A stretch of 64,000 nucleotides of DNA from Treponemataceae bacterium (GCA_963667725.2 CAXXHO010000007.1:59434-123433), one strand, 5' to 3'; shown: positions 1 through 64,000, counted from the stretch's first letter. Program-made: numbers and translations. Notes: generated from the sequence alone by a model not told the origin.

Positions 1-293
1 TAGTTGCGCTTACCGTAAATGAATCGATGGATCTGGACTTCGTTTTCAACAATCACATAGAAAAGGAGAAAGTTATCTATCGGGATCATGTGGTACCCTA
101 GTTGATTCAAGTATGGATCCTTTACTAATGGGTAAATCAAAAGATTGTTTTCTAATCGATCAATGGCTTCAGAGAACTTGTTGAATAAAGAAGCTGGAGA
201 GGTTTTTAGTATTTGTTCAAAGTATTCTTTAATGTCATAGAGATCATGTTCAGCTGTCGGATAGATGAGAACAGAATACCTCTGCTTACTCAT
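1..293 (-). CDS. RelE/ParE family type II toxin (3' end runs off the window)
   Basis: Manual translation from ATG 293: MSKQRYSVLIYPTAEHDLYDIKEYF...GYHMIPIDNFLLFYVIVENEVQIHRFIYGKRN; ATGA overlap with the antitoxin stop; missing from the ORF track because it is open-ended. Confidence 0.88.
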   Translation of the reverse strand, partial: MSKQRYSVLIYPTAEHDLYDIKEYFEQILKTSPASLFNKFSEAIDRLENNLLIYPLVKDPYLNQLGYHMIPIDNFLLFYVIVENEVQIHRFIYGKRN

Positions 294-547
294 GATACTA
301 AGAGCCCATTTATGACATCATGAGCATTTTTCCCTTTAGCATCTTTCTTGATCTCCTCGCGGGCTTCATTAAGCTTTTGGTAGAGCTCAAGTTTTGCGAG
401 CTGTTGATCATAGTACTCGAGAGACATTACAACGAGATCACCAATACCGTTTTTAGTGAGAAATACTGGTTCACTATCCGAATGTGCAATCTCGGAGATA
501 GATGTGAAGTTGTTTCGAAGATCGGAAATCGGACGAATAATGGGCAT
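290..547 (-). CDS. Phd/YefM family antitoxin
   Basis: MPIIRPISDLRNNF...EPVFLTKNG..DLVVMS Phd-type N-terminus; GGAGG SD; lies directly upstream of the toxin. Confidence 0.92.
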   Translation of the reverse strand: MPIIRPISDLRNNFTSISEIAHSDSEPVFLTKNGIGDLVVMSLEYYDQQLAKLELYQKLNEAREEIKKDAKGKNAHDVINGLLVS

Positions 548-563
548 GGGATCCTCCTAAAAG

Positions 564-594
564 ATAGTATAATGATACTATAATGATAAGTCAA
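564..594 (-). promoter_or_regulatory. sigma70 promoter of the TA operon with overlapping palindromic operator
   Basis: TTGACT (594-589), 17 nt, TATACT (571-566); palindrome ATAGTAT-AATG-ATACTAT 564-581; direct repeat TATAATGATA at 568 and 579. Confidence 0.8.
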
Positions 595-661
595 GAAGAT
601 AAAGCCAGTAGATAGTATTGATATATAGTTACTTCTAAAAGAATTAGCTGTTAAAAGATAC

Positions 662-794
662 GGCTAACACATGCTTCAGCCTGATAATTGCTTTTATCAC
701 ACTTTTTGCAGTCGTCGCTTCGCTCCTTAGCAAAAAGTGCGCCAATCCTTCGCTTCGCTCAGGCATGGATTTAAAGCTTAAGCTAATGTTAGGT
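662..794 (+). repeat. attC site (near-intact)
   Basis: R'' GGCTAAC, L'' GCTTCAGCCT, L' AAGCTTAAGC, R' GTTAGGT; internal arms GCA/CACTTTTTGC and GCAAAAAGTG. Confidence 0.9.
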
Positions 795-829
795 GGACGC
801 GCTTAACGCGCGCTACAAGGAAAGTGAGT

Positions 830-1483
830 ATGATCAAGAATAAGGCAATTATACTAGCAACTAGAATATCCTCATTCATTGTTGTCTTATTGGGCATCAT
901 CTCCATAGGTGGCGGGTTCAAAGGAAAATGGAACTGGTCATTATTCATGTACTATACCGTGCAAAGCAATACTCTCGTGCTGCTGATGTTTGGCTATTTG
1001 ATTGTTAGGACGATTATAAGCATTAAGAACAAATCTGATCTCATAACCAAAACCAAAGACTTCGAAATGGTCTGCATGGTAGACATATTTTTGACCTTCT
1101 TTGTGTATTGGACAATGTTGGCGCCGAAAATGACCTCACTGTGGGAGTTTTCAAACATTACCGTTCATGGCGTAACGCCATTACTATGCATTATTGACTA
1201 CATTCTTTATTATCAAAATAGTAGGTTAAAGTATCGAACTGTTTATTATGCCCTTATCTATCCGTTGCTCTATATAGTTTCCAATTCAATCGTGGGTTTA
1301 CTTGGATATATCTATTACTATGATAGAACAGGTAGGCCTGTACATTTCCCTTACTTTTTTATGGATTATGACAGGTTGGGGATCAAAACCATACCTTATA
1401 TAGCTGGGTTAGTCGTGTTCATGGTTTGCATGAGTCATATAGTCTATGGTATTGATAAACGTATACTGAAGAAAAAGAGATAA
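830..1483 (+). CDS. Pr6Pr/FAR-17a-AIG1-like integral membrane protein
   Basis: Six hydrophobic segments; motifs YYTVQSN, VHGVTP, PYFFMD. Confidence 0.7.
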   Translation: MIKNKAIILATRISSFIVVLLGIISIGGGFKGKWNWSLFMYYTVQSNTLVLLMFGYLIVRTIISIKNKSDLITKTKDFEMVCMVDIFLTFFVYWTMLAPKMTSLWEFSNITVHGVTPLLCIIDYILYYQNSRLKYRTVYYALIYPLLYIVSNSIVGLLGYIYYYDRTGRPVHFPYFFMDYDRLGIKTIPYIAGLVVFMVCMSHIVYGIDKRILKKKR

Positions 1484-1498
1484 TGAAGTAATAGTAGC

Positions 1499-1625
1499 AT
1501 CTAGCACCTGCTTCAACCCGATAATTGCTTTTGGCGCAATTCTTGCAGTCGCTGCGCTCGGCAAGAACTGCGCCAAGCCTTTGCTTCGCTCAGGCGCGGA
1601 TTTAAAGGTTAAGCCAATGTTAGGT
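1499..1625 (+). repeat. attC site (R'' core AGC variant)
   Basis: ATCTAGC..GCTTCAACC ... GGTTAAGC..GTTAGGT; unpaired C in L''; close paralog of the 662 site. Confidence 0.9.
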
Positions 1626-1691
1626 GGACGCGCTAAGGCGCGCCAAGCAAGATACTGAATAGTTGAGCTATTGATGCATAGGAGTATAATC

Positions 1692-2333
1692 ATGTCGGAT
1701 TACTCAAAAAGTGCATTGGAGATCTTGCGCAATCCTCAGAAGACAATGCAATGGTACATTATCCCGATCTTTGTAATTGTCTTATACATATATTATAAAG
1801 AGTTACATGATAAGCACTACAATGTAGTATTAGGGGCATTTGCTTTATGGGGAATGGACCTCTTTAACGAGATATGGAATAGCATTGTTTTTCATGCAAC
1901 GGGGTTTGCTCCAGTGTGGGGCACTCCTGGCGGAGTAGGGAATACTTCATTATTGCTCTTGATTGGCTACAATATAGAAATATCGCTTATGTTCGCTGTT
2001 ATGGGGATCGCCGTATGCTTAAGCTTGCCTAAAGACAAGACAAAGAAGATATTGGGGATCAATAATAGAATATTTTTAGGAATAGGGTTTACTACCGTAG
2101 CGGTGCTTGTCGAATGCTTTTTAAATTATGCTGGTTTATTGACGTGGGAATATCCTTGGTGGAGCAGGCAGGCGCCATGGCTTGTATGGCTTATAGGGTA
2201 TGCTCCATTCTTTACGATGGCATTTATTGTCCATGATATGAAGAAACGCAAGAATCAAATACTTACTTTAGGTATAATACTGGGCATTGATATCATTGCA
2301 TTAATTGTATTTGGAAGTATTGGTTGGATGTAA
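1692..2333 (+). CDS. Multi-pass membrane protein of unknown function (paralog of 26496-27125)
   Basis: Hydrophobic; shares ILR..QWY.IP, ILGINNRI and W.Y.WW with 26496-27125; AGGAG SD. Confidence 0.8.
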   Translation: MSDYSKSALEILRNPQKTMQWYIIPIFVIVLYIYYKELHDKHYNVVLGAFALWGMDLFNEIWNSIVFHATGFAPVWGTPGGVGNTSLLLLIGYNIEISLMFAVMGIAVCLSLPKDKTKKILGINNRIFLGIGFTTVAVLVECFLNYAGLLTWEYPWWSRQAPWLVWLIGYAPFFTMAFIVHDMKKRKNQILTLGIILGIDIIALIVFGSIGWM

Positions 2334-2345
2334 TAGAGAAGAAGC

Positions 2346-2475
2346 TTCTATCAATCGCTTCAATCCAACTCGGCTACTGTCACGGTTTGTGCAAGGCCGC
2401 TTGGCTCCCAGCACAAACCACGCCAAGTTTTCGCTTCGCGCAGGCTCGGATTTAAAGGTTAAGCTAATGATAGAC
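2346..2475 (+). repeat. attC site with ATC/GAT cores
   Basis: TTCTATC..GCTTCAATCC ... GGTTAAGC..GATAGAC; arms GGTTTGTGC and GCACAAACC. Confidence 0.85.
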
Positions 2476-2507
2476 AAACGCGCTTCGCGCAGAGGAAAGA
2501 TCTTCAC

Positions 2508-2951
2508 ATGAGAGTATGGTCATTGCACCCCAAATACCTAGATGCAAAAGGCATCGTCGCGGCGTGGAGAGAAGGGCTATTGGCAAAAAAGGTGCTAGAG
2601 GGAAGAACAAACGGATACAGAAACCATCCTCAGCTATGCCGATTCAAAGAGTGTAAAGACCCTGTTGAAGCAATAACTGCATATCTGCAGCATGTGTATA
2701 GTGAATCCCTTGTACGGGGCTATCGATTCAATGGAGACAAAATAGGTCCACATAGAGAATGTACGGAAATGATGATAGAAGTGACAGACGGGCAAATTGC
2801 ATATGAGTATCGCTTGTTGCTGCATAAACTGAAGGCAAGAGATCCAACTAAATATAATCGGATAAAGAACATAAAGGACATTGAAGTAAACGGGATATTC
2901 AAGGTGATTGAAGGTGGGATTTGTGAATGGGAGAAAATGAAAGAACTATAG
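2508..2951 (+). CDS. Pyrimidine-dimer DNA glycosylase / T4 endonuclease V-like protein
   Basis: MRVWSLHPKYLD.KG..A.WREGLLA..VL.G.T.GY.NHPQL. Confidence 0.85.
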   Translation: MRVWSLHPKYLDAKGIVAAWREGLLAKKVLEGRTNGYRNHPQLCRFKECKDPVEAITAYLQHVYSESLVRGYRFNGDKIGPHRECTEMMIEVTDGQIAYEYRLLLHKLKARDPTKYNRIKNIKDIEVNGIFKVIEGGICEWEKMKEL

Positions 2952-3016
2952 GTTCACTATCCGAATGGGCAATCTCGGAGATAGTTGTGAAGTTGTTTCG
3001 AAGATCAGAAATCGGA
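2951..3016 (-). pseudogene. 66-bp relic of a second copy of the antitoxin gene
   Basis: 63/66 identical to 468-533 by direct comparison. Confidence 0.9.
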
Positions 3017-3030
3017 TAAAAAAGAAGAAC

Positions 3031-3103
3031 GGCCAACTCCTGCTTCAGCTTGATAATTGCTTTTGTCACAGTTCTTGCAGTCGCTGAGCTCGAGAAGAAT
3101 TGC
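3031..3103 (+). repeat. Truncated attC (left part only; L'/R' deleted)
   Basis: GGCCAAC-TCCT-GCTTCAGCTTGATAATTGCTTTTGTCACA matches the start of the 662 site. Confidence 0.8.
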
Positions 3104-3121
3104 CTACCTAAAGGATAAGCG

Positions 3122-3637
3122 ATGAATGTATCATTCCAGCTACTTAAGAAACCTACAAACGAAATAATTGAAAAAATGGTTATATGGAATAATGATCCAA
3201 GCCTAAGGCCTCTTATTAGACCGAATAAATGTGAAGCAGATCTAGAAAAAATAATGACCACTTCTGAAATTGAATCGGGAATGAAGCACAGTATTACGCA
3301 TATAATAAAAATTGACAAAGAAGTGGTTGGAGAAATAGGATATCAGATAGAACCACCTCAGTTGTTTAAGAAAGAAAAAGGAACCGTATGGATATCTATC
3401 ATAATAGGAGAACAAGCAGCCCATGGCAAAGGTATTGGAACTGAAGCGATGGAGTATATAGAAAAAGTAATAAAAAAAGAAGGCTTTAGTAGGATTGAAC
3501 TAGGAGTATTTGAGTTTAACAAGGTAGCACTAGGACTCTATCAAAAGATGGGATATAAGGAGATAGGAAGAGTGAAAGAATTCACCTATTGGAATGGAAA
3601 GATGTGGCAAGATATAAGAATGGAAAAGAACATTTGA
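3122..3637 (+). CDS. GNAT acetyltransferase
   Basis: HGKGIGT motif A; FN..A..LY.KMG. Confidence 0.88.
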   Translation: MNVSFQLLKKPTNEIIEKMVIWNNDPSLRPLIRPNKCEADLEKIMTTSEIESGMKHSITHIIKIDKEVVGEIGYQIEPPQLFKKEKGTVWISIIIGEQAAHGKGIGTEAMEYIEKVIKKEGFSRIELGVFEFNKVALGLYQKMGYKEIGRVKEFTYWNGKMWQDIRMEKNI

Positions 3638-3652
3638 ACGAGGAATGAATAT

Positions 3653-3766
3653 TTCTAACACTCGTTTCAACCTGACTCGGCCACTGTCAAGGTTTGTGCT
3701 GCTCACTTCGTTCGCAAGCCACGAATCGCGCCTATTGACGCCTCGCAGGTTAGACGTATGTTAGAA
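3653..3766 (+). repeat. attC site (canonical complementary cores)
   Basis: TTCTAAC / GTTAGAA perfectly complementary; GTTTCAACCTG / CAGGTTAGAC L boxes with an extrahelical base. Confidence 0.92.
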
Positions 3767-3812
3767 CGGCGCCTCCGGCGCCGGATCTTAAGAATCTATA
3801 TTGGAGTGCAAT

Positions 3813-4346
3813 ATGCATATCAAGAAAATTATTGGCGACAAATGCTATCTTTCTCCCATCGATCTCGAAGACATCAATCTCTATCTAGAATGGCTCAACT
3901 CAGAGGATGTTTACAAATACCTCCTTGTAGGAACAAGCGTGCTTACGTATGAGACTGAAAAAGAAGTGTTGCTTAAGCTTTCTAAAGAACATGTGTATGG
4001 CATTATTGATAAGGAGACTGATAAACTACTAGGCAATGTTGGGCTAATGAGTGTCAATCACATTCATAAAACGGCAGAAGTAGGAATATTTATTGGGAAT
4101 CAAGAGTATTGGGGCAAAGGCTATGGAACTGAAGCTTTGAAGCTTCTTGTAGATTATGCCTTTCGAATATTAGGGCTAGAGAACATTATGTTGAAGACCT
4201 ATGATTATAATGTGAGAGCACAAAAGAGTTATAAGAAAGTAGGTTTTAAGGTTATGGGTGTGAGAAGAAGCTCTCATTACTATAATAATGAACGACATGA
4301 TGATATTTATATGGATGTAGTAAAAGAAGACTTTTATCGTCAATAA
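3813..4346 (+). CDS. GNAT acetyltransferase (RimJ/RimL-like)
   Basis: AEVGIFIG..YWGKGYGTEA; YN.RA..SY.KVGF. Confidence 0.9.
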   Translation: MHIKKIIGDKCYLSPIDLEDINLYLEWLNSEDVYKYLLVGTSVLTYETEKEVLLKLSKEHVYGIIDKETDKLLGNVGLMSVNHIHKTAEVGIFIGNQEYWGKGYGTEALKLLVDYAFRILGLENIMLKTYDYNVRAQKSYKKVGFKVMGVRRSSHYYNNERHDDIYMDVVKEDFYRQ

Positions 4347-4451
4347 GAAGCGGCAATGCAGTATAGACCTTAGCTGCAAGGTAATTGATGAAGAGAATTA
4401 TTTATGTTTAATAGCGCATTAAGCTTAAACGTGTGTTGAAAGGGGGTGAAT

Positions 4452-4691
4452 ATGCTAATTACATTGATAATTGTCGGCGGAATCACAATAATATCTATAG
4501 CAGGTATTATTGGAGAAAGTTTAAGCAAGTCGAAAAAATCTACGTCATCAATAGATGCTAAAGAGATGAAAGATTTAAAGGATAGAATCGCAGAACTAGA
4601 GAGAGTAATAGTTGAGCAAGATAAAAAAATTGAACATTTAGAAACGGATATCTCATTTACAAATAAGTTGCTAGAAGATAAGACAAAATAG
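4452..4691 (+). CDS. Small protein with N-terminal TM helix and coiled coil
   Basis: Hydrophobic N-terminus, heptad-rich C-terminus, GGGGGTG SD. Confidence 0.7.
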   Translation: MLITLIIVGGITIISIAGIIGESLSKSKKSTSSIDAKEMKDLKDRIAELERVIVEQDKKIEHLETDISFTNKLLEDKTK

Positions 4692-4713
4692 ATGTTTAGG
4701 CGGTAATAGAGAA

Positions 4714-4838
4714 ATTTAGCGCCTGCTTAAGCCTGGTGATTGCTTTCATCACAGTTCTTGCAGTTGCCACACACTGAAAGAAGTGCCCAAATCTTCGCTG
4801 CGCTCAGGACGCAATTATAAGTCAAGCTAGTGTTTTAC
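4714..4838 (+). repeat. Degenerate attC
   Basis: ATTTAGC..GCTTAAGCCTG...CTTCGCTGCGCTCAGG...GTCAAGCTAGT-GTTTTAC is colinear with the 662 and 1499 sites. Confidence 0.8.
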
Positions 4839-4923
4839 GGAAAATGCACGCATCATTATCGGTTTTCTTCTCTATGGCGAAATTTTGAAGTGTTAGGCAA
4901 ACAGGCTTTTGGAGATTGAAGAT

Positions 4924-5211
4924 ATGATAATTCTTGTTATTACTCACGAAATGCCAAATATCAAATGGAATGAATACGGGACCATTTTAAAAGAAGAAGC
5001 TAAGGCAATATGGAACTTACAGAAGAAAGGGAAGATAAGGAATATTTGGTTTAGGAAAGATACAAGAGAAGCAATAATAATGTTTGAAGATATAAATGTT
5101 GAAAGCGTAAGGCAGATGATGGCTCAACTTCCTTTAGCTAAAGGGAGCCTAATGACCTATGAGATAATGCCTTTAGAAGCCTACGATGGATATGAAAGGC
5201 TATTTTGTTGA
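4924..5211 (+). CDS. Muconolactone delta-isomerase-like small protein
   Basis: E AKAIW.LQ..G.IR.IW ... LPL motif; about 95 aa. Confidence 0.6.
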   Translation: MIILVITHEMPNIKWNEYGTILKEEAKAIWNLQKKGKIRNIWFRKDTREAIIMFEDINVESVRQMMAQLPLAKGSLMTYEIMPLEAYDGYERLFC

Positions 5212-5224
5212 AGAAAGAGAAAAC

Positions 5225-5338
5225 TTCTAGCACTAGCTTCAGTCTGACTCAGCTACTATCACAGTCTGTGCGAGGTCGCTTCGCTCCCTAGCACAAACTG
5301 CGCCAGCAGCCATTTCACAAGTTAATCGAATTTTCAAT
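5225..5338 (+). repeat. Degenerate attC (R' lost)
   Basis: TTCTAGC..GCTTCAGTCTGACTCAGCTACTATCACAGTCTGTGC...GCACAAACTGCGCC is colinear with the 2346 site. Confidence 0.8.
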
Positions 5339-5379
5339 AGACAGAACGATTCCAAATTTTTCTGCCAAATAGAGGCACT

Positions 5380-5940
5380 ATGGGTAAACTCATTTATACT
5401 GCTTTAATATCACTTGATGGCTACATATCTGATGATTTAGGCAATTTTGATTGGGCAGAGCCGCAGGAAGATGTTCACAGATATATTAATAATATTGAAG
5501 ATAGGATAAGCCTTGTACTGTATGGCAGGAAAATGTATGAAATTTTGTCAGTTTGGGAAAATATTCTTGATATGGGAAACCAGCCAGATTATATTAAAGA
5601 ATACGCGATAGCTTGGAAAAAGCAAAGAAAGATAGTATTTAGTACAAAATTGCAAGCTGTATCGATATCTAATACCAAGCTCATGAAAAAATTTGATCGA
5701 GATGAAATAGAGAGAATGAAAATAGATGAATTGGGTGATATGGGAATTGGAGGAGCAAATCTTGCTTCACAAGCATTTGATTTATGCTTGGTTGATGAGA
5801 TAATGATATTTATCTATCCCATAGTAATAGGGAATGGAACTAAATGGCTTGGTTCGATTAGGAATGTACAGCTTGAAATGATGGAAGTAAGAGAATTTAA
5901 TAATGGAATTGTGATGATTCATTATTCAGTGAAAAAATAA
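5380..5940 (+). CDS. Dihydrofolate reductase-like / RibD C-terminal domain protein
   Basis: SLDGYI, GRKMYE, GGA.LA, LVDE..I...P...G.G. Confidence 0.88.
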   Translation: MGKLIYTALISLDGYISDDLGNFDWAEPQEDVHRYINNIEDRISLVLYGRKMYEILSVWENILDMGNQPDYIKEYAIAWKKQRKIVFSTKLQAVSISNTKLMKKFDRDEIERMKIDELGDMGIGGANLASQAFDLCLVDEIMIFIYPIVIGNGTKWLGSIRNVQLEMMEVREFNNGIVMIHYSVKK

Positions 5941-6034
5941 GAAGCGGAGAGAATTGCTGCCTGGCGATTGCTTCAGCCTTATAAATCATTTGTAAAGATT
6001 GTGCTAGGATTGAAGAGTGAAGCTACGCCTTATA

Positions 6035-6560
6035 AAAGCTGATATTGCATTTATGATAGAGAAAAAGTACGAGAATGAAATAATTCCATCAAAATGTATA
6101 ATTAGTGGAGCAAATTTGAAGGATCTAAAAACAGTGCACAATGAAATAGAAAACTTTATTGCGCTTAAAATGGAGTCTGATTCGCCGTTTGCAAATAGGA
6201 AAGGCGAGAAGGTGTTCGATATTATCCGTATTTGCCCAAACCACTTAGGATACAGGCGTTTTACGTAATAGGGCGGAAGCCAAAATGTATAAAAAATAGG
6301 TGGAACAACATTAATAACCTCATTATCTAGCTTCGGGAATATCTCGTCTTTGGCAATTCCTTTAGGGAGTTATCCATTGGCAATGGCTATAGGTTCGATT
6401 AAAGAATAGGCTTGGACGGTTAATGGAAAAATTGAGGTTAGGGAAATACAGAATATAACCATGCAGTTCAGTCATGACTTTGTAGATGGTGGAGACGAAG
6501 CGTGATTTATTAAAGTACTTAATGATGAACTCGATAAATTAGCTAAAGAAATATGCCGAG
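6035..6560 (+). pseudogene. Disrupted 2-oxoacid dehydrogenase E2 (acyltransferase catalytic domain)-like gene
   Basis: Reads DIAFMIEK...GGTTLITSLSSFG...AIGSIKE*AWTVNGKIEVRE..ITMQFSHDFVDGG..A*F (HxxxDG motif); several stops, N-terminus missing. Confidence 0.75.
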
Positions 6561-6582
6561 CGGCTCTTAAGCGCAGGAAGAA

Positions 6583-7146
6583 ATGGAAAACATCAAATTG
6601 GATCGTTCATCAAAGATTCTCGTGATCGGGACAAGCGGCTCTGGAAAAACAACACTTGCCGAAAAGTTGAGCAAAATGTTGGGCATTAAGAATATCGAAC
6701 TGGATGCTCTCTTTTGGAAAGAGAACTGGACACAATCAAGTACCGAAGAGTTTCGGGAAAAAATTGTGAGTTCAATTAAAACGGCAGAAGGGTATGTACT
6801 TCATGGGAACTATAATAAGGTTAAAGACTTAACATGGGGCAATGTGGATACTGTAATATGGCTTGATTATGGTAGGGTAGTAGTAATGTGGAGGGTGCTT
6901 AAGAGGACTATTGGCAGGATTATAACGCAAGAAGAATTATGGGCAGGAAACAAAGAGACTTTCAAGAAATCATTTTTAGAAAAAGATTCAATAGTTCTCT
7001 GGGCTTGGAATACTTATAAAAAGAGAAAGGAGCAATATTCTATAATGGTGAAAGATAATCCTTATAGGATTAAGGAAATTGTTGTATTGAAAAGTCCTAA
7101 AGAGGCAAAGTCATTGTTGAAGATGATTGAAGAACTAAAATGTTGA
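6583..7146 (+). CDS. Adenylate kinase-like P-loop protein (FlaR/topology modulation family)
   Basis: GTSGSGKTT; IELDALFW..NW; GNY; DTVIWLDY. Confidence 0.85.
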   Translation: MENIKLDRSSKILVIGTSGSGKTTLAEKLSKMLGIKNIELDALFWKENWTQSSTEEFREKIVSSIKTAEGYVLHGNYNKVKDLTWGNVDTVIWLDYGRVVVMWRVLKRTIGRIITQEELWAGNKETFKKSFLEKDSIVLWAWNTYKKRKEQYSIMVKDNPYRIKEIVVLKSPKEAKSLLKMIEELKC

Positions 7147-7202
7147 ATCACCTGTCGTTCTTTGAATATAAGATTTTTAAGTGTGCAGGGTAGGGTGGAA
7201 AA

Positions 7203-7676
7203 GTGGAGTATGCAGTCTGGCTGGACTATTTGGAGCGTCAAAAGAACATGGGGAACCATCATTCTCCGCAATATGTGTTTGCTGAACACTTTTGCAATGA
7301 CAAACAATCGGCAGACAAATTGTATCAATTGGTGATGGATGGAAAGAAAAGGGCAACTACAGGAAGTATATGGGCATATGAACATGATAACGAACCGATA
7401 TTAAATTCTGGAGACCTTACAATCTTGACGAACTATGATGAATCACGGGCATGTGTAATAAGAACAAAAAGTGTAGTCATAAAGAAATTCAAAGAGATCA
7501 CTGAAGACGAGGCGGGAAAAGAAGGAGAGGGGGATTTGAGTTTGGGATATTGGCGAAAAGTCCATAAAGAATACTTCGAAGAGGAATGTAGGAGGATTGG
7601 AAGAGAATTTTCCGAAGAAATGCCTGTAGCATATGAAGAGTTTGAGATTGAGTATGAGAATGAGCGTGGTCATTGA
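7203..7676 (+). CDS. ASCH domain protein
   Basis: LV.DGKKRAT; EGEGDLSL.YWR.VH..YF. Confidence 0.9.
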   Translation: MEYAVWLDYLERQKNMGNHHSPQYVFAEHFCNDKQSADKLYQLVMDGKKRATTGSIWAYEHDNEPILNSGDLTILTNYDESRACVIRTKSVVIKKFKEITEDEAGKEGEGDLSLGYWRKVHKEYFEEECRRIGREFSEEMPVAYEEFEIEYENERGH

Positions 7677-7739
7677 TGTTCAAAGGGAAGCATTCAGAGA
7701 GTGCGTTGCGCGGATGTTTAGCTCGGAGGATTGAAAAAT

Positions 7740-8309
7740 ATGAACGATGAATTGGAATTCCAATCTAGGCAACATTTTAGGCTTTGGTTAACTGAACATT
7801 CACAAGATGGGAAAGGTGTTTGGGTCATCTTTTGTAAAGGCAAGGAAGCAACCACATTGAAATCTAGTGAGGCGCTGGAGGAAGCATTGTGCTTTGGCTG
7901 GATTGATGGGCAGATCAAGCCAATAGATGATGTAAGGTATATGAAATACTTTGCTCCACGAGGAGCAAAAAGTAATTGGTCGGAGAAAAATAAGAGGCTT
8001 GCAGAGGAACTCATTAAGGCTGGTTTGTTCTCAGAGTATGGGTTCTCTGCGATTGAAAAATCAAAGAAAAATGGGTTATGGGATCAGGAAAAGAAAAACA
8101 TCGATCCCGATGCCATAGTGAAAACACTTGCCGATGAGCTGAAAGTGAATAGCATAAAGGCGCATGGGATATTCAGCTCTTCATCGGAATCGAAACAGAG
8201 GCAGTTGGCTAGGTTCTATGCCGATGTCAAGAGTGAAGAAGTCAGGAAAAAAAGAATGATAAAAATCGTAGAGGCATTAATAGAGCGCAAAAAAGGTATG
8301 TTGTATTAA
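7740..8309 (+). CDS. YdeI/OmpD-associated family protein
   Basis: F..WL..H; EALCFGWIDG; F.PR..KS.WS..NK. Confidence 0.88.
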   Translation: MNDELEFQSRQHFRLWLTEHSQDGKGVWVIFCKGKEATTLKSSEALEEALCFGWIDGQIKPIDDVRYMKYFAPRGAKSNWSEKNKRLAEELIKAGLFSEYGFSAIEKSKKNGLWDQEKKNIDPDAIVKTLADELKVNSIKAHGIFSSSSESKQRQLARFYADVKSEEVRKKRMIKIVEALIERKKGMLY

Positions 8310-8417
8310 GCGGAGACACATAAGGGTACTGGAGTATGCGCTTATGCGAGCGAGTGGGAGAATGGCATACAGACTTATTCATATAAGTTTGATAAAAATA
8401 TTGTCAGGAGATGCCGT

Positions 8418-9080
8418 ATGATGATTGATATTAAAAATATCAGTTTAGAACTGGATAAGGCGCATAAAAATGTCCGTGAACTCATTGAAATATGCAGATC
8501 GGAAAAGCTTGAGGATAGTACATATCAAGATTGGAGTTATAAGGACGTTGTCGCGCATTTGACGCGTTGGATATCATTCTCTGCAAATAGACTTAATTGT
8601 ATTGCTAATAAAATTCGTTTTAATGATGTTGAGGACTTTAGAAAGGCGAATAAAGAATGGTATGAAGAAGACAAGGGGAAGGGTCTTGGAGAAGTTGAAG
8701 ACAAGTTTGATCAAGCCGTTGCACGATATAAAGAGGTTATACAGGACTATGGAAACGAAGACCTTATTAGGGAAGATTTTCCCTTAGGATTCAAGATAGA
8801 GCTCTGGCGATATATGATAATGGATGGATCAATTCACCCTAATGGGCATTTGCTCTATCATTACTTGAAGCGAAGGAACTATTGGTACTTCTTGAAAGTG
8901 CTGGAAGATACGGAGGATATATATTCCCTGTACTCGAATAGGAACAACAAGGTTTATAGCTTTAAAGAATATGAAGATACGAATGGAATGGTAAAAGCAA
9001 GGATGGAAGAGTTGCGTAATATACATAGCGACATGGGAATACTAAAAAAAGTGATGGATGCCAATAGCTCAAATGCATAG
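8418..9080 (+). CDS. DinB-like four-helix bundle protein (ClbS/DfsB-like)
   Basis: WSYKDVVAHL..W; H...H. Confidence 0.65.
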   Translation: MMIDIKNISLELDKAHKNVRELIEICRSEKLEDSTYQDWSYKDVVAHLTRWISFSANRLNCIANKIRFNDVEDFRKANKEWYEEDKGKGLGEVEDKFDQAVARYKEVIQDYGNEDLIREDFPLGFKIELWRYMIMDGSIHPNGHLLYHYLKRRNYWYFLKVLEDTEDIYSLYSNRNNKVYSFKEYEDTNGMVKARMEELRNIHSDMGILKKVMDANSSNA

Positions 9081-9171
9081 ATTGGGCACGATCCATGGAT
9101 AGACTCTTTGGGAAAATGATCGATAATGATAAATCGATGCAGCTAAGAGAGAATTGAAGTGAGGCAGTATT

Positions 9172-9687
9172 TTGGACGTTAGTTTGGCATTAGTCGCAGA
9201 AAGCAAAAAGTACGTGTTGCGAAATTTAGTCAAGATGTACTGTCATGAGTGGTCGCAGTATAATGGAATTGAAATAGATCAAAATGGCGATTACGCTTTT
9301 GAATACGACCTTGATAAATTCTTCGTTGATGAGAATTGCCATGCATATTTTATAATGCTTGAAGAGAGAATCGTTGGATTTGTGCTTGTTGATACGGATA
9401 TTGATTTCTATAAGGAAAGCAACTATGCGATCTCAGAATTTTTTATCCTAAATAAATATAGAAAACTTGGCATAGGGAAAGAGGCGGCAGAGAAAGTATT
9501 TAATCGGCATAAAGGGAAATGGGAAATAAAGATGCATCCAAAGAATATAGGATCGATAGCGTTTTGGAAAAAAGTGGTCGAAGAAATGTCAAAAGGGAAA
9601 AAGTACGAGATAGAGGAAGGCTGCAAAGAATCGAAATATGGCGATGGATCATTGGGAACGGTAATAGGTTTCGAAACAATCGACTGA
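9172..9687 (+). CDS. GNAT acetyltransferase
   Basis: ISEFFIL.KYRK.GIG; N..S..FW.KV. Confidence 0.88.
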   Translation: MDVSLALVAESKKYVLRNLVKMYCHEWSQYNGIEIDQNGDYAFEYDLDKFFVDENCHAYFIMLEERIVGFVLVDTDIDFYKESNYAISEFFILNKYRKLGIGKEAAEKVFNRHKGKWEIKMHPKNIGSIAFWKKVVEEMSKGKKYEIEEGCKESKYGDGSLGTVIGFETID

Positions 9688-9808
9688 AAAAAAGTACAAG
9701 CGCCCGACGCTTGCGGCTGTCTGATGCGCGCTTTGCCGGATGATCCGCTGGTCTTGGGCGCGGGGATATGGGGTGTGCAAGGTTTTGTAATTGAAGCGAG
9801 GAGCAATT

Positions 9809-10351
9809 GTGGAAATAGAAATGATATCATCTAGAATTGTCTATGAAAACAGATGGATGCGGGTACGTGAAGATCAAATACGAAGAGCAAATGGAGCAAA
9901 GGGGCTTTATGGAGTAGTAGAAAAGCCTGACTTTGTAGTTGTCGTGCCAATAGAGGATGATTCAGTATATCTTGTTGAGCAATATAGATATCCAGTAAGT
10001 GGAAGGTATTGGGAGTTTCCGCAGGGATCATGGGAAAGGGAAAAGATAGAACCGCAGGAATTGGCAAACGCAGAACTAAAGGAAGAAACCGGACTGCGTG
10101 CAGAAGCGATGCAGGAGATCGGGACTCTCTATGAAGCATATGGGCATTCAAATCAGCAATATCATGTGTTTATAGCGCGAGGATTACGGCAAGAGAATGC
10201 GGACCTGGATGAAGAAGAACAAGGACTAGTATCAAAAAAGTTCAAGATAAGCGAGTTTGTAAAAATGATAAGGGACAATGAAATAAGGGATTCAACGACA
10301 ATAGCGGTATATGGATTAATGATGGCGATGAAGATAAGGGAATTCGTATGA
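9809..10351 (+). CDS. NUDIX hydrolase (ADP-ribose pyrophosphatase-like)
   Basis: QYRYP..WEFPQG.....ELKEETG Nudix box. Confidence 0.9.
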   Translation: MEIEMISSRIVYENRWMRVREDQIRRANGAKGLYGVVEKPDFVVVVPIEDDSVYLVEQYRYPVSGRYWEFPQGSWEREKIEPQELANAELKEETGLRAEAMQEIGTLYEAYGHSNQQYHVFIARGLRQENADLDEEEQGLVSKKFKISEFVKMIRDNEIRDSTTIAVYGLMMAMKIREFV

Positions 10352-10371
10352 CGCCGAAGGAGAAACGATTA

Positions 10372-10923
10372 ATGGACATTTCATTTTCATATGAAGTCAG
10401 TTGGGATGATTACATTGACTCACAGTTGACCTATGATAGGAATTCGAATAGCGTAAAAGCAAACATAAAAAAGACAAGGATTGGCTTAATAAGCTTTTAC
10501 ATCTTTTTGATATTAATCCTATATCATGCAGTAAATGGAATAGGAAGGATCGCGGTAGTATTGGGGCTGCTCCTAATTGGAGCAGTACATATTAGCCTGG
10601 TGCGGAAGCTGCTAGAGATAAGAGTAAAGAGAGTATCAAAAAAATTAATAAGGGAAACAAAATCTGATAAGATAATTGGAAAAAAGAAACTGAAAATAAA
10701 AGATGAAGAGTTGTTGTATGTGGAGAAAGAAAAAAACACGAAGGTTAAGGTCAAGGATGTCAAGAGAATCCTCGAATCGGGAAAGAACTACTACATTTAT
10801 CTCGATGAAGTGTCGGCGATAATACTTCCCAAGAATCTAGAAGGGGAGACAGATGCACAAAAAGAGATGATAGAGTATATCAAAGAGAGAATGGGGGGAA
10901 GCCCCGATGAGAGAGCGGTATAG
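10372..10923 (+). CDS. YcxB-like membrane protein
   Basis: Two TM helices, then W/V..V..I.E....YIY.....AIILPK. Confidence 0.7.
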   Translation: MDISFSYEVSWDDYIDSQLTYDRNSNSVKANIKKTRIGLISFYIFLILILYHAVNGIGRIAVVLGLLLIGAVHISLVRKLLEIRVKRVSKKLIRETKSDKIIGKKKLKIKDEELLYVEKEKNTKVKVKDVKRILESGKNYYIYLDEVSAIILPKNLEGETDAQKEMIEYIKERMGGSPDERAV

Positions 10924-11000
10924 AACTTAGCCAATGTGTGCGTATGGGCTTAACCTAGTATTAGTCAGATGCGCTGCGCGCGCCGATGGGAAGGAATTGT

Positions 11001-11504
11001 ATGGGAAATACGATAAGTATAGTCTTTGAGCCATTAATGGAGCGGCATAGGAAGAATGTAATTGATATTTTGAACTATTACATTCAATCTACGACTGCCG
11101 CGTTTCGGGACAAAACCGTAGATTATGGCCACTTTGACAATTTTCTTGACAAAGAAAGCGTTTATCAGGGCTATGCCATCAAAAATGAGAGCGATGCTGT
11201 TGTTGGGTTTTGCACCTTGGAACCTTTTAAGAATATCGTGCCGTTCCAAACGACCGCAGAAGTAATGTATTTCATTGAAAGAGAGTACATTGGGAAAGGT
11301 ATCGGAACTAAAACGTTAAGAAAACTTGAAGATGAAGCAAAACGATTAGGAATACGCAAGCTTATTGTAGATATTACCGATGACAATGAGACGAGCCTTG
11401 ACTTTCATACGAGGAACGGCTTTAGGGAATATGGAAGATTGAAAAAGTGCTGGAAGAAGTTTGGGAAAGATTTGGGAATAGTTTATATGGAGAAAGACAT
11501 TTAG
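11001..11504 (+). CDS. GNAT acetyltransferase (phosphinothricin acetyltransferase-like)
   Basis: I.NYYI..T.A.F; GKGIGT; N..SL.FH...GF. Confidence 0.88.
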   Translation: MGNTISIVFEPLMERHRKNVIDILNYYIQSTTAAFRDKTVDYGHFDNFLDKESVYQGYAIKNESDAVVGFCTLEPFKNIVPFQTTAEVMYFIEREYIGKGIGTKTLRKLEDEAKRLGIRKLIVDITDDNETSLDFHTRNGFREYGRLKKCWKKFGKDLGIVYMEKDI

Positions 11505-11587
11505 CTATTTTGAGAAACGACTAAACTATGCCGCATGTCAAGCCAATGCTGGATGAATTAGTATAAAATGCGATAAGGGGCTCGCAA

Positions 11588-12373
11588 ATGAAGTGTCAAC
11601 GGAAAACCTTCGCGCTCATTTTATTGGGGTTGACTTTGCTCCCTGTGTTTGGACTGGAAACGGTTTCCGTGGAAGTGAATGGCATTATTCGGAATTCAGA
11701 AATTTATTTCCCACCCAATATGAATAGTGAGGCGCTTCCTGTGGTATTTGCTTTTCATGGCCACGGCGGTACGACGGAATCGGCGGCTTCGCGCTTCCAT
11801 ATAGAAAAGTTCTGGCCGGAAGCAATAGTTGTTTATCCCCAAGGGCTGAATACTCCTACCAACTTAGTCGACCCTGAAGGCAAACGCTCCGGCTGGCAGA
11901 GTTCTATAGACGATCAAGGGGGAAGGGATATCGAGTTCTTCGATATACTATTTCAATATCTTAATAGCAAGTGCTTGATAGATAAAACTAGAGTGTACTC
12001 TATTGGGTTTTCCAATGGAGCGGTTTTTACCTATGTATTGTGGGCGGCGCGAGGCGATGCGCTCGCCGCGGTGGCTCCCATAGCTGGATTGCTGCCTTCA
12101 AAAAATGATAGGGACAAACTCGAACCAAAGCCAGTATTTCTTGTTGCAGGGGAAAACGATCCACTTGTAAGATTTTCCTGGCAAATTGAGATGGCAAATA
12201 TGGTGCTGAAAATAAATCGATGTGGAACGGGAAGATCAATCACGAAGAATGTAACTGTGTATGATTCAATAATCGATGTGCCAGTTGAAACTTATATCGA
12301 CAAATCGGGGCATGAGATACCGGAAGAAGCCTTGCCGTACATCGTAGGGTTTTTTAGGGAACATAAAAAATAG
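11588..12373 (+). CDS. Secreted alpha/beta-hydrolase esterase (PHB depolymerase/LpqC-like)
   Basis: Signal peptide; FHGHGG; GFSNG nucleophile; G.ND; GH. Confidence 0.85.
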   Translation: MKCQRKTFALILLGLTLLPVFGLETVSVEVNGIIRNSEIYFPPNMNSEALPVVFAFHGHGGTTESAASRFHIEKFWPEAIVVYPQGLNTPTNLVDPEGKRSGWQSSIDDQGGRDIEFFDILFQYLNSKCLIDKTRVYSIGFSNGAVFTYVLWAARGDALAAVAPIAGLLPSKNDRDKLEPKPVFLVAGENDPLVRFSWQIEMANMVLKINRCGTGRSITKNVTVYDSIIDVPVETYIDKSGHEIPEEALPYIVGFFREHKK

Positions 12374-12422
12374 ATAGCAAGAATCAAAAGCATAAATAGT
12401 AGGCGAAAAGGAGGCCTTGCCC

Positions 12423-13037
12423 ATGAAGCGCATAAAGCTCTTCTCTCTGGCAACTTTGTTTTTTCTATGTGTATTTTGCGCATACTCTCAAGTTGAAATC
12501 ACTGAGTATCAAGGGGAGAAACTTTCTCCATTTGATCGCGGATACGATAATTCCATAAAAGGACCGCAAAAGGTAGATATCAACATTTATAGACTGATTA
12601 TTGATGGAAAGATCAAAAAGAATTTGTTGCTAAGCTACAATGAAATCCTGTCGCTCCCCTCGACAACGCGAGCGGTAACGCTGAACTGCATAGAAGGGTG
12701 GAGCGAGCATTTGCTGTTCAAAGGTGTTCGAATGGCTGAAATAATCAAACAGGTGAACGTGAGCAAAGATGTACAAACGGTAATATTCTATGCCATCGAT
12801 GGATATTCGTCGTCCTTGACCTATAAATACGTACTCGATAATGACATTATGCTCGCCTACGAAATTAATGGGAAAAAGCTCAATAGTGAAAGAGGATTCC
12901 CCCTGCAAGTAGTAGCAGAATCAAAGTATGGGTATAAATGGGTGAAGTGGGTTGCCCGGATAGAATTCTCCGATAAACCGTATGAAGGGTATTGGGAGAA
13001 GCGAGGATATGACAACGATGCGGCTATTCAAAATTGA
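12423..13037 (+). CDS. Molybdopterin-binding oxidoreductase (sulfite oxidase family)
   Basis: L.CIEGWS; LAY..NG..L...GFPL; YGYKWVKW; GYWE.RGY. Confidence 0.88.
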   Translation: MKRIKLFSLATLFFLCVFCAYSQVEITEYQGEKLSPFDRGYDNSIKGPQKVDINIYRLIIDGKIKKNLLLSYNEILSLPSTTRAVTLNCIEGWSEHLLFKGVRMAEIIKQVNVSKDVQTVIFYAIDGYSSSLTYKYVLDNDIMLAYEINGKKLNSERGFPLQVVAESKYGYKWVKWVARIEFSDKPYEGYWEKRGYDNDAAIQN

Positions 13038-13118
13038 GGATGATATAAATGGGCTGGCTAAGAAGATAAAACGAACTGTTGACTGGACATCTTTGGCGTA
13101 AAGCCTTTTGGATCATGT

Positions 13119-13697
13119 ATGTACTACTTCAGATACCATAATACCAACTGTTTTTTCATCAAGAATCGTAATAACGATACCTACCTTGCTATCGACGCAG
13201 GGTGGCCGTGCACATTGCGCGAATATCAACGGGCTCTAAAAAGTATTGGGATCGCTTTTAACAAAATAAGTGCCTGTATTGTTACACACTTGCATATGGA
13301 CCATGCCGGGCTGCTGGGTGAATTCCTTGAGCATGGGATAGAGTGTTTTCTGGTTGGAATGCAATCTGATAAAGAAATCGATGAGATGGAAAGGATCATA
13401 AAGAAAAATTATGAAAACTATAGAGCAATAGACAAAAGTAAAATGAAGAGGGCTTCAATAGAAAGAATAAATGAAATACTTGAGAAAGAAGGTTTTTCGG
13501 GAGAAGTAATCATAACAAATGGGCATTCCCCCGATAGTATTAGCTACATAACAGAAGGAAAAGAAGCAATCATAGGCGATTTGACGCCGTTAGCGCAGAT
13601 CATGGATGACAAAAAGAGTGAAGAAAGTTGGGCCATAATTGAGCGAAAGCATGTCAAGAAAATTTATCCAAGTCACGCGAGTGTATTTGAGATCTAG
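13119..13697 (+). CDS. Metallo-beta-lactamase-fold hydrolase
   Basis: THLHMDHAG; GHS.DS; GD; YPSH. Confidence 0.88.
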   Translation: MYYFRYHNTNCFFIKNRNNDTYLAIDAGWPCTLREYQRALKSIGIAFNKISACIVTHLHMDHAGLLGEFLEHGIECFLVGMQSDKEIDEMERIIKKNYENYRAIDKSKMKRASIERINEILEKEGFSGEVIITNGHSPDSISYITEGKEAIIGDLTPLAQIMDDKKSEESWAIIERKHVKKIYPSHASVFEI

Positions 13698-13819
13698 AGG
13701 GGATTAAGGCAACCCCTGGTTTCATCTTGCGATTGCAGGACATGCCCAGAGGCTGATCGTACGTCAAGTCGCCCACTTTTGGCGACGAAGTGATCAATAA
13801 AGCGATAATGGACGCCAGT

Positions 13820-14347
13820 ATGACATATTATGTTTTCCTTAGGGCAGTAAATGTCGGTCCTGCCACAAAAGTGGATATGGCGCTGCTTAAAAAGCATATC
13901 TTTGATAAGTATCGTATTACTATAGAAACCTATAAGAATAGCGGCAACATAATCGTAAAAGAGCCAGATGATCGGGAAGGAATACTCAACGTTATCAAAG
14001 AATCAATAAAGAATTTGTCTGCGATAAGCGTTGCCGTACTGGGAAGAGATAAAGGCCAGCTAATTCATTATCTGGATATGAATCCATTTAAAGAATCTAA
14101 ATATGAGAAATCTAAAACGATACTTTATATAGTTGAGGATGAGGTTGATAAAGGTAAAATAGCGGAAATTGCGAAAAAGAATGGAATCATAGAAGAGTAT
14201 TGGTATAATGAGGAAGTTCTCTATGTTTACTATCAAAATGGCATTGGAAGATCAAAGCTTACAACAACATTGCTGGAAAAAGTGTTTGACTGTAAGGTTA
14301 CGGGAAGAAATGTCAACACAGTTGAAGAGTTGATCAGCAAATGGTAG
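13820..14347 (+). CDS. DUF1697 family protein
   Basis: Y..FLRAVNVG; TY.NSGN; T.RN.NTV. Confidence 0.85.
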   Translation: MTYYVFLRAVNVGPATKVDMALLKKHIFDKYRITIETYKNSGNIIVKEPDDREGILNVIKESIKNLSAISVAVLGRDKGQLIHYLDMNPFKESKYEKSKTILYIVEDEVDKGKIAEIAKKNGIIEEYWYNEEVLYVYYQNGIGRSKLTTTLLEKVFDCKVTGRNVNTVEELISKW

Positions 14348-14430
14348 GAATCGCTTGATAACCGTTTATTCAGCGATGCTGTCGCCGCGGAAGCGAGCGA
14401 CGTGAAACGAGTGCTTTCTTAGGAGGATGT

Positions 14431-14838
14431 ATGAGAATAACTGTTGAAACAAAGATCAAAGCACCGATTGAAAAAGTTTGGGAAGAATATGTCACGCCTG
14501 CTGCAATCGTTCAATGGAATACCGCATCTGATGATTGGCATACGATCAATTCTCGAGTTGACTTAAGGACTGGCGGAGAGTTCAGTTCTAGAATGGAAGC
14601 GAAGGATGGAAGCGCTGGATTTGATTTTGCAGGCACCTACACAAAAATCGTACCGATGGAACTGATTGAATATTCATTTGGCGAAAGAACGGGGAAAGTA
14701 GAGTTTATTGATGAAGGGGGAGCCATCACGGTAAAGGTTACTTTCGACGCTGAAACTGAGAATTCAATTGAACGGCAGCGCGAAGGTTGGCAGGCAATAT
14801 TGGACAATTTCAAGAAACATGTGCTAAACTTAAAATAG
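14431..14838 (+). CDS. SRPBCC/AHSA1-like protein
   Basis: WN.ASDDWH; RMEAKDGS.GFDF.G; QREGWQAILDNF. Confidence 0.9.
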   Translation: MRITVETKIKAPIEKVWEEYVTPAAIVQWNTASDDWHTINSRVDLRTGGEFSSRMEAKDGSAGFDFAGTYTKIVPMELIEYSFGERTGKVEFIDEGGAITVKVTFDAETENSIERQREGWQAILDNFKKHVLNLK

Positions 14839-14961
14839 GAAGACGGATTGACGGCAAAAATGTTCATCACCAATGATTATCTAGGGGTTTCGCGATAGCT
14901 TTTATTGCGAACACCAGGTATAAAGTAAAAACTGGCAAAACTTAACATGGCGGGGGAATTT

Positions 14962-15474
14962 GTGAAGAAAAAAGCAATAAAGTATTTATTTCTTATTATG
15001 GTATCATTATTTATTTGCGGTTGTAGCGTGGAAAACGGCAGAACCTATCAAAAATATTATTGGGCATATTCTCCGAAATATATCTATGATACGAATCCCT
15101 ATACGCCATCCATCATATACAATGATGAGTATTTTGCCGCTGGAGAAGGATCATATTATATGGAGTATACCGCATGGGATGGCTCATCCTGGTATATGTA
15201 CTATTCGATTGAAGTCGATAAAGGATTTTTGTTCGATAGGGGCGATGACTTCTATTATGAGATTGATCTATACGCAGCGGGCCCGACATTATATCGATAT
15301 CGCGATTCCAAAGACATCAATAGTGGAAAAAATGCGGATGCGAAAACTTTTAATAGTGGCAAGGAGCTAGTAAAGACTAAAGTCGAAGGGCTGGAGAGAG
15401 GACCGATAGTTGGATCCGAGGAAAGAATCTACGAGAAGGGAAAAGTAAGAATTGAATACGGCAGGTTGTATTAA
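14962..15474 (+). CDS. Putative lipoprotein, Tyr-rich
   Basis: KKK + hydrophobic stretch + ICGC lipobox-like motif. Confidence 0.65.
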   Translation: MKKKAIKYLFLIMVSLFICGCSVENGRTYQKYYWAYSPKYIYDTNPYTPSIIYNDEYFAAGEGSYYMEYTAWDGSSWYMYYSIEVDKGFLFDRGDDFYYEIDLYAAGPTLYRYRDSKDINSGKNADAKTFNSGKELVKTKVEGLERGPIVGSEERIYEKGKVRIEYGRLY

Positions 15475-15478
15475 AAAA

Positions 15479-15565
15479 ACTTAATGCCGTTTCAATCCGA
15501 TAAGCTTTATTATTTCAATTCTTGCAGCCTATGCCGGAGTGATCTCCCTGGCAAGCAATAATGGC
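15479..15565 (+). repeat. attC relic (left part)
   Basis: GTTTCAATCCGATAAGCTTT...CAATTCTTGCAG...GGCAAG is colinear with the 1499 site. Confidence 0.6.
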
Positions 15566-15599
15566 GGGGACAAGCGCTGCGGCAACAGAGGATAGGTGA

Positions 15600-16091
15600 A
15601 TGCGGTGTTTTCGAAATGCAACGGCAGAAGAAATCGATTATATCAATGCCATGTTCGATGCCGTGAAGGCCAAGGGAAAGGTCGACGGCTCTTCGGATTG
15701 GGACGAGGATTATCCAAATAAAGATATAATTGAAGATGATATAAAGAATAAAAATCTGTATGTGCTTGAGGATCGAGATAAGGTAATAGCCTCGATATCG
15801 GTGCTGGATGAAGAGCCGGCAGAATTGAATGTCATTGATTGGGAAGATGGGAAAGCATGCTTTCTCGTGAGGTTGTGTGTCGCCCCTGAATGCCAAGGGA
15901 AGGGTATTGGGGAAGAAATGATGAAGAACATCAGCGGCATTGCAAAAAAGAAGGGATATAAGGCGACGCATCATCTTGCCGCGGAAGCAAACAAAGCGGC
16001 GAATAGGTTGTATCAAAGAATGGGATATAAAGACCTAGGCAAGATACATGTCTATGATACGGATTTCATAGCATACGAGAAAATGCTGTAA
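15600..16091 (+). CDS. GNAT acetyltransferase
   Basis: W...YP; RLCV.P..QGKGIG; N.AA..LY..MG. Confidence 0.88.
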   Translation: MRCFRNATAEEIDYINAMFDAVKAKGKVDGSSDWDEDYPNKDIIEDDIKNKNLYVLEDRDKVIASISVLDEEPAELNVIDWEDGKACFLVRLCVAPECQGKGIGEEMMKNISGIAKKKGYKATHHLAAEANKAANRLYQRMGYKDLGKIHVYDTDFIAYEKML

Positions 16092-16258
16092 GGAATTGGG
16101 AAAGCAGGGACCGGACAGTCGCTTCGGTTAGACAACCACACTAGCACGGTTCGATCAGCTCGTTTCGTTCGCGAAACGAGGGAAGGCGCCAGTTGCGCCT
16201 TCAGAGCGCAAGATAGAAAATATGCCGTCAAAATACATAGCAGTTCCAGGAGGCAATT

Positions 16259-16603
16259 ATGGAGAAGTTCGTTAAGTCGAGCATAGGCGTAATTGCGCTT
16301 TTTGAGGAACTGACCTCGCCCATACAATGTGACCACAAGAAAATGTTCGGCTATCCTTGCCTGTTCGTCAATGGGAACATGTTTTGCGGCACGTTCGCCG
16401 ATAGGATATTCGTAAGAATAAGCGGTGAACGACAAAAAGAATGGAAAACCCGATACAGCAGAATAAAGGATTTCGAGCCGATGCAGGGCAAAAGGATGAA
16501 AGAATATTTGGAAATTGATGGTTTGGAAGATAATAGGGGAATCATAAGCGCTTTGATCGCCGAATCCATCGAATATATGAAGACGCTGAAGCCCAAGACT
16601 TAA
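16259..16603 (+). CDS. TfoX/Sxy N-terminal domain protein
   Basis: KKMFG....F.NGNMF.G; F.PM.G..MKEY. Confidence 0.85.
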   Translation: MEKFVKSSIGVIALFEELTSPIQCDHKKMFGYPCLFVNGNMFCGTFADRIFVRISGERQKEWKTRYSRIKDFEPMQGKRMKEYLEIDGLEDNRGIISALIAESIEYMKTLKPKT

Positions 16604-16618
16604 TAAGGGAGGTTGTCC

Positions 16619-16888
16619 ATGGAGTTCATACCGATACCTTATTTCGGAATGATCATGTTTTTCTTTGTCGCGCCAGCATTAACATTTGGTTTCATCACGA
16701 TCACCAAAAAGATAAAGGCTGATGTGGATAAGTTGAAATATCAAAAAGAGATCATTGAATTGGAAATCAAGAAAGAGGAACTTCACCTAAAGATGATGAC
16801 GGAAGAGAACAAGAAGTATGACAAGATGATTGAAGGGGCCACGAAGAGTACGCAAGAAGACCGACAGATAGAGGGACGGAATCTCTAG
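16619..16888 (+). CDS. Small TM plus coiled-coil hypothetical protein
   Basis: GGAGG SD; hydrophobic N-terminus; charged heptads. Confidence 0.65.
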   Translation: MEFIPIPYFGMIMFFFVAPALTFGFITITKKIKADVDKLKYQKEIIELEIKKEELHLKMMTEENKKYDKMIEGATKSTQEDRQIEGRNL

Positions 16889-16919
16889 AACGTCCATGCG
16901 CGCGATACAGGAGGAGTAG

Positions 16920-17687
16920 ATGAAACATCATCCTAAAGAAAACCAGTATTTCATCTTGAGAGTCGTTTTCTCTGTAATTGGACTCTTTATAGTCTTTTCT
17001 ATTGTGTACTCGTCAAGAAAAGACGTTTCGATCGCTGCCGGAAGCGTTCTTTCAACGATGATAATATATGTCGCTGTCATAATAATCTACCTAAGGTTCT
17101 TCAACATGTTGATGATTGGTTACCTTAGGGGCAACGGCATACTCATCAATGAAAATCAGTTTCCAGAAGTATACGCGATGGTTCAAGAGATAAAAACCAT
17201 TTACCGGATGGAAACGGAACCAAAAGTTTTCCTCATACAAGAGGGAGGAGTGCTGAACGCGTACGCCGCCCGTTTTGTCGGGAGGAACTATATAGCAATC
17301 TATGCAGATGTGTTTGAGCAAGTAGAGAGGGATCCAGAAGTATTAAAGTTCATTCTTGCCCATGAGATGGCGCATGTAAAAGAGCACCATGTGCAAAAGA
17401 TGTTCTGGACAGGGCTATCGTTCTATGTTCCTTTTCTGGCGCAGGCATATTCGCGAGCATGTGAATATACGTGTGATATGAACGGCTATGTGGCGTCGAA
17501 GACCGGCGCGAGGAATGGATTAGTGATGCTTGCGGCGGGAAAGCACCTCTACAATAAAGTCAATATTGGACAATATGTTAAAGACTGCCAGGAGAATAGT
17601 TCATTTGCCGTGAAGCTGGTGGAAAAGTTTAATAGCCATCCGAACCTTCCCAAAAGGATAGAATATCTAGAAAAAGAGACATTCTGA
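16920..17687 (+). CDS. M48 family zinc metallopeptidase
   Basis: LNAYA; AHEMAH; YSRACEYTCD; SHP....RI. Confidence 0.9.
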   Translation: MKHHPKENQYFILRVVFSVIGLFIVFSIVYSSRKDVSIAAGSVLSTMIIYVAVIIIYLRFFNMLMIGYLRGNGILINENQFPEVYAMVQEIKTIYRMETEPKVFLIQEGGVLNAYAARFVGRNYIAIYADVFEQVERDPEVLKFILAHEMAHVKEHHVQKMFWTGLSFYVPFLAQAYSRACEYTCDMNGYVASKTGARNGLVMLAAGKHLYNKVNIGQYVKDCQENSSFAVKLVEKFNSHPNLPKRIEYLEKETF

Positions 17688-17720
17688 CAGTCGGCGGGCA
17701 AATAAAGCGAGGGGAGATCT

Positions 17721-18305
17721 ATGAGAGAAATCGATCCTGCAATCAAGGCCTATATAGAGAATTATGATGTGGGCGTTCAAAAAAGGCTTTTACTCATAAG
17801 GGATATAATCTTTTCTTTGATGCCCGCCGCGGAAGAAACAATCAAGTACCAAATGCCGACGGTAGTGTATCACGGGAACCTCATCCATTATGCGGCTTTC
17901 ACGAACCATATCGGGATTTATCCTTTGCCGAAAGTGATAGAAGCCTTGAAAGAAGAGTTGAAGGTTTATAAGCAAGGGAAGGGATCCATCCAGTTCCAAA
18001 ATAATGAAGAATTTCCAATAGAAGTCATAAAGAAGATAGTCAAGACAAGAGTTGAAGAAAAGGAAATTGAGATAAATGCAAAAAAGGCAAAAGCAAATAA
18101 GGGGAGCATTGCAATACCTGAAGAATTGAAGAGAGTATTGGGAGAGGATGCGGAGGCCAAAGATTTTTTCGAAAAACTTTCGGATGGCTATAAGCGAGGA
18201 TACTGCGATTGGGTCGGAGGCGCAAAGCAGGCTGCGACGCGGGAAGTTCGCGCCGGGAAAGCCCTGTCAATGCTCAGGAATAAACAGAAGACATTGAAGA
18301 CATAA
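17721..18305 (+). CDS. DUF1801 (YdhG-like) plus YdeI/OmdA C-terminal fusion
   Basis: EETIKYQMPT..HIG.YP..KGSIQF, then IPEEL...F..LS.GYKR.Y..W...AK...TR. Confidence 0.85.
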   Translation: MREIDPAIKAYIENYDVGVQKRLLLIRDIIFSLMPAAEETIKYQMPTVVYHGNLIHYAAFTNHIGIYPLPKVIEALKEELKVYKQGKGSIQFQNNEEFPIEVIKKIVKTRVEEKEIEINAKKAKANKGSIAIPEELKRVLGEDAEAKDFFEKLSDGYKRGYCDWVGGAKQAATREVRAGKALSMLRNKQKTLKT

Positions 18306-18373
18306 CATGAAACGCGATCATTCATACGACAGTTTTCATCGGATGTGTTTTGCATGGGGCGCATGGGAGGCCT

Positions 18374-18889
18374 ATGATATTGCCATCGAAACGCGATCAA
18401 AGGTTTATTACAATACGAAGAGGCGGCACCCTGACTGATTCTGACCACTATCTCTTGGCGGCATGGGCGGCGAAGTGCGCCGAACATGTTCTGCGGTTTT
18501 ATGAAGAAGAATATCCATCGGACAATCGGCCGCGGAGGGCCATAGAAGCGGCGAGAGCTTGGGCAGGGAAAAAGATAAATCTTGATACAGCAAAAGCTTC
18601 AGCATATAATTCAAACGCGGCCGCGAAGGACAAGGTCGGAGCCGCAAAGTATGCGGCACTATCGGCCGGCCAAGCGGCGGTGGTGGGGCATGTGGCAGCC
18701 CATGAGTTGGGCGCGGCCGCATATGCGATCCGGGCGGTAATGGCGGCGAGCGGAGAAGATGAGAGGAGCAGCAACGGCAGGAAAGAATGCGAGTGGCAAA
18801 TAGAGCAATTGCCTGAGGAGATTAAGGAACTGGTGATCGATGATGAGAAAAATAGGAATGGCATCTGCTGGAATGTTTTCTTGCTTTAA
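18374..18889 (+). CDS. Imm-5-like putative immunity protein
   Basis: LA.WAA.CAEHVL......DNRPR.AI..AR.W; AGQA....HVA.H..GAA.YA. Confidence 0.8.
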   Translation: MILPSKRDQRFITIRRGGTLTDSDHYLLAAWAAKCAEHVLRFYEEEYPSDNRPRRAIEAARAWAGKKINLDTAKASAYNSNAAAKDKVGAAKYAALSAGQAAVVGHVAAHELGAAAYAIRAVMAASGEDERSSNGRKECEWQIEQLPEEIKELVIDDEKNRNGICWNVFLL

Positions 18890-18993
18890 GATGCTGCAAG
18901 GGGACAATCCGGCGATTCCTCGGTCGCGCCAAACGTTCCCCTTTGCGTTGGACGCAACGGCTGCAAGAAGAAGAGGAGCTAAAGAATAAAACG

Positions 18994-19632
18994 ATGGACA
19001 TTATTCTGCGAAAAGAAACCATATCGGATTACAGGACCGTAGAAGAATTGACCCGCGAGGCGTTTTGGAACCTTTATATTCCCGGTTGTTCGGAACACTA
19101 CCTCGCGCATGTCATGCGGCAGCATGAGGATTTTATTCCTGATCTTGATTATTTGGCTTCAGTCGATGGAAAGATCGTCGGGAATATTATGTATACACGA
19201 TCCTGCGTGGTTGACGAAAATCGAGAAACGATGGCTACCCTTACTTTTGGTCCTGTCAGCGTACTTCCTGATTACCAAAGAATGGGCATAGGGTCGCGAT
19301 TGATAGAAAAAACGGTAGGCGACGCGAAAGCGAGAAAAGAGAAGGCGATAATTATTTATGGAAGTCCGAAGAATTATTGCAAATTCGGCTTTAAAAGTTC
19401 GAAGGATTTCAATATTTCGACAATGGATGGCAAGTATCCCTATGGCTTGTTGGTATTGGAGCTTGAAGAAGGAGCATTCAAAGGTCATAAATGGAAGTAT
19501 CGGGAAAGCGAAGTCTATAATGTGAAAACGAGCGAAGCTGAAGAGTTCGATAAGGGATTTATGTACAAGGGAAAAGGGTATCGCTACACCCAAGAAGAAT
19601 TCAGCATTTCATGCAGGGCGATAGTGGAGTAA
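18994..19632 (+). CDS. GNAT acetyltransferase
   Basis: TREAFWN...PG..EHYL; GPVSV.P.YQ..GIG. Confidence 0.9.
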   Translation: MDIILRKETISDYRTVEELTREAFWNLYIPGCSEHYLAHVMRQHEDFIPDLDYLASVDGKIVGNIMYTRSCVVDENRETMATLTFGPVSVLPDYQRMGIGSRLIEKTVGDAKARKEKAIIIYGSPKNYCKFGFKSSKDFNISTMDGKYPYGLLVLELEEGAFKGHKWKYRESEVYNVKTSEAEEFDKGFMYKGKGYRYTQEEFSISCRAIVE

Positions 19633-19691
19633 AATAAAACGGAGCGGGCGCCATGCGATTTCAGTTGCCAAACCGTACAGGAGAGTGAACG

Positions 19692-20174
19692 ATGCAGTAT
19701 CATCCTAAACGTGTTCGAAATGAGATAATCGATGCCAATGAAATTGAGCGAATCTTGACATCAGGCAATCACATCACGCTCGCCTTGTGCGATGGCGGCA
19801 TCCCTTATATTGTTACCATGAGTTATGGATACGATGCGGATAGGAAGAGTCTGTACTTTCACTGCGCAAACAGGGGAGACAAGCTGGATTTTATTGAGAA
19901 AAATGGCAATACCTGCGGGACAATAATAAAAGACAATGGATATCTCAAGACAAAATGCGATCATGATTACGAATCGTTGATCATCCGCGGCAAGATGAAA
20001 AAAGTCGAAGACCTTGAAGAAAAGAAGCATGGGCTTCAAATCCTGTTGAATCATCTGGAGGACGATCCCAAGCCGATATTTGACCGGAATATAAAGGATG
20101 ATGGGTCATACGACAAGGTGACGATCTTGCGACTTGACATGGAAACGGTGATAGGAAAGAAATATATTGGATAG
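19692..20174 (+). CDS. Pyridoxamine 5'-phosphate oxidase-like flavin-binding protein (NimA-like)
   Basis: PY.V.M.YGY; LYFHCA..G.K; YES.I..G. Confidence 0.85.
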   Translation: MQYHPKRVRNEIIDANEIERILTSGNHITLALCDGGIPYIVTMSYGYDADRKSLYFHCANRGDKLDFIEKNGNTCGTIIKDNGYLKTKCDHDYESLIIRGKMKKVEDLEEKKHGLQILLNHLEDDPKPIFDRNIKDDGSYDKVTILRLDMETVIGKKYIG

Positions 20175-20186
20175 GATGTCGAGAAT

Positions 20187-20549
20187 ATGAGAACATGGAG
20201 ACAAGGGATCATCGGAGCGATCAATTTGCCTCGCTCAGCCTGTCTATATGTGCATTGCCTCAAGTATCCTTTGGTCAAGGTTTACGATGAATATGAATCG
20301 GAACATGAAAAACTCGCTGGGTATCTCTTCAGCGTACTGGTCGACAAATCGGTGTTGAGAAGAATCGATAGGCTTGGCGAGTTGAAACTGTCAAAAGAAG
20401 AGAAGGACGAGGGCGACTCGTTTCTGTTTGATTCTAAAGAAAATAAAATATATCTACGGAAGCTTATTGACGGAGAGGACGCTTTGATGGAAAAACTGTA
20501 TGCGACGGAAGAGATTGTAGAAAAGTACTATGCGGTGAAAGGGGAATGA
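20187..20549 (+). CDS. Hypothetical protein
   Basis: 120-aa ORF co-oriented with the array; no recognised motif. Confidence 0.6.
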   Translation: MRTWRQGIIGAINLPRSACLYVHCLKYPLVKVYDEYESEHEKLAGYLFSVLVDKSVLRRIDRLGELKLSKEEKDEGDSFLFDSKENKIYLRKLIDGEDALMEKLYATEEIVEKYYAVKGE

Positions 20550-20585
20550 GCTTTTTCCCTTATGTCGAGCTGGGAAGGATGGTCA

Positions 20586-21011
20586 ATGGAACAGATCAAC
20601 GCAATTGAACTCAATGATGAGGGGGTTTATCCTGACAATTCCGTCCTCGAGAAAGTGTTGGGTGAAGCCTATCCCGCATACGTCGCCCTGATTGAGTTGT
20701 TCAATGAAAATGAAATGACGTACGAGTGGAGATACTATAGGGACGGCAATGCCTGGCTGTGCAAGGTGCAGAAGAAAAAACGAACGATAGTATGGATGTC
20801 GGCATGGAAAGGCTTTATGAAGGCAACAATATACTTTCCCGAGAAGCATGCCGCAGGCATTGAGGGGCTGGAGCTTGCCGATGAAACGAAGAGAAGAATA
20901 TCTGCCGCAAAAAATGTGGGAACCTCAAAGCCGTGCATGTTTGAAATTAGGGGCAAAGACGCGATAGAAGATATGAAAGTCGTCATGGCATATAAGCTAA
21001 ACACGAAATAG
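20586..21011 (+). CDS. DUF3788 family protein
   Basis: EWRYY.DG.AWL.K...KK.T..W. Confidence 0.75.
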   Translation: MEQINAIELNDEGVYPDNSVLEKVLGEAYPAYVALIELFNENEMTYEWRYYRDGNAWLCKVQKKKRTIVWMSAWKGFMKATIYFPEKHAAGIEGLELADETKRRISAAKNVGTSKPCMFEIRGKDAIEDMKVVMAYKLNTK

Positions 21012-21047
21012 CGGGGAATTCCCCGATACTTCGAAAAGGAAGGTAAT

Positions 21048-21509
21048 ATGGCAGACATCACTCCATTTCTCTGGTTTGACAACTGTGCGCTGGCGGCCGC
21101 GAAATATTATTGCGGCATTTTCAAAAATTCCAGCATTCAGGAAATATCATACAAAGGCGACCAGAAGGAAGACATCGATTCCAACATCCTTACAGTCAGT
21201 TTCATGCTTGCTGGCAGGAATTTTGTGGGGCTCAACGGCGGCGATGTCTTCAAGTTCAATGAGGCGGTGTCATTTTCCATCGCGTGCAAGAATCAGGAAG
21301 AAATTGATTATTATTGGGGAAAGCTCACCTTGGACGGAGAAGAAGTACAATGCGGATGGCTGAAGGATAAATATGGGTTATCGTGGCAAGTTGTTCCTGA
21401 AAACATGGGCAAGCTGCTGTATGATCCTGACCCAATAAAAGCGAAGCGCAAAATGGAAAAGATGCTTGCGATGAAGAAAATCAATATGCAGGAATTGGCG
21501 ACCGTGTGA
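21048..21509 (+). CDS. VOC/PhnB (3-demethylubiquinone methyltransferase-like) protein
   Basis: ITPFLWFD; LNGG..F.FNEA.SF; CGWLKDKYGLSWQ. Confidence 0.9.
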   Translation: MADITPFLWFDNCALAAAKYYCGIFKNSSIQEISYKGDQKEDIDSNILTVSFMLAGRNFVGLNGGDVFKFNEAVSFSIACKNQEEIDYYWGKLTLDGEEVQCGWLKDKYGLSWQVVPENMGKLLYDPDPIKAKRKMEKMLAMKKINMQELATV

Positions 21510-21579
21510 CATGGGCAAGTCCGACAGGCCCTGTCCAAGGGTTGCTGCATTCCTGGATCCAAGAGATTAAGGAGCCGCC

Positions 21580-21942
21580 ATGACCGATGCAAGCAAGGAT
21601 AAAAGGATTCGCGAGATGGAGTTCGGGAGCGTCTACCCTCTGTACGTTCAAAAGGCGACAAGAAAGGGAAGGACCAAGGAAGAGGTGGATGAGATCATAT
21701 TTTGGCTGACGGGATATGATAGACGGACACTTCAGGAACAGATGGATAATAAAAGCAGCTTTGAAACTTTTTTCGCTGAGGCGCCAAAGATCAACCCCAA
21801 CGCTTCAAAAATTACAGGATCGATATGCGGGATTCGCGTTGAAGAAATTGAAGATGGAGTAGTACGGAAGGTTCGATATCTGGACAAGCTGATAGATGAA
21901 CTGGCCAAGGGAAGAGCAATCGACAAGATCCTCAGGAAATGA
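21580..21942 (+). CDS. DUF2200 family protein
   Basis: [35 protein letters not shown]. Confidence 0.9.
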
Positions 21943-22079
21943 CTGCGGTCACAGCGCATCAATATGAGGCATGTATTGGCTGGACGCCATCCTGCGAAAA
22001 GTTTCGCAATTTGTATTGCATCTCATTCATAAGTAAAGCAATATAGCCGCACATCACGGAATGGGGAGAATTCGACATA

Positions 22080-22736
22080 ATGCTTAAAGTAGCGCTGCGC
22101 TTTGGCAAATTGATATTGGGGCTTTTCCTATATGCTTTGGGAATAGTCCTTACAATAAAAGCAAATATTGGATATGGACCCTGGGAAGTCTTTCATGTGG
22201 GGCTCGGCAAAACAGTAGGCATCACGATTGGAAACGCAAGCATAATCGTGGGGCTTGTCATCATAGTCATTACATTGCTGATGGGGGAAAAAGTAGGGAT
22301 CGGGACAATCCTCAACATGGTTCTGATAGGGGTATTCCTCGATATGATACTGGCGGGCAATGTCATCCCAACGATGAATACGATGCTCTCAGGAGTCTTG
22401 GCGCTCATAGTCGGCTTGTACACAATATCATTGGGATCATATTTCTATATCGGCTCCGGTTTTGGCGCCGGGCCGCGCGATGGCTTGATGGTGGCGTTGA
22501 CGCGGAAGATAAAACTGCCGATAGGCGTTGTTCGCAGCAGCATCGAGCTGGTTGCGACGATATTGGGATGGCTCCTGGGAGGCATGGTCGGGATTGGGAC
22601 GTTGATATCTGGCTTTGCAATAGGCTTTTGCATCCAGAGCACCTTTAAGCTTTTGCGATTTGATCCCACAAAAATAGTCCACTCGACGATCAGGGAAAGC
22701 TATAGAGAAATAAAGCTGGTCCTCGCGGGAAAGTAG
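22080..22736 (+). CDS. YczE/YitT family membrane protein
   Basis: G.GPW.V...G; G.GPRDGLM; GG.VGIGT. Confidence 0.88.
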   Translation: MLKVALRFGKLILGLFLYALGIVLTIKANIGYGPWEVFHVGLGKTVGITIGNASIIVGLVIIVITLLMGEKVGIGTILNMVLIGVFLDMILAGNVIPTMNTMLSGVLALIVGLYTISLGSYFYIGSGFGAGPRDGLMVALTRKIKLPIGVVRSSIELVATILGWLLGGMVGIGTLISGFAIGFCIQSTFKLLRFDPTKIVHSTIRESYREIKLVLAGK

Positions 22737-22872
22737 AAAAGACGCCGATAGCGAGTCCAATCCGGCGAGGTCAATGTCCTGGTTCGCCCGCCTCGCCTTG
22801 CCCGCGAGGCATAGGCATGCCAATATACGCATTGTCGAATTGGCCAATGTCAGGAGAAAGGGGCTGCGCTTT

Positions 22873-23370
22873 ATGGATGAGCATATTCGCTTCGTCTGCA
22901 AGGAAGATGCTGCAAATATCGTTGAGATATACAACTACTATGTGCTGAATACGGAAATATCCTTTGAGGAAGATGCGGTCTCCGTGGAAGAGATGGGCGG
23001 GCGAATTGAGGAGAAGATAAAAAAGTTCCCTTGGATCGCATATGTGGAAGGTGGGGAACTTCTGGGATATGCCTATGCCGGCCAATGGAAAGAACGATCG
23101 GCGTATAGGCATACCGTCGAAGACACGATCTACGTGAGAGCGGGCGAGGTGGGCAGAGGCATAGGACGAAAGCTCTTCGAGGGCTTGCTGGAAGAACTGG
23201 CGAAAGACAAAGAAGTGCACGCAATCATGGGAGTGATCGCGCTGCCCAACGAGAAGAGCGTGCTAATGCATGAAAGGAATGGGTTCATAAAAGCGGCCCA
23301 TTTTAGGGAAGTTGGATTCAAGAACAACAAGTGGATAGATGTTGGATATTGGGAAAAGGTGATGGGCTAG
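22873..23370 (+). CDS. GNAT acetyltransferase (PAT/ArsN1-like)
   Basis: IYNYYV.NT.ISFEE; W..RSAY; IALPN..S...HE..GF; DVGYW. Confidence 0.88.
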   Translation: MDEHIRFVCKEDAANIVEIYNYYVLNTEISFEEDAVSVEEMGGRIEEKIKKFPWIAYVEGGELLGYAYAGQWKERSAYRHTVEDTIYVRAGEVGRGIGRKLFEGLLEELAKDKEVHAIMGVIALPNEKSVLMHERNGFIKAAHFREVGFKNNKWIDVGYWEKVMG

Positions 23371-23397
23371 TCGCCGCGGGGCGAGCCGGGAGACAAC

Positions 23398-24300
23398 GTG
23401 AAATCGTATATAGTATATCAGGTAGACTCGTTTACGGATACAATATTCTGCGGGAATCCCGCCGGGGTCGTCCTCAACGCGGATGGCTTGTCCGATGAGG
23501 ATATGCTGAGCATAGCCAGGGAATTGAACAACTCGGAAACATCATTTTTCTTTTCCCCTAAAGACGGGAGCTGCGACGGCGAGCTGCGTTATTTTACACC
23601 CAAAGTTGAAGTTCCGACCTGCGGACATGCGACGATAGCGGCGCTCTATGCGAAGGCTGTAGAGGAGAAAATGGGGAGCCGCTTGCTGAATATCCGGACT
23701 AGGGTCGGGGTACTCCCCATGGAAATAGCGAAAAAGGGAGATGATTACTCCGTTTGCATGACGCAGGGCAGGGTGGAAATCTCGGATTCCCTGGATGGCC
23801 CGTTGGCCGATGAACTGTTGACGGCCCTGGGGCTGAAAAAGGATGATCTTGACGCGAGGTGCCCCATGCAAATAGCCTCGACGGGACATTCCAAAGTGAT
23901 GATAGGCATCAAAAGCAGGACTGCCTTGAATGGGATTGTTCCCGATTTCGCCGGACTTGCGGAATTGAGCAAGAAAATAAAATGCAATGGCTACTTTGTC
24001 TTCACCTTTGACACGAGCGAAGGGCGCGCCTTGACTGAGGGACGGATGTTCGCGCCGGCGATCGGAGTCAATGAGGATCCCGTGACTGGAAACGCGAACG
24101 GGCCATTGGGCGCCTACTTGATTCACAACAAGATCGTGCGGGAAGAAAATGGGAAATTTGAGTTTATCGGGTATCAAGGGGAGCAGATGCATCGGCCTGG
24201 AAGAATAATGGTGGAAGTGACAGTGCGCGATGGAAAACCAGAGAAGGTAAAGATCGCCGGGCAAGCAAGGATTGTTTTTAGGACTGAAATTACTTTGTAA
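23398..24300 (+). CDS. PhzF family isomerase
   Basis: QVDSFT..GNPAGV; NSET; EV..CGHAT; EDPVTGNANGPLG. Confidence 0.92.
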   Translation: MKSYIVYQVDSFTDTIFCGNPAGVVLNADGLSDEDMLSIARELNNSETSFFFSPKDGSCDGELRYFTPKVEVPTCGHATIAALYAKAVEEKMGSRLLNIRTRVGVLPMEIAKKGDDYSVCMTQGRVEISDSLDGPLADELLTALGLKKDDLDARCPMQIASTGHSKVMIGIKSRTALNGIVPDFAGLAELSKKIKCNGYFVFTFDTSEGRALTEGRMFAPAIGVNEDPVTGNANGPLGAYLIHNKIVREENGKFEFIGYQGEQMHRPGRIMVEVTVRDGKPEKVKIAGQARIVFRTEITL

Positions 24301-24359
24301 AGCGGGAATTGTTCCGCATAAATGCTGGGCGACAATATGTTTGGAGATGCGAAGAGATT

Positions 24360-25142
24360 ATGGTAGGGATATTCTCATGGTATGGAATCCGGCAGGTGTT
24401 TGAAAAGCGCATAAAGGCGATAAAATGCGCGGGATTCGATGCGACTGCGATATGGATCGACGAGGACGGACAATGGGAGACCGATCCTGAAGATATGCCC
24501 AAAATCATAAGGGACAATGGCCTCATTCTCGAATATGCGCATGCGCCGTATAGCCGCTGCAATAGCTTGTGGGACCAGACTAAACATTGGGAGCTCGAGG
24601 AAGAGATTAAAAAGCACATCAATTATTGTTCAAGACATGGAATACCAATTCTGGTGACGCATCTCACCAAGGGATACAGGGTCAAGGAAGCAAATGAGCA
24701 CGGCCTCAACGCCCTAAAGAGGATTGTGTCCTACGCCAAGGACAACAACGTGAGCATCGCCGCAGAGAATACAAAGCAGAATGCAGTCGTTGAAAAGGTT
24801 TTTGCGGAGATAGGGGACAGGGCACTGGGCCTATGTTTCGATACGTCGCATGACAATTTATATAGCGACAGGAAATTTTCGCTTTTGGAAAAATACCACG
24901 ACAGATTGCTCTGCCTCCATATATCCGACAACGATGGGCGCATGGACGACCATTGGATACCCTACCAGGGCATGATCGACTGGAATGAATTTGTCAGGAA
25001 ATTCCCCAAAGAATACGGGGGAATACTTAATCTGGAAATACTCTCCAGGAACAAGGATGACGACGAAATGTCCGTATTGGGAGAGGCGTACGGTACTATT
25101 AGGGGCATTGAGGAGAAAATCGCATCGCGGCGCCAATGCTGA
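24360..25142 (+). CDS. Sugar phosphate isomerase/epimerase (AP endonuclease 2 TIM barrel)
   Basis: A.EN; CFDTSH; LHISDNDG..DDH..P..G.IDW. Confidence 0.85.
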   Translation: MVGIFSWYGIRQVFEKRIKAIKCAGFDATAIWIDEDGQWETDPEDMPKIIRDNGLILEYAHAPYSRCNSLWDQTKHWELEEEIKKHINYCSRHGIPILVTHLTKGYRVKEANEHGLNALKRIVSYAKDNNVSIAAENTKQNAVVEKVFAEIGDRALGLCFDTSHDNLYSDRKFSLLEKYHDRLLCLHISDNDGRMDDHWIPYQGMIDWNEFVRKFPKEYGGILNLEILSRNKDDDEMSVLGEAYGTIRGIEEKIASRRQC

Positions 25143-25206
25143 CGAGGCCGGACAAGCCTTGGAACGCCAATGTTCCCGCTGCGATAGGTTCGAAGGAGAC
25201 TAAGCG

Positions 25207-25776
25207 ATGAATTTGGCCATTACCATAATTAACTTGCTGAATCAGTTCCAAGCTGGATATTACGCCCGAGAGGCAAGCCGCCTCGACGAGTTCATGGAGC
25301 TGTTCACGCACGATGTGGAAATAATCGGAACGAATGGATCATATCCCGGAAAAGATGAATGGTACCTCGATCAGGTTGGCGCGCGAGCGCTCGTGTCGGG
25401 AGACTGGGAAGACTGGGGGGATTTGAAGATCGATTTTGACGCGGTGAGGATTCACGAAAGAGGAAATGTCGGCTGGGTGTCGATCCCCGCGACCGTGACA
25501 AAAATCATAGGCGATGACAACTATCAATCATATCTGGATTATGTAAAAAGCTACATGGATCTTCCAAATATTCCCGCCAAAAACAAGCTGCTCAACATAC
25601 TTCGGGGAGGTACCAACACCGTATTTGAGCTGAACCGAGGGGAGAAATTTGTCTGGCCCATCAGGATAACGGCCGTTGTATTAAATGAAGACAATGGCTG
25701 GAAATTCGCGCAGATGTGCTTCTCGTTTTCCACGATTTATTTTCCTGACGTTAGGGAATTCGAGAAGCTCGCATAA
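25207..25776 (+). CDS. NTF2/SnoaL-like protein
   Basis: FQ.GY..R; IGT...EW; R.TAV.....GWKF. Confidence 0.75.
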   Translation: MNLAITIINLLNQFQAGYYAREASRLDEFMELFTHDVEIIGTNGSYPGKDEWYLDQVGARALVSGDWEDWGDLKIDFDAVRIHERGNVGWVSIPATVTKIIGDDNYQSYLDYVKSYMDLPNIPAKNKLLNILRGGTNTVFELNRGEKFVWPIRITAVVLNEDNGWKFAQMCFSFSTIYFPDVREFEKLA

Positions 25777-25799
25777 TGAAGGCAAGCGCCGCAACAAGT

Positions 25800-25828
25800 T
25801 TGACACCAAGGTCGGCAAGTTGTATAAG
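25800..25828 (+). promoter_or_regulatory. sigma70 promoter in a distal cassette spacer
   Basis: TTGACA, 17 nt, TATAAG, followed by AGGAGG SD. Confidence 0.7.
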
Positions 25829-25850
25829 GCATTAAGGCCAGGAGGATGTC

Positions 25851-26432
25851 ATGAATCCTGAAGTCGATGATTTTCTTCGCAGCGAAAAAAGGTGGAAGGC
25901 GGAGTTTTCGAAGTTGAGGACGATAATCCTCGATTGCCGGCTTGAGGAAGGGGTGAAGTGGGGACAGCCCTGCTACTCGCTGGATGGCAAGAATATCGTC
26001 TTGATTCACGGATTCAAAGAATACTGCGCGATGCTTTTTTTCAAAGGCGCTCTGCTGAAAGACCCGAAACATGTTTTGATCACGCAAACGGAAAACGTCC
26101 AGGCGAGCAGGCAAATCCGATTTACGAACGCTGACGAAATAGCGGCGCTCGAGCCGACCCTGAAAGAGTACATCGCTGAGGCTATCGAGGTGGAAAAGTC
26201 GGGACTGAAGATAGCTTTTAGGGAAACGAAAGAGTTCAAAATGCCCGAAGAGCTGCAGGAGAAAATGGATGCGGTCCCCGGCTTGAGGGATTCGTTCAAT
26301 GCCCTGACGCCGGGACGGCAGAGGGCGTACATTCTGTTCTTTTCCGAGCCAAAGCAGGCGAAGACAAGGGTATCCCGGATAGAGAAGTATGTGGAGCATA
26401 TCATGGCCGGAAAGGGATTGCAGGATATTTGA
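25851..26432 (+). CDS. YdeI family (DUF1801 plus OmdA)
   Basis: KWGQPCY; IHGFKEYCA.LFFKGALLKD; LTPGRQRAY; KQAKTR. Confidence 0.92.
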   Translation: MNPEVDDFLRSEKRWKAEFSKLRTIILDCRLEEGVKWGQPCYSLDGKNIVLIHGFKEYCAMLFFKGALLKDPKHVLITQTENVQASRQIRFTNADEIAALEPTLKEYIAEAIEVEKSGLKIAFRETKEFKMPEELQEKMDAVPGLRDSFNALTPGRQRAYILFFSEPKQAKTRVSRIEKYVEHIMAGKGLQDI

Positions 26433-26495
26433 GGGGGCGGGTCTGCAAGCCTTGCGCGGCTTTTCGGAAAAGCGTGCTTTCCATAGGAGGAAGAT

Positions 26496-27125
26496 ATGGA
26501 GCTCAATCATCCAGAGTTGACGCAAACGGCGCTCGGCATCCTGAGGAGCGGCAGCACCTTCCAATGGTACTTCATCCCGCTTATGGCCTTCGCCGTCTAC
26601 GTGTATTTCTGTGAGATCGAAAAGAAGAATTGGAAAGGGATAGCTTCCGGCCTAGCCTTGTATTCCACGCATTGGGCCTACGAAATAGCCAACGCGCTGA
26701 TACAGCATTTTTCCGGACATGCGCTGTGGACCGTTCCCTCCGGGACCTCATTCTTGCTGCTCGTCGGCGTTGGCTGGGAATTGTCGATGATGTTCGCGGT
26801 GGCGGGCGTGATTTTCTCAAAAATACTTCCGGCGGATCCGAAGGCGGAAATATTGGGGATCAACAATAGGATCGCAATCGCGGTAGGCAATGCCGCGTTA
26901 TTCTCCATCATAGAGATTTTTCTCGCGAAGACGCCGGCATTTCACTGGGTGTACGGTTGGTGGGGTGCCCTGCCGGTGTTCATCACCGTGTACATTCCGT
27001 TCTTTTTGATGGCCAACTTCGCGTACGATTGGAAGCCCAGGACCCAGAAAATCGTGATAGGGTCGTTGGCTGCGGTCGACCTGCTCGCGATGGTCGTTTT
27101 TGCCGGCCTGCTGAAGTGGATTTAG
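26496..27125 (+). CDS. Multi-pass membrane protein of unknown function (paralog of 1692-2333)
   Basis: Shared motifs with 1692-2333; AGGAGG SD. Confidence 0.8.
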   Translation: MELNHPELTQTALGILRSGSTFQWYFIPLMAFAVYVYFCEIEKKNWKGIASGLALYSTHWAYEIANALIQHFSGHALWTVPSGTSFLLLVGVGWELSMMFAVAGVIFSKILPADPKAEILGINNRIAIAVGNAALFSIIEIFLAKTPAFHWVYGWWGALPVFITVYIPFFLMANFAYDWKPRTQKIVIGSLAAVDLLAMVVFAGLLKWI

Positions 27126-27151
27126 CGAAATCCGTCGACACGCGAGGCTTT

Positions 27152-27700
27152 ATGATACCGTATTCCCGAAAAAGACCGGAATTCTCGCTCTGCGGTCTCA
27201 ACTGTTCCTTGTGCCCCCGATTCCACACCGAGGGGACATCCCGGTGCCCCGGCTGCGGCGGATCTGGGTTTAGCCTGAAGCATCCTTCCTGCGGCGTGAT
27301 TTCATGCGCGAGGAAGAACGGCGATGTGGAGTATTGCTTTGAATGCGCCAAGTATCCCTGCGAGAAATACGCGCGGGATGGCGGGAAAGACTCGTTCATC
27401 ACGTACAAAAAGGTCGCCGAGGATATCGCCGCCGCGAAAGCCGACATCGAGGCTTATTTGGCTGCCCTTGGGAAAAAAGAAGCCATTCTCCGAGAGCTGA
27501 TCGCCCGATTCGACAACGGCAGGATGAAAGGATACTACTGCCTGGCGGTGAACTTGCTGCCCCTGGACGATCTCGCCGCGCTCGTCGATGGCGCGCGGGC
27601 GATGGAGGTCGACGATAAAGATTCGATCGCCTCCGCGCTGAAGGAAGGCCTTCGGGAAATCGCGGCCCGGCGCGGTATCGACGTGGCCTTGAGGCGGTGA
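27152..27700 (+). CDS. DUF3795 Cys-rich protein
   Basis: CGLNC.LCP..CPGC..C....CA..YCFEC..YPC. Confidence 0.85.
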   Translation: MIPYSRKRPEFSLCGLNCSLCPRFHTEGTSRCPGCGGSGFSLKHPSCGVISCARKNGDVEYCFECAKYPCEKYARDGGKDSFITYKKVAEDIAAAKADIEAYLAALGKKEAILRELIARFDNGRMKGYYCLAVNLLPLDDLAALVDGARAMEVDDKDSIASALKEGLREIAARRGIDVALRR

Positions 27701-27754
27701 AGACGCCGCTGACGCCGGCATAGGCTGCGGCGCGGAATAATTGAGAGGGGATTT

Positions 27755-28213
27755 ATGGATATCAGGACTATGACCATGGAGGATTACGGCGAGGTCTATG
27801 CCTTGTGGGCGTCGACGCCCGGCATGGGGCTCAACAGCCTCGACGACAGCCGGGAGGGTATTCAAAAGTATCTAAATCGCAATCCGGGCACCTGCTTCGT
27901 CGCGACAAACCAGGGACACATCGCCGGGGTGATCCTGAGCGGCCACGATGGCCGGAGGGGGTTCATCTACCACACGGCGGTCGCGATCAGCGAGCGCGGA
28001 AAAGGCTGCGGCAAGGCGCTGGTGGAGCGCGCGCTGGACGCGCTTCGCGCCGAGGGAATCAACAAGGTGGCGCTCGTGGTCTATGAGAACAACGATATCG
28101 GAAATGGCTTCTGGGAAGCCTTGGGATTCGATCGCCGACCGGATTTGACCTATAGGAACAAGGTGATCGCTGAGCGCCCCATGAAAGTACTGGACCCGAT
28201 CGCGGGACGCTGA
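27755..28213 (+). CDS. GNAT acetyltransferase (YpeA-like)
   Basis: GHDGRRG.IYH; GI.KV.L.V...N..GN.FW. Confidence 0.9.
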   Translation: MDIRTMTMEDYGEVYALWASTPGMGLNSLDDSREGIQKYLNRNPGTCFVATNQGHIAGVILSGHDGRRGFIYHTAVAISERGKGCGKALVERALDALRAEGINKVALVVYENNDIGNGFWEALGFDRRPDLTYRNKVIAERPMKVLDPIAGR

Positions 28214-28244
28214 GCGGTTGTCGCCCCGGTGATGGAAAACTATA

Positions 28245-28514
28245 ATGGAATGTAGGCCCGGCTGCGCAGGATGCTGCATTTATATTTCCATTTCCTCGCC
28301 GATCCCGGGGATGCCTGGGGGAAAGCCGGCCGGGATGCGCTGCGCGAACCTCGATGCGGCCAACCGCTGCAGGATTCATGGAAGCGGCGACTACCCCGCG
28401 GTATGCAGAGCCTTTTCGCCGTCGGAAGAGATGTGCGGAACCGACGACGAGCAGGCGCGCGATTATCTGATTTCCCTGGAAGCGCTGACAATGCCGCCCG
28501 AGCGAGCACATTGA
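28245..28514 (+). CDS. YkgJ family Cys-cluster protein
   Basis: CRPGC..CC...ISSPIPGMP.GKPAG.RC; P.VC..F.P..EMCG. Confidence 0.88.
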   Translation: MECRPGCAGCCIYISISSPIPGMPGGKPAGMRCANLDAANRCRIHGSGDYPAVCRAFSPSEEMCGTDDEQARDYLISLEALTMPPERAH

Positions 28515-28529
28515 GGAGAGAATTCATCC

Positions 28530-29033
28530 ATGAACACATTCATTGACGTTTTGATGTCGCGGCGCAGCGTTCGGCAGTTTTCCGGAGCCCAGGTAAGGCA
28601 GGAGGACCTTGAGCTGTTGACGAGGGCGGGCATGGCGGCTCCCACGGGGATGAACCTGCAGCCATGGTCTTTCATCGTCGTTACTGACAGGCGCAAAATG
28701 GATGCCCTGCGCGAGGGGCTGCCTTATGCGAAAATGCTGGACAAGGCGGGGGCGGCCATCGTCGTTTGCGGCGACCGGAGCGCGCATCATTGGGTTGAGG
28801 ACTGCTCCGCCGCGGCGGAGAATATCCTGCTCGCGGCCCATGCCCTGGGCTATGGGGCGGTATGGACGGCGGCGTATCCTTACGAGGACAGGATCGCGAT
28901 AGTCGGGAAGGAATGCGAGATTCCGCCCGAGTTCATCCCGCTCTGCGTCATTCCGGTAGGCGTTCCCCGCGGCGGGGCCGGCGCCGCGAAAGACAAGTAT
29001 CGGCCGGCGAGTGTCCATAAGGATGTCTGGTGA
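28530..29033 (+). CDS. Nitroreductase family protein
   Basis: RRSVR.F; AAPTG.N.QPW.F; DCSAA.ENILLAA..LG. Confidence 0.92.
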   Translation: MNTFIDVLMSRRSVRQFSGAQVRQEDLELLTRAGMAAPTGMNLQPWSFIVVTDRRKMDALREGLPYAKMLDKAGAAIVVCGDRSAHHWVEDCSAAAENILLAAHALGYGAVWTAAYPYEDRIAIVGKECEIPPEFIPLCVIPVGVPRGGAGAAKDKYRPASVHKDVW

Positions 29034-29094
29034 CCGGGGAGCAATCTGAAAAGACCGTGGACTCGAATTCATCGTGCTGTCAAAGGGGGACATC

Positions 29095-29610
29095 GTGAAA
29101 GAAGTTATGCGATACTATGCGCGGTGCAACAGGGAAATCAACGCGAACATGGCGAAGATCATCGGCGAGAAGGTTGAAAGCCCGATGAGTCTTGCCCTGA
29201 GGGGTTATTTCTTTCCGACGCTGGGGAAGCTGCTGGAGCATATTTTCATAGCCGATATGGTATGGATCAAGGCTTTCGGCACCGTCGACAGCTGCGGGCT
29301 CGATTTCGAAAAAGAGCTCGGGCCGACGCCGGACTATAAAGACGCCCTCTTCGCCGACTTCGATTCGTACCGGAAAAGGCGGGAGGCGTTGGACGCTTTC
29401 ATTGAGCGCTACGCCGAAAGAGTCGACGAGGGTTTCTTTGCAAAAAAGGTCGTGAGGGTGAACAGAAAGGGCGAGCGGACCGAAAAGGACGTGTGGAAGG
29501 CGGTGCTGCACTGCTTCAACCACCAGACGCATCACCGGGGACAGGTCAGCTGCATACTGGACGAACTCGGGATCGAGAACGATTATTCCAACATGATTCG
29601 GATAGAGTGA
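29095..29610 (+). CDS. DinB family protein
   Basis: L.HI..AD..W; H.FNHQTHHRGQ. Confidence 0.9.
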   Translation: MKEVMRYYARCNREINANMAKIIGEKVESPMSLALRGYFFPTLGKLLEHIFIADMVWIKAFGTVDSCGLDFEKELGPTPDYKDALFADFDSYRKRREALDAFIERYAERVDEGFFAKKVVRVNRKGERTEKDVWKAVLHCFNHQTHHRGQVSCILDELGIENDYSNMIRIE

Positions 29611-30221
29611 TGCGGAGAGATGGCTTGAAGGTGAAGACAGCTTCGGTTATTTTGGCGCATCCATATGAGAAGAGCTTCAACCATGCGATTTTCGCGACTG
29701 CGTCGGCGGCGTTGAGCGCGCGCGGAATTTCGGTTTTCGCCCACGATCTCTACGCGGAACGCTTCGATCCGGTGCTCACGCGCGCCGAACTCGGCAAGGA
29801 AGCGACGGCCGATCCTCTCGCGGCGAGGTACATAGAGGAGCTCGTCGCGTCGGACCTGCTGGTGTTCATCCATCCGAACTGGTGGGGACAGCCTCCCGCC
29901 ATGATGAAGGGCTACATCGACCGCGTTTTCAGGCCTCCCTACGCCTACGACTACGAGGAAAGCGCGGCGGGCCTGGCCGAGACGATACAAAAACTGGGCG
30001 GCAAGATAGGTGTCGTCTTCAATACGTCGAACACCGAGGAGCGCCGCGAGCTCGAGTATTTCCACGATCCGCTGGAATATGAGTGGATGAGATGCGTTTT
30101 CGGCTTTTGCGGGATCGAGCGCGGCTCGAGGCGGATGTTCCGGGTCGTGGCGGAGAGCAGCGCGGAAGAGCGGACCGCGTGGCTCGAGCAGGTGAAGGGC
30201 GATATCGAAAGATATCTGTAG
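29610..30221 (+). CDS. Flavodoxin-like NAD(P)H dehydrogenase (quinone)
   Basis: AHP...SFNHA; DLY.E.FDP; HPNWWGQPPA.MKG.IDRV; start may be 29631. Confidence 0.9.
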   Translation: MRRDGLKVKTASVILAHPYEKSFNHAIFATASAALSARGISVFAHDLYAERFDPVLTRAELGKEATADPLAARYIEELVASDLLVFIHPNWWGQPPAMMKGYIDRVFRPPYAYDYEESAAGLAETIQKLGGKIGVVFNTSNTEERRELEYFHDPLEYEWMRCVFGFCGIERGSRRMFRVVAESSAEERTAWLEQVKGDIERYL

Positions 30222-30243
30222 CGTTCCAAGCGCGGACGCTGCG

Positions 30244-30621
30244 ATGGGGGTGGCAATGGCGGCGGTACGGATGGAAAAGATTGAATCGACGCTGCGCCTC
30301 GCCATTGAATTCCGCGCCAGGCTGGCGCGGGAGGATTTCGACGGAGCCGTCGCATTGTTGAGCGACCAGTGCCGCATCGACGCGCCGGAAGGGGTTTTCG
30401 CGGGCAGGGAAGAGGCGAGACGATATTTTGCGCGCCGCGCGGGCGAGCTGCGCGGAACGGCTCAAGAGGTCGAGGAAATTTTCGGGATGGGATTCCGGTG
30501 CATCGTGCGACTCAGGGACGGGAATCGACGGAGCCTTGAACTATTCAAGGAAGAGCGCGGCGCGTTGAGCGAGATCCTGATTTACGCAAAGGACGCGCCG
30601 GCGGACACAATTCGGGGGTGA
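30244..30621 (+). CDS. NTF2/SnoaL-like protein
   Basis: D.DG...LL; GREE.R.YF; start uncertain. Confidence 0.6.
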   Translation: MGVAMAAVRMEKIESTLRLAIEFRARLAREDFDGAVALLSDQCRIDAPEGVFAGREEARRYFARRAGELRGTAQEVEEIFGMGFRCIVRLRDGNRRSLELFKEERGALSEILIYAKDAPADTIRG

Positions 30622-30624
30622 GGA

Positions 30625-30831
30625 TTGGAATTCTTGTGGACATTCGAGAGCAACGAAAAAGCGGAGCCGCTCATCATAAGCCTGCAGAACAAGGCCATAG
30701 CTTTCGAGCTGCAGTCGAAAGGCAAACAGGGGAAGGGTGGCGGCGACGTGTCCATCTACGTGGCGGAAGAAGATTACGTAGTCGCCAAGAAACTGTTGAT
30801 GAAGCATCGCAAGCGGAAGCCGAGCGCTTGA
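30625..30831 (+). CDS. Small hypothetical protein (DUF2007-like)
   Basis: IYVAEEDY..AK.LL; GAGG SD before TTG. Confidence 0.6.
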   Translation: MEFLWTFESNEKAEPLIISLQNKAIAFELQSKGKQGKGGGDVSIYVAEEDYVVAKKLLMKHRKRKPSA

Positions 30832-30894
30832 GGCCGGTCCCGCGGGGCTCGGTTCGGGCGCCCGGCATTCCGCCGGAAAGGGGACATCCGGGGA

Positions 30895-31545
30895 CTAGTC
30901 GCGCGGTTTGCCGGCCGCGCCGAGTTTTTCGCGATCGATGAGCGCCCCTTTGAGCGCGGAGCCCCAGCGGTAACCTCCCAAGGTTCCAGACGCCGCGACG
31001 ACGCGATGGCAGGGCACGAAGATCGCGATCGGATTGGCGCCGACGGCGGAGCCCACCGCTCTCGCGGCTTTCGGACGGCCGAGCGATGCGGCGAGTTCGC
31101 CGTAGGTGACGAGGCTGCCCGAGGGAATCGCCAGGAGTTTTTGCCACACCGCGATCTGGAACGCGGTGCCGCGGAGATGAAGGGGCAGGGAACCGCGGCC
31201 GCCGGCCGGCGGGAGGCCCGAGACGGCTGCCTTGAAAGCGGCCGCCAGCGGGGCGGCAACGGACGAGGCAGGCCCGTCGGCGATAAGGTTCGCGTCGCTC
31301 CATCGGACGGCGAGAGCCGCGAGAAGAGCTTCAATTCTGGGGGTGTGGGAAGCTCCCGCCTCGCCGAGAAATTCCAGGGCGCAGAGGCCGAACGGCGTGG
31401 TGGCGGCAAGCGCCGCTCCGAAAGGGGTTTCCTGGATGGACCAGCGGATATCGAAACCGCGCGCGGGGCTGACTGGTTCCGCCGGCGCGGAGACTCCGGT
31501 CGTCGCAACGACGTCGGAAAAACGAATGCGTTTCATCGAAGCCAT
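30895..31545 (-). CDS. ogt: Methylated-DNA--protein-cysteine methyltransferase
   Basis: GT.FQ..VW..L..IP.G...TYG; ARAVG.A...NP....VPCHRV; GGAGG SD. Confidence 0.9.
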   Translation of the reverse strand: MASMKRIRFSDVVATTGVSAPAEPVSPARGFDIRWSIQETPFGAALAATTPFGLCALEFLGEAGASHTPRIEALLAALAVRWSDANLIADGPASSVAAPLAAAFKAAVSGLPPAGGRGSLPLHLRGTAFQIAVWQKLLAIPSGSLVTYGELAASLGRPKAARAVGSAVGANPIAIFVPCHRVVAASGTLGGYRWGSALKGALIDREKLGAAGKPRD

Positions 31546-31640
31546 CGGCAGCCTCCTGATTCCATAACAATATTCCAGCCTGGGGAAAATTTCCACCGGG
31601 CGTTGCCGAAGCGGGGGATGGAGAGTAGGATGTTCGGCAA

Positions 31641-32519
31641 GTGAGGGTTCCGATGCCATCGAGAGAGCGAAGCCGCGCGGCCGCCGTGGCGGCGGTGCTC
31701 GTCGCGACCGTGCTGGGCGCTTCGAGCGGACTGTACATAAAGGGGCTGGCCTTTTCCGGGCTCGCGCTCAGCGGACTGCGGATGGCGGTGCCTTTCGTCT
31801 TCGCCATGCCTTTCGCGGCGCGCCACAAGCTTCTGCTAGGTCGCCCCGGCATGCGGAAGAACCTTTTCCTGGTGAGCGCGATGAACGCGGTCCGCCTCTA
31901 TCTGTATATCCTCGCGTACAAGCTGACCGCCATCGGGAACGCCGTGGTGCTGCTCTACCTTTGGCCCGTATTCGCCCTTCTGATCGAGAGCGCGCGCGGG
32001 AAGAAGAGGCTGAGCGCCGCGAAGCTCGGGATACTCGCCCTGGCCACGGGCGGGGTGATCGCGATGAATATCGACAAGCGCTTTTCCCTGTCGGAGAGCG
32101 ATATCGCGGGCAGCCTCTGCATGATCGCCTCGGCCCTCATCTTCGCCTGGAGCACGATCATCTTCAAAGGCGCGCTGGCGGAAATCGACGAGATCGATGC
32201 GGTGTACTTCCAGAACGGTGTCGGCGCGATCGTATTCCTGCCCTTCCTCCTCGCGGAGATTTCCGGCGCGCCGCCGGTCCATCTCGGCATCGGGATCGTC
32301 TACGGCCTGGCGGTGGGACTTGTGGGCTTTGGCCTCTATTTCGTGGGCATGAAACGGCTTCCGCTGTTCCAGTACAGCGCGCTCTCCTATTTCGAGATTC
32401 CATCCGGCCTGCTGATGGGGATGATCTTCAGGGGAGAGGCCATGACGGTCGGCCGCGCCGTCGGCGTAGCGCTGATCTTCGCCGGAAGTTTCATGGCCAT
32501 GCGGCTTCGGCTTTCTTGA
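31641..32519 (+). CDS. EamA/DMT family transporter
   Basis: About 10 TM helices, duplicated halves; L.YL.P.F. Confidence 0.85.
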   Translation: MRVPMPSRERSRAAAVAAVLVATVLGASSGLYIKGLAFSGLALSGLRMAVPFVFAMPFAARHKLLLGRPGMRKNLFLVSAMNAVRLYLYILAYKLTAIGNAVVLLYLWPVFALLIESARGKKRLSAAKLGILALATGGVIAMNIDKRFSLSESDIAGSLCMIASALIFAWSTIIFKGALAEIDEIDAVYFQNGVGAIVFLPFLLAEISGAPPVHLGIGIVYGLAVGLVGFGLYFVGMKRLPLFQYSALSYFEIPSGLLMGMIFRGEAMTVGRAVGVALIFAGSFMAMRLRLS

Positions 32520-32529
32520 GGGCGAGATC

Positions 32530-32907
32530 ATGAATTTTACGCTGCTGAGGGAGAGATATTCGGTCTGCCGATATGGTCCGGAGGAGCTGCCGGCCCTCGA
32601 TTTCAGCGGGCAGGAATTGATCTGCGTGGCGAAGACGGCGGATGAAACCTCGGTAGTCTGCCGCTCCGGCATGGCGGCGGGCGCGGCGCGCGTCGAGGAC
32701 GGGTGGCGGGCTCTGCGGATCGACGGCCCCCTCGATTTCGGACTCGTGGGGATCCTCGCGGAAGCGAGCGGGCGCCTCGCCTCGGCGGGCGTCAGCATCT
32801 TCGCGCTGTCCACTTTCGATACGGATTATATCCTCGTGAAGGAAGCGCGCCTGGGGGAGGCGCTCGCCGCATTGAAGGCGGGCGGCCACGCCGTGGCGTC
32901 GCCGTGA
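32530..32907 (+). CDS. ACT domain protein
   Basis: T.DE.SVVC; GPLDF.LVGILA; SIFA.STFDTDYILVK. Confidence 0.9.
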   Translation: MNFTLLRERYSVCRYGPEELPALDFSGQELICVAKTADETSVVCRSGMAAGAARVEDGWRALRIDGPLDFGLVGILAEASGRLASAGVSIFALSTFDTDYILVKEARLGEALAALKAGGHAVASP

Positions 32908-32981
32908 GCGGGCGGGGACGCGGGAGGAACCGAGCGTCCCGCCTAGCAGAATTTTGCGCCATGAGGTATGATTGACTCGCG

Positions 32982-34370
32982 ATGCATCTGAAGTTTCTCC
33001 ATCAATCGACGCAGGAGCGGAGAGAGCTCATCCTGAACGGCTCAATCTGGCGCAGCGTCATATTCCTCTCCATCCCCAGCCTCATGCTCGGCATCGTGCA
33101 GTCGCTCATGCCGCTCATGGACGGGCTTTTCGTCAACAATATCGCGGGGACGCTGGTGGCTTCCGCCGTGACGTTCTCGGAACCCGTGATCAACATGATG
33201 ACGGCGCTCGCCCAGGGCCTGAGCGTCGCGGCCATGGCGATCATCGGCCAGCTGAACGGCAGGGGGGACTTCGTCCAGTCGAAGCGGACCTCGACGCAGA
33301 TCGTCGTCGCGGGGTCGGTGCTCGGGTGCGCGTCGGCGCCCCTGCTGATAGGGGCGGGGGCGATAATCTCGCGATCCGTCAACGCGCAGATATCGCACAA
33401 CGTTTTTCTCTACCTGTCCCTGTACGCGCTCGTGCTGCCGTTCTCCTTCATGGAATCCATCTACAACGGCATAAAGAACGCCAACGGGCAGCCGGAGGCC
33501 CCCTTCATCCGCATGATCATCATGCTGATGCTGAAAATCGTCTTCAACGTGATTTTCATCTACTGGTTCCGGCTTGGAATCGTCGGATGCGCGCTTTCCT
33601 CGCTGCTGGCGAACTTCTCGGTGACGCTCTGGATGTTCCACGAGCTTTTTGTCAAGAAAGGTCCGGATCGGCTCGAGCTGAGGGGCTTCGGGTTCGATCC
33701 GGAGATATTGATGCAGCTCGCGCGGATCGGCGCGCCGGCGATGCTGAATTCCTTCCTCCTCAACCTGGGCTTCTTCCTGATAAACAGCGAGACGCAGAAA
33801 TACGGGCCTGTGGTGCTGAACGGGCAGGGGATAGCGGGCAACATTTCGGCCGTGTGCTTCAACCTGCCGGGAGCCTTCAGCGCGGCGGCCACGACCATGG
33901 TGAGCATGAATGTCGGCGCGGGGAATTCGGCGAAGGCGAAGCGATCCTGCCTCTATGCCTGCGCGGTGAGCGCGATCACCGCTGTGTCGGTCATCGCGGT
34001 GGTGGTGCCGCTGTCCTCGCGGCTGACGATCCTCTTCACGAGGCAGGCAGACGTCCTCGAGATCGCGAACCGGGCGCTGCACATCTACACCTATTCGGTA
34101 GTGGGCTTCGGGCTGTGCATGACCGTGCAGGGAGCCTTCATCGGGCTTGGAAAGACGAGGGTCCCGCTGATGCTCGGCATCCTCCGCATCTGGCTGTTCC
34201 GCTATATCTTCATCCTGGCGACCGAGCACTACCTGAAGTTTTACGCCGTGTTCTGGGGGAACCTCTTTTCCAATTACGCGGCGGCGCTGCTGGCGTTGGC
34301 GCTGATCTCGCGGGTGAAGTGGGTGTCGACCATTTCGGTGCGCGGCGCGGAACTCATTCATCATCCATGA
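32982..34370 (+). CDS. MATE family efflux transporter
   Basis: About 12 TM helices; IP..L......D.LFV; Q..G.G; G..G.A. Confidence 0.88.
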   Translation: MHLKFLHQSTQERRELILNGSIWRSVIFLSIPSLMLGIVQSLMPLMDGLFVNNIAGTLVASAVTFSEPVINMMTALAQGLSVAAMAIIGQLNGRGDFVQSKRTSTQIVVAGSVLGCASAPLLIGAGAIISRSVNAQISHNVFLYLSLYALVLPFSFMESIYNGIKNANGQPEAPFIRMIIMLMLKIVFNVIFIYWFRLGIVGCALSSLLANFSVTLWMFHELFVKKGPDRLELRGFGFDPEILMQLARIGAPAMLNSFLLNLGFFLINSETQKYGPVVLNGQGIAGNISAVCFNLPGAFSAAATTMVSMNVGAGNSAKAKRSCLYACAVSAITAVSVIAVVVPLSSRLTILFTRQADVLEIANRALHIYTYSVVGFGLCMTVQGAFIGLGKTRVPLMLGILRIWLFRYIFILATEHYLKFYAVFWGNLFSNYAAALLALALISRVKWVSTISVRGAELIHHP

Positions 34371-35337
34371 TGACGCGGGCTTGATCCCGGAAATCTTCGA
34401 GTTCGCCGATCCAGAAGGCGCGGCCGCCCCAATCGGGGTAGTCGCGCTTGAACCATTGGTCATCGCGCTGGAGCGATCGCCAGGCGAGGAAATGCAGCAT
34501 GCGGTAGAATCGCAGCGTCTCGATGGCGCGCACGCTGCCCGCCTCGAGTTCGGCGAATTCCGCGTATCCTTCGAGGAGGAGGGAGCGCTCCCGCGAGGCT
34601 TCGTCGCCGCGGTCCGGCAGGAGGAGCCAGAGGTCCTGGACGGGCGGGCCGACCATCATGTCGTCGAAGTCGAGGAGGAGGAGGCCTTCGCCGGGGCGTG
34701 ACAGGATGTTGCCGCGGTGAAGGTCCCCGTGGATCCGCCTCGTGCCGAGCGAGGCGACTTCGTCGGCGGTCAGGGCGATGGTGTCGCGGCAGAGTTCCGC
34801 GAACTCCGACCTGAATTCGGGATGGACGAGGGGCTCGACGACGTCGAGGTTGGAGAGCGCGAGCCTTGGGCCGAGGGTCGGCCGCGCCGCGGCGCCCCGC
34901 TTGGCGCCGACGACGTGCAGCCTGCCGGCGAGGGCGCCGAGGCGGAGCCAGTCGTCGTCCGATTCGGCGTCGAAGCTGCGGCCGCCCCGTTTTGGAAAGA
35001 GCGCGAAGAAAAAAACGGTGTCGTCGTCATCGTTGAGGGCAATAGCGGGGAGGGTGTCGCCGTCGAGGCCGGGCAGCGGCGCCACGACGGGAAGCTCGGC
35101 CTCCGCGCAGTCGGCGAGGAAGCGATGCTCCTCGAGGATGGCTTCCTCCGACCAGCGCCCCGGCCTGTAGAATTTTACGACATAATCCTTCTCGTCCTCG
35201 CCGCGGAAGCCGTAGACTCGGTTCACGTAGCTCGAATAGGGCCAGAGGCCGCCCTCCGGCCTGATGCCGTAGGCCACCTCGACGGACTCGAAGACGGCTT
35301 CGGGAGAGAGGGCGTCGAAGGCGCCGGCGCGGCTCAC
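34354..35337 (-). CDS. srkA: Stress-response Ser/Thr kinase (SrkA/RdoA/YihE)
   Basis: SY.NRVY; KFYRPGRWS..AI.EEH.F; RIHGDLH.GN; DFDD; QDLW; GTG start overlaps the ABC-F stop. Confidence 0.88.
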   Translation of the reverse strand: MSRAGAFDALSPEAVFESVEVAYGIRPEGGLWPYSSYVNRVYGFRGEDEKDYVVKFYRPGRWSEEAILEEHRFLADCAEAELPVVAPLPGLDGDTLPAIALNDDDDTVFFFALFPKRGGRSFDAESDDDWLRLGALAGRLHVVGAKRGAAARPTLGPRLALSNLDVVEPLVHPEFRSEFAELCRDTIALTADEVASLGTRRIHGDLHRGNILSRPGEGLLLLDFDDMMVGPPVQDLWLLLPDRGDEASRERSLLLEGYAEFAELEAGSVRAIETLRFYRMLHFLAWRSLQRDDQWFKRDYPDWGGRAFWIGELEDFRDQARVIMDDE

Positions 35338-37250
35338 GAATCGGCCTCCCGCTGGGCGAGCAGCTCCCAGCGCGACGTCTTGGCGTCGATGAGCGAGACG
35401 ACTTCGTCGTAGCGCTCGTGGGCTTTTCGGATTTCCGCGGGCGCGGAGCCAGGTTTGGCGAAGAGGGATTCGAGGGTGGCCTTTTCCGTTTCGAGCGCGT
35501 CGATTTCCGGGAGGATGGCGTCGAATTCCCGCCTCTCGGCGTAGCTGAGCTTCTTTTTCCTGGGTGTGGCGGCGATGTCCGCGGGGGCGGACGAGCCGGG
35601 AGCGTCCGCCGAGGAGGAGGGCTTGTCTTTCGCCTGCGCTTTCTTCCTGCCATCCTGTCCGGTTTTGCCCTCGGCTTCGGCGGCGGCCGCGGCGTCGAGG
35701 CTGGCCTTCCACTCGAGATAGGAGCCGTTGAAGGGCCGCACCTTCCCGCTGCCGTCCAGGACGAGGAGGAAGCGCGCGATGCGGTCCAGGAAGGCGCGAT
35801 CGTGGGAGACGGCGACGATGCAGCCCTGGAAACCTTCGAGAAAGTCTTCAAGCGCCTCGATCGTATCGATGTCGAGATCGTTGGTGGGCTCGTCGAGGAG
35901 GAGGACGTTGGGCGCCTCGGCCAGCACGCGCACGAGCTGCAGACGTCGGCGTTCGCCTCCCGAAAGGCGCCCTATGGGCATGGCCTGGAAGTCGCGGTTG
36001 AAGCCGAAGCGCTCGAGGAGGAGGACGGCGTCCTGCGCCGCGCCGTCCGACATGCGCACGCGCTCGGCGTGGACGCGTATGTAATCGATCACCGAGACCG
36101 CGGGATCGGCGTCGTCTGCTGTCTGTTCGAAGCAGGAGACGCGGACCGTGTCGCCGCGCTCGACCGAGCCGGACGAGGGGGAGATCTCGCCGGTGATCAG
36201 CTTGAGCAGGCTCGTCTTGCCCGATCCGTTGGGGCCGACGATGCCGAGCCGCGCCCCGGGGGCGATGACGTATTCCGCCTGATCGAGGACGGTCCGATCC
36301 CCATAGCGCACGGACGCTTTCTTGAGGAGTACGGCTTTTTTCCCCAGCCGGCTCTCGGCGGAGGAGAAAACGAAGCTCGAGGGAGGGCGCTCGAGGCCGG
36401 CCGCCTGCATGGCGCGTATCTCGTCCTTCCGGCGCTCGCTCTTGGTCGCCCGGGCGCGGGCGCCGCGCATGAGCCAGGCGAGTTCGATCTTCAGGTTGGC
36501 CAATCGCCGATTCTCGGCGGCTTCCGCTGCCGCCCAACGCTCAGCCTTGCGCCCGAGATAGGCGCTGTAGTTGCCCGGGTGCCGGTAGACGCGGCGCTTG
36601 TCGATTTCCAGGATCGAATCGGCGACGCTGTCCAGGAACCAGCGGTCGTGGGTGACGAGGATGAAGGCGAACTTGGCGGCGAGCAGGCGGGATTCGAGCC
36701 ACTCGATCGTGTCCAGGTCCAGATGATTCGTGGGCTCGTCGAGGAGGACGAGGTCGGCTTTGGGCGCGAGAGTCCTGGCCAGCGCCGCTTTCTTGATCTC
36801 GCCGCCCGACATGGTCGACAAGAGCCTTTCCGTGTCTTCGAGCCCCAATTCGGCGCAGAGCGCGGCGTAGCGGTTTTCGAGGGGCACGGGGCCGTAGGCT
36901 TCGAGTTCTTTTTCAATGTGGGCGAGCTGCGCGCCCGCGGCGCGGCGGGCGCGATCGTTGAGCGCGATTTCGGGAGCGCGGCCGCCGTAGAGGAATTCCG
37001 CGATGGTCGTTTCGGCCCCGAAGGCGGGCATCTGCTCGAGGATGGAGACGGCGAGGCCGCGGCGCCTGGCCAGCTCGCCCCTGTCCGCGGGCAGGTCGCC
37101 GGCGATGAGCCTGAGGAGGGTGGTCTTGCCGGTGCCGTTCCTGCCGACGAGGCCGAGCCGCTCGCCGGCATCGATGCCGAGGTCGAGATTTTCGAAAAGG
37201 AAGCCGTCTTTCAGCGCGACGGCGGCGTCCGAGATGGAGAGGATGTTCAT
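35334..37250 (-). CDS. uup: ABC-F ATPase, Uup-like
   Basis: Two ABC cassettes (GRNGTGKT, GPNGSGKT; LLDEPTN twice); C-terminal KKLSY.E.RE coiled coil. Confidence 0.88.
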   Translation of the reverse strand: MNILSISDAAVALKDGFLFENLDLGIDAGERLGLVGRNGTGKTTLLRLIAGDLPADRGELARRRGLAVSILEQMPAFGAETTIAEFLYGGRAPEIALNDRARRAAGAQLAHIEKELEAYGPVPLENRYAALCAELGLEDTERLLSTMSGGEIKKAALARTLAPKADLVLLDEPTNHLDLDTIEWLESRLLAAKFAFILVTHDRWFLDSVADSILEIDKRRVYRHPGNYSAYLGRKAERWAAAEAAENRRLANLKIELAWLMRGARARATKSERRKDEIRAMQAAGLERPPSSFVFSSAESRLGKKAVLLKKASVRYGDRTVLDQAEYVIAPGARLGIVGPNGSGKTSLLKLITGEISPSSGSVERGDTVRVSCFEQTADDADPAVSVIDYIRVHAERVRMSDGAAQDAVLLLERFGFNRDFQAMPIGRLSGGERRRLQLVRVLAEAPNVLLLDEPTNDLDIDTIEALEDFLEGFQGCIVAVSHDRAFLDRIARFLLVLDGSGKVRPFNGSYLEWKASLDAAAAAEAEGKTGQDGRKKAQAKDKPSSSADAPGSSAPADIAATPRKKKLSYAERREFDAILPEIDALETEKATLESLFAKPGSAPAEIRKAHERYDEVVSLIDAKTSRWELLAQREADS

Positions 37251-37393
37251 GCGCCTTCCACTATAGCACGTTGGCGGCCGGAGCTGCTACGCGGTGCGGC
37301 CGGCTGCGGCGCTGTCGGGAGCGGCGCGGCCCGTTCCGCCGCCGGGCGCCCGCGTGTATACTAGGCGCCAGCAAGCACGCGAGGAAGGATGCC

Positions 37394-38164
37394 GTGGATA
37401 TCGTCAGCTACAACAGAAAGGCCTGGACCAAGGAAGTCGCAGAAGGCAACAAGTGGACCCTCCCGGTCTCTCCGGAACTAGTGGCGGCGGCGCGGGCGGG
37501 AGACTGGTCGGTGCTGCTGACGCCGACGAAGCCCGTGCCGCGCGAGTGGTTCGGCGACCTGCGCGGCGTCGACCTGCTCTGCCTCGCCTCGGGCGGAGGA
37601 CAGCAGGGGCCGACCTTCGCGGCGGCCGGCGCCAAGGTGACCGTTTTCGACAACTGCCCCGCGCAACTGGCGGCGGACGAGATGGTGGCGAAACGCGAAG
37701 GGCTCGATATCGGGCTCGAGCAGGGCGACATGGCCGACTTGTCCAGATTCCCGGACGGCAGCTTCGACCTGATCTTCCATCCCGTGTCGAACATCTTCGT
37801 GGAGGACGTTAAGCCGGTGTGGAGGGAATGCGCGAGAGTGCTGCGGAAGGGCGGCAGCCTCCTCGCCGGGGTCGTGAACCCCCTCCTCTACATTTTCGAT
37901 CTCGAGGAATGGGACCGGAAAGGGACCTTGAGCGTGCGGTACAAGATTCCCTATTCCGATATCGCCCAACTTCCGCCGGAACTCCTCGCCTCGAGGATGG
38001 CCGCGGACGAAGCCCTGGAATTCGGGCACCCGCTCGCCGACCTGATAGGCGGACAGCTCGAGGCGGGATTCGCCCTGACTGGATTTTTCGAGGATTCCGG
38101 GGGCGGGGATCTGCTGGATCCCTATATCGACATTTTCATCGCCACGAGGGCGATCAAACTTTGA
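37394..38164 (+). CDS. Class I SAM-dependent methyltransferase
   Basis: LCLASGGGQQGP; GDM.DLS.F.D.SFDLIFHPVSN. Confidence 0.9.
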   Translation: MDIVSYNRKAWTKEVAEGNKWTLPVSPELVAAARAGDWSVLLTPTKPVPREWFGDLRGVDLLCLASGGGQQGPTFAAAGAKVTVFDNCPAQLAADEMVAKREGLDIGLEQGDMADLSRFPDGSFDLIFHPVSNIFVEDVKPVWRECARVLRKGGSLLAGVVNPLLYIFDLEEWDRKGTLSVRYKIPYSDIAQLPPELLASRMAADEALEFGHPLADLIGGQLEAGFALTGFFEDSGGGDLLDPYIDIFIATRAIKL

Positions 38165-38182
38165 CATCGGAGGTTCGACGCC

Positions 38183-38983
38183 ATGAAGAAGCTGTTCGTA
38201 AGCGCTGACATAGAGGGCACCTGCGGCATCGCAGACTGGAAGGAGACGGAGCTCGGCGAGGCGCAGAGCGAGTATTTCCGCGCCGAGATGACGAAGGAAG
38301 TCGCCGCCGCCTGCGAGGCGGCGATAGCGGCGGGGGCGGAGGACATCCTGGTGAAGGACGCCCACAGCAGCGGAAGGAATATCGATCCCTCCCGCCTGCC
38401 CGAGAAGGCGCGCATCCTGCGCTCCTGGACGCGGGACCCCCAGGTGATGATGGCCGGACTCGACTCGAGCTTCGAGGGCGTGCTCTTCACGGGGTACCAC
38501 TCTCCGGCGGGCTCCGACGGGAACCCCTTGGCGCACACGATGAACGGCGGCAACGTCTGGGTGAAGATCAACGGCGTGCAGGCGAGCGAGTTCCTGATCA
38601 ACGCATACACCGCGGCCTCGCTGAAGGTGCCGGTGCTCTTCCTCGCGGGCGACGAGGCGTTGTGCGCTTTCGCCGAGGGAATGGGCTGGGGGATACGCAC
38701 CGCGGCGGTGAGCAGGGGCGTCGGGAACGCCTCGATCTCGGTGCATCCCAATGTCGCGCAACGCATGATACGGGAGGGCGTGGCGGCGGCGATGGCGGGG
38801 CCCCCGGCGCTCGCGAGCCAGTACCTGCCGAGGCGGTTCGACATCGAGATACGCTTCAAGGAGCATTACCTGGCGCACCGGGGATCGTTCTTCCCCGGGG
38901 CGCAGAAGATCGGCACCCACGAGGTCGGGTTCAGCGCGTCGAACTGGCGCGACGCCCTCGTTTTCCTCTTTTTCGTGCTGTAG
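38183..38983 (+). CDS. M55 family D-aminopeptidase (DppA-like)
   Basis: SADIEG; DAH; GYH; LAHT. Confidence 0.9.
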   Translation: MKKLFVSADIEGTCGIADWKETELGEAQSEYFRAEMTKEVAAACEAAIAAGAEDILVKDAHSSGRNIDPSRLPEKARILRSWTRDPQVMMAGLDSSFEGVLFTGYHSPAGSDGNPLAHTMNGGNVWVKINGVQASEFLINAYTAASLKVPVLFLAGDEALCAFAEGMGWGIRTAAVSRGVGNASISVHPNVAQRMIREGVAAAMAGPPALASQYLPRRFDIEIRFKEHYLAHRGSFFPGAQKIGTHEVGFSASNWRDALVFLFFVL

Positions 38984-39029
38984 GCTTCGGTGGGCGAGCG
39001 GCCGCGACCGCGGCCGAAGGAGGTTCGCC

Positions 39030-39512
39030 ATGGAAGAAGAAAAACCCTGCTGCCCGGTTTTCGACCCGAAACCATGGGACGGCGCGGAGCATGTCTGGAA
39101 AGACAAGCTGTTCCTGCTGGGGACGATCCCGCAGTTTCTGCACATGCCGCTGCCGGGAAAGCTCGAGGCCGAGATCGGCAGGCTGTGGAACCGGGCGCAG
39201 GATCTGGGCGTCGCGCCGGCGGAGGGCGATTTCCTTCTCCTGTCCCATGACCCTTCGCCGTGGAAATCCGAACTATTCCTCTCCGTCGCGGGGCGCGCGG
39301 GGGACGAGGAGTTCGCGACGTTGAGCGGCACCTTCGTCAGCAAGGTCTTCGACGGGCCGTACAACGCGGTGCCTTCCTACATCAAGGAGCTGGACGCCTA
39401 TCTCGCCGGCTCGGGCAGGGCCGCCAAGGATTATTATTTCTACTACACGACCTGCCCGAAGTGCGCGAAGAAATACGGGCACAACTATATCGTCGCCTTC
39501 GCGGCGCTGTAG
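39030..39512 (+). CDS. Conserved GyrI-like 'bacterial hydrolase' protein
   Basis: CCP.FDP..WD; SG.F...VF.GPY; YYTTCPKCAKKYG.NY. Confidence 0.8.
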   Translation: MEEEKPCCPVFDPKPWDGAEHVWKDKLFLLGTIPQFLHMPLPGKLEAEIGRLWNRAQDLGVAPAEGDFLLLSHDPSPWKSELFLSVAGRAGDEEFATLSGTFVSKVFDGPYNAVPSYIKELDAYLAGSGRAAKDYYFYYTTCPKCAKKYGHNYIVAFAAL

Positions 39513-39533
39513 GCCCGGGGCAAGGCGGGAGAT

Positions 39534-40385
39534 ATGGACCTGAGAGGGAAGAACGTCGTCGTGACGGGCGGCAACAGCGGCATAGGGTTTGTGACGGCGA
39601 GGGAACTGGCGAGGGGCGGCGCCCGCGTGACCTTGGCCTGCAGGAATGTCGGGGCGGCGGGCGCCGCCGCGGCGGAGATCGCGCGCGCCACGGGCAGCGG
39701 CGACATCGATGTCGTGCGGCTCGACCTGGCTTCCTTCGCCTCCGCGCGCGCCTGCGCGGACGAGCTGGCGGCGAAGCTGGACCGCCTCGATATCCTCGTG
39801 AACAACGCCGGCACCTACACCCAGGGCGACGAGACGACGGCCGACGGCATCCACCCCACGATGCAGGCGAACTATTTCGGACCTTATCTCCTTACGAGAC
39901 TGCTCATGCCCCTGCTCAAAGCAGCGCCCGCGGCGCGCGTCGTCAACGTCAGCTCGGCGATGTACGCGGTCGGGAAGCTGGACCTTTCCAAGCCGAGCTT
40001 CCTTGTCGCCAGGAACGGCTTTTCGGCCTACGCGGCTTCCAAGCTGGCGACGATCCTCTTCACGCAGGAACTGGCGCGCCGCGAGGAAGGAAGCGGCCTC
40101 ACCGCCAATGTCCTCCACCCGGGGCTCGTCAATACGAAAATAATGACACTCAGGAAATGGTACGACATCTTCATCCGGGCCTACGTCGACCGCCACTCAG
40201 TGGACGCGGAAACGGGGGCGAGGACGAGCATTTTCCTGGCCGCCTCCGATGCCGTCGAGGGAATCTCAGGCAAATATTTCATCGACTGCGCGGAGCGGGC
40301 CCCCCGCCTCGGCAGAGGGGCTGCCGCGCTGCGCGGCCCGCTCTGGACGCGGACGGCGGAGATCGTCGGAGCGCCGGCGGACTGA
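39534..40385 (+). CDS. Short-chain dehydrogenase/reductase (retinol dehydrogenase-like)
   Basis: TGGNSGIG; NNAG; YAASK; HPG.V.T. Confidence 0.92.
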   Translation: MDLRGKNVVVTGGNSGIGFVTARELARGGARVTLACRNVGAAGAAAAEIARATGSGDIDVVRLDLASFASARACADELAAKLDRLDILVNNAGTYTQGDETTADGIHPTMQANYFGPYLLTRLLMPLLKAAPAARVVNVSSAMYAVGKLDLSKPSFLVARNGFSAYAASKLATILFTQELARREEGSGLTANVLHPGLVNTKIMTLRKWYDIFIRAYVDRHSVDAETGARTSIFLAASDAVEGISGKYFIDCAERAPRLGRGAAALRGPLWTRTAEIVGAPAD

Positions 40386-40434
40386 CCGGCCTCGCCACTT
40401 TCGGCGACGGCGCGGGGCGTCGATTCCTTTCGCG

Positions 40435-40465
40435 AAAAAAAGGCGGCCGCAAGGCCGCCTTTTTT
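40435..40465. terminator. Bidirectional intrinsic terminator
   Basis: A7-GGCGGCC-GCAA-GGCCGCC-T6 between convergent genes. Confidence 0.9.
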
Positions 40466-40534
40466 ATTTTCCTTGACAGCGCAACCGAACTCGACAGTGC
40501 GGTCGAACTCGCTTCGCCTGCTTCGGACGCAGCC

Positions 40535-43456
40535 TCACAGCACGGGGGTGACGACGGCGCCTTCCTTCGTTGCTGCGGGGAGGGCCTCGACTCGCTGCTT
40601 GGAGGAGAGCGCCCCGCTGACGGCGAGCGGCTCGGCCGCGGCGATCGCCTCGCCCAATGCCCTGAAATCGGCAGCCTCGGCGGCCAGTATCTGGTCGCGG
40701 ATCGCCTGCCTGGTCTCCTGGGTATAGCCGGTCAGGAAATGGACGAGGGAGCTGAAGCCCTTCGCGTCGGGCAGGAGGTAGCTGTCCACGGCGCCGATCG
40801 TGCCGATGATGGCGCGCGTCAGCTCCTCGTCGCCGATCGCGAGGCTCTTGAGGTAGCCGGCGGCCTCGGCGAAGGTGTCCAGGGTCTTCTCCAGATTGGG
40901 GTCGCGGTAGGAGAGGAAGGCGAAAGTTCCCGAATTGAGGTCGTAGGACGAGAAGCCGCCGTAAGCGCCGCCCTGGACCCGCACTTTTTCCCAGAGGAAG
41001 GTGGTGTCCAGATATTTTTTCGCGACGAGGAAGGCGCCCGAGGGGCGGATTCCCGCGGCCGCCAGGGGGTATGCGGCCCCGACGAAGTTCACCTGGGTGG
41101 GCGCGGTGAGCAGCTCCATCGCGGGGGACGGGGCCGCGCCGGCCTCCTGCGCCGCGCGCGCGACGTCCTTTGCCTGGGCCGATCCGGCCGATCGCCGCGG
41201 CAGGGATTCGGCGAAGCGTTCCATCGCGGGGCGCAGGGCGTCGAAATCCTGCCTGTCGAGCGTGACGTTCACGATGGCCTTGGATGCGTCCACTACGGCT
41301 GCCTTGGCCGCCTCCAGGTCGGCGAGGACGCCGGCCCAGTCGGCATCGACGCGCCCGGCGAGCTTGCGGAGGAAGAAGAGCTGTTCGAGCCCGTTGATCC
41401 GCTCCGACATCCAATCGGCCCGGTTGAGCCGGGAGAGGAGCCTGAGGTTTACGAGCCGGTGCCCCGAGGGGATGAGGGCCGCCTCCGCCTGGGCTTTTTC
41501 CTCGAGGACGATCTGCCTGAAGCGCTCCTGGTTGTCGAGCCGCGCGTCGGAAAGGAGGGCCTGCAGGAGGCCGAAAAGCCTGTCGGCCTTCTTCGCGAGG
41601 GCTTTGCTCCTGACGATGAAGGATGCCGCGGCGCCCCCGCCTCCCCACTTCGAGACGAGGAGGTTCGTGGTGCCGATGCCGCCGGTGTGCTTGCCGATCT
41701 CCTGGCTCATCGCGACATAGTCCGCTTCGCCGGCTCCCGTCTCGAGGAGGGCGCGTCCGAGGAGGCCCACGTAGGGGAGGAGTTCCGCGCCGAGCCCGTC
41801 CAGGGGGAAGGCGAGATCGAGATAGAGGATCGAGCTGGTCGGCAGGTCGTGGAAGAGCAGGGTGGCCGGGCCGAGCGAGCCCTCCTCGCGGGGGATCCTG
41901 AGCGATTCCTTCGGCAGGTCGCCGAGGGAGAGCGAGGGGATGGTCGCGAGGGCTTCCGGGCTGTCGGGGGTCTCCTGGAGCGTCTTGAGCCGCTCGGCGG
42001 CCGCGGCGACGGCCTCGATTTCCCCGGCGGACATGGCGGCGCGGACGGCTTCCAGTTCGGACTTTTCCGCGGCTTCGCGGCGAGCTCCGGCGCCGGGCTC
42101 CGGCAGGAGCGTCACCGTGCTTCGGTGCGGGTTGTCGAGCAGCCATTTCCCGATGAGTTTCTCGAAGTAGACGCCGCCGCCGAGGGCTTCCTTCTTGATC
42201 GCCTCGAGCGCGGCCCCGAAGCCGAGGGCGTCGATGGGATTCTCGTCGTAGAGCCATTCGTTGAGGGCCTCGAGCATGACGGCCAGGCCGCGCGGGAAGC
42301 GGCCAGTGTTCTTCTCGCGCAGCGCGAACTCCATCGTGTTGATGGAAGCCTCGATGGTGTCGGGCGAAATGCCCTCGTCGGCGAGCCTGGCGAGTTCGGA
42401 GAGTATCAGGGTCTCGACTTCGGCGACCTTGTCGGGATGGACGCCCTTGAGGCCGACGGACCAGGCCCCCACGCGCAGCGAGTCTTCGAGGCCGAAGCCC
42501 GCGAGGTCCTCGCCCAGCCCGGAGTCGATCAGGGCCTTGCGCAGCGGCGCGGCCGGCGTGCCCGTGAGGATGTGCGAGAGTATGGCGAAGCCGAGGCTGG
42601 CCTTCTGGTCGCCGTGCGGGACGAGCGCCCAGTTGACGGCGGTCCACGCCTTGGGCTCCTCGCCCTCGTAGGCGGCCGCCGAGGAGCGCGGCGCGGCGAA
42701 GGGCGCCTGGATCGCCGGCAGGGAATCCACCGCGATGCGCGAATACGGCTCGAGCCAGCGGTCGAGGATGGCGAGCCGCTCGGCCGGGTCGTCGTCCCCA
42801 TAAAAGTAGATGAATGAGTTCGAGGGGTGGTAGTAGGTCTCGTGGAAGGCCTTGAACGTGGCATAGTCGAGCTGGGGGATGACCGCCGGATCGCCGCCCG
42901 AGTCCAGGCCGTAGGCCGTGTCGGGGAAGAGGGAGCGCCGGCAGAGGTCGTCGTGCATGTCCTCGGGGTCCGAGTAGGCGCCCTTCATCTCGTTGAAGAC
43001 GACGCCCTTGCGCGTGAGTGCGCCCGTCTCGGCGTCGATTTCATAGTGCCAGCCTTCCTGGCGGAAGGTGTCCTCGGTGATGCGCGGGGCGAGGACGGCG
43101 TCCATGTAGACGTCGATGAGGTTGTAGAAATCCTTCGTGTTCGTCGAGGCCACGGGGTAGACGGTCTTGTCGGGATAGGTGAAGGCGTTCAGGAAGGTGT
43201 TCAGCGAGCCCTTCATCAGCTCGACGAAAGGTTCCTTGACGGGATATTTCCTCGAGCCGCAGAGCACGGAATGCTCGAGGATGTGGGCCACGCCGTCCGA
43301 GCGCGCGGGCGGCGTCCGGAAGCTGATGCCGAAGGACTTGTTCTCGTCCGCGTTGACGACCGACAGGAGGCGGGCTCCGGTGGCGTCGTGCCGGTAGAGG
43401 CGGACGAGGGAATCGATTTCGGGAACCTGGCGCTCCTCGATGAGCGTGAATGACAT
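40535..43456 (-). CDS. M16C insulinase-family peptidase (presequence protease-like)
   Basis: HILEHSVLCGS.KYP; LNAFTYPDKT.YP; GVVFNEMKG; RVQGGAYG; SYRDP. Confidence 0.95.
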   Translation of the reverse strand: MSFTLIEERQVPEIDSLVRLYRHDATGARLLSVVNADENKSFGISFRTPPARSDGVAHILEHSVLCGSRKYPVKEPFVELMKGSLNTFLNAFTYPDKTVYPVASTNTKDFYNLIDVYMDAVLAPRITEDTFRQEGWHYEIDAETGALTRKGVVFNEMKGAYSDPEDMHDDLCRRSLFPDTAYGLDSGGDPAVIPQLDYATFKAFHETYYHPSNSFIYFYGDDDPAERLAILDRWLEPYSRIAVDSLPAIQAPFAAPRSSAAAYEGEEPKAWTAVNWALVPHGDQKASLGFAILSHILTGTPAAPLRKALIDSGLGEDLAGFGLEDSLRVGAWSVGLKGVHPDKVAEVETLILSELARLADEGISPDTIEASINTMEFALREKNTGRFPRGLAVMLEALNEWLYDENPIDALGFGAALEAIKKEALGGGVYFEKLIGKWLLDNPHRSTVTLLPEPGAGARREAAEKSELEAVRAAMSAGEIEAVAAAAERLKTLQETPDSPEALATIPSLSLGDLPKESLRIPREEGSLGPATLLFHDLPTSSILYLDLAFPLDGLGAELLPYVGLLGRALLETGAGEADYVAMSQEIGKHTGGIGTTNLLVSKWGGGGAAASFIVRSKALAKKADRLFGLLQALLSDARLDNQERFRQIVLEEKAQAEAALIPSGHRLVNLRLLSRLNRADWMSERINGLEQLFFLRKLAGRVDADWAGVLADLEAAKAAVVDASKAIVNVTLDRQDFDALRPAMERFAESLPRRSAGSAQAKDVARAAQEAGAAPSPAMELLTAPTQVNFVGAAYPLAAAGIRPSGAFLVAKKYLDTTFLWEKVRVQGGAYGGFSSYDLNSGTFAFLSYRDPNLEKTLDTFAEAAGYLKSLAIGDEELTRAIIGTIGAVDSYLLPDAKGFSSLVHFLTGYTQETRQAIRDQILAAEAADFRALGEAIAAAEPLAVSGALSSKQRVEALPAATKEGAVVTPVL

Positions 43457-43479
43457 GGGAACTCCTGCGGCGCGGTTTT

Positions 43480-44625
43480 TCAGCTGCCGATGGCGAGGCG
43501 GGCCTTGTCCTCGTACATGAGCCGATCGAGCCTTTTTATGAAAATATCAAAATTCCTGTCCAGCTCCAAGTCGAAGACGGCCTTGCCCATGCTCGCCGAG
43601 AGCGTATAGGGCTTGAAGGGCCGATTGGACGCCTCGATGTTCGCCTTGATCCTCGCCGAGACATCCTCCAGGACGAGCATGTCGCCCGTTTCAAGTATCA
43701 CGATGAACTCGTCGCCGCCGTAGCGGGCGACGAAGTCGGTCTTGCGCACGGAGGCGTGGAGGATGTCGGCCATCTCGATCAGGGCCTGATCGCCGACGCT
43801 GTGGCCGCACTGGTCGTTGATCTGCTTGAAATAGTCGAGATCGAGCATGATGCCGGCGAAGGTCCGCCTTCCCCGAACGCGACGCAGGAGCCCGGTGAGG
43901 TATTCCTGCAGGCTCGACCGATTGAAGGTGCCCGTCAGGTAGTCGCTGTCGATCTGCCGGTTCTGGACGTTGATGAAGGTGAGTAGGACGGCGATGACGG
44001 TGGCTGCCCAGAAGAGGTTGGTGCCGTAGATGAAGATCTGGAGGATGCCCCCGATGGTCGGCATTATGGGGTAGAGGATCAGGTTCAGGAAGGAGGCGCT
44101 CGATATGCTCCTGCGGCGTTTCAGGAGAAGGCCCGCGGGGAGGAGTCCCATGAAGGTCATGAGGAGGTTGAAGAGCGAATTCATGGGACCGCGATGATAG
44201 ATGTTCGCCTCGTCGAGGTAGAAGAGGAGGCCTTTGAGCGGGCTCACGGCCGCGAAGACGACGCCCATGAAGGCGAAGGCGATGGCGGTCCAGAAAAAGG
44301 GCGAGAAAAAAAGGGGCTTTCCCGGCGCGGTAAAGTGGTCGACGTAGACCAGGTAGATGCCCATCGGGATCAGGATGAGGGCGTAGAAGATCGAGTTGAC
44401 GACATAGCCGGCGATCCGGCCGGCGGTTCCCGGCAGCCCGTCGACTACCCAGGTCGCGCCCTCGCTGATGATGACGAACCCCACGCCGACGATCAGGAGG
44501 AGGAATATCTTGGAATCGATCAAGCGGTAATCGCGGTTCCTCAGGATGATCGAGCCGCCGATGATCGCGAGGATGGCGAGCGCGAAGAGGTCAATTTCTA
44601 TCCTCAGCAGGGTTTCAATCGACAT
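43480..44625 (-). CDS. Membrane-bound diguanylate cyclase
   Basis: N-terminal TM helices; D.LTG..NR; FKQIND..GH..GD; RYGGDEF. Confidence 0.92.
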   Translation of the reverse strand: MSIETLLRIEIDLFALAILAIIGGSIILRNRDYRLIDSKIFLLLIVGVGFVIISEGATWVVDGLPGTAGRIAGYVVNSIFYALILIPMGIYLVYVDHFTAPGKPLFFSPFFWTAIAFAFMGVVFAAVSPLKGLLFYLDEANIYHRGPMNSLFNLLMTFMGLLPAGLLLKRRRSISSASFLNLILYPIMPTIGGILQIFIYGTNLFWAATVIAVLLTFINVQNRQIDSDYLTGTFNRSSLQEYLTGLLRRVRGRRTFAGIMLDLDYFKQINDQCGHSVGDQALIEMADILHASVRKTDFVARYGGDEFIVILETGDMLVLEDVSARIKANIEASNRPFKPYTLSASMGKAVFDLELDRNFDIFIKRLDRLMYEDKARLAIGS

Positions 44626-45120
44626 TTACAGCTTTCTGTTCCTTTGGAGCATGGGATGGACGAGAGCGGCGAAGATTATTCTACCAAAGGCGTTGGCTAT
44701 TGCAAGGCCCGCGGCTATGGCGGCGGCTGTCATGATGGTGGCCATGCCCAGCTCCGTCATCTTCATGGGGTCGCCCTCGAAGGAGGCGAGCATGGTGAAG
44801 TACATGCCGCCGCCGGGGACGAGGGGGATGATGCTCGCGATCATGTAGACGGTGGCCGGCCTGGCCCTGGTCCAGCCGACGATCTCGCTGTAGAGGCCAG
44901 CGGCCAGGGCGGCCACGAAGGCGGCGAACGGGGGGGCCACGGTGGCCTTCATCGCCAGGAAAGAGGCCCAGCCGACGGCGGCCCCGGCCGATGCCAGGGC
45001 GATGTCGATCGAGTGGAGGCCGAAGAGGATGGAGAAGGCCGAAGTCGCCAGGGCGGCGTAGAGGGGGCCCTTGAGCCAGTCGACGATGGAGGGGAGGAGG
45101 GAGCTGTCGGAGGCGATCAC
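44626..45120 (-). CDS. Threonine/serine exporter, small subunit (ThrE_2)
   Basis: PATVY.I..IIPLVPGG.MY; GTG start overlaps the upstream stop. Confidence 0.85.
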   Translation of the reverse strand: MIASDSSLLPSIVDWLKGPLYAALATSAFSILFGLHSIDIALASAGAAVGWASFLAMKATVAPPFAAFVAALAAGLYSEIVGWTRARPATVYMIASIIPLVPGGGMYFTMLASFEGDPMKMTELGMATIMTAAAIAAGLAIANAFGRIIFAALVHPMLQRNRKL

Positions 45121-45890
45121 CGGAGGCCCCCGATGCCGAGCAGCTTGCAGACGGCGAAGGCGGCGCCCGCCCCGGCCGAGATGCTGGCGGCGGTGATGAG
45201 GGCGTCGGCGCCCCTGGCTATGCCGGCGACGAGGTCGCCCGCGATGATGTCGCGGATGGCGTTGGTGATGGCGACTCCCGGCACGAGGAGCATGATGACT
45301 CCGATGATGAGGGTGTCCGGGTTGATCGGGGCGCCGAGCGAGCGCAGGGCGAGGGAGGCGAGGGCGGTGACCGCCCCGCCCGCGAGGCTCGTGAGGAATT
45401 CGGGGAACTTGAGGCGCTGGAAGCCGCGGATGAGGAAGGAGAGCAGGGCGCCGAGGAAGACCGCCGCGGTGGCGTCGGCGAGGCTGCCCCCGAAGAGAAG
45501 GGTGAAGAAGGCGGCTCCGAAGGCGCTCGCGAGCGTCATCACCGCGGCGGGGCGCTCGCGCATGCGCTCGATGCCGTCGAGCTCGTTCATCGCCGCCGAC
45601 AGGCTTATCCTGTCGGCTTGGAGCGCATCCACGAGGGCGTGGATGCGGGACACCTTCTCCAGGTTCATGCCCCGCTTTTTTACGCGGCGCACGACCGAGC
45701 GGACCTTGCCGTCCTCGCCGGTGTAGGAGAGCATGAGGCCGGTGCTCGTGGCGAAGCATTCCGCCTCGGCGCCGCCCTGGCTCGAGATGATGCCCATGGC
45801 GGCGTCCTCGGCGCGGTATGTTTCACCGCCGCTCTCGAGCATGAGGCGCGCGGCGTCGGCCGCGAACAGGAGAAGATCTTCCGGCTGCAT
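45117..45890 (-). CDS. Threonine/serine exporter ThrE family
   Basis: MLESGGETYRAED; F.T.TG; LVPGVAITNAIRD...GD...G. Confidence 0.9.
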   Translation of the reverse strand: MQPEDLLLFAADAARLMLESGGETYRAEDAAMGIISSQGGAEAECFATSTGLMLSYTGEDGKVRSVVRRVKKRGMNLEKVSRIHALVDALQADRISLSAAMNELDGIERMRERPAAVMTLASAFGAAFFTLLFGGSLADATAAVFLGALLSFLIRGFQRLKFPEFLTSLAGGAVTALASLALRSLGAPINPDTLIIGVIMLLVPGVAITNAIRDIIAGDLVAGIARGADALITAASISAGAGAAFAVCKLLGIGGLR

Positions 45891-45957
45891 CGGCTCCATA
45901 CTAACCGCCGGGGGCCGCCGCGGCAAGGCTGGTCGGCGGCGGCCGCGGCGGCGCGCC

Positions 45958-46007
45958 GAAACGACGAGGGCGTCCGGAAGCACGCTTCCGGACGCCCTCG
46001 TCGTTTC
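45958..46007. repeat. Perfect 23-bp inverted repeat downstream of proS
   Basis: GAAACGACGAGGGCGTCCGGAAG-CACG-CTTCCGGACGCCCTCGTCGTTTC. Confidence 0.9.
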
Positions 46008-46039
46008 CTGGATTCGGCCCCGCGGGGTCCCCGGAACGG

Positions 46040-47497
46040 TCAGTAGTTGCGCGCGAAGATGGCCCTGTGCTTGGCGGGGGCGCCGCAGAGGGCGCAGACG
46101 CCCTCGGTGTTCTCCTGGCGCCCCAGCGGCAGGCAGCGCAGCGTCGCCTTGGTCTTGGCCTTGAGCTCGGCCTCGCATTCGGGCGAGCCGCACCAGAGCG
46201 CCTCGGCGAATCCGCCCTTGGCGTCGGCCGTTCCCATGCCCTCGGCGCCGAAGAAGTCGAGCAGCGCTTCCCTCGTGCCGATCGCGACCGTGTTCGCCTC
46301 GCGGAAGCTCTTCGCGCGCTCGTAGAGCGCCGTCTGGATGGCGTCGAGGGCGGCCCTGACCGCGACCGGCGCCTCCGCTGCCTGCACGAAGCTCTTCTCG
46401 CCCGAATCCCTGCGGACCAGGACGAGCTTCTCGGCCTGCATGTCCCTGGGGCCGATCTCGATGCGCACCGGCGTGCCGCGCATCTCCCACTCGGCGAACT
46501 TCCAGCCGGGACTGGAGGAGTCGTCGCTGTCCAGGACGACGCGGATGCCCGCCGCCTGGAGCGAGGCGCGCACCTTCTCGGCGTAAGCCAGGACGCCCGC
46601 CTTGCTGTCGTTCTTGTAGATGGGGACGATGACGGCTTCCTCGGGGGCGACGGTCGGGGGCAGGACGAGGCCCTTGTCGTCGGAGTGCGTCATGATCAAG
46701 GCGCCGACGAGGCGCGTCGAGACGCCCCAGCTCGTCGCCCAGACGTAGTCGAGGGCGCCTTCCCTGGTCTGGTATTTCACGTCGAAGGCCTTGGCGAAGT
46801 TCTGGCCCAGGAAGTGGCTGGTGCCCGCCTGCAGGGCCTTCTTGTCCTGCATCATCGCCTCGATGGTGTATGTGTTGACGGCTCCGGCGAACTTCTCGCT
46901 GTCGCTCTTGACGCCCACGAGGACGGGCACGCAGAGGTAGCGCTCGACGACGTCGCGGTAAACCTCGATCATCCTCAGGGTCTCCTCGACGGCTTCCTGC
47001 GCGGTTTCGTGCGCGGTGTGCCCCTCCTGCCAGAGGAATTCGCTGGTGCGGAGGAAGAGGCGCGTGCGCTTCTCCCAGCGGAGGACGTTCGCCCACTGGT
47101 TGATGAGGATGGGGAGGTCGCGCCAGGACTGGATCCATTCCTTGTACTTCGACCAGATGATGGTCTCGCTGGTGGGGCGGATGCAGTAGGGCTCCTCGAG
47201 CTCCTCGCCGCCGCCGTGCGTGACGATGGCCAGCTCGGGGGCGAAACCCTCGACGTGCTCGGCTTCCTTCTGCATGAAGCTCATGGGGATGAGGAGGGGG
47301 AAATAGGCGTTCTGGTGCCCGGTCTCCTTGAAGCGGCGGTCGAACTCGTCGCGGATCCTCTCCCAGATGGCGTAGCCCCGCGGCCTTATGACCATGCTCC
47401 CCTTCACCGGCGAGTAGTCGGCGAGTTTCGCGTTCAGGACGATGTCGATGTACCACTGCGAGTAGTCGACTTCGCGGGGAGTGATTTTTTCGGCCAT
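46040..47497 (-). CDS. proS: Proline--tRNA ligase, archaeal/eukaryotic type
   Basis: [32 protein letters not shown]-terminal ARNY; no INS editing domain. Confidence 0.96.
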
Positions 47498-47626
47498 GAC
47501 CCACCTCGATAGGATAAAATGTTTTCAAACTATATAGAAAACGGCGGTCTCGATCAATCGGATCGAGCCGGGGCCGGCGCCCTGGGGGTCTTCAAGCGGC
47601 GGGTTTTTCGCGGTATGCTGATTTCC

Positions 47627-48454
47627 GTGACCTTGAAGACTCGTCGGCGAACCTATTGGATACTCTTTGGCATCAGCGTCGCCATGTCCCTGGCGGGAAC
47701 GATCTTCGCCATCCTTCTCGCCGGGAGCAAGAGCGTCCCCATCTTCCTCATCGAGCGGGGAATCTACGCCGTCCATCCCTTTTTGAAACTGCGCCCGACC
47801 TCGCTGGCGCTCTCCATCGTGGACGCGCTCGCGCTCTCGTTTTTCGCGGCCGCCGCGGGCGCCTTCATTCTCCGCACCTTCCGGAAGACCGTCTCGGCGG
47901 AGGTGTTCTTTTTCGCCTTCTGGCTGACGACGCTTTCCTTCGAATCGCTCAGGCTCGTCCATCTCTTCCTCGCGGCGCGCGGCGCTTCCGACCTGGCGCT
48001 GGCGCTGATCGACAAATCCTATCTCTGCGCCAGGATCCTCGGCTTCATCCTCATCTTCGTCTCCGGACTCTATGCGTCAGGAATGAGGAACGAGCGGCAC
48101 TTTTCGATTCTCGCCATCTGCGCGGGCATCGCGATAGCCCTCATCTCCAGCCTGCCGGTCAATACGGGAATATGGGAGAGGAATCTCATGTTCAAGGTGG
48201 GGTATGGCAATCTGATCGAGGGATTCTCGATGGCCATCATCTTCATCACGATCATCGATTATCTGATCGCGGTGAGGGTGCGGGGCGACAAGTCCTATTA
48301 CCTGACGGCGCTGGGCATCGCCATGGTGATGTGGGGAGCCCATTTCGCCAGCCTCGACGCATCGCCCCTCCTCAGCCTGTCCTCGCTCGCCGTCATGAGC
48401 GTGGGCTGCGTCCTTTATATCTGGAAACTCCACACCTTCTATCTTTGGCAGTGA
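47627..48454 (+). CDS. Multi-pass membrane protein of unknown function
   Basis: About 8 hydrophobic segments with GC3-rich codons; start inferred from promoter position. Confidence 0.75.
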   Translation: MTLKTRRRTYWILFGISVAMSLAGTIFAILLAGSKSVPIFLIERGIYAVHPFLKLRPTSLALSIVDALALSFFAAAAGAFILRTFRKTVSAEVFFFAFWLTTLSFESLRLVHLFLAARGASDLALALIDKSYLCARILGFILIFVSGLYASGMRNERHFSILAICAGIAIALISSLPVNTGIWERNLMFKVGYGNLIEGFSMAIIFITIIDYLIAVRVRGDKSYYLTALGIAMVMWGAHFASLDASPLLSLSSLAVMSVGCVLYIWKLHTFYLWQ

Positions 48455-48494
48455 GGCGCGAAAAAAAAGGCGGAACCGCGCGGGCGGCTCGGCG

Positions 48495-49175
48495 TCACAG
48501 GCCCAGGAGCGTGGCCGCGAGTCCCGCCGCCAGCGGCAGGAGAATATTGTCCCAATCTTTCGTCGGCAGAGCCTCGACGACGGTGGCGAAGACGGCGACG
48601 ACCGCCGAAGCCACCAGTTTTCCCGACACCGCGTAGGCTGAAATCAAGGAAACGATCAGGCAGGTCAGGCTCCCCTCGACCGACTTGCCGCGCGTGAGGG
48701 GCATCCTGATATGTCCGAAGAGCTTCCCGACGAGGCTGGAGAAGCCGTCGCCGAAGGCGAGGATATAGATCGCGACCGAGGCCGGGACCGGTTCGAAGAG
48801 CAGGGCCGAGAGGAAGGCGCCGAGCCCCAGCGTGATCGGGCCTTTGACGAAGCGGCCGGCGTCGCGCTTCCTGGCCGCCTTTTCGGTGAGCGCCGAAATG
48901 AGGGGAATGCGGACGCCGCGCATGCGCAGCGCCTCGAAGGCGGCGAAGGCCGCCATGCCCGAGGCGAGCAGGGCCAGCGTGAGCGGTTTCGAGATCGAGA
49001 GGAGGAGGGGCGTGAAGGCGATGAGGAGGTGGATGGACTTGCGCGTGAGTTCGATGACGATCTCGTCGCGCGAGACTGCGTCGCGCGCGGCGCTAGACCG
49101 GGGCCGGCCCGCTTTCCCGCGCGCCGCTCCGCCGCCGATGACGCCATCGGAAAGTGCTTCCTTGCCTTGCCTCAT
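48495..49175 (-). CDS. Phytol/dolichol kinase-like (CTP-dependent polyprenol kinase family)
   Basis: RKSIH; FGDG...LVG..FG; KS.EGS; DN...P. Confidence 0.85.
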   Translation of the reverse strand: MRQGKEALSDGVIGGGAARGKAGRPRSSAARDAVSRDEIVIELTRKSIHLLIAFTPLLLSISKPLTLALLASGMAAFAAFEALRMRGVRIPLISALTEKAARKRDAGRFVKGPITLGLGAFLSALLFEPVPASVAIYILAFGDGFSSLVGKLFGHIRMPLTRGKSVEGSLTCLIVSLISAYAVSGKLVASAVVAVFATVVEALPTKDWDNILLPLAAGLAATLLGL

Positions 49176-49210
49176 CGTTCGCTCCATGCCTTCGCCCGTC
49201 CCGATGCTTA

Positions 49211-49239
49211 TTGACACGCCATAGCCGCTTTGGTAGGAT
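49211..49239 (+). promoter_or_regulatory. tRNA promoter
   Basis: TTGACA, 17 nt, TAGGAT with extended TG. Confidence 0.8.
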
Positions 49240-49264
49240 GGCGGGCAGTCGAAGAGCGTTGGGT

Positions 49265-49336
49265 GGGCGATTAACTCAGCGGGAGAGTGCTACCTTCACA
49301 CGGTAGAAGTCATTGGTTCAATCCCAATATCGCCCA
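49265..49336 (+). tRNA. tRNA-Val(CAC); CCA not encoded
   Basis: Acceptor GGGCGAT/ATCGCCC; D arm ACTC/GAGT; anticodon arm CTACC-TTCACAC-GGTAG; T arm ATTGG-TTCAATC-CCAAT. Confidence 0.96.
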
Positions 49337-49374
49337 CCGAACGCTCTTTTTGTCTTCAATAAGCAAGTATATCC

Positions 49375-50694
49375 CTATTCCTTCTCCCCCGCCACCGCCT
49401 GGAGGCCCCGCCGCGCCAGGGTTCTATCCTCGACGCGGCCCAGGACCCAGAGCAGCCCCGCGGCGAGCGCGGCCACCGCCCCGATCAGGGGCCACACGGT
49501 TCCGAGCCCCCTGGCGTCGATCAGGTTGCCGATCACCGGCGCGCTGATGGTCCAGCCTATGCCGCCGATGAAGGGCAGTACGGCCTGGAAACGCCCGCGG
49601 TGCGAGATCGGGGTGTGGTTGGCGGCGTAGGCGCCCTCGTTCGTCGCGTTCACGATCTCCCCGAGCGTCCACAGGATGGTCGACGCGTAGAGCAGGACGA
49701 GGTTGTTCGAGAGGCCTATCATGCCGAAGCCGAAGGCGTAGAAAACCCCAGCCAAGGCGACCGCGTTTATCGGCTTCCACTTTTTCGTGATGGCCATCGT
49801 CGGGGTCGAGAGGAAGATGACGAGGACCGCGTTCAAGGTCATGCAGGTGCCGAAGATCGCCGCGCCCGAGGCGCCGAAGAAGGCCTTGGTCTGCAGGGGC
49901 AAGGCGAAACGGTGCTGGGCGTACACGAAGCCGTACCAGGTCGTGATCATCGTGAAGACGATCAGGAAGGGGCGCGACATCAGCGCCTGGACGAGGGTGC
50001 CGCGGTGCGCCTCCTCGGTGCTTCCGCTGCCGATGGTGGCGTCGATCTGCTCCTGCGTCGGCTTGGTCTCCGGCACCTTGGCCCCCACGATGGCCGTGGC
50101 CGCGAACACGGCGAGGGCGTTGCCCCAAAACAGCCACGACGACGCGTGCTCGAAGAGGAAGCCCGCGATGAGCGATCCCACCGCGAACCCCAGGTTGTGG
50201 CCGAGGTAGGTCAGCGAGAAGGCCGTGCGCCTGTTCTCGGGCGTGGTGAGGTCCGTCATCATCGCCGTCCTGGCGGGATCGGTGATGCCGTCGAAGAGCA
50301 CCGAGGCGAGGATGAGCCAGGGCACGTAGTTCGAGAACGCAGCGAAGCCGCAGGGGATGTAGAGCGCCGCCGAGATCAGCTGCGCGATCACCATGAGCTT
50401 CTTGCGGCCGAACTTGTCGGCGATCTTGCCGCCGATGTAGTTGCCCGGGATGTAGATGATGGAGATGACGAACATGAAGTTTCCCGCGGCGCTCTGTGTC
50501 ATGCCGAGCCTGCCCGTCAGGTAGAGCGTCATGAAGGGGAAGACGAAGATGCCCACCGAGTTGACGACGGTGGCCAGGAAGAGCGTGTAGAGCGGCTTGG
50601 GAAGTCCCCGGTAGACTCCGAAGAGGCCGGAGAGTCTCCGGCGCAGGGCCGTGACGTGGCCGCCTTGTGTTGTGCCGATGGCGTTGCTGCCCAT
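49375..50694 (-). CDS. MFS transporter
   Basis: About 12 TM helices; motif A GGKIADKFGRK; GGGAG SD before ATG 50694. Confidence 0.9.
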   Translation of the reverse strand: MGSNAIGTTQGGHVTALRRRLSGLFGVYRGLPKPLYTLFLATVVNSVGIFVFPFMTLYLTGRLGMTQSAAGNFMFVISIIYIPGNYIGGKIADKFGRKKLMVIAQLISAALYIPCGFAAFSNYVPWLILASVLFDGITDPARTAMMTDLTTPENRRTAFSLTYLGHNLGFAVGSLIAGFLFEHASSWLFWGNALAVFAATAIVGAKVPETKPTQEQIDATIGSGSTEEAHRGTLVQALMSRPFLIVFTMITTWYGFVYAQHRFALPLQTKAFFGASGAAIFGTCMTLNAVLVIFLSTPTMAITKKWKPINAVALAGVFYAFGFGMIGLSNNLVLLYASTILWTLGEIVNATNEGAYAANHTPISHRGRFQAVLPFIGGIGWTISAPVIGNLIDARGLGTVWPLIGAVAALAAGLLWVLGRVEDRTLARRGLQAVAGEKE

Positions 50695-51002
50695 ATTGAT
50701 TACTCCCGCGCGGACGCGGTGCCGTTTCGGGCGCTGAAAGCCGTCCGAAATGATACTTGCGTGGTTATCGCAACCGGATTGTGTGGGGTACGGGGCGCTT
50801 GGGGAAATGCAGGAAAGGGGGTGTGCTTTTCTGTACTCGAGCCCTAAGCAGCGGCGCGTACGGTTCGGATCGAGGTATTGTTGTTCACCATATACTGCTT
50901 CGGCTCCTTTCGTTAATATTTTCCCGATACTGACAGGTTTCCATGATATAGTCAAGGCGATTTCGCCATGGGCTGCGCCATGAGAGATGGCAGGAGGAAG
51001 CT

Positions 51003-51341
51003 ATGGATTCGCTGTTTTTCCCCGACGGGGCGCTCGCGCTCGATACGATCGATCCCGGCAAGGTGACGCGGAAGGTGAGGGCGCACGGCGACAGGACCAT
51101 GATCGTCGAGGTGTTCTTCGAGACAGGGGCGGTGGGGTCCGAGCACGCGCATCCCCACGAGCAGCTTTCGTACTGCCTCGGGGGCGAGTTCGATTTCTTC
51201 ATCGAGGGGAAGGTCAGGCCCATGCGCGCGGGCGACAGCATCCTCATTCCCGGAGGCGCGCGGCACGGGGTGAAGTGCCTGGCGAAAGGCAGGCTGCTGG
51301 ACGTGTTCTCGCCGCCGCGCGAGGATTTCCTGTCGCGTTGA
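51003..51341 (+). CDS. Cupin domain protein (KdgF-like)
   Basis: H.HPHEQ; GDS..IP....HG; LLDVFSP.REDF. Confidence 0.88.
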   Translation: MDSLFFPDGALALDTIDPGKVTRKVRAHGDRTMIVEVFFETGAVGSEHAHPHEQLSYCLGGEFDFFIEGKVRPMRAGDSILIPGGARHGVKCLAKGRLLDVFSPPREDFLSR

Positions 51342-51444
51342 GCGATTGAGCGGCGAAAGCGGCGGCCGAGGGTGCGGCTCCGGCCGCCGCCGCGTTATCC
51401 GCGCGACCTTGCCTAAGGGCGCCCGGCCGGCTAGAATTGACTCC

Positions 51445-52311
51445 ATGAAAGGTATCATCGTCGCCGCGGGCTACGGTACGCGCTTCCTGCCGGTCACCAA
51501 GACCGTGCCGAAGGAGCTCCTGCCCGTCGGCCTCAAGCCGAGCATCGCGTACATCGTCGACGAGTTCGTCGCCTCGGGAATAACCGACATCATCATAATC
51601 TCCTCGAGGCGCAAGAAGGCGCTCGAGGACTATTTCGACCGCGAGATCGAGCTGGAGGGCGTCTTCGCGAGGGAGGGCGCCGCCGCCAAGCTCTCCCTCA
51701 TCGAACCGCCCGCCGCGCGCATCGCCTTTGTGCGCCAGACGACCATGATGGGCACCGGCCACGCCCTCCTGCAGGTCAGGAGCCTCGTCGGCGGCGAGCC
51801 CTGCGTGGTGGCCTATCCCGACGACCTCGTCGTGGGCGGCCGGCCGCTGACCCTTCAGCTCATCGATGTCTATCGCGCGACGGGAAAATGCGTGCTCTCG
51901 ACGATCTTCGAGCCGGGCGACGTTTCCCGCTACGGCATCGTCGATCCCGAGCCCGACGGCATCGGCGTGCGCGGCTTCGTCGAAAAGCCCGCCAGGGGCG
52001 CCGAGCCGAGCCACGAGGTGTCGATAGGCCGCTATCTCTACACGCCGGAATTCTTCGATTTCGTCGAGGAGGGCTGGGTGAGGCACGGCGAGGGCGAATA
52101 CTACCACACCTACGCTTTGGGCAGGATGATCGAGGCGGGCAAGGTGGCCTTCAAGCGCGCGGAGGGGCGGCGCCTGGACACGGGCGACCCGGCGGGATAC
52201 CTGGAGGCCGTCCTCTACACCGCCGCGCGCGATCCGGCGCTCAAGCCCGCGTTGGACGCTTTCGTGGCCTCGTACGCGGCGGACGGAATAGAAGGAGAGG
52301 ACAGGCTATGA
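51445..52311 (+). CDS. galU: UTP--glucose-1-phosphate uridylyltransferase
   Basis: AAGYGTRFLP.TK..PKE.LP; VRQ....GTGHA; YG; VEKP; GRY. Confidence 0.88.
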   Translation: MKGIIVAAGYGTRFLPVTKTVPKELLPVGLKPSIAYIVDEFVASGITDIIIISSRRKKALEDYFDREIELEGVFAREGAAAKLSLIEPPAARIAFVRQTTMMGTGHALLQVRSLVGGEPCVVAYPDDLVVGGRPLTLQLIDVYRATGKCVLSTIFEPGDVSRYGIVDPEPDGIGVRGFVEKPARGAEPSHEVSIGRYLYTPEFFDFVEEGWVRHGEGEYYHTYALGRMIEAGKVAFKRAEGRRLDTGDPAGYLEAVLYTAARDPALKPALDAFVASYAADGIEGEDRL

Positions 52312-53120
52312 TCGTAGGCATCGATATAGGCGGAACGACGACGAAAATAGTCGGGCTCGGCCCGGCGCGCGAAAGGATATGCGCTTCCGTGAAGGCGAGC
52401 GATCCCATCGCCTCCGCCGCGGGGGCGATCGGCAAGTTCCTCTCCGTGGCCGACAAGAAGATGGGCGATATCACCCGGCTCGCGGTGACGGGCGTGGGCT
52501 CGGCCGCGTTGGGCGACGAAGTCCTCGGCATAAGGGCCGAGCACGTCGAGGAATTCCAGGCCATCGGCCTGGGCGGGCTGGATCTCGCGGAGGCGACGAG
52601 GGCCCTCGTGGTGTCGGTGGGCACGGGCACGGCCATCGTGCAGGCCGAGGGGCGTAAGGCCCGCCATTTGGGCGGCTCCGGCGTGGGCGGCGGCACCATC
52701 CTCGGACTGGGGAAGGCTCTGGCGGGCATCACGGACTTCGACACGCTCGCGCTGGCCGCCTCCCGCGGCGACGTCAAGGGCGTCGACCTCACGATCGGCG
52801 AGATATCGAAACGCGCGGTGGGCACGATGACGCGCGACGTGACGGCCTCCAACTTCGGCAAGATGGCCGACAACCCCTCGGGGGACGATTTCGCCGCGGG
52901 CATCGTCAACATGGTCTTCCAGACCGTGGGCATGCTGGCCTACTTCGCGGCGCGCGCCGAGCGCGACGACACCATCGTCGTCGTTGGAAACACGATGCAG
53001 ATCCCCTCCTCCCGCGATGTCCTGGACAAGCTCTACCCGATTTTCGGCGTGCGGTTCCTGGTGCCGCAGCTCGCGTCTTACGCCACGGCATTGGGCGCCG
53101 CGCTCTACTTGAGCGAGTGA
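52308..53120 (+). CDS. coaW: Type II pantothenate kinase (CoaW/Fumble-like)
   Basis: GIDIGGTTTK; TGVG; EF.A...G; GTGT; GGSGVGGGT; VDL.I..I; ASNFGK. Confidence 0.8.
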   Translation: MIVGIDIGGTTTKIVGLGPARERICASVKASDPIASAAGAIGKFLSVADKKMGDITRLAVTGVGSAALGDEVLGIRAEHVEEFQAIGLGGLDLAEATRALVVSVGTGTAIVQAEGRKARHLGGSGVGGGTILGLGKALAGITDFDTLALAASRGDVKGVDLTIGEISKRAVGTMTRDVTASNFGKMADNPSGDDFAAGIVNMVFQTVGMLAYFAARAERDDTIVVVGNTMQIPSSRDVLDKLYPIFGVRFLVPQLASYATALGAALYLSE

Positions 53121-53175
53121 TCGGGGCGTCGCTTCCCAACAATGGGAAAATTTTTCCTATTCTTGAACAGAACGG

Positions 53176-53212
53176 AGGGCGCCGCGCGGCTGAAGCGCGG
53201 CGCCTCTTTTTT
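53176..53212 (+). terminator. Intrinsic terminator after galU-coaW
   Basis: GCGCCGCGC/GCGCGGCGC stem followed by CTC-T6. Confidence 0.75.
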
Positions 53213-53354
53213 ATAAAATATTACCGCTAAAGCAATAATATTTTCCTATCAACATTGGCATGCGCCTTGCATAATGATTCTCGCGGCGGAAAACGCGACG
53301 GGCTTGCCCCGCGCCGATGAGGCTTCGAGCCGTCTCGCCGCGAAGGATGTACTT

Positions 53355-53603
53355 ATGCACGGTTATTACGGATTTCCCGGATGGGGAGGGGTGCCCATGG
53401 CGGGGTTCCCTTGGATGTCGGCCATCACCTGGGCGCTCGGGCTCGCGCTTCTCGCGGCGATCGTCTATTTCGGGATCAGGGGGCGACGCATCGAGCCGAC
53501 GCGGAAGGATGAGGCGCTCGACATCCTCGCCGAGCGCTACGCCCGAGGCGAGCTTTCGAAGGATGAGTATCTCGAGGCGAGCGATGTGTTGAAGAAGCGT
53601 TGA
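53355..53603 (+). CDS. SHOCT-domain membrane protein
   Basis: Gly-rich N-terminus, TM helix, ALDILAERYARGELSKDEY. Confidence 0.85.
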   Translation: MHGYYGFPGWGGVPMAGFPWMSAITWALGLALLAAIVYFGIRGRRIEPTRKDEALDILAERYARGELSKDEYLEASDVLKKR

Positions 53604-53719
53604 GCCGGGCGCGGCAGAAAGAGGCGCCACATGGAATGGGCGGGCGAAGCTCAGACGCTCCGCCCGCCCGCCGGTGCGGCCGATGCCGGCCAGCCGGACG
53701 GGGGTGACGCCGCCCGGCC

Positions 53720-56185
53720 TCAGTCCACCGTTATGGACTTCGAGACGTTCTTGGGCGCGTCGGGATGCACGCCGTGCTCGGCGGCCCCGAGCGCGTCGAG
53801 CCACTCCATCTTCAGCACCGACATCCGGTACGCGAGGAACTGCAGCACGATCGTCGCGCCGAAAACGAAGAGGCAGGGGTCTTCGGCGTGGGGGATCTCG
53901 ATGTATTTCGACCAGTAGTCGTCCACGCCCATCGGCTTGCCCGCCGCGGCGAGGGCGAGGTCCTGCCGCTTCTCGGCGACGAGGATGATGTCGGCTCCCC
54001 TGATCTTGTGGGTGTGGATCTGGCTCACGGTGATGCGTTCGGCCCGCTCCTCCGGCGGGCAGACGAAGACGAGGGGATAGGCCGAGAAGATCGATTCGAT
54101 GAGTTCCGGACGCGCGGCGAGGATTTCTTCCCCCGAGAGACGCGCCAGCGAGGCGTCGCCCGCCGCCGAGGCCTTGTACCTATCCAGGAAGGCCGGAAGG
54201 TCGGCGACCGAGAGCAGGGTGTTCCTCCCCAGGATCGTATTCGGCCCATGCTTGAACTCCGCGGTGTCGTAGCCCTCGGTGTGGTTGAGCACGACCTCGC
54301 GGATCTTGAGGGCTCCCTCGCGCGCGAGCCCGATCAGGTCCGTGCCGAGTATGTGGATCGAGGGCTTGGCGAAGAGCCTCGCCGCCACGATCTCGATGTC
54401 GCCGGCGGTCGCCGCGACGCTGTCCTGCATGAGCCGCCGCGCCTGCAGAAGCTTTTCGCGCACCTCCTTCTCGGGCAGGGCGAATCCCGCCGCGGCGAGG
54501 TAGAGGATGGCGAGCTGGTTGGTGAAGGACTTTGTGGCCGCCACCGCGATCTCCGGGCCGCAGAGTATGGGCAGGTAGAAATCGGAGAGTTCCTGCGGTA
54601 TGCGCGAATTCTCGTTGTTGACGAGGCAGGCGCGGCGGACCCGCGGCTGGGCGGACTTCACGTCCTGGAAGATGTCGACCAGATCCTTGGTCTCGCCCGA
54701 TTGGGTGATGCCGAGGAGGAAATCGTCGGGCCTCAGGCTGGCCATGTACATCGAGCGGAAAATGCCGGGATTGCAGGGGTAGATCGGCAGGCGCGCGAGG
54801 GTGTTGAAGAAGTGGGCGGCGGTGAGGGCGGCGTGGTACGAGGTGCCGGAGGCTACGAAGTAGATCCGGCCGCCGGAACGGTTCGTCTCCGCCAGGGACG
54901 CCTTCAGCTCTCCCAGATAACGCAGCACGGCGCGCCGCTTGCGCCACACGAACGCCGCGTCCATCAGGGCCAAATCCGCGGCGCGCCGCGGTTCCAGGGT
55001 CCGCAGCTCCGCGAGCAGCTCCGCCTCGTCCGAGACGAAGGGTTCGCCGGCGGGGGGCTGCCTGCCCGCCGCCGCCACGCGCGCGGCCACGTCGGCCCAG
55101 GAGGGCGAGGCGAAGACCCCTTCCATCGATTCGGCGAGGAGGGCGTCGCCGAATTTCTCCGACAGGCCGGCCAGGGCGTCGGCCGACTCCTTGCACTCGT
55201 CCTTCCGGTCCTCGAAGATCTCGGCCAGCGCCTCGCCGCCCGGGTCGCGGAAATAATAGCGCAGGATCTGGTCCATGTTGGCCGGACTGGCGAGAATCTC
55301 CTGCTCCATGTAGTGCCGATAGCGCGGGTTGAGCTGCGTGTCCTTGACCGAGAGCTTGGAGCGCTTGAGCTTGGGCCGCGAGAACGCGGGCGCGCCGCGG
55401 AGATTGAAGACGAGGTAGCTGTCCTGCGTGAACCAGAGCCCTTCGCCCTCGGCGAGGGGGATGAGGGCGCGCGTCTTGGAGAGCACCGAGGTGAGGTCGG
55501 AGGATACGACGACGAAATCGCCGCGCGCGTCGGCGCCTACGCCCGCGTAGAGGGACGAGCCCGACTTGATGGCGAAGACGCCGGGGAGCTTGGGATCGGC
55601 CACCGCCGCCGCGTAGGAGCCTTCGGCGAGGGCTTCGGCCTTGCGTATGGCGTCCACCATCCGCAGCACGCCGTCGGGCACGCCGTCGCGCAGGCCGGAG
55701 GCGGCGTAGGCCTGGCGCATGCCCGCCAGGTCGGCGCTCGAAAGGGTCTTGTTCGCGGCGTAGTGCTCTTCGACGAGGTGGACGATTATTTCGCCGTCGT
55801 TGTCCGAAAGGACGGCGTGCCCCCGAGAGGAGAGCCACGCCTTCAGGCAGTCGGTGTTCGATATGTTGCCGTTGTGGGCCCCGACGAGTTCTATCTTGCA
55901 CTGCACGTGGTGGGGCTGGCTGTTGACATCGGTGACGGCGCCATAGGTCGCCCAGCGGACTTGGCCGATGAAGCGCTGCCCGGGCCTCTCGGCGATGCCG
56001 AGGGCGGGGCAGACTTTCGAAGGCGCCCCCGTCTTCTTGAGGAGGACGATTTTCCTCCGGTCGTCGATGAAGGACGCGCCGGTGGAATCGTAGCCCCGGT
56101 ATTCGAGCCTGCGAAGGAGCGCCTCGGCCTCCTTGCCCATGTCGGGATTTTCCTTTTCATAGATGAGAGAAACGATGCCGCACAT
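53720..56185 (-). CDS. glmS: Glutamine--fructose-6-phosphate aminotransferase, enlarged variant (821 aa)
   Basis: MCGI; LEYRGYDS.G; RWAT.G; HNG; GTSYHA; QSGET.D; GPEIAVAATKSF; KHGP; KSITVD. Confidence 0.88.
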   Translation of the reverse strand: MCGIVSLIYEKENPDMGKEAEALLRRLEYRGYDSTGASFIDDRRKIVLLKKTGAPSKVCPALGIAERPGQRFIGQVRWATYGAVTDVNSQPHHVQCKIELVGAHNGNISNTDCLKAWLSSRGHAVLSDNDGEIIVHLVEEHYAANKTLSSADLAGMRQAYAASGLRDGVPDGVLRMVDAIRKAEALAEGSYAAAVADPKLPGVFAIKSGSSLYAGVGADARGDFVVVSSDLTSVLSKTRALIPLAEGEGLWFTQDSYLVFNLRGAPAFSRPKLKRSKLSVKDTQLNPRYRHYMEQEILASPANMDQILRYYFRDPGGEALAEIFEDRKDECKESADALAGLSEKFGDALLAESMEGVFASPSWADVAARVAAAGRQPPAGEPFVSDEAELLAELRTLEPRRAADLALMDAAFVWRKRRAVLRYLGELKASLAETNRSGGRIYFVASGTSYHAALTAAHFFNTLARLPIYPCNPGIFRSMYMASLRPDDFLLGITQSGETKDLVDIFQDVKSAQPRVRRACLVNNENSRIPQELSDFYLPILCGPEIAVAATKSFTNQLAILYLAAAGFALPEKEVREKLLQARRLMQDSVAATAGDIEIVAARLFAKPSIHILGTDLIGLAREGALKIREVVLNHTEGYDTAEFKHGPNTILGRNTLLSVADLPAFLDRYKASAAGDASLARLSGEEILAARPELIESIFSAYPLVFVCPPEERAERITVSQIHTHKIRGADIILVAEKRQDLALAAAGKPMGVDDYWSKYIEIPHAEDPCLFVFGATIVLQFLAYRMSVLKMEWLDALGAAEHGVHPDAPKNVSKSITVD

Positions 56186-56250
56186 GATCGCCTCCCCCAT
56201 CGAGTATAACACGACTTTTCGCGCCCGTGGGGTTGGATGTAGTATGGGGC

Positions 56251-57009
56251 ATGTCCTTACAACCTTTCGAGACGAACTACGCCGTTCGGGGATACGACTG
56301 CAACTACGGAGGGCCGCTGAAGCCCCTCGCGCTCGCCAATTTCTTCCAGGAGTCCGCAGGCGACCACGCCACGAGGCTCGGCCTGGGCATGGAGGCCATG
56401 CTGGCCGCCGGCCACACCTGGATGCTCTCGAGGATCGATATCGAGATCGAGGATCTGCCCTGCGAGGGCGATATCGTCACCGTCAGGACTTGGCCCGCGG
56501 GCAACCGCCGCGTCTTCGCCATCCGCTACCTCGAGTTGGTGGCCGCCGACGGCCGGCGCCTGGCGGGAGCCCTCTACGAGTACATCATCATCGACCTCTC
56601 GGTGAGGAAGATCGTGCGGCCCGAACACGTGGTCGACGCGACGATCAAGATCGACCGCCCCGCGCCCTACGCCGACCTGGCGCCGGGTCTCCAGGACGCG
56701 GCCGGCTTTTCGCCGCCTCCCCCAGAGGGCTGGGATCGGGCTTACTCCATGGATGTCGGGCATCGCCACATCGACAACAACGGGCACGTCAACAACGCCC
56801 ACTTCGTGGACTGGCTCTGCGACGCCGTGCCTCCAGCGGGGCGGGGAACGGGCATCCCGTCGCGGATCAAGGTGGATTTCGTATCGGAAGTGGTGGCCGG
56901 CGATTCCGTCGCCGCCTGGTCGAAGCTCGACGGCGCCTCGGGGAGCCGCCTCTCGGTCCTGACGCGCGACGGGGCTGTCATGGCCAAAGCCCTGACCCGT
57001 TGGCGCTGA
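56251..57009 (+). CDS. Acyl-ACP thioesterase
   Basis: FQE.A..HA..LG; W.L.R; V.TWP; DNNGHVNN. Confidence 0.88.
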   Translation: MSLQPFETNYAVRGYDCNYGGPLKPLALANFFQESAGDHATRLGLGMEAMLAAGHTWMLSRIDIEIEDLPCEGDIVTVRTWPAGNRRVFAIRYLELVAADGRRLAGALYEYIIIDLSVRKIVRPEHVVDATIKIDRPAPYADLAPGLQDAAGFSPPPPEGWDRAYSMDVGHRHIDNNGHVNNAHFVDWLCDAVPPAGRGTGIPSRIKVDFVSEVVAGDSVAAWSKLDGASGSRLSVLTRDGAVMAKALTRWR

Positions 57010-57194
57010 TCGCCGCCGCTGATCATCACTGCGGGGCGGGTCCCGCCGACCCGGGCATTGACTGACGCCCTCAAGTTTATTAACTTTTCTTAATTTATTT
57101 ATACCGATGCGACGGTACTTCCGTCGCGAGACCCCCGCCGCGCCCGGTCCCCATGCCGCGGCGCGCGGAGAACTTCCAGCCCAAGGAGGCAACG

Positions 57195-58958
57195 ATGTCC
57201 GTAATCCGCCAGAACCCCGTGCCGAGCGATATCGATATCGCCCAGGCGGCCACGATACGGCCTATTTCCGAGATCGCCGGGCGCTACGGCATCGACGGCC
57301 GCTACCTCGAGCACTACGGCGTCGACAAGGCCAAGGTCAGCCTCGATTTTCTGACGGATCCCTCCGCGCCGGCCCGCCGGGCGAAATACATCGATGTCAC
57401 GGCCATCACGCCCACGCCCCTCGGCGAGGGCAAGACCACGACGACCGTCGGCCTCGTCCAGGGTTTCGGCGCCATAGGCAAAAAGGCGGTCGCGACGATC
57501 CGCCAGCCCTCCATGGGCCCGACCTTCGGCATCAAGGGCGGCGCGGCGGGCGGCGGCTACAGCCAGATCGTGCCCATGGCCGACTTCAACCTCCACCTGA
57601 CCGGCGACATCCACGCCGTGAGCGCCGCGCACAACCTCTGCGCCACCGCCCTCGACGCGCGCATGTACCACGAGAGCCGCTGGTCGGACGCCTATTTCGA
57701 GAAGCTCGGCCTCAAGAAGCTCAACATCGACCCCTTCAACGTGAATTGGCGGCGCGTGATGGACATGAACGACCGCGTCCTGCGCAAGATACTGGTCGGC
57801 ATGGGCGGACTCGAGAACGGCCCCCTGCGCGAGACGGGCTTCGACATATCGGTCGCCAGCGAGGTCATGGCGGTGCTCGCCCTCTCGACGAGCCTGGCAG
57901 ACCTCCGCGCGCGGCTGGGCAGGATCGTCGTCGCCCTGGACAGGTCGGGCAAGGCGATCACCGCCGAGGACCTCAAGGTGGCCGGCGCCATGACCATCCT
58001 CATGAAGGACGCCCTCAAGCCGAACATCCTCCAGACCCTGGAGGAGCAGCTGGCCTTCGTCCACGCGGGGCCCTTCGCGAACATCGCCCACGGCAACTCC
58101 TCGATCCTGGCCGACGACATGGCCAGCAGGGTCGCGGACTACGTGGTGACGGAGTCGGGATTCGGCGCCGACATGGGCTTCGAGAAATTCATGGACATAA
58201 AGTGCCGCGCCTCCGGCATGATGCCCGACGCGGTTGTCCTCGTGGCCACGGTCAGGGCGCTCAAGATGCACGGCGGCGGGCCCAAGGTCACGCCGGGCAA
58301 GCCCCTCGCGGCGGCCTACACGCACGAGGACTTGGCCCTCCTCGGGAAGGGGCTCGACAACCTGAGGGCCCACCTCGCCATCATCCGGAAATTCGGGTTG
58401 CCGGCCGTCGTGGCCATCAATTCCTTCCCCGGCGACACCGAGGCCGAGCACGGGCTGATCGTGGAAGCCGCCCTCGCCGCCGGCGCCAGCGGCGCCGTGG
58501 TCACGAAAAACTGGGCGGCTGGCGGCGAGGGCGCGGCCGAGCTCGCGCGCGCGGTCGAGGCCGCCGCCGCGACGCCTTCGAAGCCGACCTTCCTCTATCC
58601 CCTCGAAGCGTCGATAAAGGACAAGATCGGCGCCCTCGCGCGCGAAGTCTACGGCGCCGACCGCGTGGAATACTCGGCGGACGCCGAGGCGGCGATCGGC
58701 ACATACTCTGAGCTGGGCTACGGCAGCCTGCCGATCTGCATGGCAAAGACGCAGTACTCGCTCTCGCACGACCCGGCGCTCAAGAACGCACCGAAAGGCT
58801 ACGCCTTCCAGGTCAGCGACCTCCGCCTCGCCGCGGGCGCGGGCTTCATCTACCCGCTCTCCGGCGAGATCACCACCATGCCGGGCTTGCCCTCGCTGCC
58901 GGGCTACATGGGCATGGACATCGACACGGCTACGGGGCGCATCACGGGACTTTCCTGA
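57195..58958 (+). CDS. fhs: Formate--tetrahydrofolate ligase
   Basis: TPTPLGEGKTT; IKGGAAGGGYSQ; HAGPFANIAHG; CMAKTQYSLS; TMPGL. Confidence 0.97.
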   Translation: MSVIRQNPVPSDIDIAQAATIRPISEIAGRYGIDGRYLEHYGVDKAKVSLDFLTDPSAPARRAKYIDVTAITPTPLGEGKTTTTVGLVQGFGAIGKKAVATIRQPSMGPTFGIKGGAAGGGYSQIVPMADFNLHLTGDIHAVSAAHNLCATALDARMYHESRWSDAYFEKLGLKKLNIDPFNVNWRRVMDMNDRVLRKILVGMGGLENGPLRETGFDISVASEVMAVLALSTSLADLRARLGRIVVALDRSGKAITAEDLKVAGAMTILMKDALKPNILQTLEEQLAFVHAGPFANIAHGNSSILADDMASRVADYVVTESGFGADMGFEKFMDIKCRASGMMPDAVVLVATVRALKMHGGGPKVTPGKPLAAAYTHEDLALLGKGLDNLRAHLAIIRKFGLPAVVAINSFPGDTEAEHGLIVEAALAAGASGAVVTKNWAAGGEGAAELARAVEAAAATPSKPTFLYPLEASIKDKIGALAREVYGADRVEYSADAEAAIGTYSELGYGSLPICMAKTQYSLSHDPALKNAPKGYAFQVSDLRLAAGAGFIYPLSGEITTMPGLPSLPGYMGMDIDTATGRITGLS

Positions 58959-58975
58959 ACGTCGTGCCGGAGAAG

Positions 58976-59014
58976 GGGGCCGCTGGGCCCGCGATCCGCG
59001 GGCCCAGCGGCCCC
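58976..59014. repeat. Perfect 18-bp GC-rich hairpin after fhs (no U tract)
   Basis: GGGGCCGCTGGGCCCGCG-ATC-CGCGGGCCCAGCGGCCCC. Confidence 0.85.
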
Positions 59015-59175
59015 TGCTCCGCCTCCCCCGCAAGCAGCCGGCCGCGGCATCGGCGAAGCCTCGCGATCCGCCGATGTCCGGTGCCCTCCAGCCGGCCGCG
59101 CCCCTTCATCCGGCCGCTCCCTCCGCCCGCGCCAAAGCTTGACCGCGCCCCGGCTGAGTGCCATCATGTGCGGCC

Positions 59176-59646
59176 ATGATACCTGACAAAGTAAAAGCCG
59201 TACTCGACGCGGCCGGCCTCGCGGCCCTCGAATTCGAGGAAGGCTCCACCCCCACCGCCGAGTCCGCGGCCGCCAAGATCGGCGTAGAAGTCGGCCAGAT
59301 CGCCAAAAGCCTCCTTTTCAAGGGCTCTTCGGGCCGCGTGGCCATGATCGTCTGCGCGGGCGACAAGAAGATTTCATCCGGAAAGATAAAGCGGCTCTGC
59401 GGAGAGAAGATGTCGATGACGAGCGCCGAGGAGACCTTCGCGCTCACCGGCTTCTGGCCCGGCGGCGTCTGCCCCTTCGGCGTCGGCGGCATTCCCGTCT
59501 ACGTCGACGAGAGCCTCGCCCCCTGGGACAGGATATATCCCGCCGCCGGCACGAACTCGACCGGCGTGCCGATGACCTACGCTCAGCTTCTGGCGGTGTC
59601 GGGCGGTTCGGTCTGCGACGTGGCCTCGGATCCGCCGGGCGCCTGA
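59176..59646 (+). CDS. YbaK/EbsC aminoacyl-tRNA deacylase family
   Basis: T...AA..IG....QIAKSLLF; TG..PGGVCPFG; AAG. Confidence 0.9.
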   Translation: MIPDKVKAVLDAAGLAALEFEEGSTPTAESAAAKIGVEVGQIAKSLLFKGSSGRVAMIVCAGDKKISSGKIKRLCGEKMSMTSAEETFALTGFWPGGVCPFGVGGIPVYVDESLAPWDRIYPAAGTNSTGVPMTYAQLLAVSGGSVCDVASDPPGA

Positions 59647-60815
59647 GGGACTTTCGCCGGATCGGCGGACGCATCCGGCACGATGCCGATCATCCCGAGC
59701 AGGTAGCGGGCGACATCGTCCGTGCCGGGTTCCATGGCCAGGCGCTCGAGGTTCTGGGTGTAAACCTGCAGCTCGTCGCCTTCCATGAGCCGTTTTATAA
59801 GGTTGGAAAAGACGAAGGGATAGGGCGCGTACCAGCCGATCTTGTACTTTTTCGCGAACTGTATGATGTAGCGGTCGTTGTAGGTGGCCCATTCGGTGAA
59901 GATGAAAGGCTTGCCCATGAATATCGCCTCCATCGCGGTGGAGGCTCCCGCCTTGCCCACGATGGCGTCCGAGACGCTCATCAGCTCGTTCATGTTCGTG
60001 ACGTAGCCCAGCGACGCGAGTCCCGTGCGCGAGGGGACGTTGCGCTTCAGCGTGTCGAATCGGCGCTTCGTCGACTTGTTTTTCCCCGCCACGACGATCA
60101 GGTTGATCGGCGTCTGCGTGAGATAGAGGAGTTCGGCGAAGAAATAGATGTTGCCTATGCCCTGGGCTCCGGCGCTGATGAGCAGGGTGAGCCGGTCCGG
60201 GTCGAGCCCGAGCTTCCGCAGGGGCTCTCCGCTGTGGGGCCTGATATCGAAGAAAGCTTTTTTGATGGGAAAACCGAACTGGTGGATGATCTCGGGCCGC
60301 ACGCCGTGGGCGATAAGCCTGTCCCGCGACTCCTGAGAAGCCACGAGGAGGGCGTCCGCCCCTTCGTTGGCCCACCAGGAATAGCCATCGAAGGGGTCGA
60401 CCACGTAGGCCGCCACCTTGAAGCTCATACCGAGCGTCTCCCTGGCCTTTACCGCTATGTAGAGCGTGAGCGGATGCGTGCAAAAGATCATGTCGGGCTT
60501 GTAGTGCTCGATGTAGTCGATGCCCTTGATCACGAATTCGCGGAAGAGGACGTCGATGTATTTCTTGTTCTTGCCGCTCATCTCCACGAGGAGATAGCCG
60601 ATGCGCGCCGACAGGGGGAAGGCGAGCGCGATGTCCCAGGAACCCTTGATCGCGAGGTCGTCGCGGTAGGCGCCGCTCTCCTTGGCGAAATCGACGACGT
60701 CCACGCTGACCTGGTCGCCGGCGAAGGTTTCGAGCGATTCCTCGACCGCCATGGCGGGGGATTTGTGGCCGAAGCCGGTTTCGAGCATCGTGACGAGAAT
60801 TTTTCTCTTATCCAT
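59583..60815 (-). CDS. MGDG synthase / UgtP-like glycosyltransferase (GT28)
   Basis: G.GH...A; CTHP; G.PI...F; G.G.G.G-like; M..LM..SD..VGKAG..T..EA. Confidence 0.85.
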   Translation of the reverse strand: MDKRKILVTMLETGFGHKSPAMAVEESLETFAGDQVSVDVVDFAKESGAYRDDLAIKGSWDIALAFPLSARIGYLLVEMSGKNKKYIDVLFREFVIKGIDYIEHYKPDMIFCTHPLTLYIAVKARETLGMSFKVAAYVVDPFDGYSWWANEGADALLVASQESRDRLIAHGVRPEIIHQFGFPIKKAFFDIRPHSGEPLRKLGLDPDRLTLLISAGAQGIGNIYFFAELLYLTQTPINLIVVAGKNKSTKRRFDTLKRNVPSRTGLASLGYVTNMNELMSVSDAIVGKAGASTAMEAIFMGKPFIFTEWATYNDRYIIQFAKKYKIGWYAPYPFVFSNLIKRLMEGDELQVYTQNLERLAMEPGTDDVARYLLGMIGIVPDASADPAKVPQAPGGSEATSQTEPPDTARS

Positions 60816-60871
60816 TACTTCCTTCCTGGTGCGCGAGGTTCGCTTCGGCCCGGACCGCCGGCGATGGGTAG

Positions 60872-61381
60872 CTAGAGCGCTGCTTTCGCGGCGGCGAGCG
60901 CCCCCGCGTAGTCGGGTTCCTGGGCGATCTCCGGCACCTGCTGCGTGTACACGACGACGTTCTCCTTATTCAAAACGACGACCGCCCGCGATAGTAACCC
61001 GGCGAGGGGGCCGCTCGTCATTTCGACGCCGTATTTCCTTCCGAATTCGCGGTCGCGCAGCTCCGAGAGGGGAACGACGGCCTTGATGCCCTCGGCCTCG
61101 CAGAAACGCTTCTGGGCGAAGGGCAGGTCCCGGCTCACCGTCAGCACGACGACGCCACCCAGGTTTTCGGCCGCCTTGTTGAAGGCGCGGGCGCTGGCGG
61201 CGCAGACGCCGGTGTCCAGGCTGGGGACTATGTTCAGGATTTTCACCTTTCCGGCGAAGTCCGCGAGCCCCACGTCGGCGAGGTCGCCGCGGGTGAGGGA
61301 AAAGCCGGGGGCGGCGGCGCCCAGCGCCGGCAAGTCGCCCAACGTGCATACCGGTTTGCCTTTGAACATGATGGTGGCCAT
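60872..61381 (-). CDS. tpx: Thiol peroxidase
   Basis: PSLDTGVCA; S.DLPFAQ.RFC; GLL.RAVVV; EPDY. Confidence 0.93.
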   Translation of the reverse strand: MATIMFKGKPVCTLGDLPALGAAAPGFSLTRGDLADVGLADFAGKVKILNIVPSLDTGVCAASARAFNKAAENLGGVVVLTVSRDLPFAQKRFCEAEGIKAVVPLSELRDREFGRKYGVEMTSGPLAGLLSRAVVVLNKENVVVYTQQVPEIAQEPDYAGALAAAKAAL

Positions 61382-61524
61382 CCTGATCCTCCTTGCATAA
61401 AGTCCTGAGTAGAAAGTAGTAAAAACCGGCGTGCCGCGGCAATTCCCGGGTCGCATATTCCGCCGCCCTTCCGGAAAACCCGAAATATTTGACAATCACT
61501 GTTCAAAGGGATATGTTTTTTTTC

Positions 61525-62691
61525 ATGAGTCTAGTAAGGACGGGACTATTCAACGACGGGTACGTCCCGATCATGGACGGCGTCACGATAACAGTCCGGA
61601 ACTATGCCCTATGGCTCTCCAGGCTGCTGGGCCCGACTTCGGTCGTGACGCCCTTCATGCCCAACTACAGAGACGATGAGCCTTTCCCGGTCATCCGCTT
61701 CCTCTCCATGTCCACCATCGTGCGCCCTCCCTACCGGATCGGCCTGCCCGAGCTGGATTTCAAGCTCCAGCATCAGCTCAAGGCCGTGGATTTCGATATC
61801 GTCCACGCCCATTCGCCCTTCGCGGCGGGCCTTCTCGCCAAGCGGGTGGCCAAGGAGAGGCATATCCCGATCGTCGCGACCTTCCATTCGAAGTACAGGG
61901 AGGATTTCGACCATATCTTCGGATTCAAGCCCATCGTCAACGAGCAGATGAAGCACGTCATCGATTTCTTCTACAGCGTCGATCACGTCTGGGTGCCCCA
62001 GGAGTCGGTCGCCCGCACGCTCCGCGAGTACGGCTACAAGGGCCCCTACGAGGTCGTGGAGAACGGGATCGACATGGCTCCCCCGGCCGATCTCGGGCCT
62101 TACCGGGAAAGGGGCGCCAGCTACCTGGGGCTTCCGGAGGGAATTCCCGTCGGCCTCTACGTGGGGCAGCACGTGTTCGAGAAAAACCTCGAGTTCCTGG
62201 TGAATTCTCTCCCCGCGATCATGGCGGCGAGGCCGGACTTCAGGATGGTCTTCGTCGGCAAGGGCTACGCGAAACCCCAGCTGCAGCAGCTCGTGCGGAG
62301 CTTGGGGATACAGGACAACGTGATTTTCCACGACGTGGTCTATGATCGCGAGCTTTTGCAGACGATCTACGCCCGCGGCGACATCTTCCTTTTCCCTTCG
62401 CTTTACGATACCTGGTCGCTGGTCATCAGGGAGGCCGCGGCGATGGGAACGGCCTCGGTGGTGCTTTCGGGATCGAACGTCGCGGAGGCGATAAAAGACG
62501 GGGTCAATGGATACGTATCGGAAAACAGCCCCGAGGCTTTTTCCGCCAAGGTTCTGGAAGCCCTGAACGACGATGCGGAACGCGCGGGAATCGCCCTGAA
62601 CGCGCAGAAGACGCTGTGCCGGACCTGGGAGAATGTCGTCGAGGAAGTTCGGGAACGCTACCTGCATATCCTCTCGCGCTGGGAGAGCTGA
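61525..62691 (+). CDS. GT4 glycosyltransferase
   Basis: Y.P..DGV; HAHSPF; TFHSKY; EKN; FLFPS.YDT..LV..EA. Confidence 0.9.
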   Translation: MSLVRTGLFNDGYVPIMDGVTITVRNYALWLSRLLGPTSVVTPFMPNYRDDEPFPVIRFLSMSTIVRPPYRIGLPELDFKLQHQLKAVDFDIVHAHSPFAAGLLAKRVAKERHIPIVATFHSKYREDFDHIFGFKPIVNEQMKHVIDFFYSVDHVWVPQESVARTLREYGYKGPYEVVENGIDMAPPADLGPYRERGASYLGLPEGIPVGLYVGQHVFEKNLEFLVNSLPAIMAARPDFRMVFVGKGYAKPQLQQLVRSLGIQDNVIFHDVVYDRELLQTIYARGDIFLFPSLYDTWSLVIREAAAMGTASVVLSGSNVAEAIKDGVNGYVSENSPEAFSAKVLEALNDDAERAGIALNAQKTLCRTWENVVEEVRERYLHILSRWES

Positions 62692-62751
62692 GCGGGGCCG
62701 ACGGGCCCGCCCGGGTCCGGACCGCGCGCCGCCGGGCCTCCCCGGAAAAAC

Positions 62752-63396
62752 TCACATTTCGTAAGGGAAGAGCAGCGACTGCTTGTCCTGCAGGCGCCGC
62801 CGCACCGTGTTCACGATGCAGGCCAGGTCGCGCGAGTCGTCCACGAAGTCGAGCCTGTCGCCGGGGATGGTGAGCACCGGGGCGAGGGTGAACGATTGTA
62901 TCCACTCTTCGTAGAGGGTATTCAGCCCCTTGAGGTAGGCGTCGGGGATGTTGGCCTCGAAATCGCGGCCGCGCTTGGCGATCCGCCGCCTGAGGGTCGA
63001 TGCCGAGGCGCGGATGTAGATGACGAGGTCGGGGGGCGGAAGGATCGAGGCGAGGGTGCGGTAGAGTTCCTGGTAGGTGGCCCATTCTTCCGCGCCCATG
63101 GCGCCCTGCAGGTGCAGGTTGCGGGCGAAGACTTCGGCGTCTTCGTACAGGGAGCGGTCCTGGACGACGGATCGCGGGTCGGCCATGAGGTCCCGATGCC
63201 CCTTGGCCCGGCTCGTGAGGAAGAATACTTGGGAATGGAAGGCCCAGCGCCGCATGTCGGCGTAGAAATCCTTGAGGAAGGGATTTTCGGCGACGGGTTC
63301 ATAGTAGGGCGCGAAGTCGAGCTTCTCCGCCAGGAGGCTCACGAGGGTGGATTTTCCGGCGCCGATGTTGCCGGCAAGGACGAGGTATTTTTTCAC
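62752..63396 (-). CDS. Deoxynucleoside kinase
   Basis: GNIGAGKST; EPV..NP.L..FY.D; DRS.YED..VF; RGR..E. Confidence 0.93.
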   Translation of the reverse strand: MKKYLVLAGNIGAGKSTLVSLLAEKLDFAPYYEPVAENPFLKDFYADMRRWAFHSQVFFLTSRAKGHRDLMADPRSVVQDRSLYEDAEVFARNLHLQGAMGAEEWATYQELYRTLASILPPPDLVIYIRASASTLRRRIAKRGRDFEANIPDAYLKGLNTLYEEWIQSFTLAPVLTIPGDRLDFVDDSRDLACIVNTVRRRLQDKQSLLFPYEM

Positions 63397-63501
63397 GCTG
63401 GTTCCGCTTTGGGGCGACTATACCCTATAGCCGCCCGGGTATTTTTGCAAGCGCGAATCTCCGCGCGCGGCCGCTGCGGCGGCGTTTCGGCTTGCCGCCG
63501 C

Positions 63502-64000
63502 TCAGCTCGCGGCCATCGAATCGACGTTTCGGCGATCGGCGTCGGGCACGGTCTCCTCGGCACCGAGCTTGAGAACGAGGGCCGCCCTCGCGAGGGCCGA
63601 GGGAAGGGCGTCCAGGATGGAGGCGCGCAGTCCCGCCTCGCTGGGGTCCAGGGCGACGATCTCGCTCGAAAAGGCGGCCATGGGCGGAGGAATCAGCCCA
63701 AAAAGATCGGCCATGCGGTCCGCGCCGCCGAAGTGCCGGGCGCTCTCCCCGGGGACGGGGGCCATGCCGTGGCAGAGCGCGAAGGCGGGCTCGCCGCTCT
63801 TGTTCAGTATCGAGCAGAAACCGAAGAGTCGGCAGACAAGGGGCCTGCCCGGGTAGACCATGCAGTTCTCGCCCGGCTTCGACTCGTCCCAGAAGGGGCA
63901 GGCCGCGCCCCTGGCGTACGACTCCTCCCTCCGGGCGAAAAAAATGGTCGGCCATGGCCGGGCGCTCGGCGAGGATGAAGAGGGCGAGGCGGTCGGCCTC
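63502..64000 (-). pseudogene. YkgJ/CxxCxxCC family gene, 5'-partial, with an apparent frameshift at a T7 run
   Basis: Upstream GC3-rich frame EADRLALFILAERP is out of frame with the downstream CPFW...C.VY..RPLVCRLFG; T6 would join them. Confidence 0.65.

What the first reader, a model, noticed from the sequence alone, without database searches (positions are those of the whole stretch)
600..31000. Integron array with a continuous ageing gradient: attC erosion, GC amelioration and cassette domestication
Seen: attC sites are full-length at 662, 1499, 2346 and 3653, degenerate at 4714, 5225 and 5959, reduced to fragments (4421-4441, 10947-10981, 11533-11555, 15479-15565, about 25165) and then absent. 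Single small + strand genes continue without interruption to 30831. Spot counts of 60-nt lines give GC of 19/60 (3301, 5641), 22/60 (1021), 25-32/60 (17.2-18 kb), 27-37/60 (23.5-24 kb) and 42/60 (28021, same as fhs at 57541), with no visible step. Established: new cassettes enter at attI, so position reflects age. Inference: the array is a conveyor whose tail is fixed and converted into ordinary host genes, a spatial record of amelioration. It would imply that some apparently core gene runs are fossil cassettes that attC-based tools miss.
Basis: partly seen in the sequence, partly recalled or inferred. Interest (0 to 1): 0.88.

Follow-up and report, generated by a model that had tools for sequence, protein, structure and literature searches.

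The report
Integron tail of fossil gene cassettes
At the far end of this bacterium's gene-collecting array sit about 40 once-mobile genes that have lost their excision sites and are drifting, oldest furthest, towards the host's DNA composition, a time series laid out along the chromosome.

Summary
Real. The window holds the far end of a Treponema-type chromosomal integron of a spirochaete: intI and 27 intact attC lie upstream. attC scores fall from 114 to 23 bits by 6 kb. Then 41 co-oriented genes follow, with GC3 rising from 0.35 to about 0.77 (rho 0.93). They are ex-cassettes. 12 of 41 have a homologue at 40% identity or more among AT-rich attC cassettes, against 0 of 56 flank genes, and four spacers keep attC or cassette-leader relics, out to 22.9 kb. 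The change is directional: tail branches head for GC3 0.78, sister cassette branches stay at 0.24. A sister species shares gene order only from 27.7 kb on, and three other loci show their own ramp. Corrections: live arrays are flat, so ageing starts only when cassettes freeze; the ramp probably has steps (p about 0.03); its end is still below host GC3 (0.87); and tails are not universal. The contig comes from a relative binned into G000. Nine literature searches found no description.

The parts
1..6039 (+). Distal end of the attC-bearing cassette array. It continues 21 kb upstream to a candidate attI (G000:C7 about 38160) and an intact, co-oriented intI (C7:36700-37992).
   Evidence: TIGR02249 461.7 bits against a cut-off of 265, open frame of 431 aa; 27 upstream attC; conservation with G017 and G020 stops at the candidate attI
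290..547 (-). Phd/YefM antitoxin of a toxin-antitoxin cassette (inverted in the array)
   Evidence: PF02604, E 8e-11
661..800 (+). attC, intact
   Evidence: CM 109.6 bits
1498..1631 (+). attC, intact
   Evidence: CM 114.4 bits
2345..2481 (+). attC, near intact
   Evidence: CM 99.0 bits
2952..3105 (+). Scar: a fragment resembling window 468-540, followed by the 5' half of an attC at 3030
   Evidence: Sequence; HMM 25 bits, model positions 3-57; PWM p 0.005
3652..3772 (+). attC, short subtype or early decay
   Evidence: CM 58.4 bits
4713..4844 (+). Degenerate attC
   Evidence: CM 47.0 bits
5224..5344 (+). Degenerate attC
   Evidence: CM 43.5 bits
5958..6039 (+). Last attC fragment that the model detects
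   Evidence: CM 22.7 bits, E 0.0017
5951..6582 (+). Probable pseudogenised cassette gene at the erosion front (one frame with several stops)
   Evidence: Three-frame translation; family not identified by Pfam or by genome search
6583..15474 (+). Tail stratum 1: 14 genes, mean GC3 0.40 (AAA kinase-like, ASCH, GNATs, NUDIX, YcxB, hydrolase, molybdopterin oxidoreductase, metallo-beta-lactamase fold, DUF1697, AHSA1)
   Evidence: 6 genes have attC-cassette homologues at 66-75%
10930..10996 (+). Relic: 3' half of an attC plus cassette leader
   Evidence: z 10 against shuffles; alignment
11534..11554 (+). Relic: attC 3' end, at the same offset from the start codon as in the cassette homologue
   Evidence: PWM p 0.005 and paired alignment; library z only 1.2
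15600..21942 (+). Tail stratum 2: 12 genes, mean GC3 0.52 (GNATs, TfoX, M48 peptidase, DUF1801/OmdA, Imm5-like, pyridoxamine oxidase-like, DUF3788, PF06983, DUF2200)
   Evidence: cassette homologues at 61-85% for 15600, 16619 and 18994
16145..16219 (+). Relic: body of a degenerate attC
   Evidence: z 5.3; aligns with the attC of its own cassette homologue
21976..22079 (+). Cassette leader conserved from the attC crossover point to the start codon of gene 22080
   Evidence: z 25; alignment begins at the GTTAG crossover of cassette C5_467275
22080..26432 (+). Tail stratum 3: 6 genes, mean GC3 0.60 (membrane protein, GNAT, PhzF-like, TIM barrel, SnoaL-like, DUF1801/OmdA)
   Evidence: gene 22080 is 80% identical to an attC cassette
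22775..22869 (+). Relic: degenerate attC body and 3' end plus leader
   Evidence: z 9.1; alignment
26496..30831 (+). Tail stratum 4: 9 genes, mean GC3 0.75 for the 8 in the fit (membrane protein, DUF3795, GNAT, CxxCxxCC, nitroreductase, DinB, flavodoxin-like, SnoaL-like, 68-aa protein). From 27755 on it is collinear in sister species.
   Evidence: L091, L092 and L090 orthologues at 70-97%; 27152 and 28530 have cassette homologues at 45% and 57%
30895..34370 (.). Host flank: a - strand O6-methylguanine methyltransferase-domain gene, then EamA, ACT and MATE genes with GC3 0.82-0.87

Best explanation
This is a sedentary, Treponema-type integron (intI co-oriented with its cassettes) whose distal end has been fixed in the chromosome in successive episodes. 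New cassettes enter at attI and push older ones away (established integron mechanism). While attC sites work, cassettes turn over and stay AT-rich: GC3 0.21-0.26, flat along the array (shown). At the distal front attC sites decay by substitution and deletion (shown), and a cassette between dead sites can no longer be excised (inferred). Unselected genes there are pseudogenised or lost, useful ones stay intact under purifying selection, and median spacer length falls from 87 nt in the first block to 29 nt in the last (decay, intactness and spacer lengths shown; the selection filter is inferred, also from the same families being fixed in separate lineages). From then on the gene is under the host's GC-favouring substitution regime, so third positions climb towards host values in proportion to the time since fixation (direction shown; proportionality to time supported by the synteny boundary). 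The result is four rough strata, GC3 0.40, 0.52, 0.60 and 0.75, against a host value of 0.87. The oldest block was fixed before the split from sister species.
For: Integron parts. Ex-cassette status: 12 of 41 tail genes have a cassette homologue at 40% or more, against 0 of 56 flank genes (Fisher p 1e-5); the benchmark for true cassettes of this array is 12 of 27. Median length is 176 aa against 171 aa for cassettes. Four spacer relics have z above 5, and one cassette leader is conserved from the crossover point. Amelioration: the GC3 slope is 0.0172 per kb against 0.0062 (GC1) and 0.0048 (GC2). In 12 tail-cassette pairs the cassette copy is always at GC3 0.19-0.28 or below; synonymous differences run 456 towards GC and 124 away; the gap grows with position (rho 0.90). 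In 8 trios the tail branch has W>S 127/369 and S>W 10/102 (equilibrium 0.78), and the sister cassette branch 34/369 and 30/102 (0.24). Eight tail genes nest among cassette lineages in small trees. Age order: sister species L091 and L092 are collinear only from 27755 on; proximally they carry the same families in another order at 46-74% identity. Replicates: C5 tail, 14 genes, rho 0.84; L091, 16 genes, rho 0.83; G012:C4, 48 genes, rho 0.79, with an attC relic at z 15. Live arrays are flat.
Against: Divergence from the nearest cassette does not rise significantly with position (amino-acid identity rho -0.26, p 0.42; four-fold distance rho 0.45, p 0.14; 12 pairs). attC relics at 16.1 and 22.8 kb are better kept than any at 7-10 kb, and pooled PWM tests of tail spacers are not significant (Fisher p 0.09-0.99). 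26 of 41 tail genes have no cassette homologue in my 323-cassette library. Gene 26496 has homologues in ordinary host context in three other genera. In an 84-sequence tree gene 22080 is basal to its cassette homologue, not nested. Gene 26496 (90% orthologue) is displaced in L091, so order was not strictly frozen. Parsimony counts are affected by saturation. None of 8 other intI-anchored stretches of 20 kb or more showed a comparable ramp. G012:C4 is not shown to adjoin that genome's intI. Expression is untested.
Confidence: 0.8

Rival explanations
1. Position, not age: the whole tail froze at about one time, and the GC-favouring force (for example recombination anchored in the conserved flank, or escape from a silenced AT-rich domain) grows stronger towards the flank.
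For: No significant rise in divergence from the nearest cassette with position; well-kept relics at 16.1 and 22.8 kb; spacer GC also rises from 0.46 to 0.59.
Against: Sister species share only the distal block in order and at orthologue-level identity; proximal homologues are more diverged and shuffled. Net W>S excess accumulates with position (rho 0.82).
Confidence: 0.11
2. An island of genes from donors of differing GC content that happens to lie next to the integron; there was no change in place.
For: Cassettes at 830-2951 have GC3 0.40-0.46 with intact attC, and one has a homologue at 0.40, so some GC differences are inherited. 26 of 41 genes lack a cassette homologue.
Against: The cassette homologues are uniformly AT-rich whatever the tail position; substitutions are polarised on tail branches; attC relics are present; the ramp recurs at three other loci with other gene orders.
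Confidence: 0.04
3. Reverse direction: the tail is a nursery of host genes from which cassettes are made, and these then drift to AT.
For: Gene 22080 is basal to its cassette homologue in the larger tree; AT convergence among cassettes could bias parsimony; how cassettes arise is unknown (recalled).
Against: The relics are decayed sites with deletions and scattered changes; cassette branches are stationary rather than losing GC; seven other families nest among cassettes; flank genes have no cassette homologues.
Confidence: 0.04
4. A chimeric assembly joining a low-GC and a high-GC organism.
For: G000 is a mixed bin, and this contig is not from its main organism.
Against: Both flanks are collinear with the orthologous C5 locus and match G017 at 88-91%. 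Contigs 12001-22177 and 22169-29523 of a separate assembly, probably of the source sample, match without a difference, at similar depth, and span all three steps.
Confidence: 0.01

Closest known systems
Treponema chromosomal integrons (Wu, Doak and Ye 2013, PMC3607928; parts 1-2 of 4 read)
   Same: Spirochaete host, intI transcribed towards attI and co-oriented with the cassettes, homogeneous attC sites, lineage-specific cassette content.
   Different: The parts read describe gain and loss of intI and attC shortening, not an attC-free co-oriented tail or a compositional ramp. Here intI occurs in 39 of 69 genomes of a wider family.
Vibrio sedentary chromosomal integrons (Boucher et al. 2006, PMC1382264; passages read)
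   Same: Large array with lower G+C than the host (40.7% against 44.8% in DAT722).
   Different: The contrast there is 3-6 points against about 28 here (0.36 against 0.65). The passages describe arrays ending near transposases with unrelated genes beyond, and no graded tail.
CALINs (Cury et al. 2016, PMC4889954; passages read)
   Same: Cassettes that may be cut off from integrase action.
   Different: CALINs keep their attC sites and lack intI. This tail sits beside an intact intI and has lost its attC sites, so a search that extends 4 kb past the last attC would stop near 10 kb.
Amelioration of horizontally acquired genes (Lawrence and Ochman 1997; recalled, not read)
   Same: Third positions move first and fastest towards host composition.
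   Different: Here age is laid out by position, and un-ameliorated homologues survive in the cassette pool as a direct control.
Single domesticated cassettes (Vibrio rotiferianus DAT722, Labbate et al. 2011; fused attC-truncated cassettes of class 1 integrons; both recalled)
   Same: Loss of mobility or integration of a cassette gene into host function.
   Different: Those are single cases; this is about 40 genes in ordered strata, repeated in other lineages.

Membership tests
Sedentary chromosomal integron, Treponema type | Intact integron integrase | tested here: met
   TIGR02249 461.7 bits against cut-off 265, no stops
Sedentary chromosomal integron, Treponema type | attC sites with AAC/GTT core boxes and a bottom-strand hairpin | tested here: met
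   Alignment of 27 sites with invariant AAC and GTT; consensus of 31 base pairs
Sedentary chromosomal integron, Treponema type | intI co-oriented with the cassettes | tested here: met
   intI and cassette genes are both on +
Sedentary chromosomal integron, Treponema type | attI site | tested here: inconclusive
   A GTTAG about 170 nt after intI starts the first cassette, and conservation with two relatives ends there; no attI model exists to test against
Sedentary chromosomal integron, Treponema type | Fixed chromosomal locus, vertically inherited | tested here: met
   Orthologous flanks in C1, C5, G017 and G001. G012 carries its integron at another site.
Sedentary chromosomal integron, Treponema type | Cassette promoter Pc and recombination activity | not testable with these tools
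   Indirect only: two cassette pairs in the array are 99-100% identical
CALIN | Two or more attC sites with no intI nearby | tested here: not met
   intI is present; the tail has no attC detectable by the model
Ameliorating horizontally acquired genes | Largest shift at third codon positions | tested here: met
   Slopes: GC3 0.0172, GC1 0.0062, GC2 0.0048 per kb
Ameliorating horizontally acquired genes | Substitutions directed towards host composition | tested here: met
   Tail equilibrium GC3 0.78 against 0.24 on sister cassette branches
Ameliorating horizontally acquired genes | Degree scales with residence time | tested here: inconclusive
   One dated boundary agrees; divergence from cassettes does not rise significantly
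Domesticated (host-integrated) genes | Intact and under purifying selection | tested here: met
   Full length against homologues in 10 of 11 pairs, the other partner being split; 71-85% amino-acid identity with 46-73% four-fold differences in eight pairs
Domesticated (host-integrated) genes | Expressed from their own or host promoters | tested here: inconclusive
   Promoter-like sites are at chance level (46 against 46.1; 19 against 14.4)

The most novel reading that the evidence does not exclude
The cassette pool of this spirochaete family is a genomic compartment held at an AT-rich substitution equilibrium (GC3 about 0.24) while it circulates among GC-rich hosts, and loss of attC switches on the force that makes those genomes GC-rich (equilibrium about 0.78 or more). 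Integron tails are then dated, replicated natural experiments on what maintains high GC in bacteria, and a steady route by which selected cassette families become ordinary chromosomal genes.
Probability: 0.45. Interest if true: 0.9.

Novelty: new variant of a known kind. Interest (0 to 1): 0.78.

Why it matters
It shows a fate of distal integron cassettes other than loss: fixation, erosion of the recombination sites and conversion to host-like genes, repeated in several lineages and drawing on the same gene families. Tools based on attC would miss about 25 kb here and about 36 kb in G012, so the integron share of genomes may be underestimated. Amelioration is normally inferred without the starting material; here the AT-rich homologues survive next door and age is ordered in space. 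That makes it possible to test amelioration rates and the long-standing question of whether mutation, selection or biased gene conversion raises bacterial GC.

Tried and rejected
Rfam scan: only a tRNA at 49265, no attC family. Promoter and terminator scans were at chance level for promoters. No RNA holder was listed, and run X6 laid no reads; neither says anything about expression. Run X5 gave only short pieces. Pooled PWM test for attC ends in tail spacers: not significant; the spacer-library alignment was more sensitive, but found no relic above z 4 in 8 spacers of L091 or 10 of the C5 tail. G017, the closest held genome, is the only one of its genus and its contig ends inside gene 29619; G001 and G002 contigs end at the locus edge. 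Eight other intI-anchored stretches of 20 kb or more (G019, G056 twice, G058, G059, G060, G063, G069) showed no comparable ramp in 2-kb windows; three were read gene by gene and end without a tail; six had no attC hit by my model. Four short intI loci (L065-L067, L069) were fetched but not analysed, since their contigs end beside intI. Nine loci around single tail-gene homologues or lone attC hits (G004 twice, G006 three times, G007, G008, G011, G014 and, as a tenth, G023) were ordinary host context. Replication orientation from GC skew was uninformative. I first counted C5 genes beyond 387 kb as tail and dropped them after G012:C39 showed them to be ancestral neighbours. Gene 28245 was missed in the 40-gene regression and added. 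Cassette-only trios gave an equilibrium of 0.31 (10 trios), a little above the 0.24. A purely continuous conveyor was rejected because live arrays are flat.
Full report
CONTEXT. The window is G000:C7:59434-123433. An integron integrase (TIGR02249, 461.7 bits, cut-off 265, open frame) lies at C7:37069-37989 on the same strand as the cassettes, followed by a candidate attI and 27 intact attC sites before the window begins. G000 has three such integrases, but they are not paralogues. C7 is collinear along its length with C5 at about 75% identity and with C1 at about 90%, and differs from the main contigs in GC (0.65 against 0.58); both of its flanks match G017, a genome of another genus, at 88-91%. 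C7 and C1 are therefore contigs of related organisms binned into G000 (inference), and the proper host reference is C7's own flank, median GC3 0.87. The closest named homologues of one tail protein are from Spirochaetia genomes. intI occurs in 39 of 69 genomes of the family.

OBSERVATION. A covariance model from the 27 upstream sites gives 110, 114, 99, 58, 47, 44 and 23 bits for the sites at 661 to 5958, a weak half site at 3030, and no further site. A probable pseudogene follows, then 41 intact + strand genes to 30831. Over the 40 in the fit, GC3 rises with rho 0.93 (p 2e-18), about three times as steeply as GC1 or GC2. The 28 upstream cassette genes are nearly flat at 0.26 (rho 0.35, p 0.07), and 120 cassettes of the 140-kb C5 array are flat at 0.21 (rho -0.02). 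The ramp thus belongs to the frozen part. One step fits badly. A quadratic is adequate (deviance 44 on 37 df), but three steps near 15.5, 22 and 26.5 kb fit better (p about 0.03 against smooth truths), giving strata of 0.40, 0.52, 0.60 and 0.75 with no trend inside them.

ARE THE TAIL GENES EX-CASSETTES? Against 323 AT-rich attC-flanked genes from C1, C3, C5, C7 and relatives, 12 of 41 tail genes have a homologue at 40% identity or more, against 0 of 56 flank genes (0 of 28 short ones); true cassettes of this array score 12 of 27 in the same test. The families are small stand-alone enzymes and membrane proteins (GNATs, NUDIX, DinB, nitroreductase, SnoaL, OmdA), with no toxin-antitoxin family among the Pfam hits of the tail. 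The leader of gene 22080 aligns with that of its cassette homologue starting exactly at the attC crossover (z 25), and spacers at 10930, 16145 and 22775 align with attC sequence (z 10, 5.3, 9.1). Against this: 26 genes have no cassette homologue in the library, most spacers show nothing, and gene 26496 has homologues in ordinary context elsewhere.

DID THEY CHANGE IN PLACE? In 12 pairs the cassette copy has GC3 0.15-0.28 regardless of where the tail copy lies; synonymous differences run 456 to 124 towards GC in the tail copy, and the gap grows with position (rho 0.90, p 8e-5). In eight trios with a cassette outgroup, the tail branch implies an equilibrium GC3 of 0.78 and the sister cassette branch 0.24, under the same parsimony bias. 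Eight tail genes nest among cassette lineages in small midpoint-rooted trees, though 22080 falls basal in an 84-sequence tree. High amino-acid identity with near-saturated four-fold sites indicates purifying selection.

IS POSITION AGE? Locus L091, a sister species (flank proteins 89-94% identical), is collinear with the window from 27755 into the flank. Proximally it holds many of the same families in another order at 46-74% identity, with its own ramp from 0.56 to 0.81 (rho 0.83, 16 genes); L092 agrees. Contigs of relatives in the probable source sample likewise give long pieces only at 27.8-30.8 kb among those listed (349 pieces not shown). So the last stratum predates speciation and the rest was stacked independently from a shared pool. 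Four-fold distances of stratum-4 orthologues to L091 (0.38-0.55) exceed those of flank genes (0.24-0.32), as expected if amelioration went on after the split (inference). Against strict age order: divergence from the nearest cassette does not rise significantly with position, relics at 16 and 23 kb outlast those at 7-10 kb, and gene 26496 is displaced in L091.

REPLICATES AND LIMITS. The orthologous C5 locus has a 14-gene tail with GC3 0.31-0.64 (rho 0.84). G012:C4, from another genus, is a 36-kb run of 48 mostly co-oriented small genes rising from about 0.2-0.4 to 0.8 (rho 0.79), with no attC by profile search but a full-length relic at z 15; its link to that genome's intI is not shown. Eight other intI-anchored stretches showed no such ramp, so tails are optional; transposon-riddled arrays end abruptly. 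Assembly is sound from 12 to 29.5 kb (one sample, so this checks assembly, not biology). Gene calls come from my own ORF heuristics.

MECHANISM. Shown: entry point and array, decay of attC at the front, cassette ancestry for a large part of the tail, a directional shift to GC, one dated boundary, and recurrence in other lineages. Inferred: that attC loss traps the genes, that selection filters which families are kept, and that blocks froze in episodes. Open: why mobile cassettes stay at GC3 0.24 in hosts of 55-65% GC. Candidates are AT-biased mutation unopposed by gene conversion or selection, damage during single-stranded stages, selection for silent AT-rich cargo, or AT-rich donors not sampled here. 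In the one family traced widely, the cassette sits on a short branch in a clade of GC-rich copies with no AT-rich donor beside it, which favours a resident pool but is a single case.

LITERATURE. Nine searches listed nothing on an attC-free, ameliorating integron tail; most listed papers were seen by title and abstract start only. Read: PMC3607928, parts 1-2 of 4; passages of PMC4889954, PMC11023631, PMC1382264, PMC8946536 and bioRxiv 10.64898/2026.03.17.712381. No supplements were opened; those of PMC3607928 show array maps that may bear on novelty. The library lacks most subscription journals, so absence from print is not established. Amelioration theory, universal AT mutation bias, biased gene conversion in bacteria and single-cassette domestication are recalled.

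VERDICT. A known kind of integron with an apparently undescribed, replicated feature. Best explanation 0.8; novelty: new variant of a known kind; interest 0.78.

Noticed in passing
G000 contigs C1, C7 (also C2, C4, C6): G000 is a mixed bin. C1 and C7 are about 90% identical to each other and about 75% to the syntenic part of C5, so its three integrases are orthologues from three organisms. C2, C4 and C6 also duplicate parts of C5.
   Followed up: partly
L001:6700-7989 (intI, upstream of the window): The integrase has an N-terminal extension with a weak HARP match (E 1.5e-4, below the family cut-off).
   Followed up: partly
L001:8160-9250: The first two cassettes at attI are near-identical and lack a convincing ORF.
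   Followed up: no
window 830-2951: Three cassettes with intact attC have GC3 0.40-0.46, above their neighbours on both sides. One is a paralogue of tail gene 26496 (36%) and has an 86% homologue in another attC-free run (L095). They may have been recycled from a partly ameliorated tail.
   Followed up: partly
window 2952-3105: A copy of part of the antitoxin cassette (468-540) followed by half an attC, probably a deletion scar.
   Followed up: no
window 4001-11000: GC skew peaks at 0.24-0.38 just past the last attC sites, higher than in most of the live array or the distal tail. Unexplained.
   Followed up: no
window 21993-22060: The non-coding leader of gene 22080 is more conserved with its cassette homologue than the gene's synonymous sites are, which suggests a promoter or regulator site carried by the cassette. 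The C5 tail copy has a different leader.
   Followed up: partly
window 25800-25828: TTGACA, 17 nt, TATAAG upstream of gene 25851: a candidate promoter seen by eye, not listed by the scan.
   Followed up: no
window 30625-30831: This 68-aa gene has homologues near the distal end of the C5 tail (54%) and of the G012:C4 run (44%), and is 94-98% identical in sister species. It may be the oldest shared member.
   Followed up: partly
G000:C5:396800-407800: A transposon-rich segment with attC sites on the opposite strand separates the C5 live array from its tail.
   Followed up: no
G000:C3 (353-360 kb, 503-532 kb, 1635-1654 kb, 2195 kb): Three attC clusters without an integrase, and a lone cassette 87-94% identical to the family of window gene 3813.
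   Followed up: no
L186 (G012:C39): An empty version of the C5 integron site: the left-flank genes directly adjoin the genes beyond the C5 tail, and G012's intI lies elsewhere.
   Followed up: partly
L025 (G015:C55), L095, L093: Further attC-free, co-oriented runs of the same small-gene families with uniform GC3 (about 0.7-0.8 and 0.5-0.65): candidate fully aged tails.
   Followed up: partly
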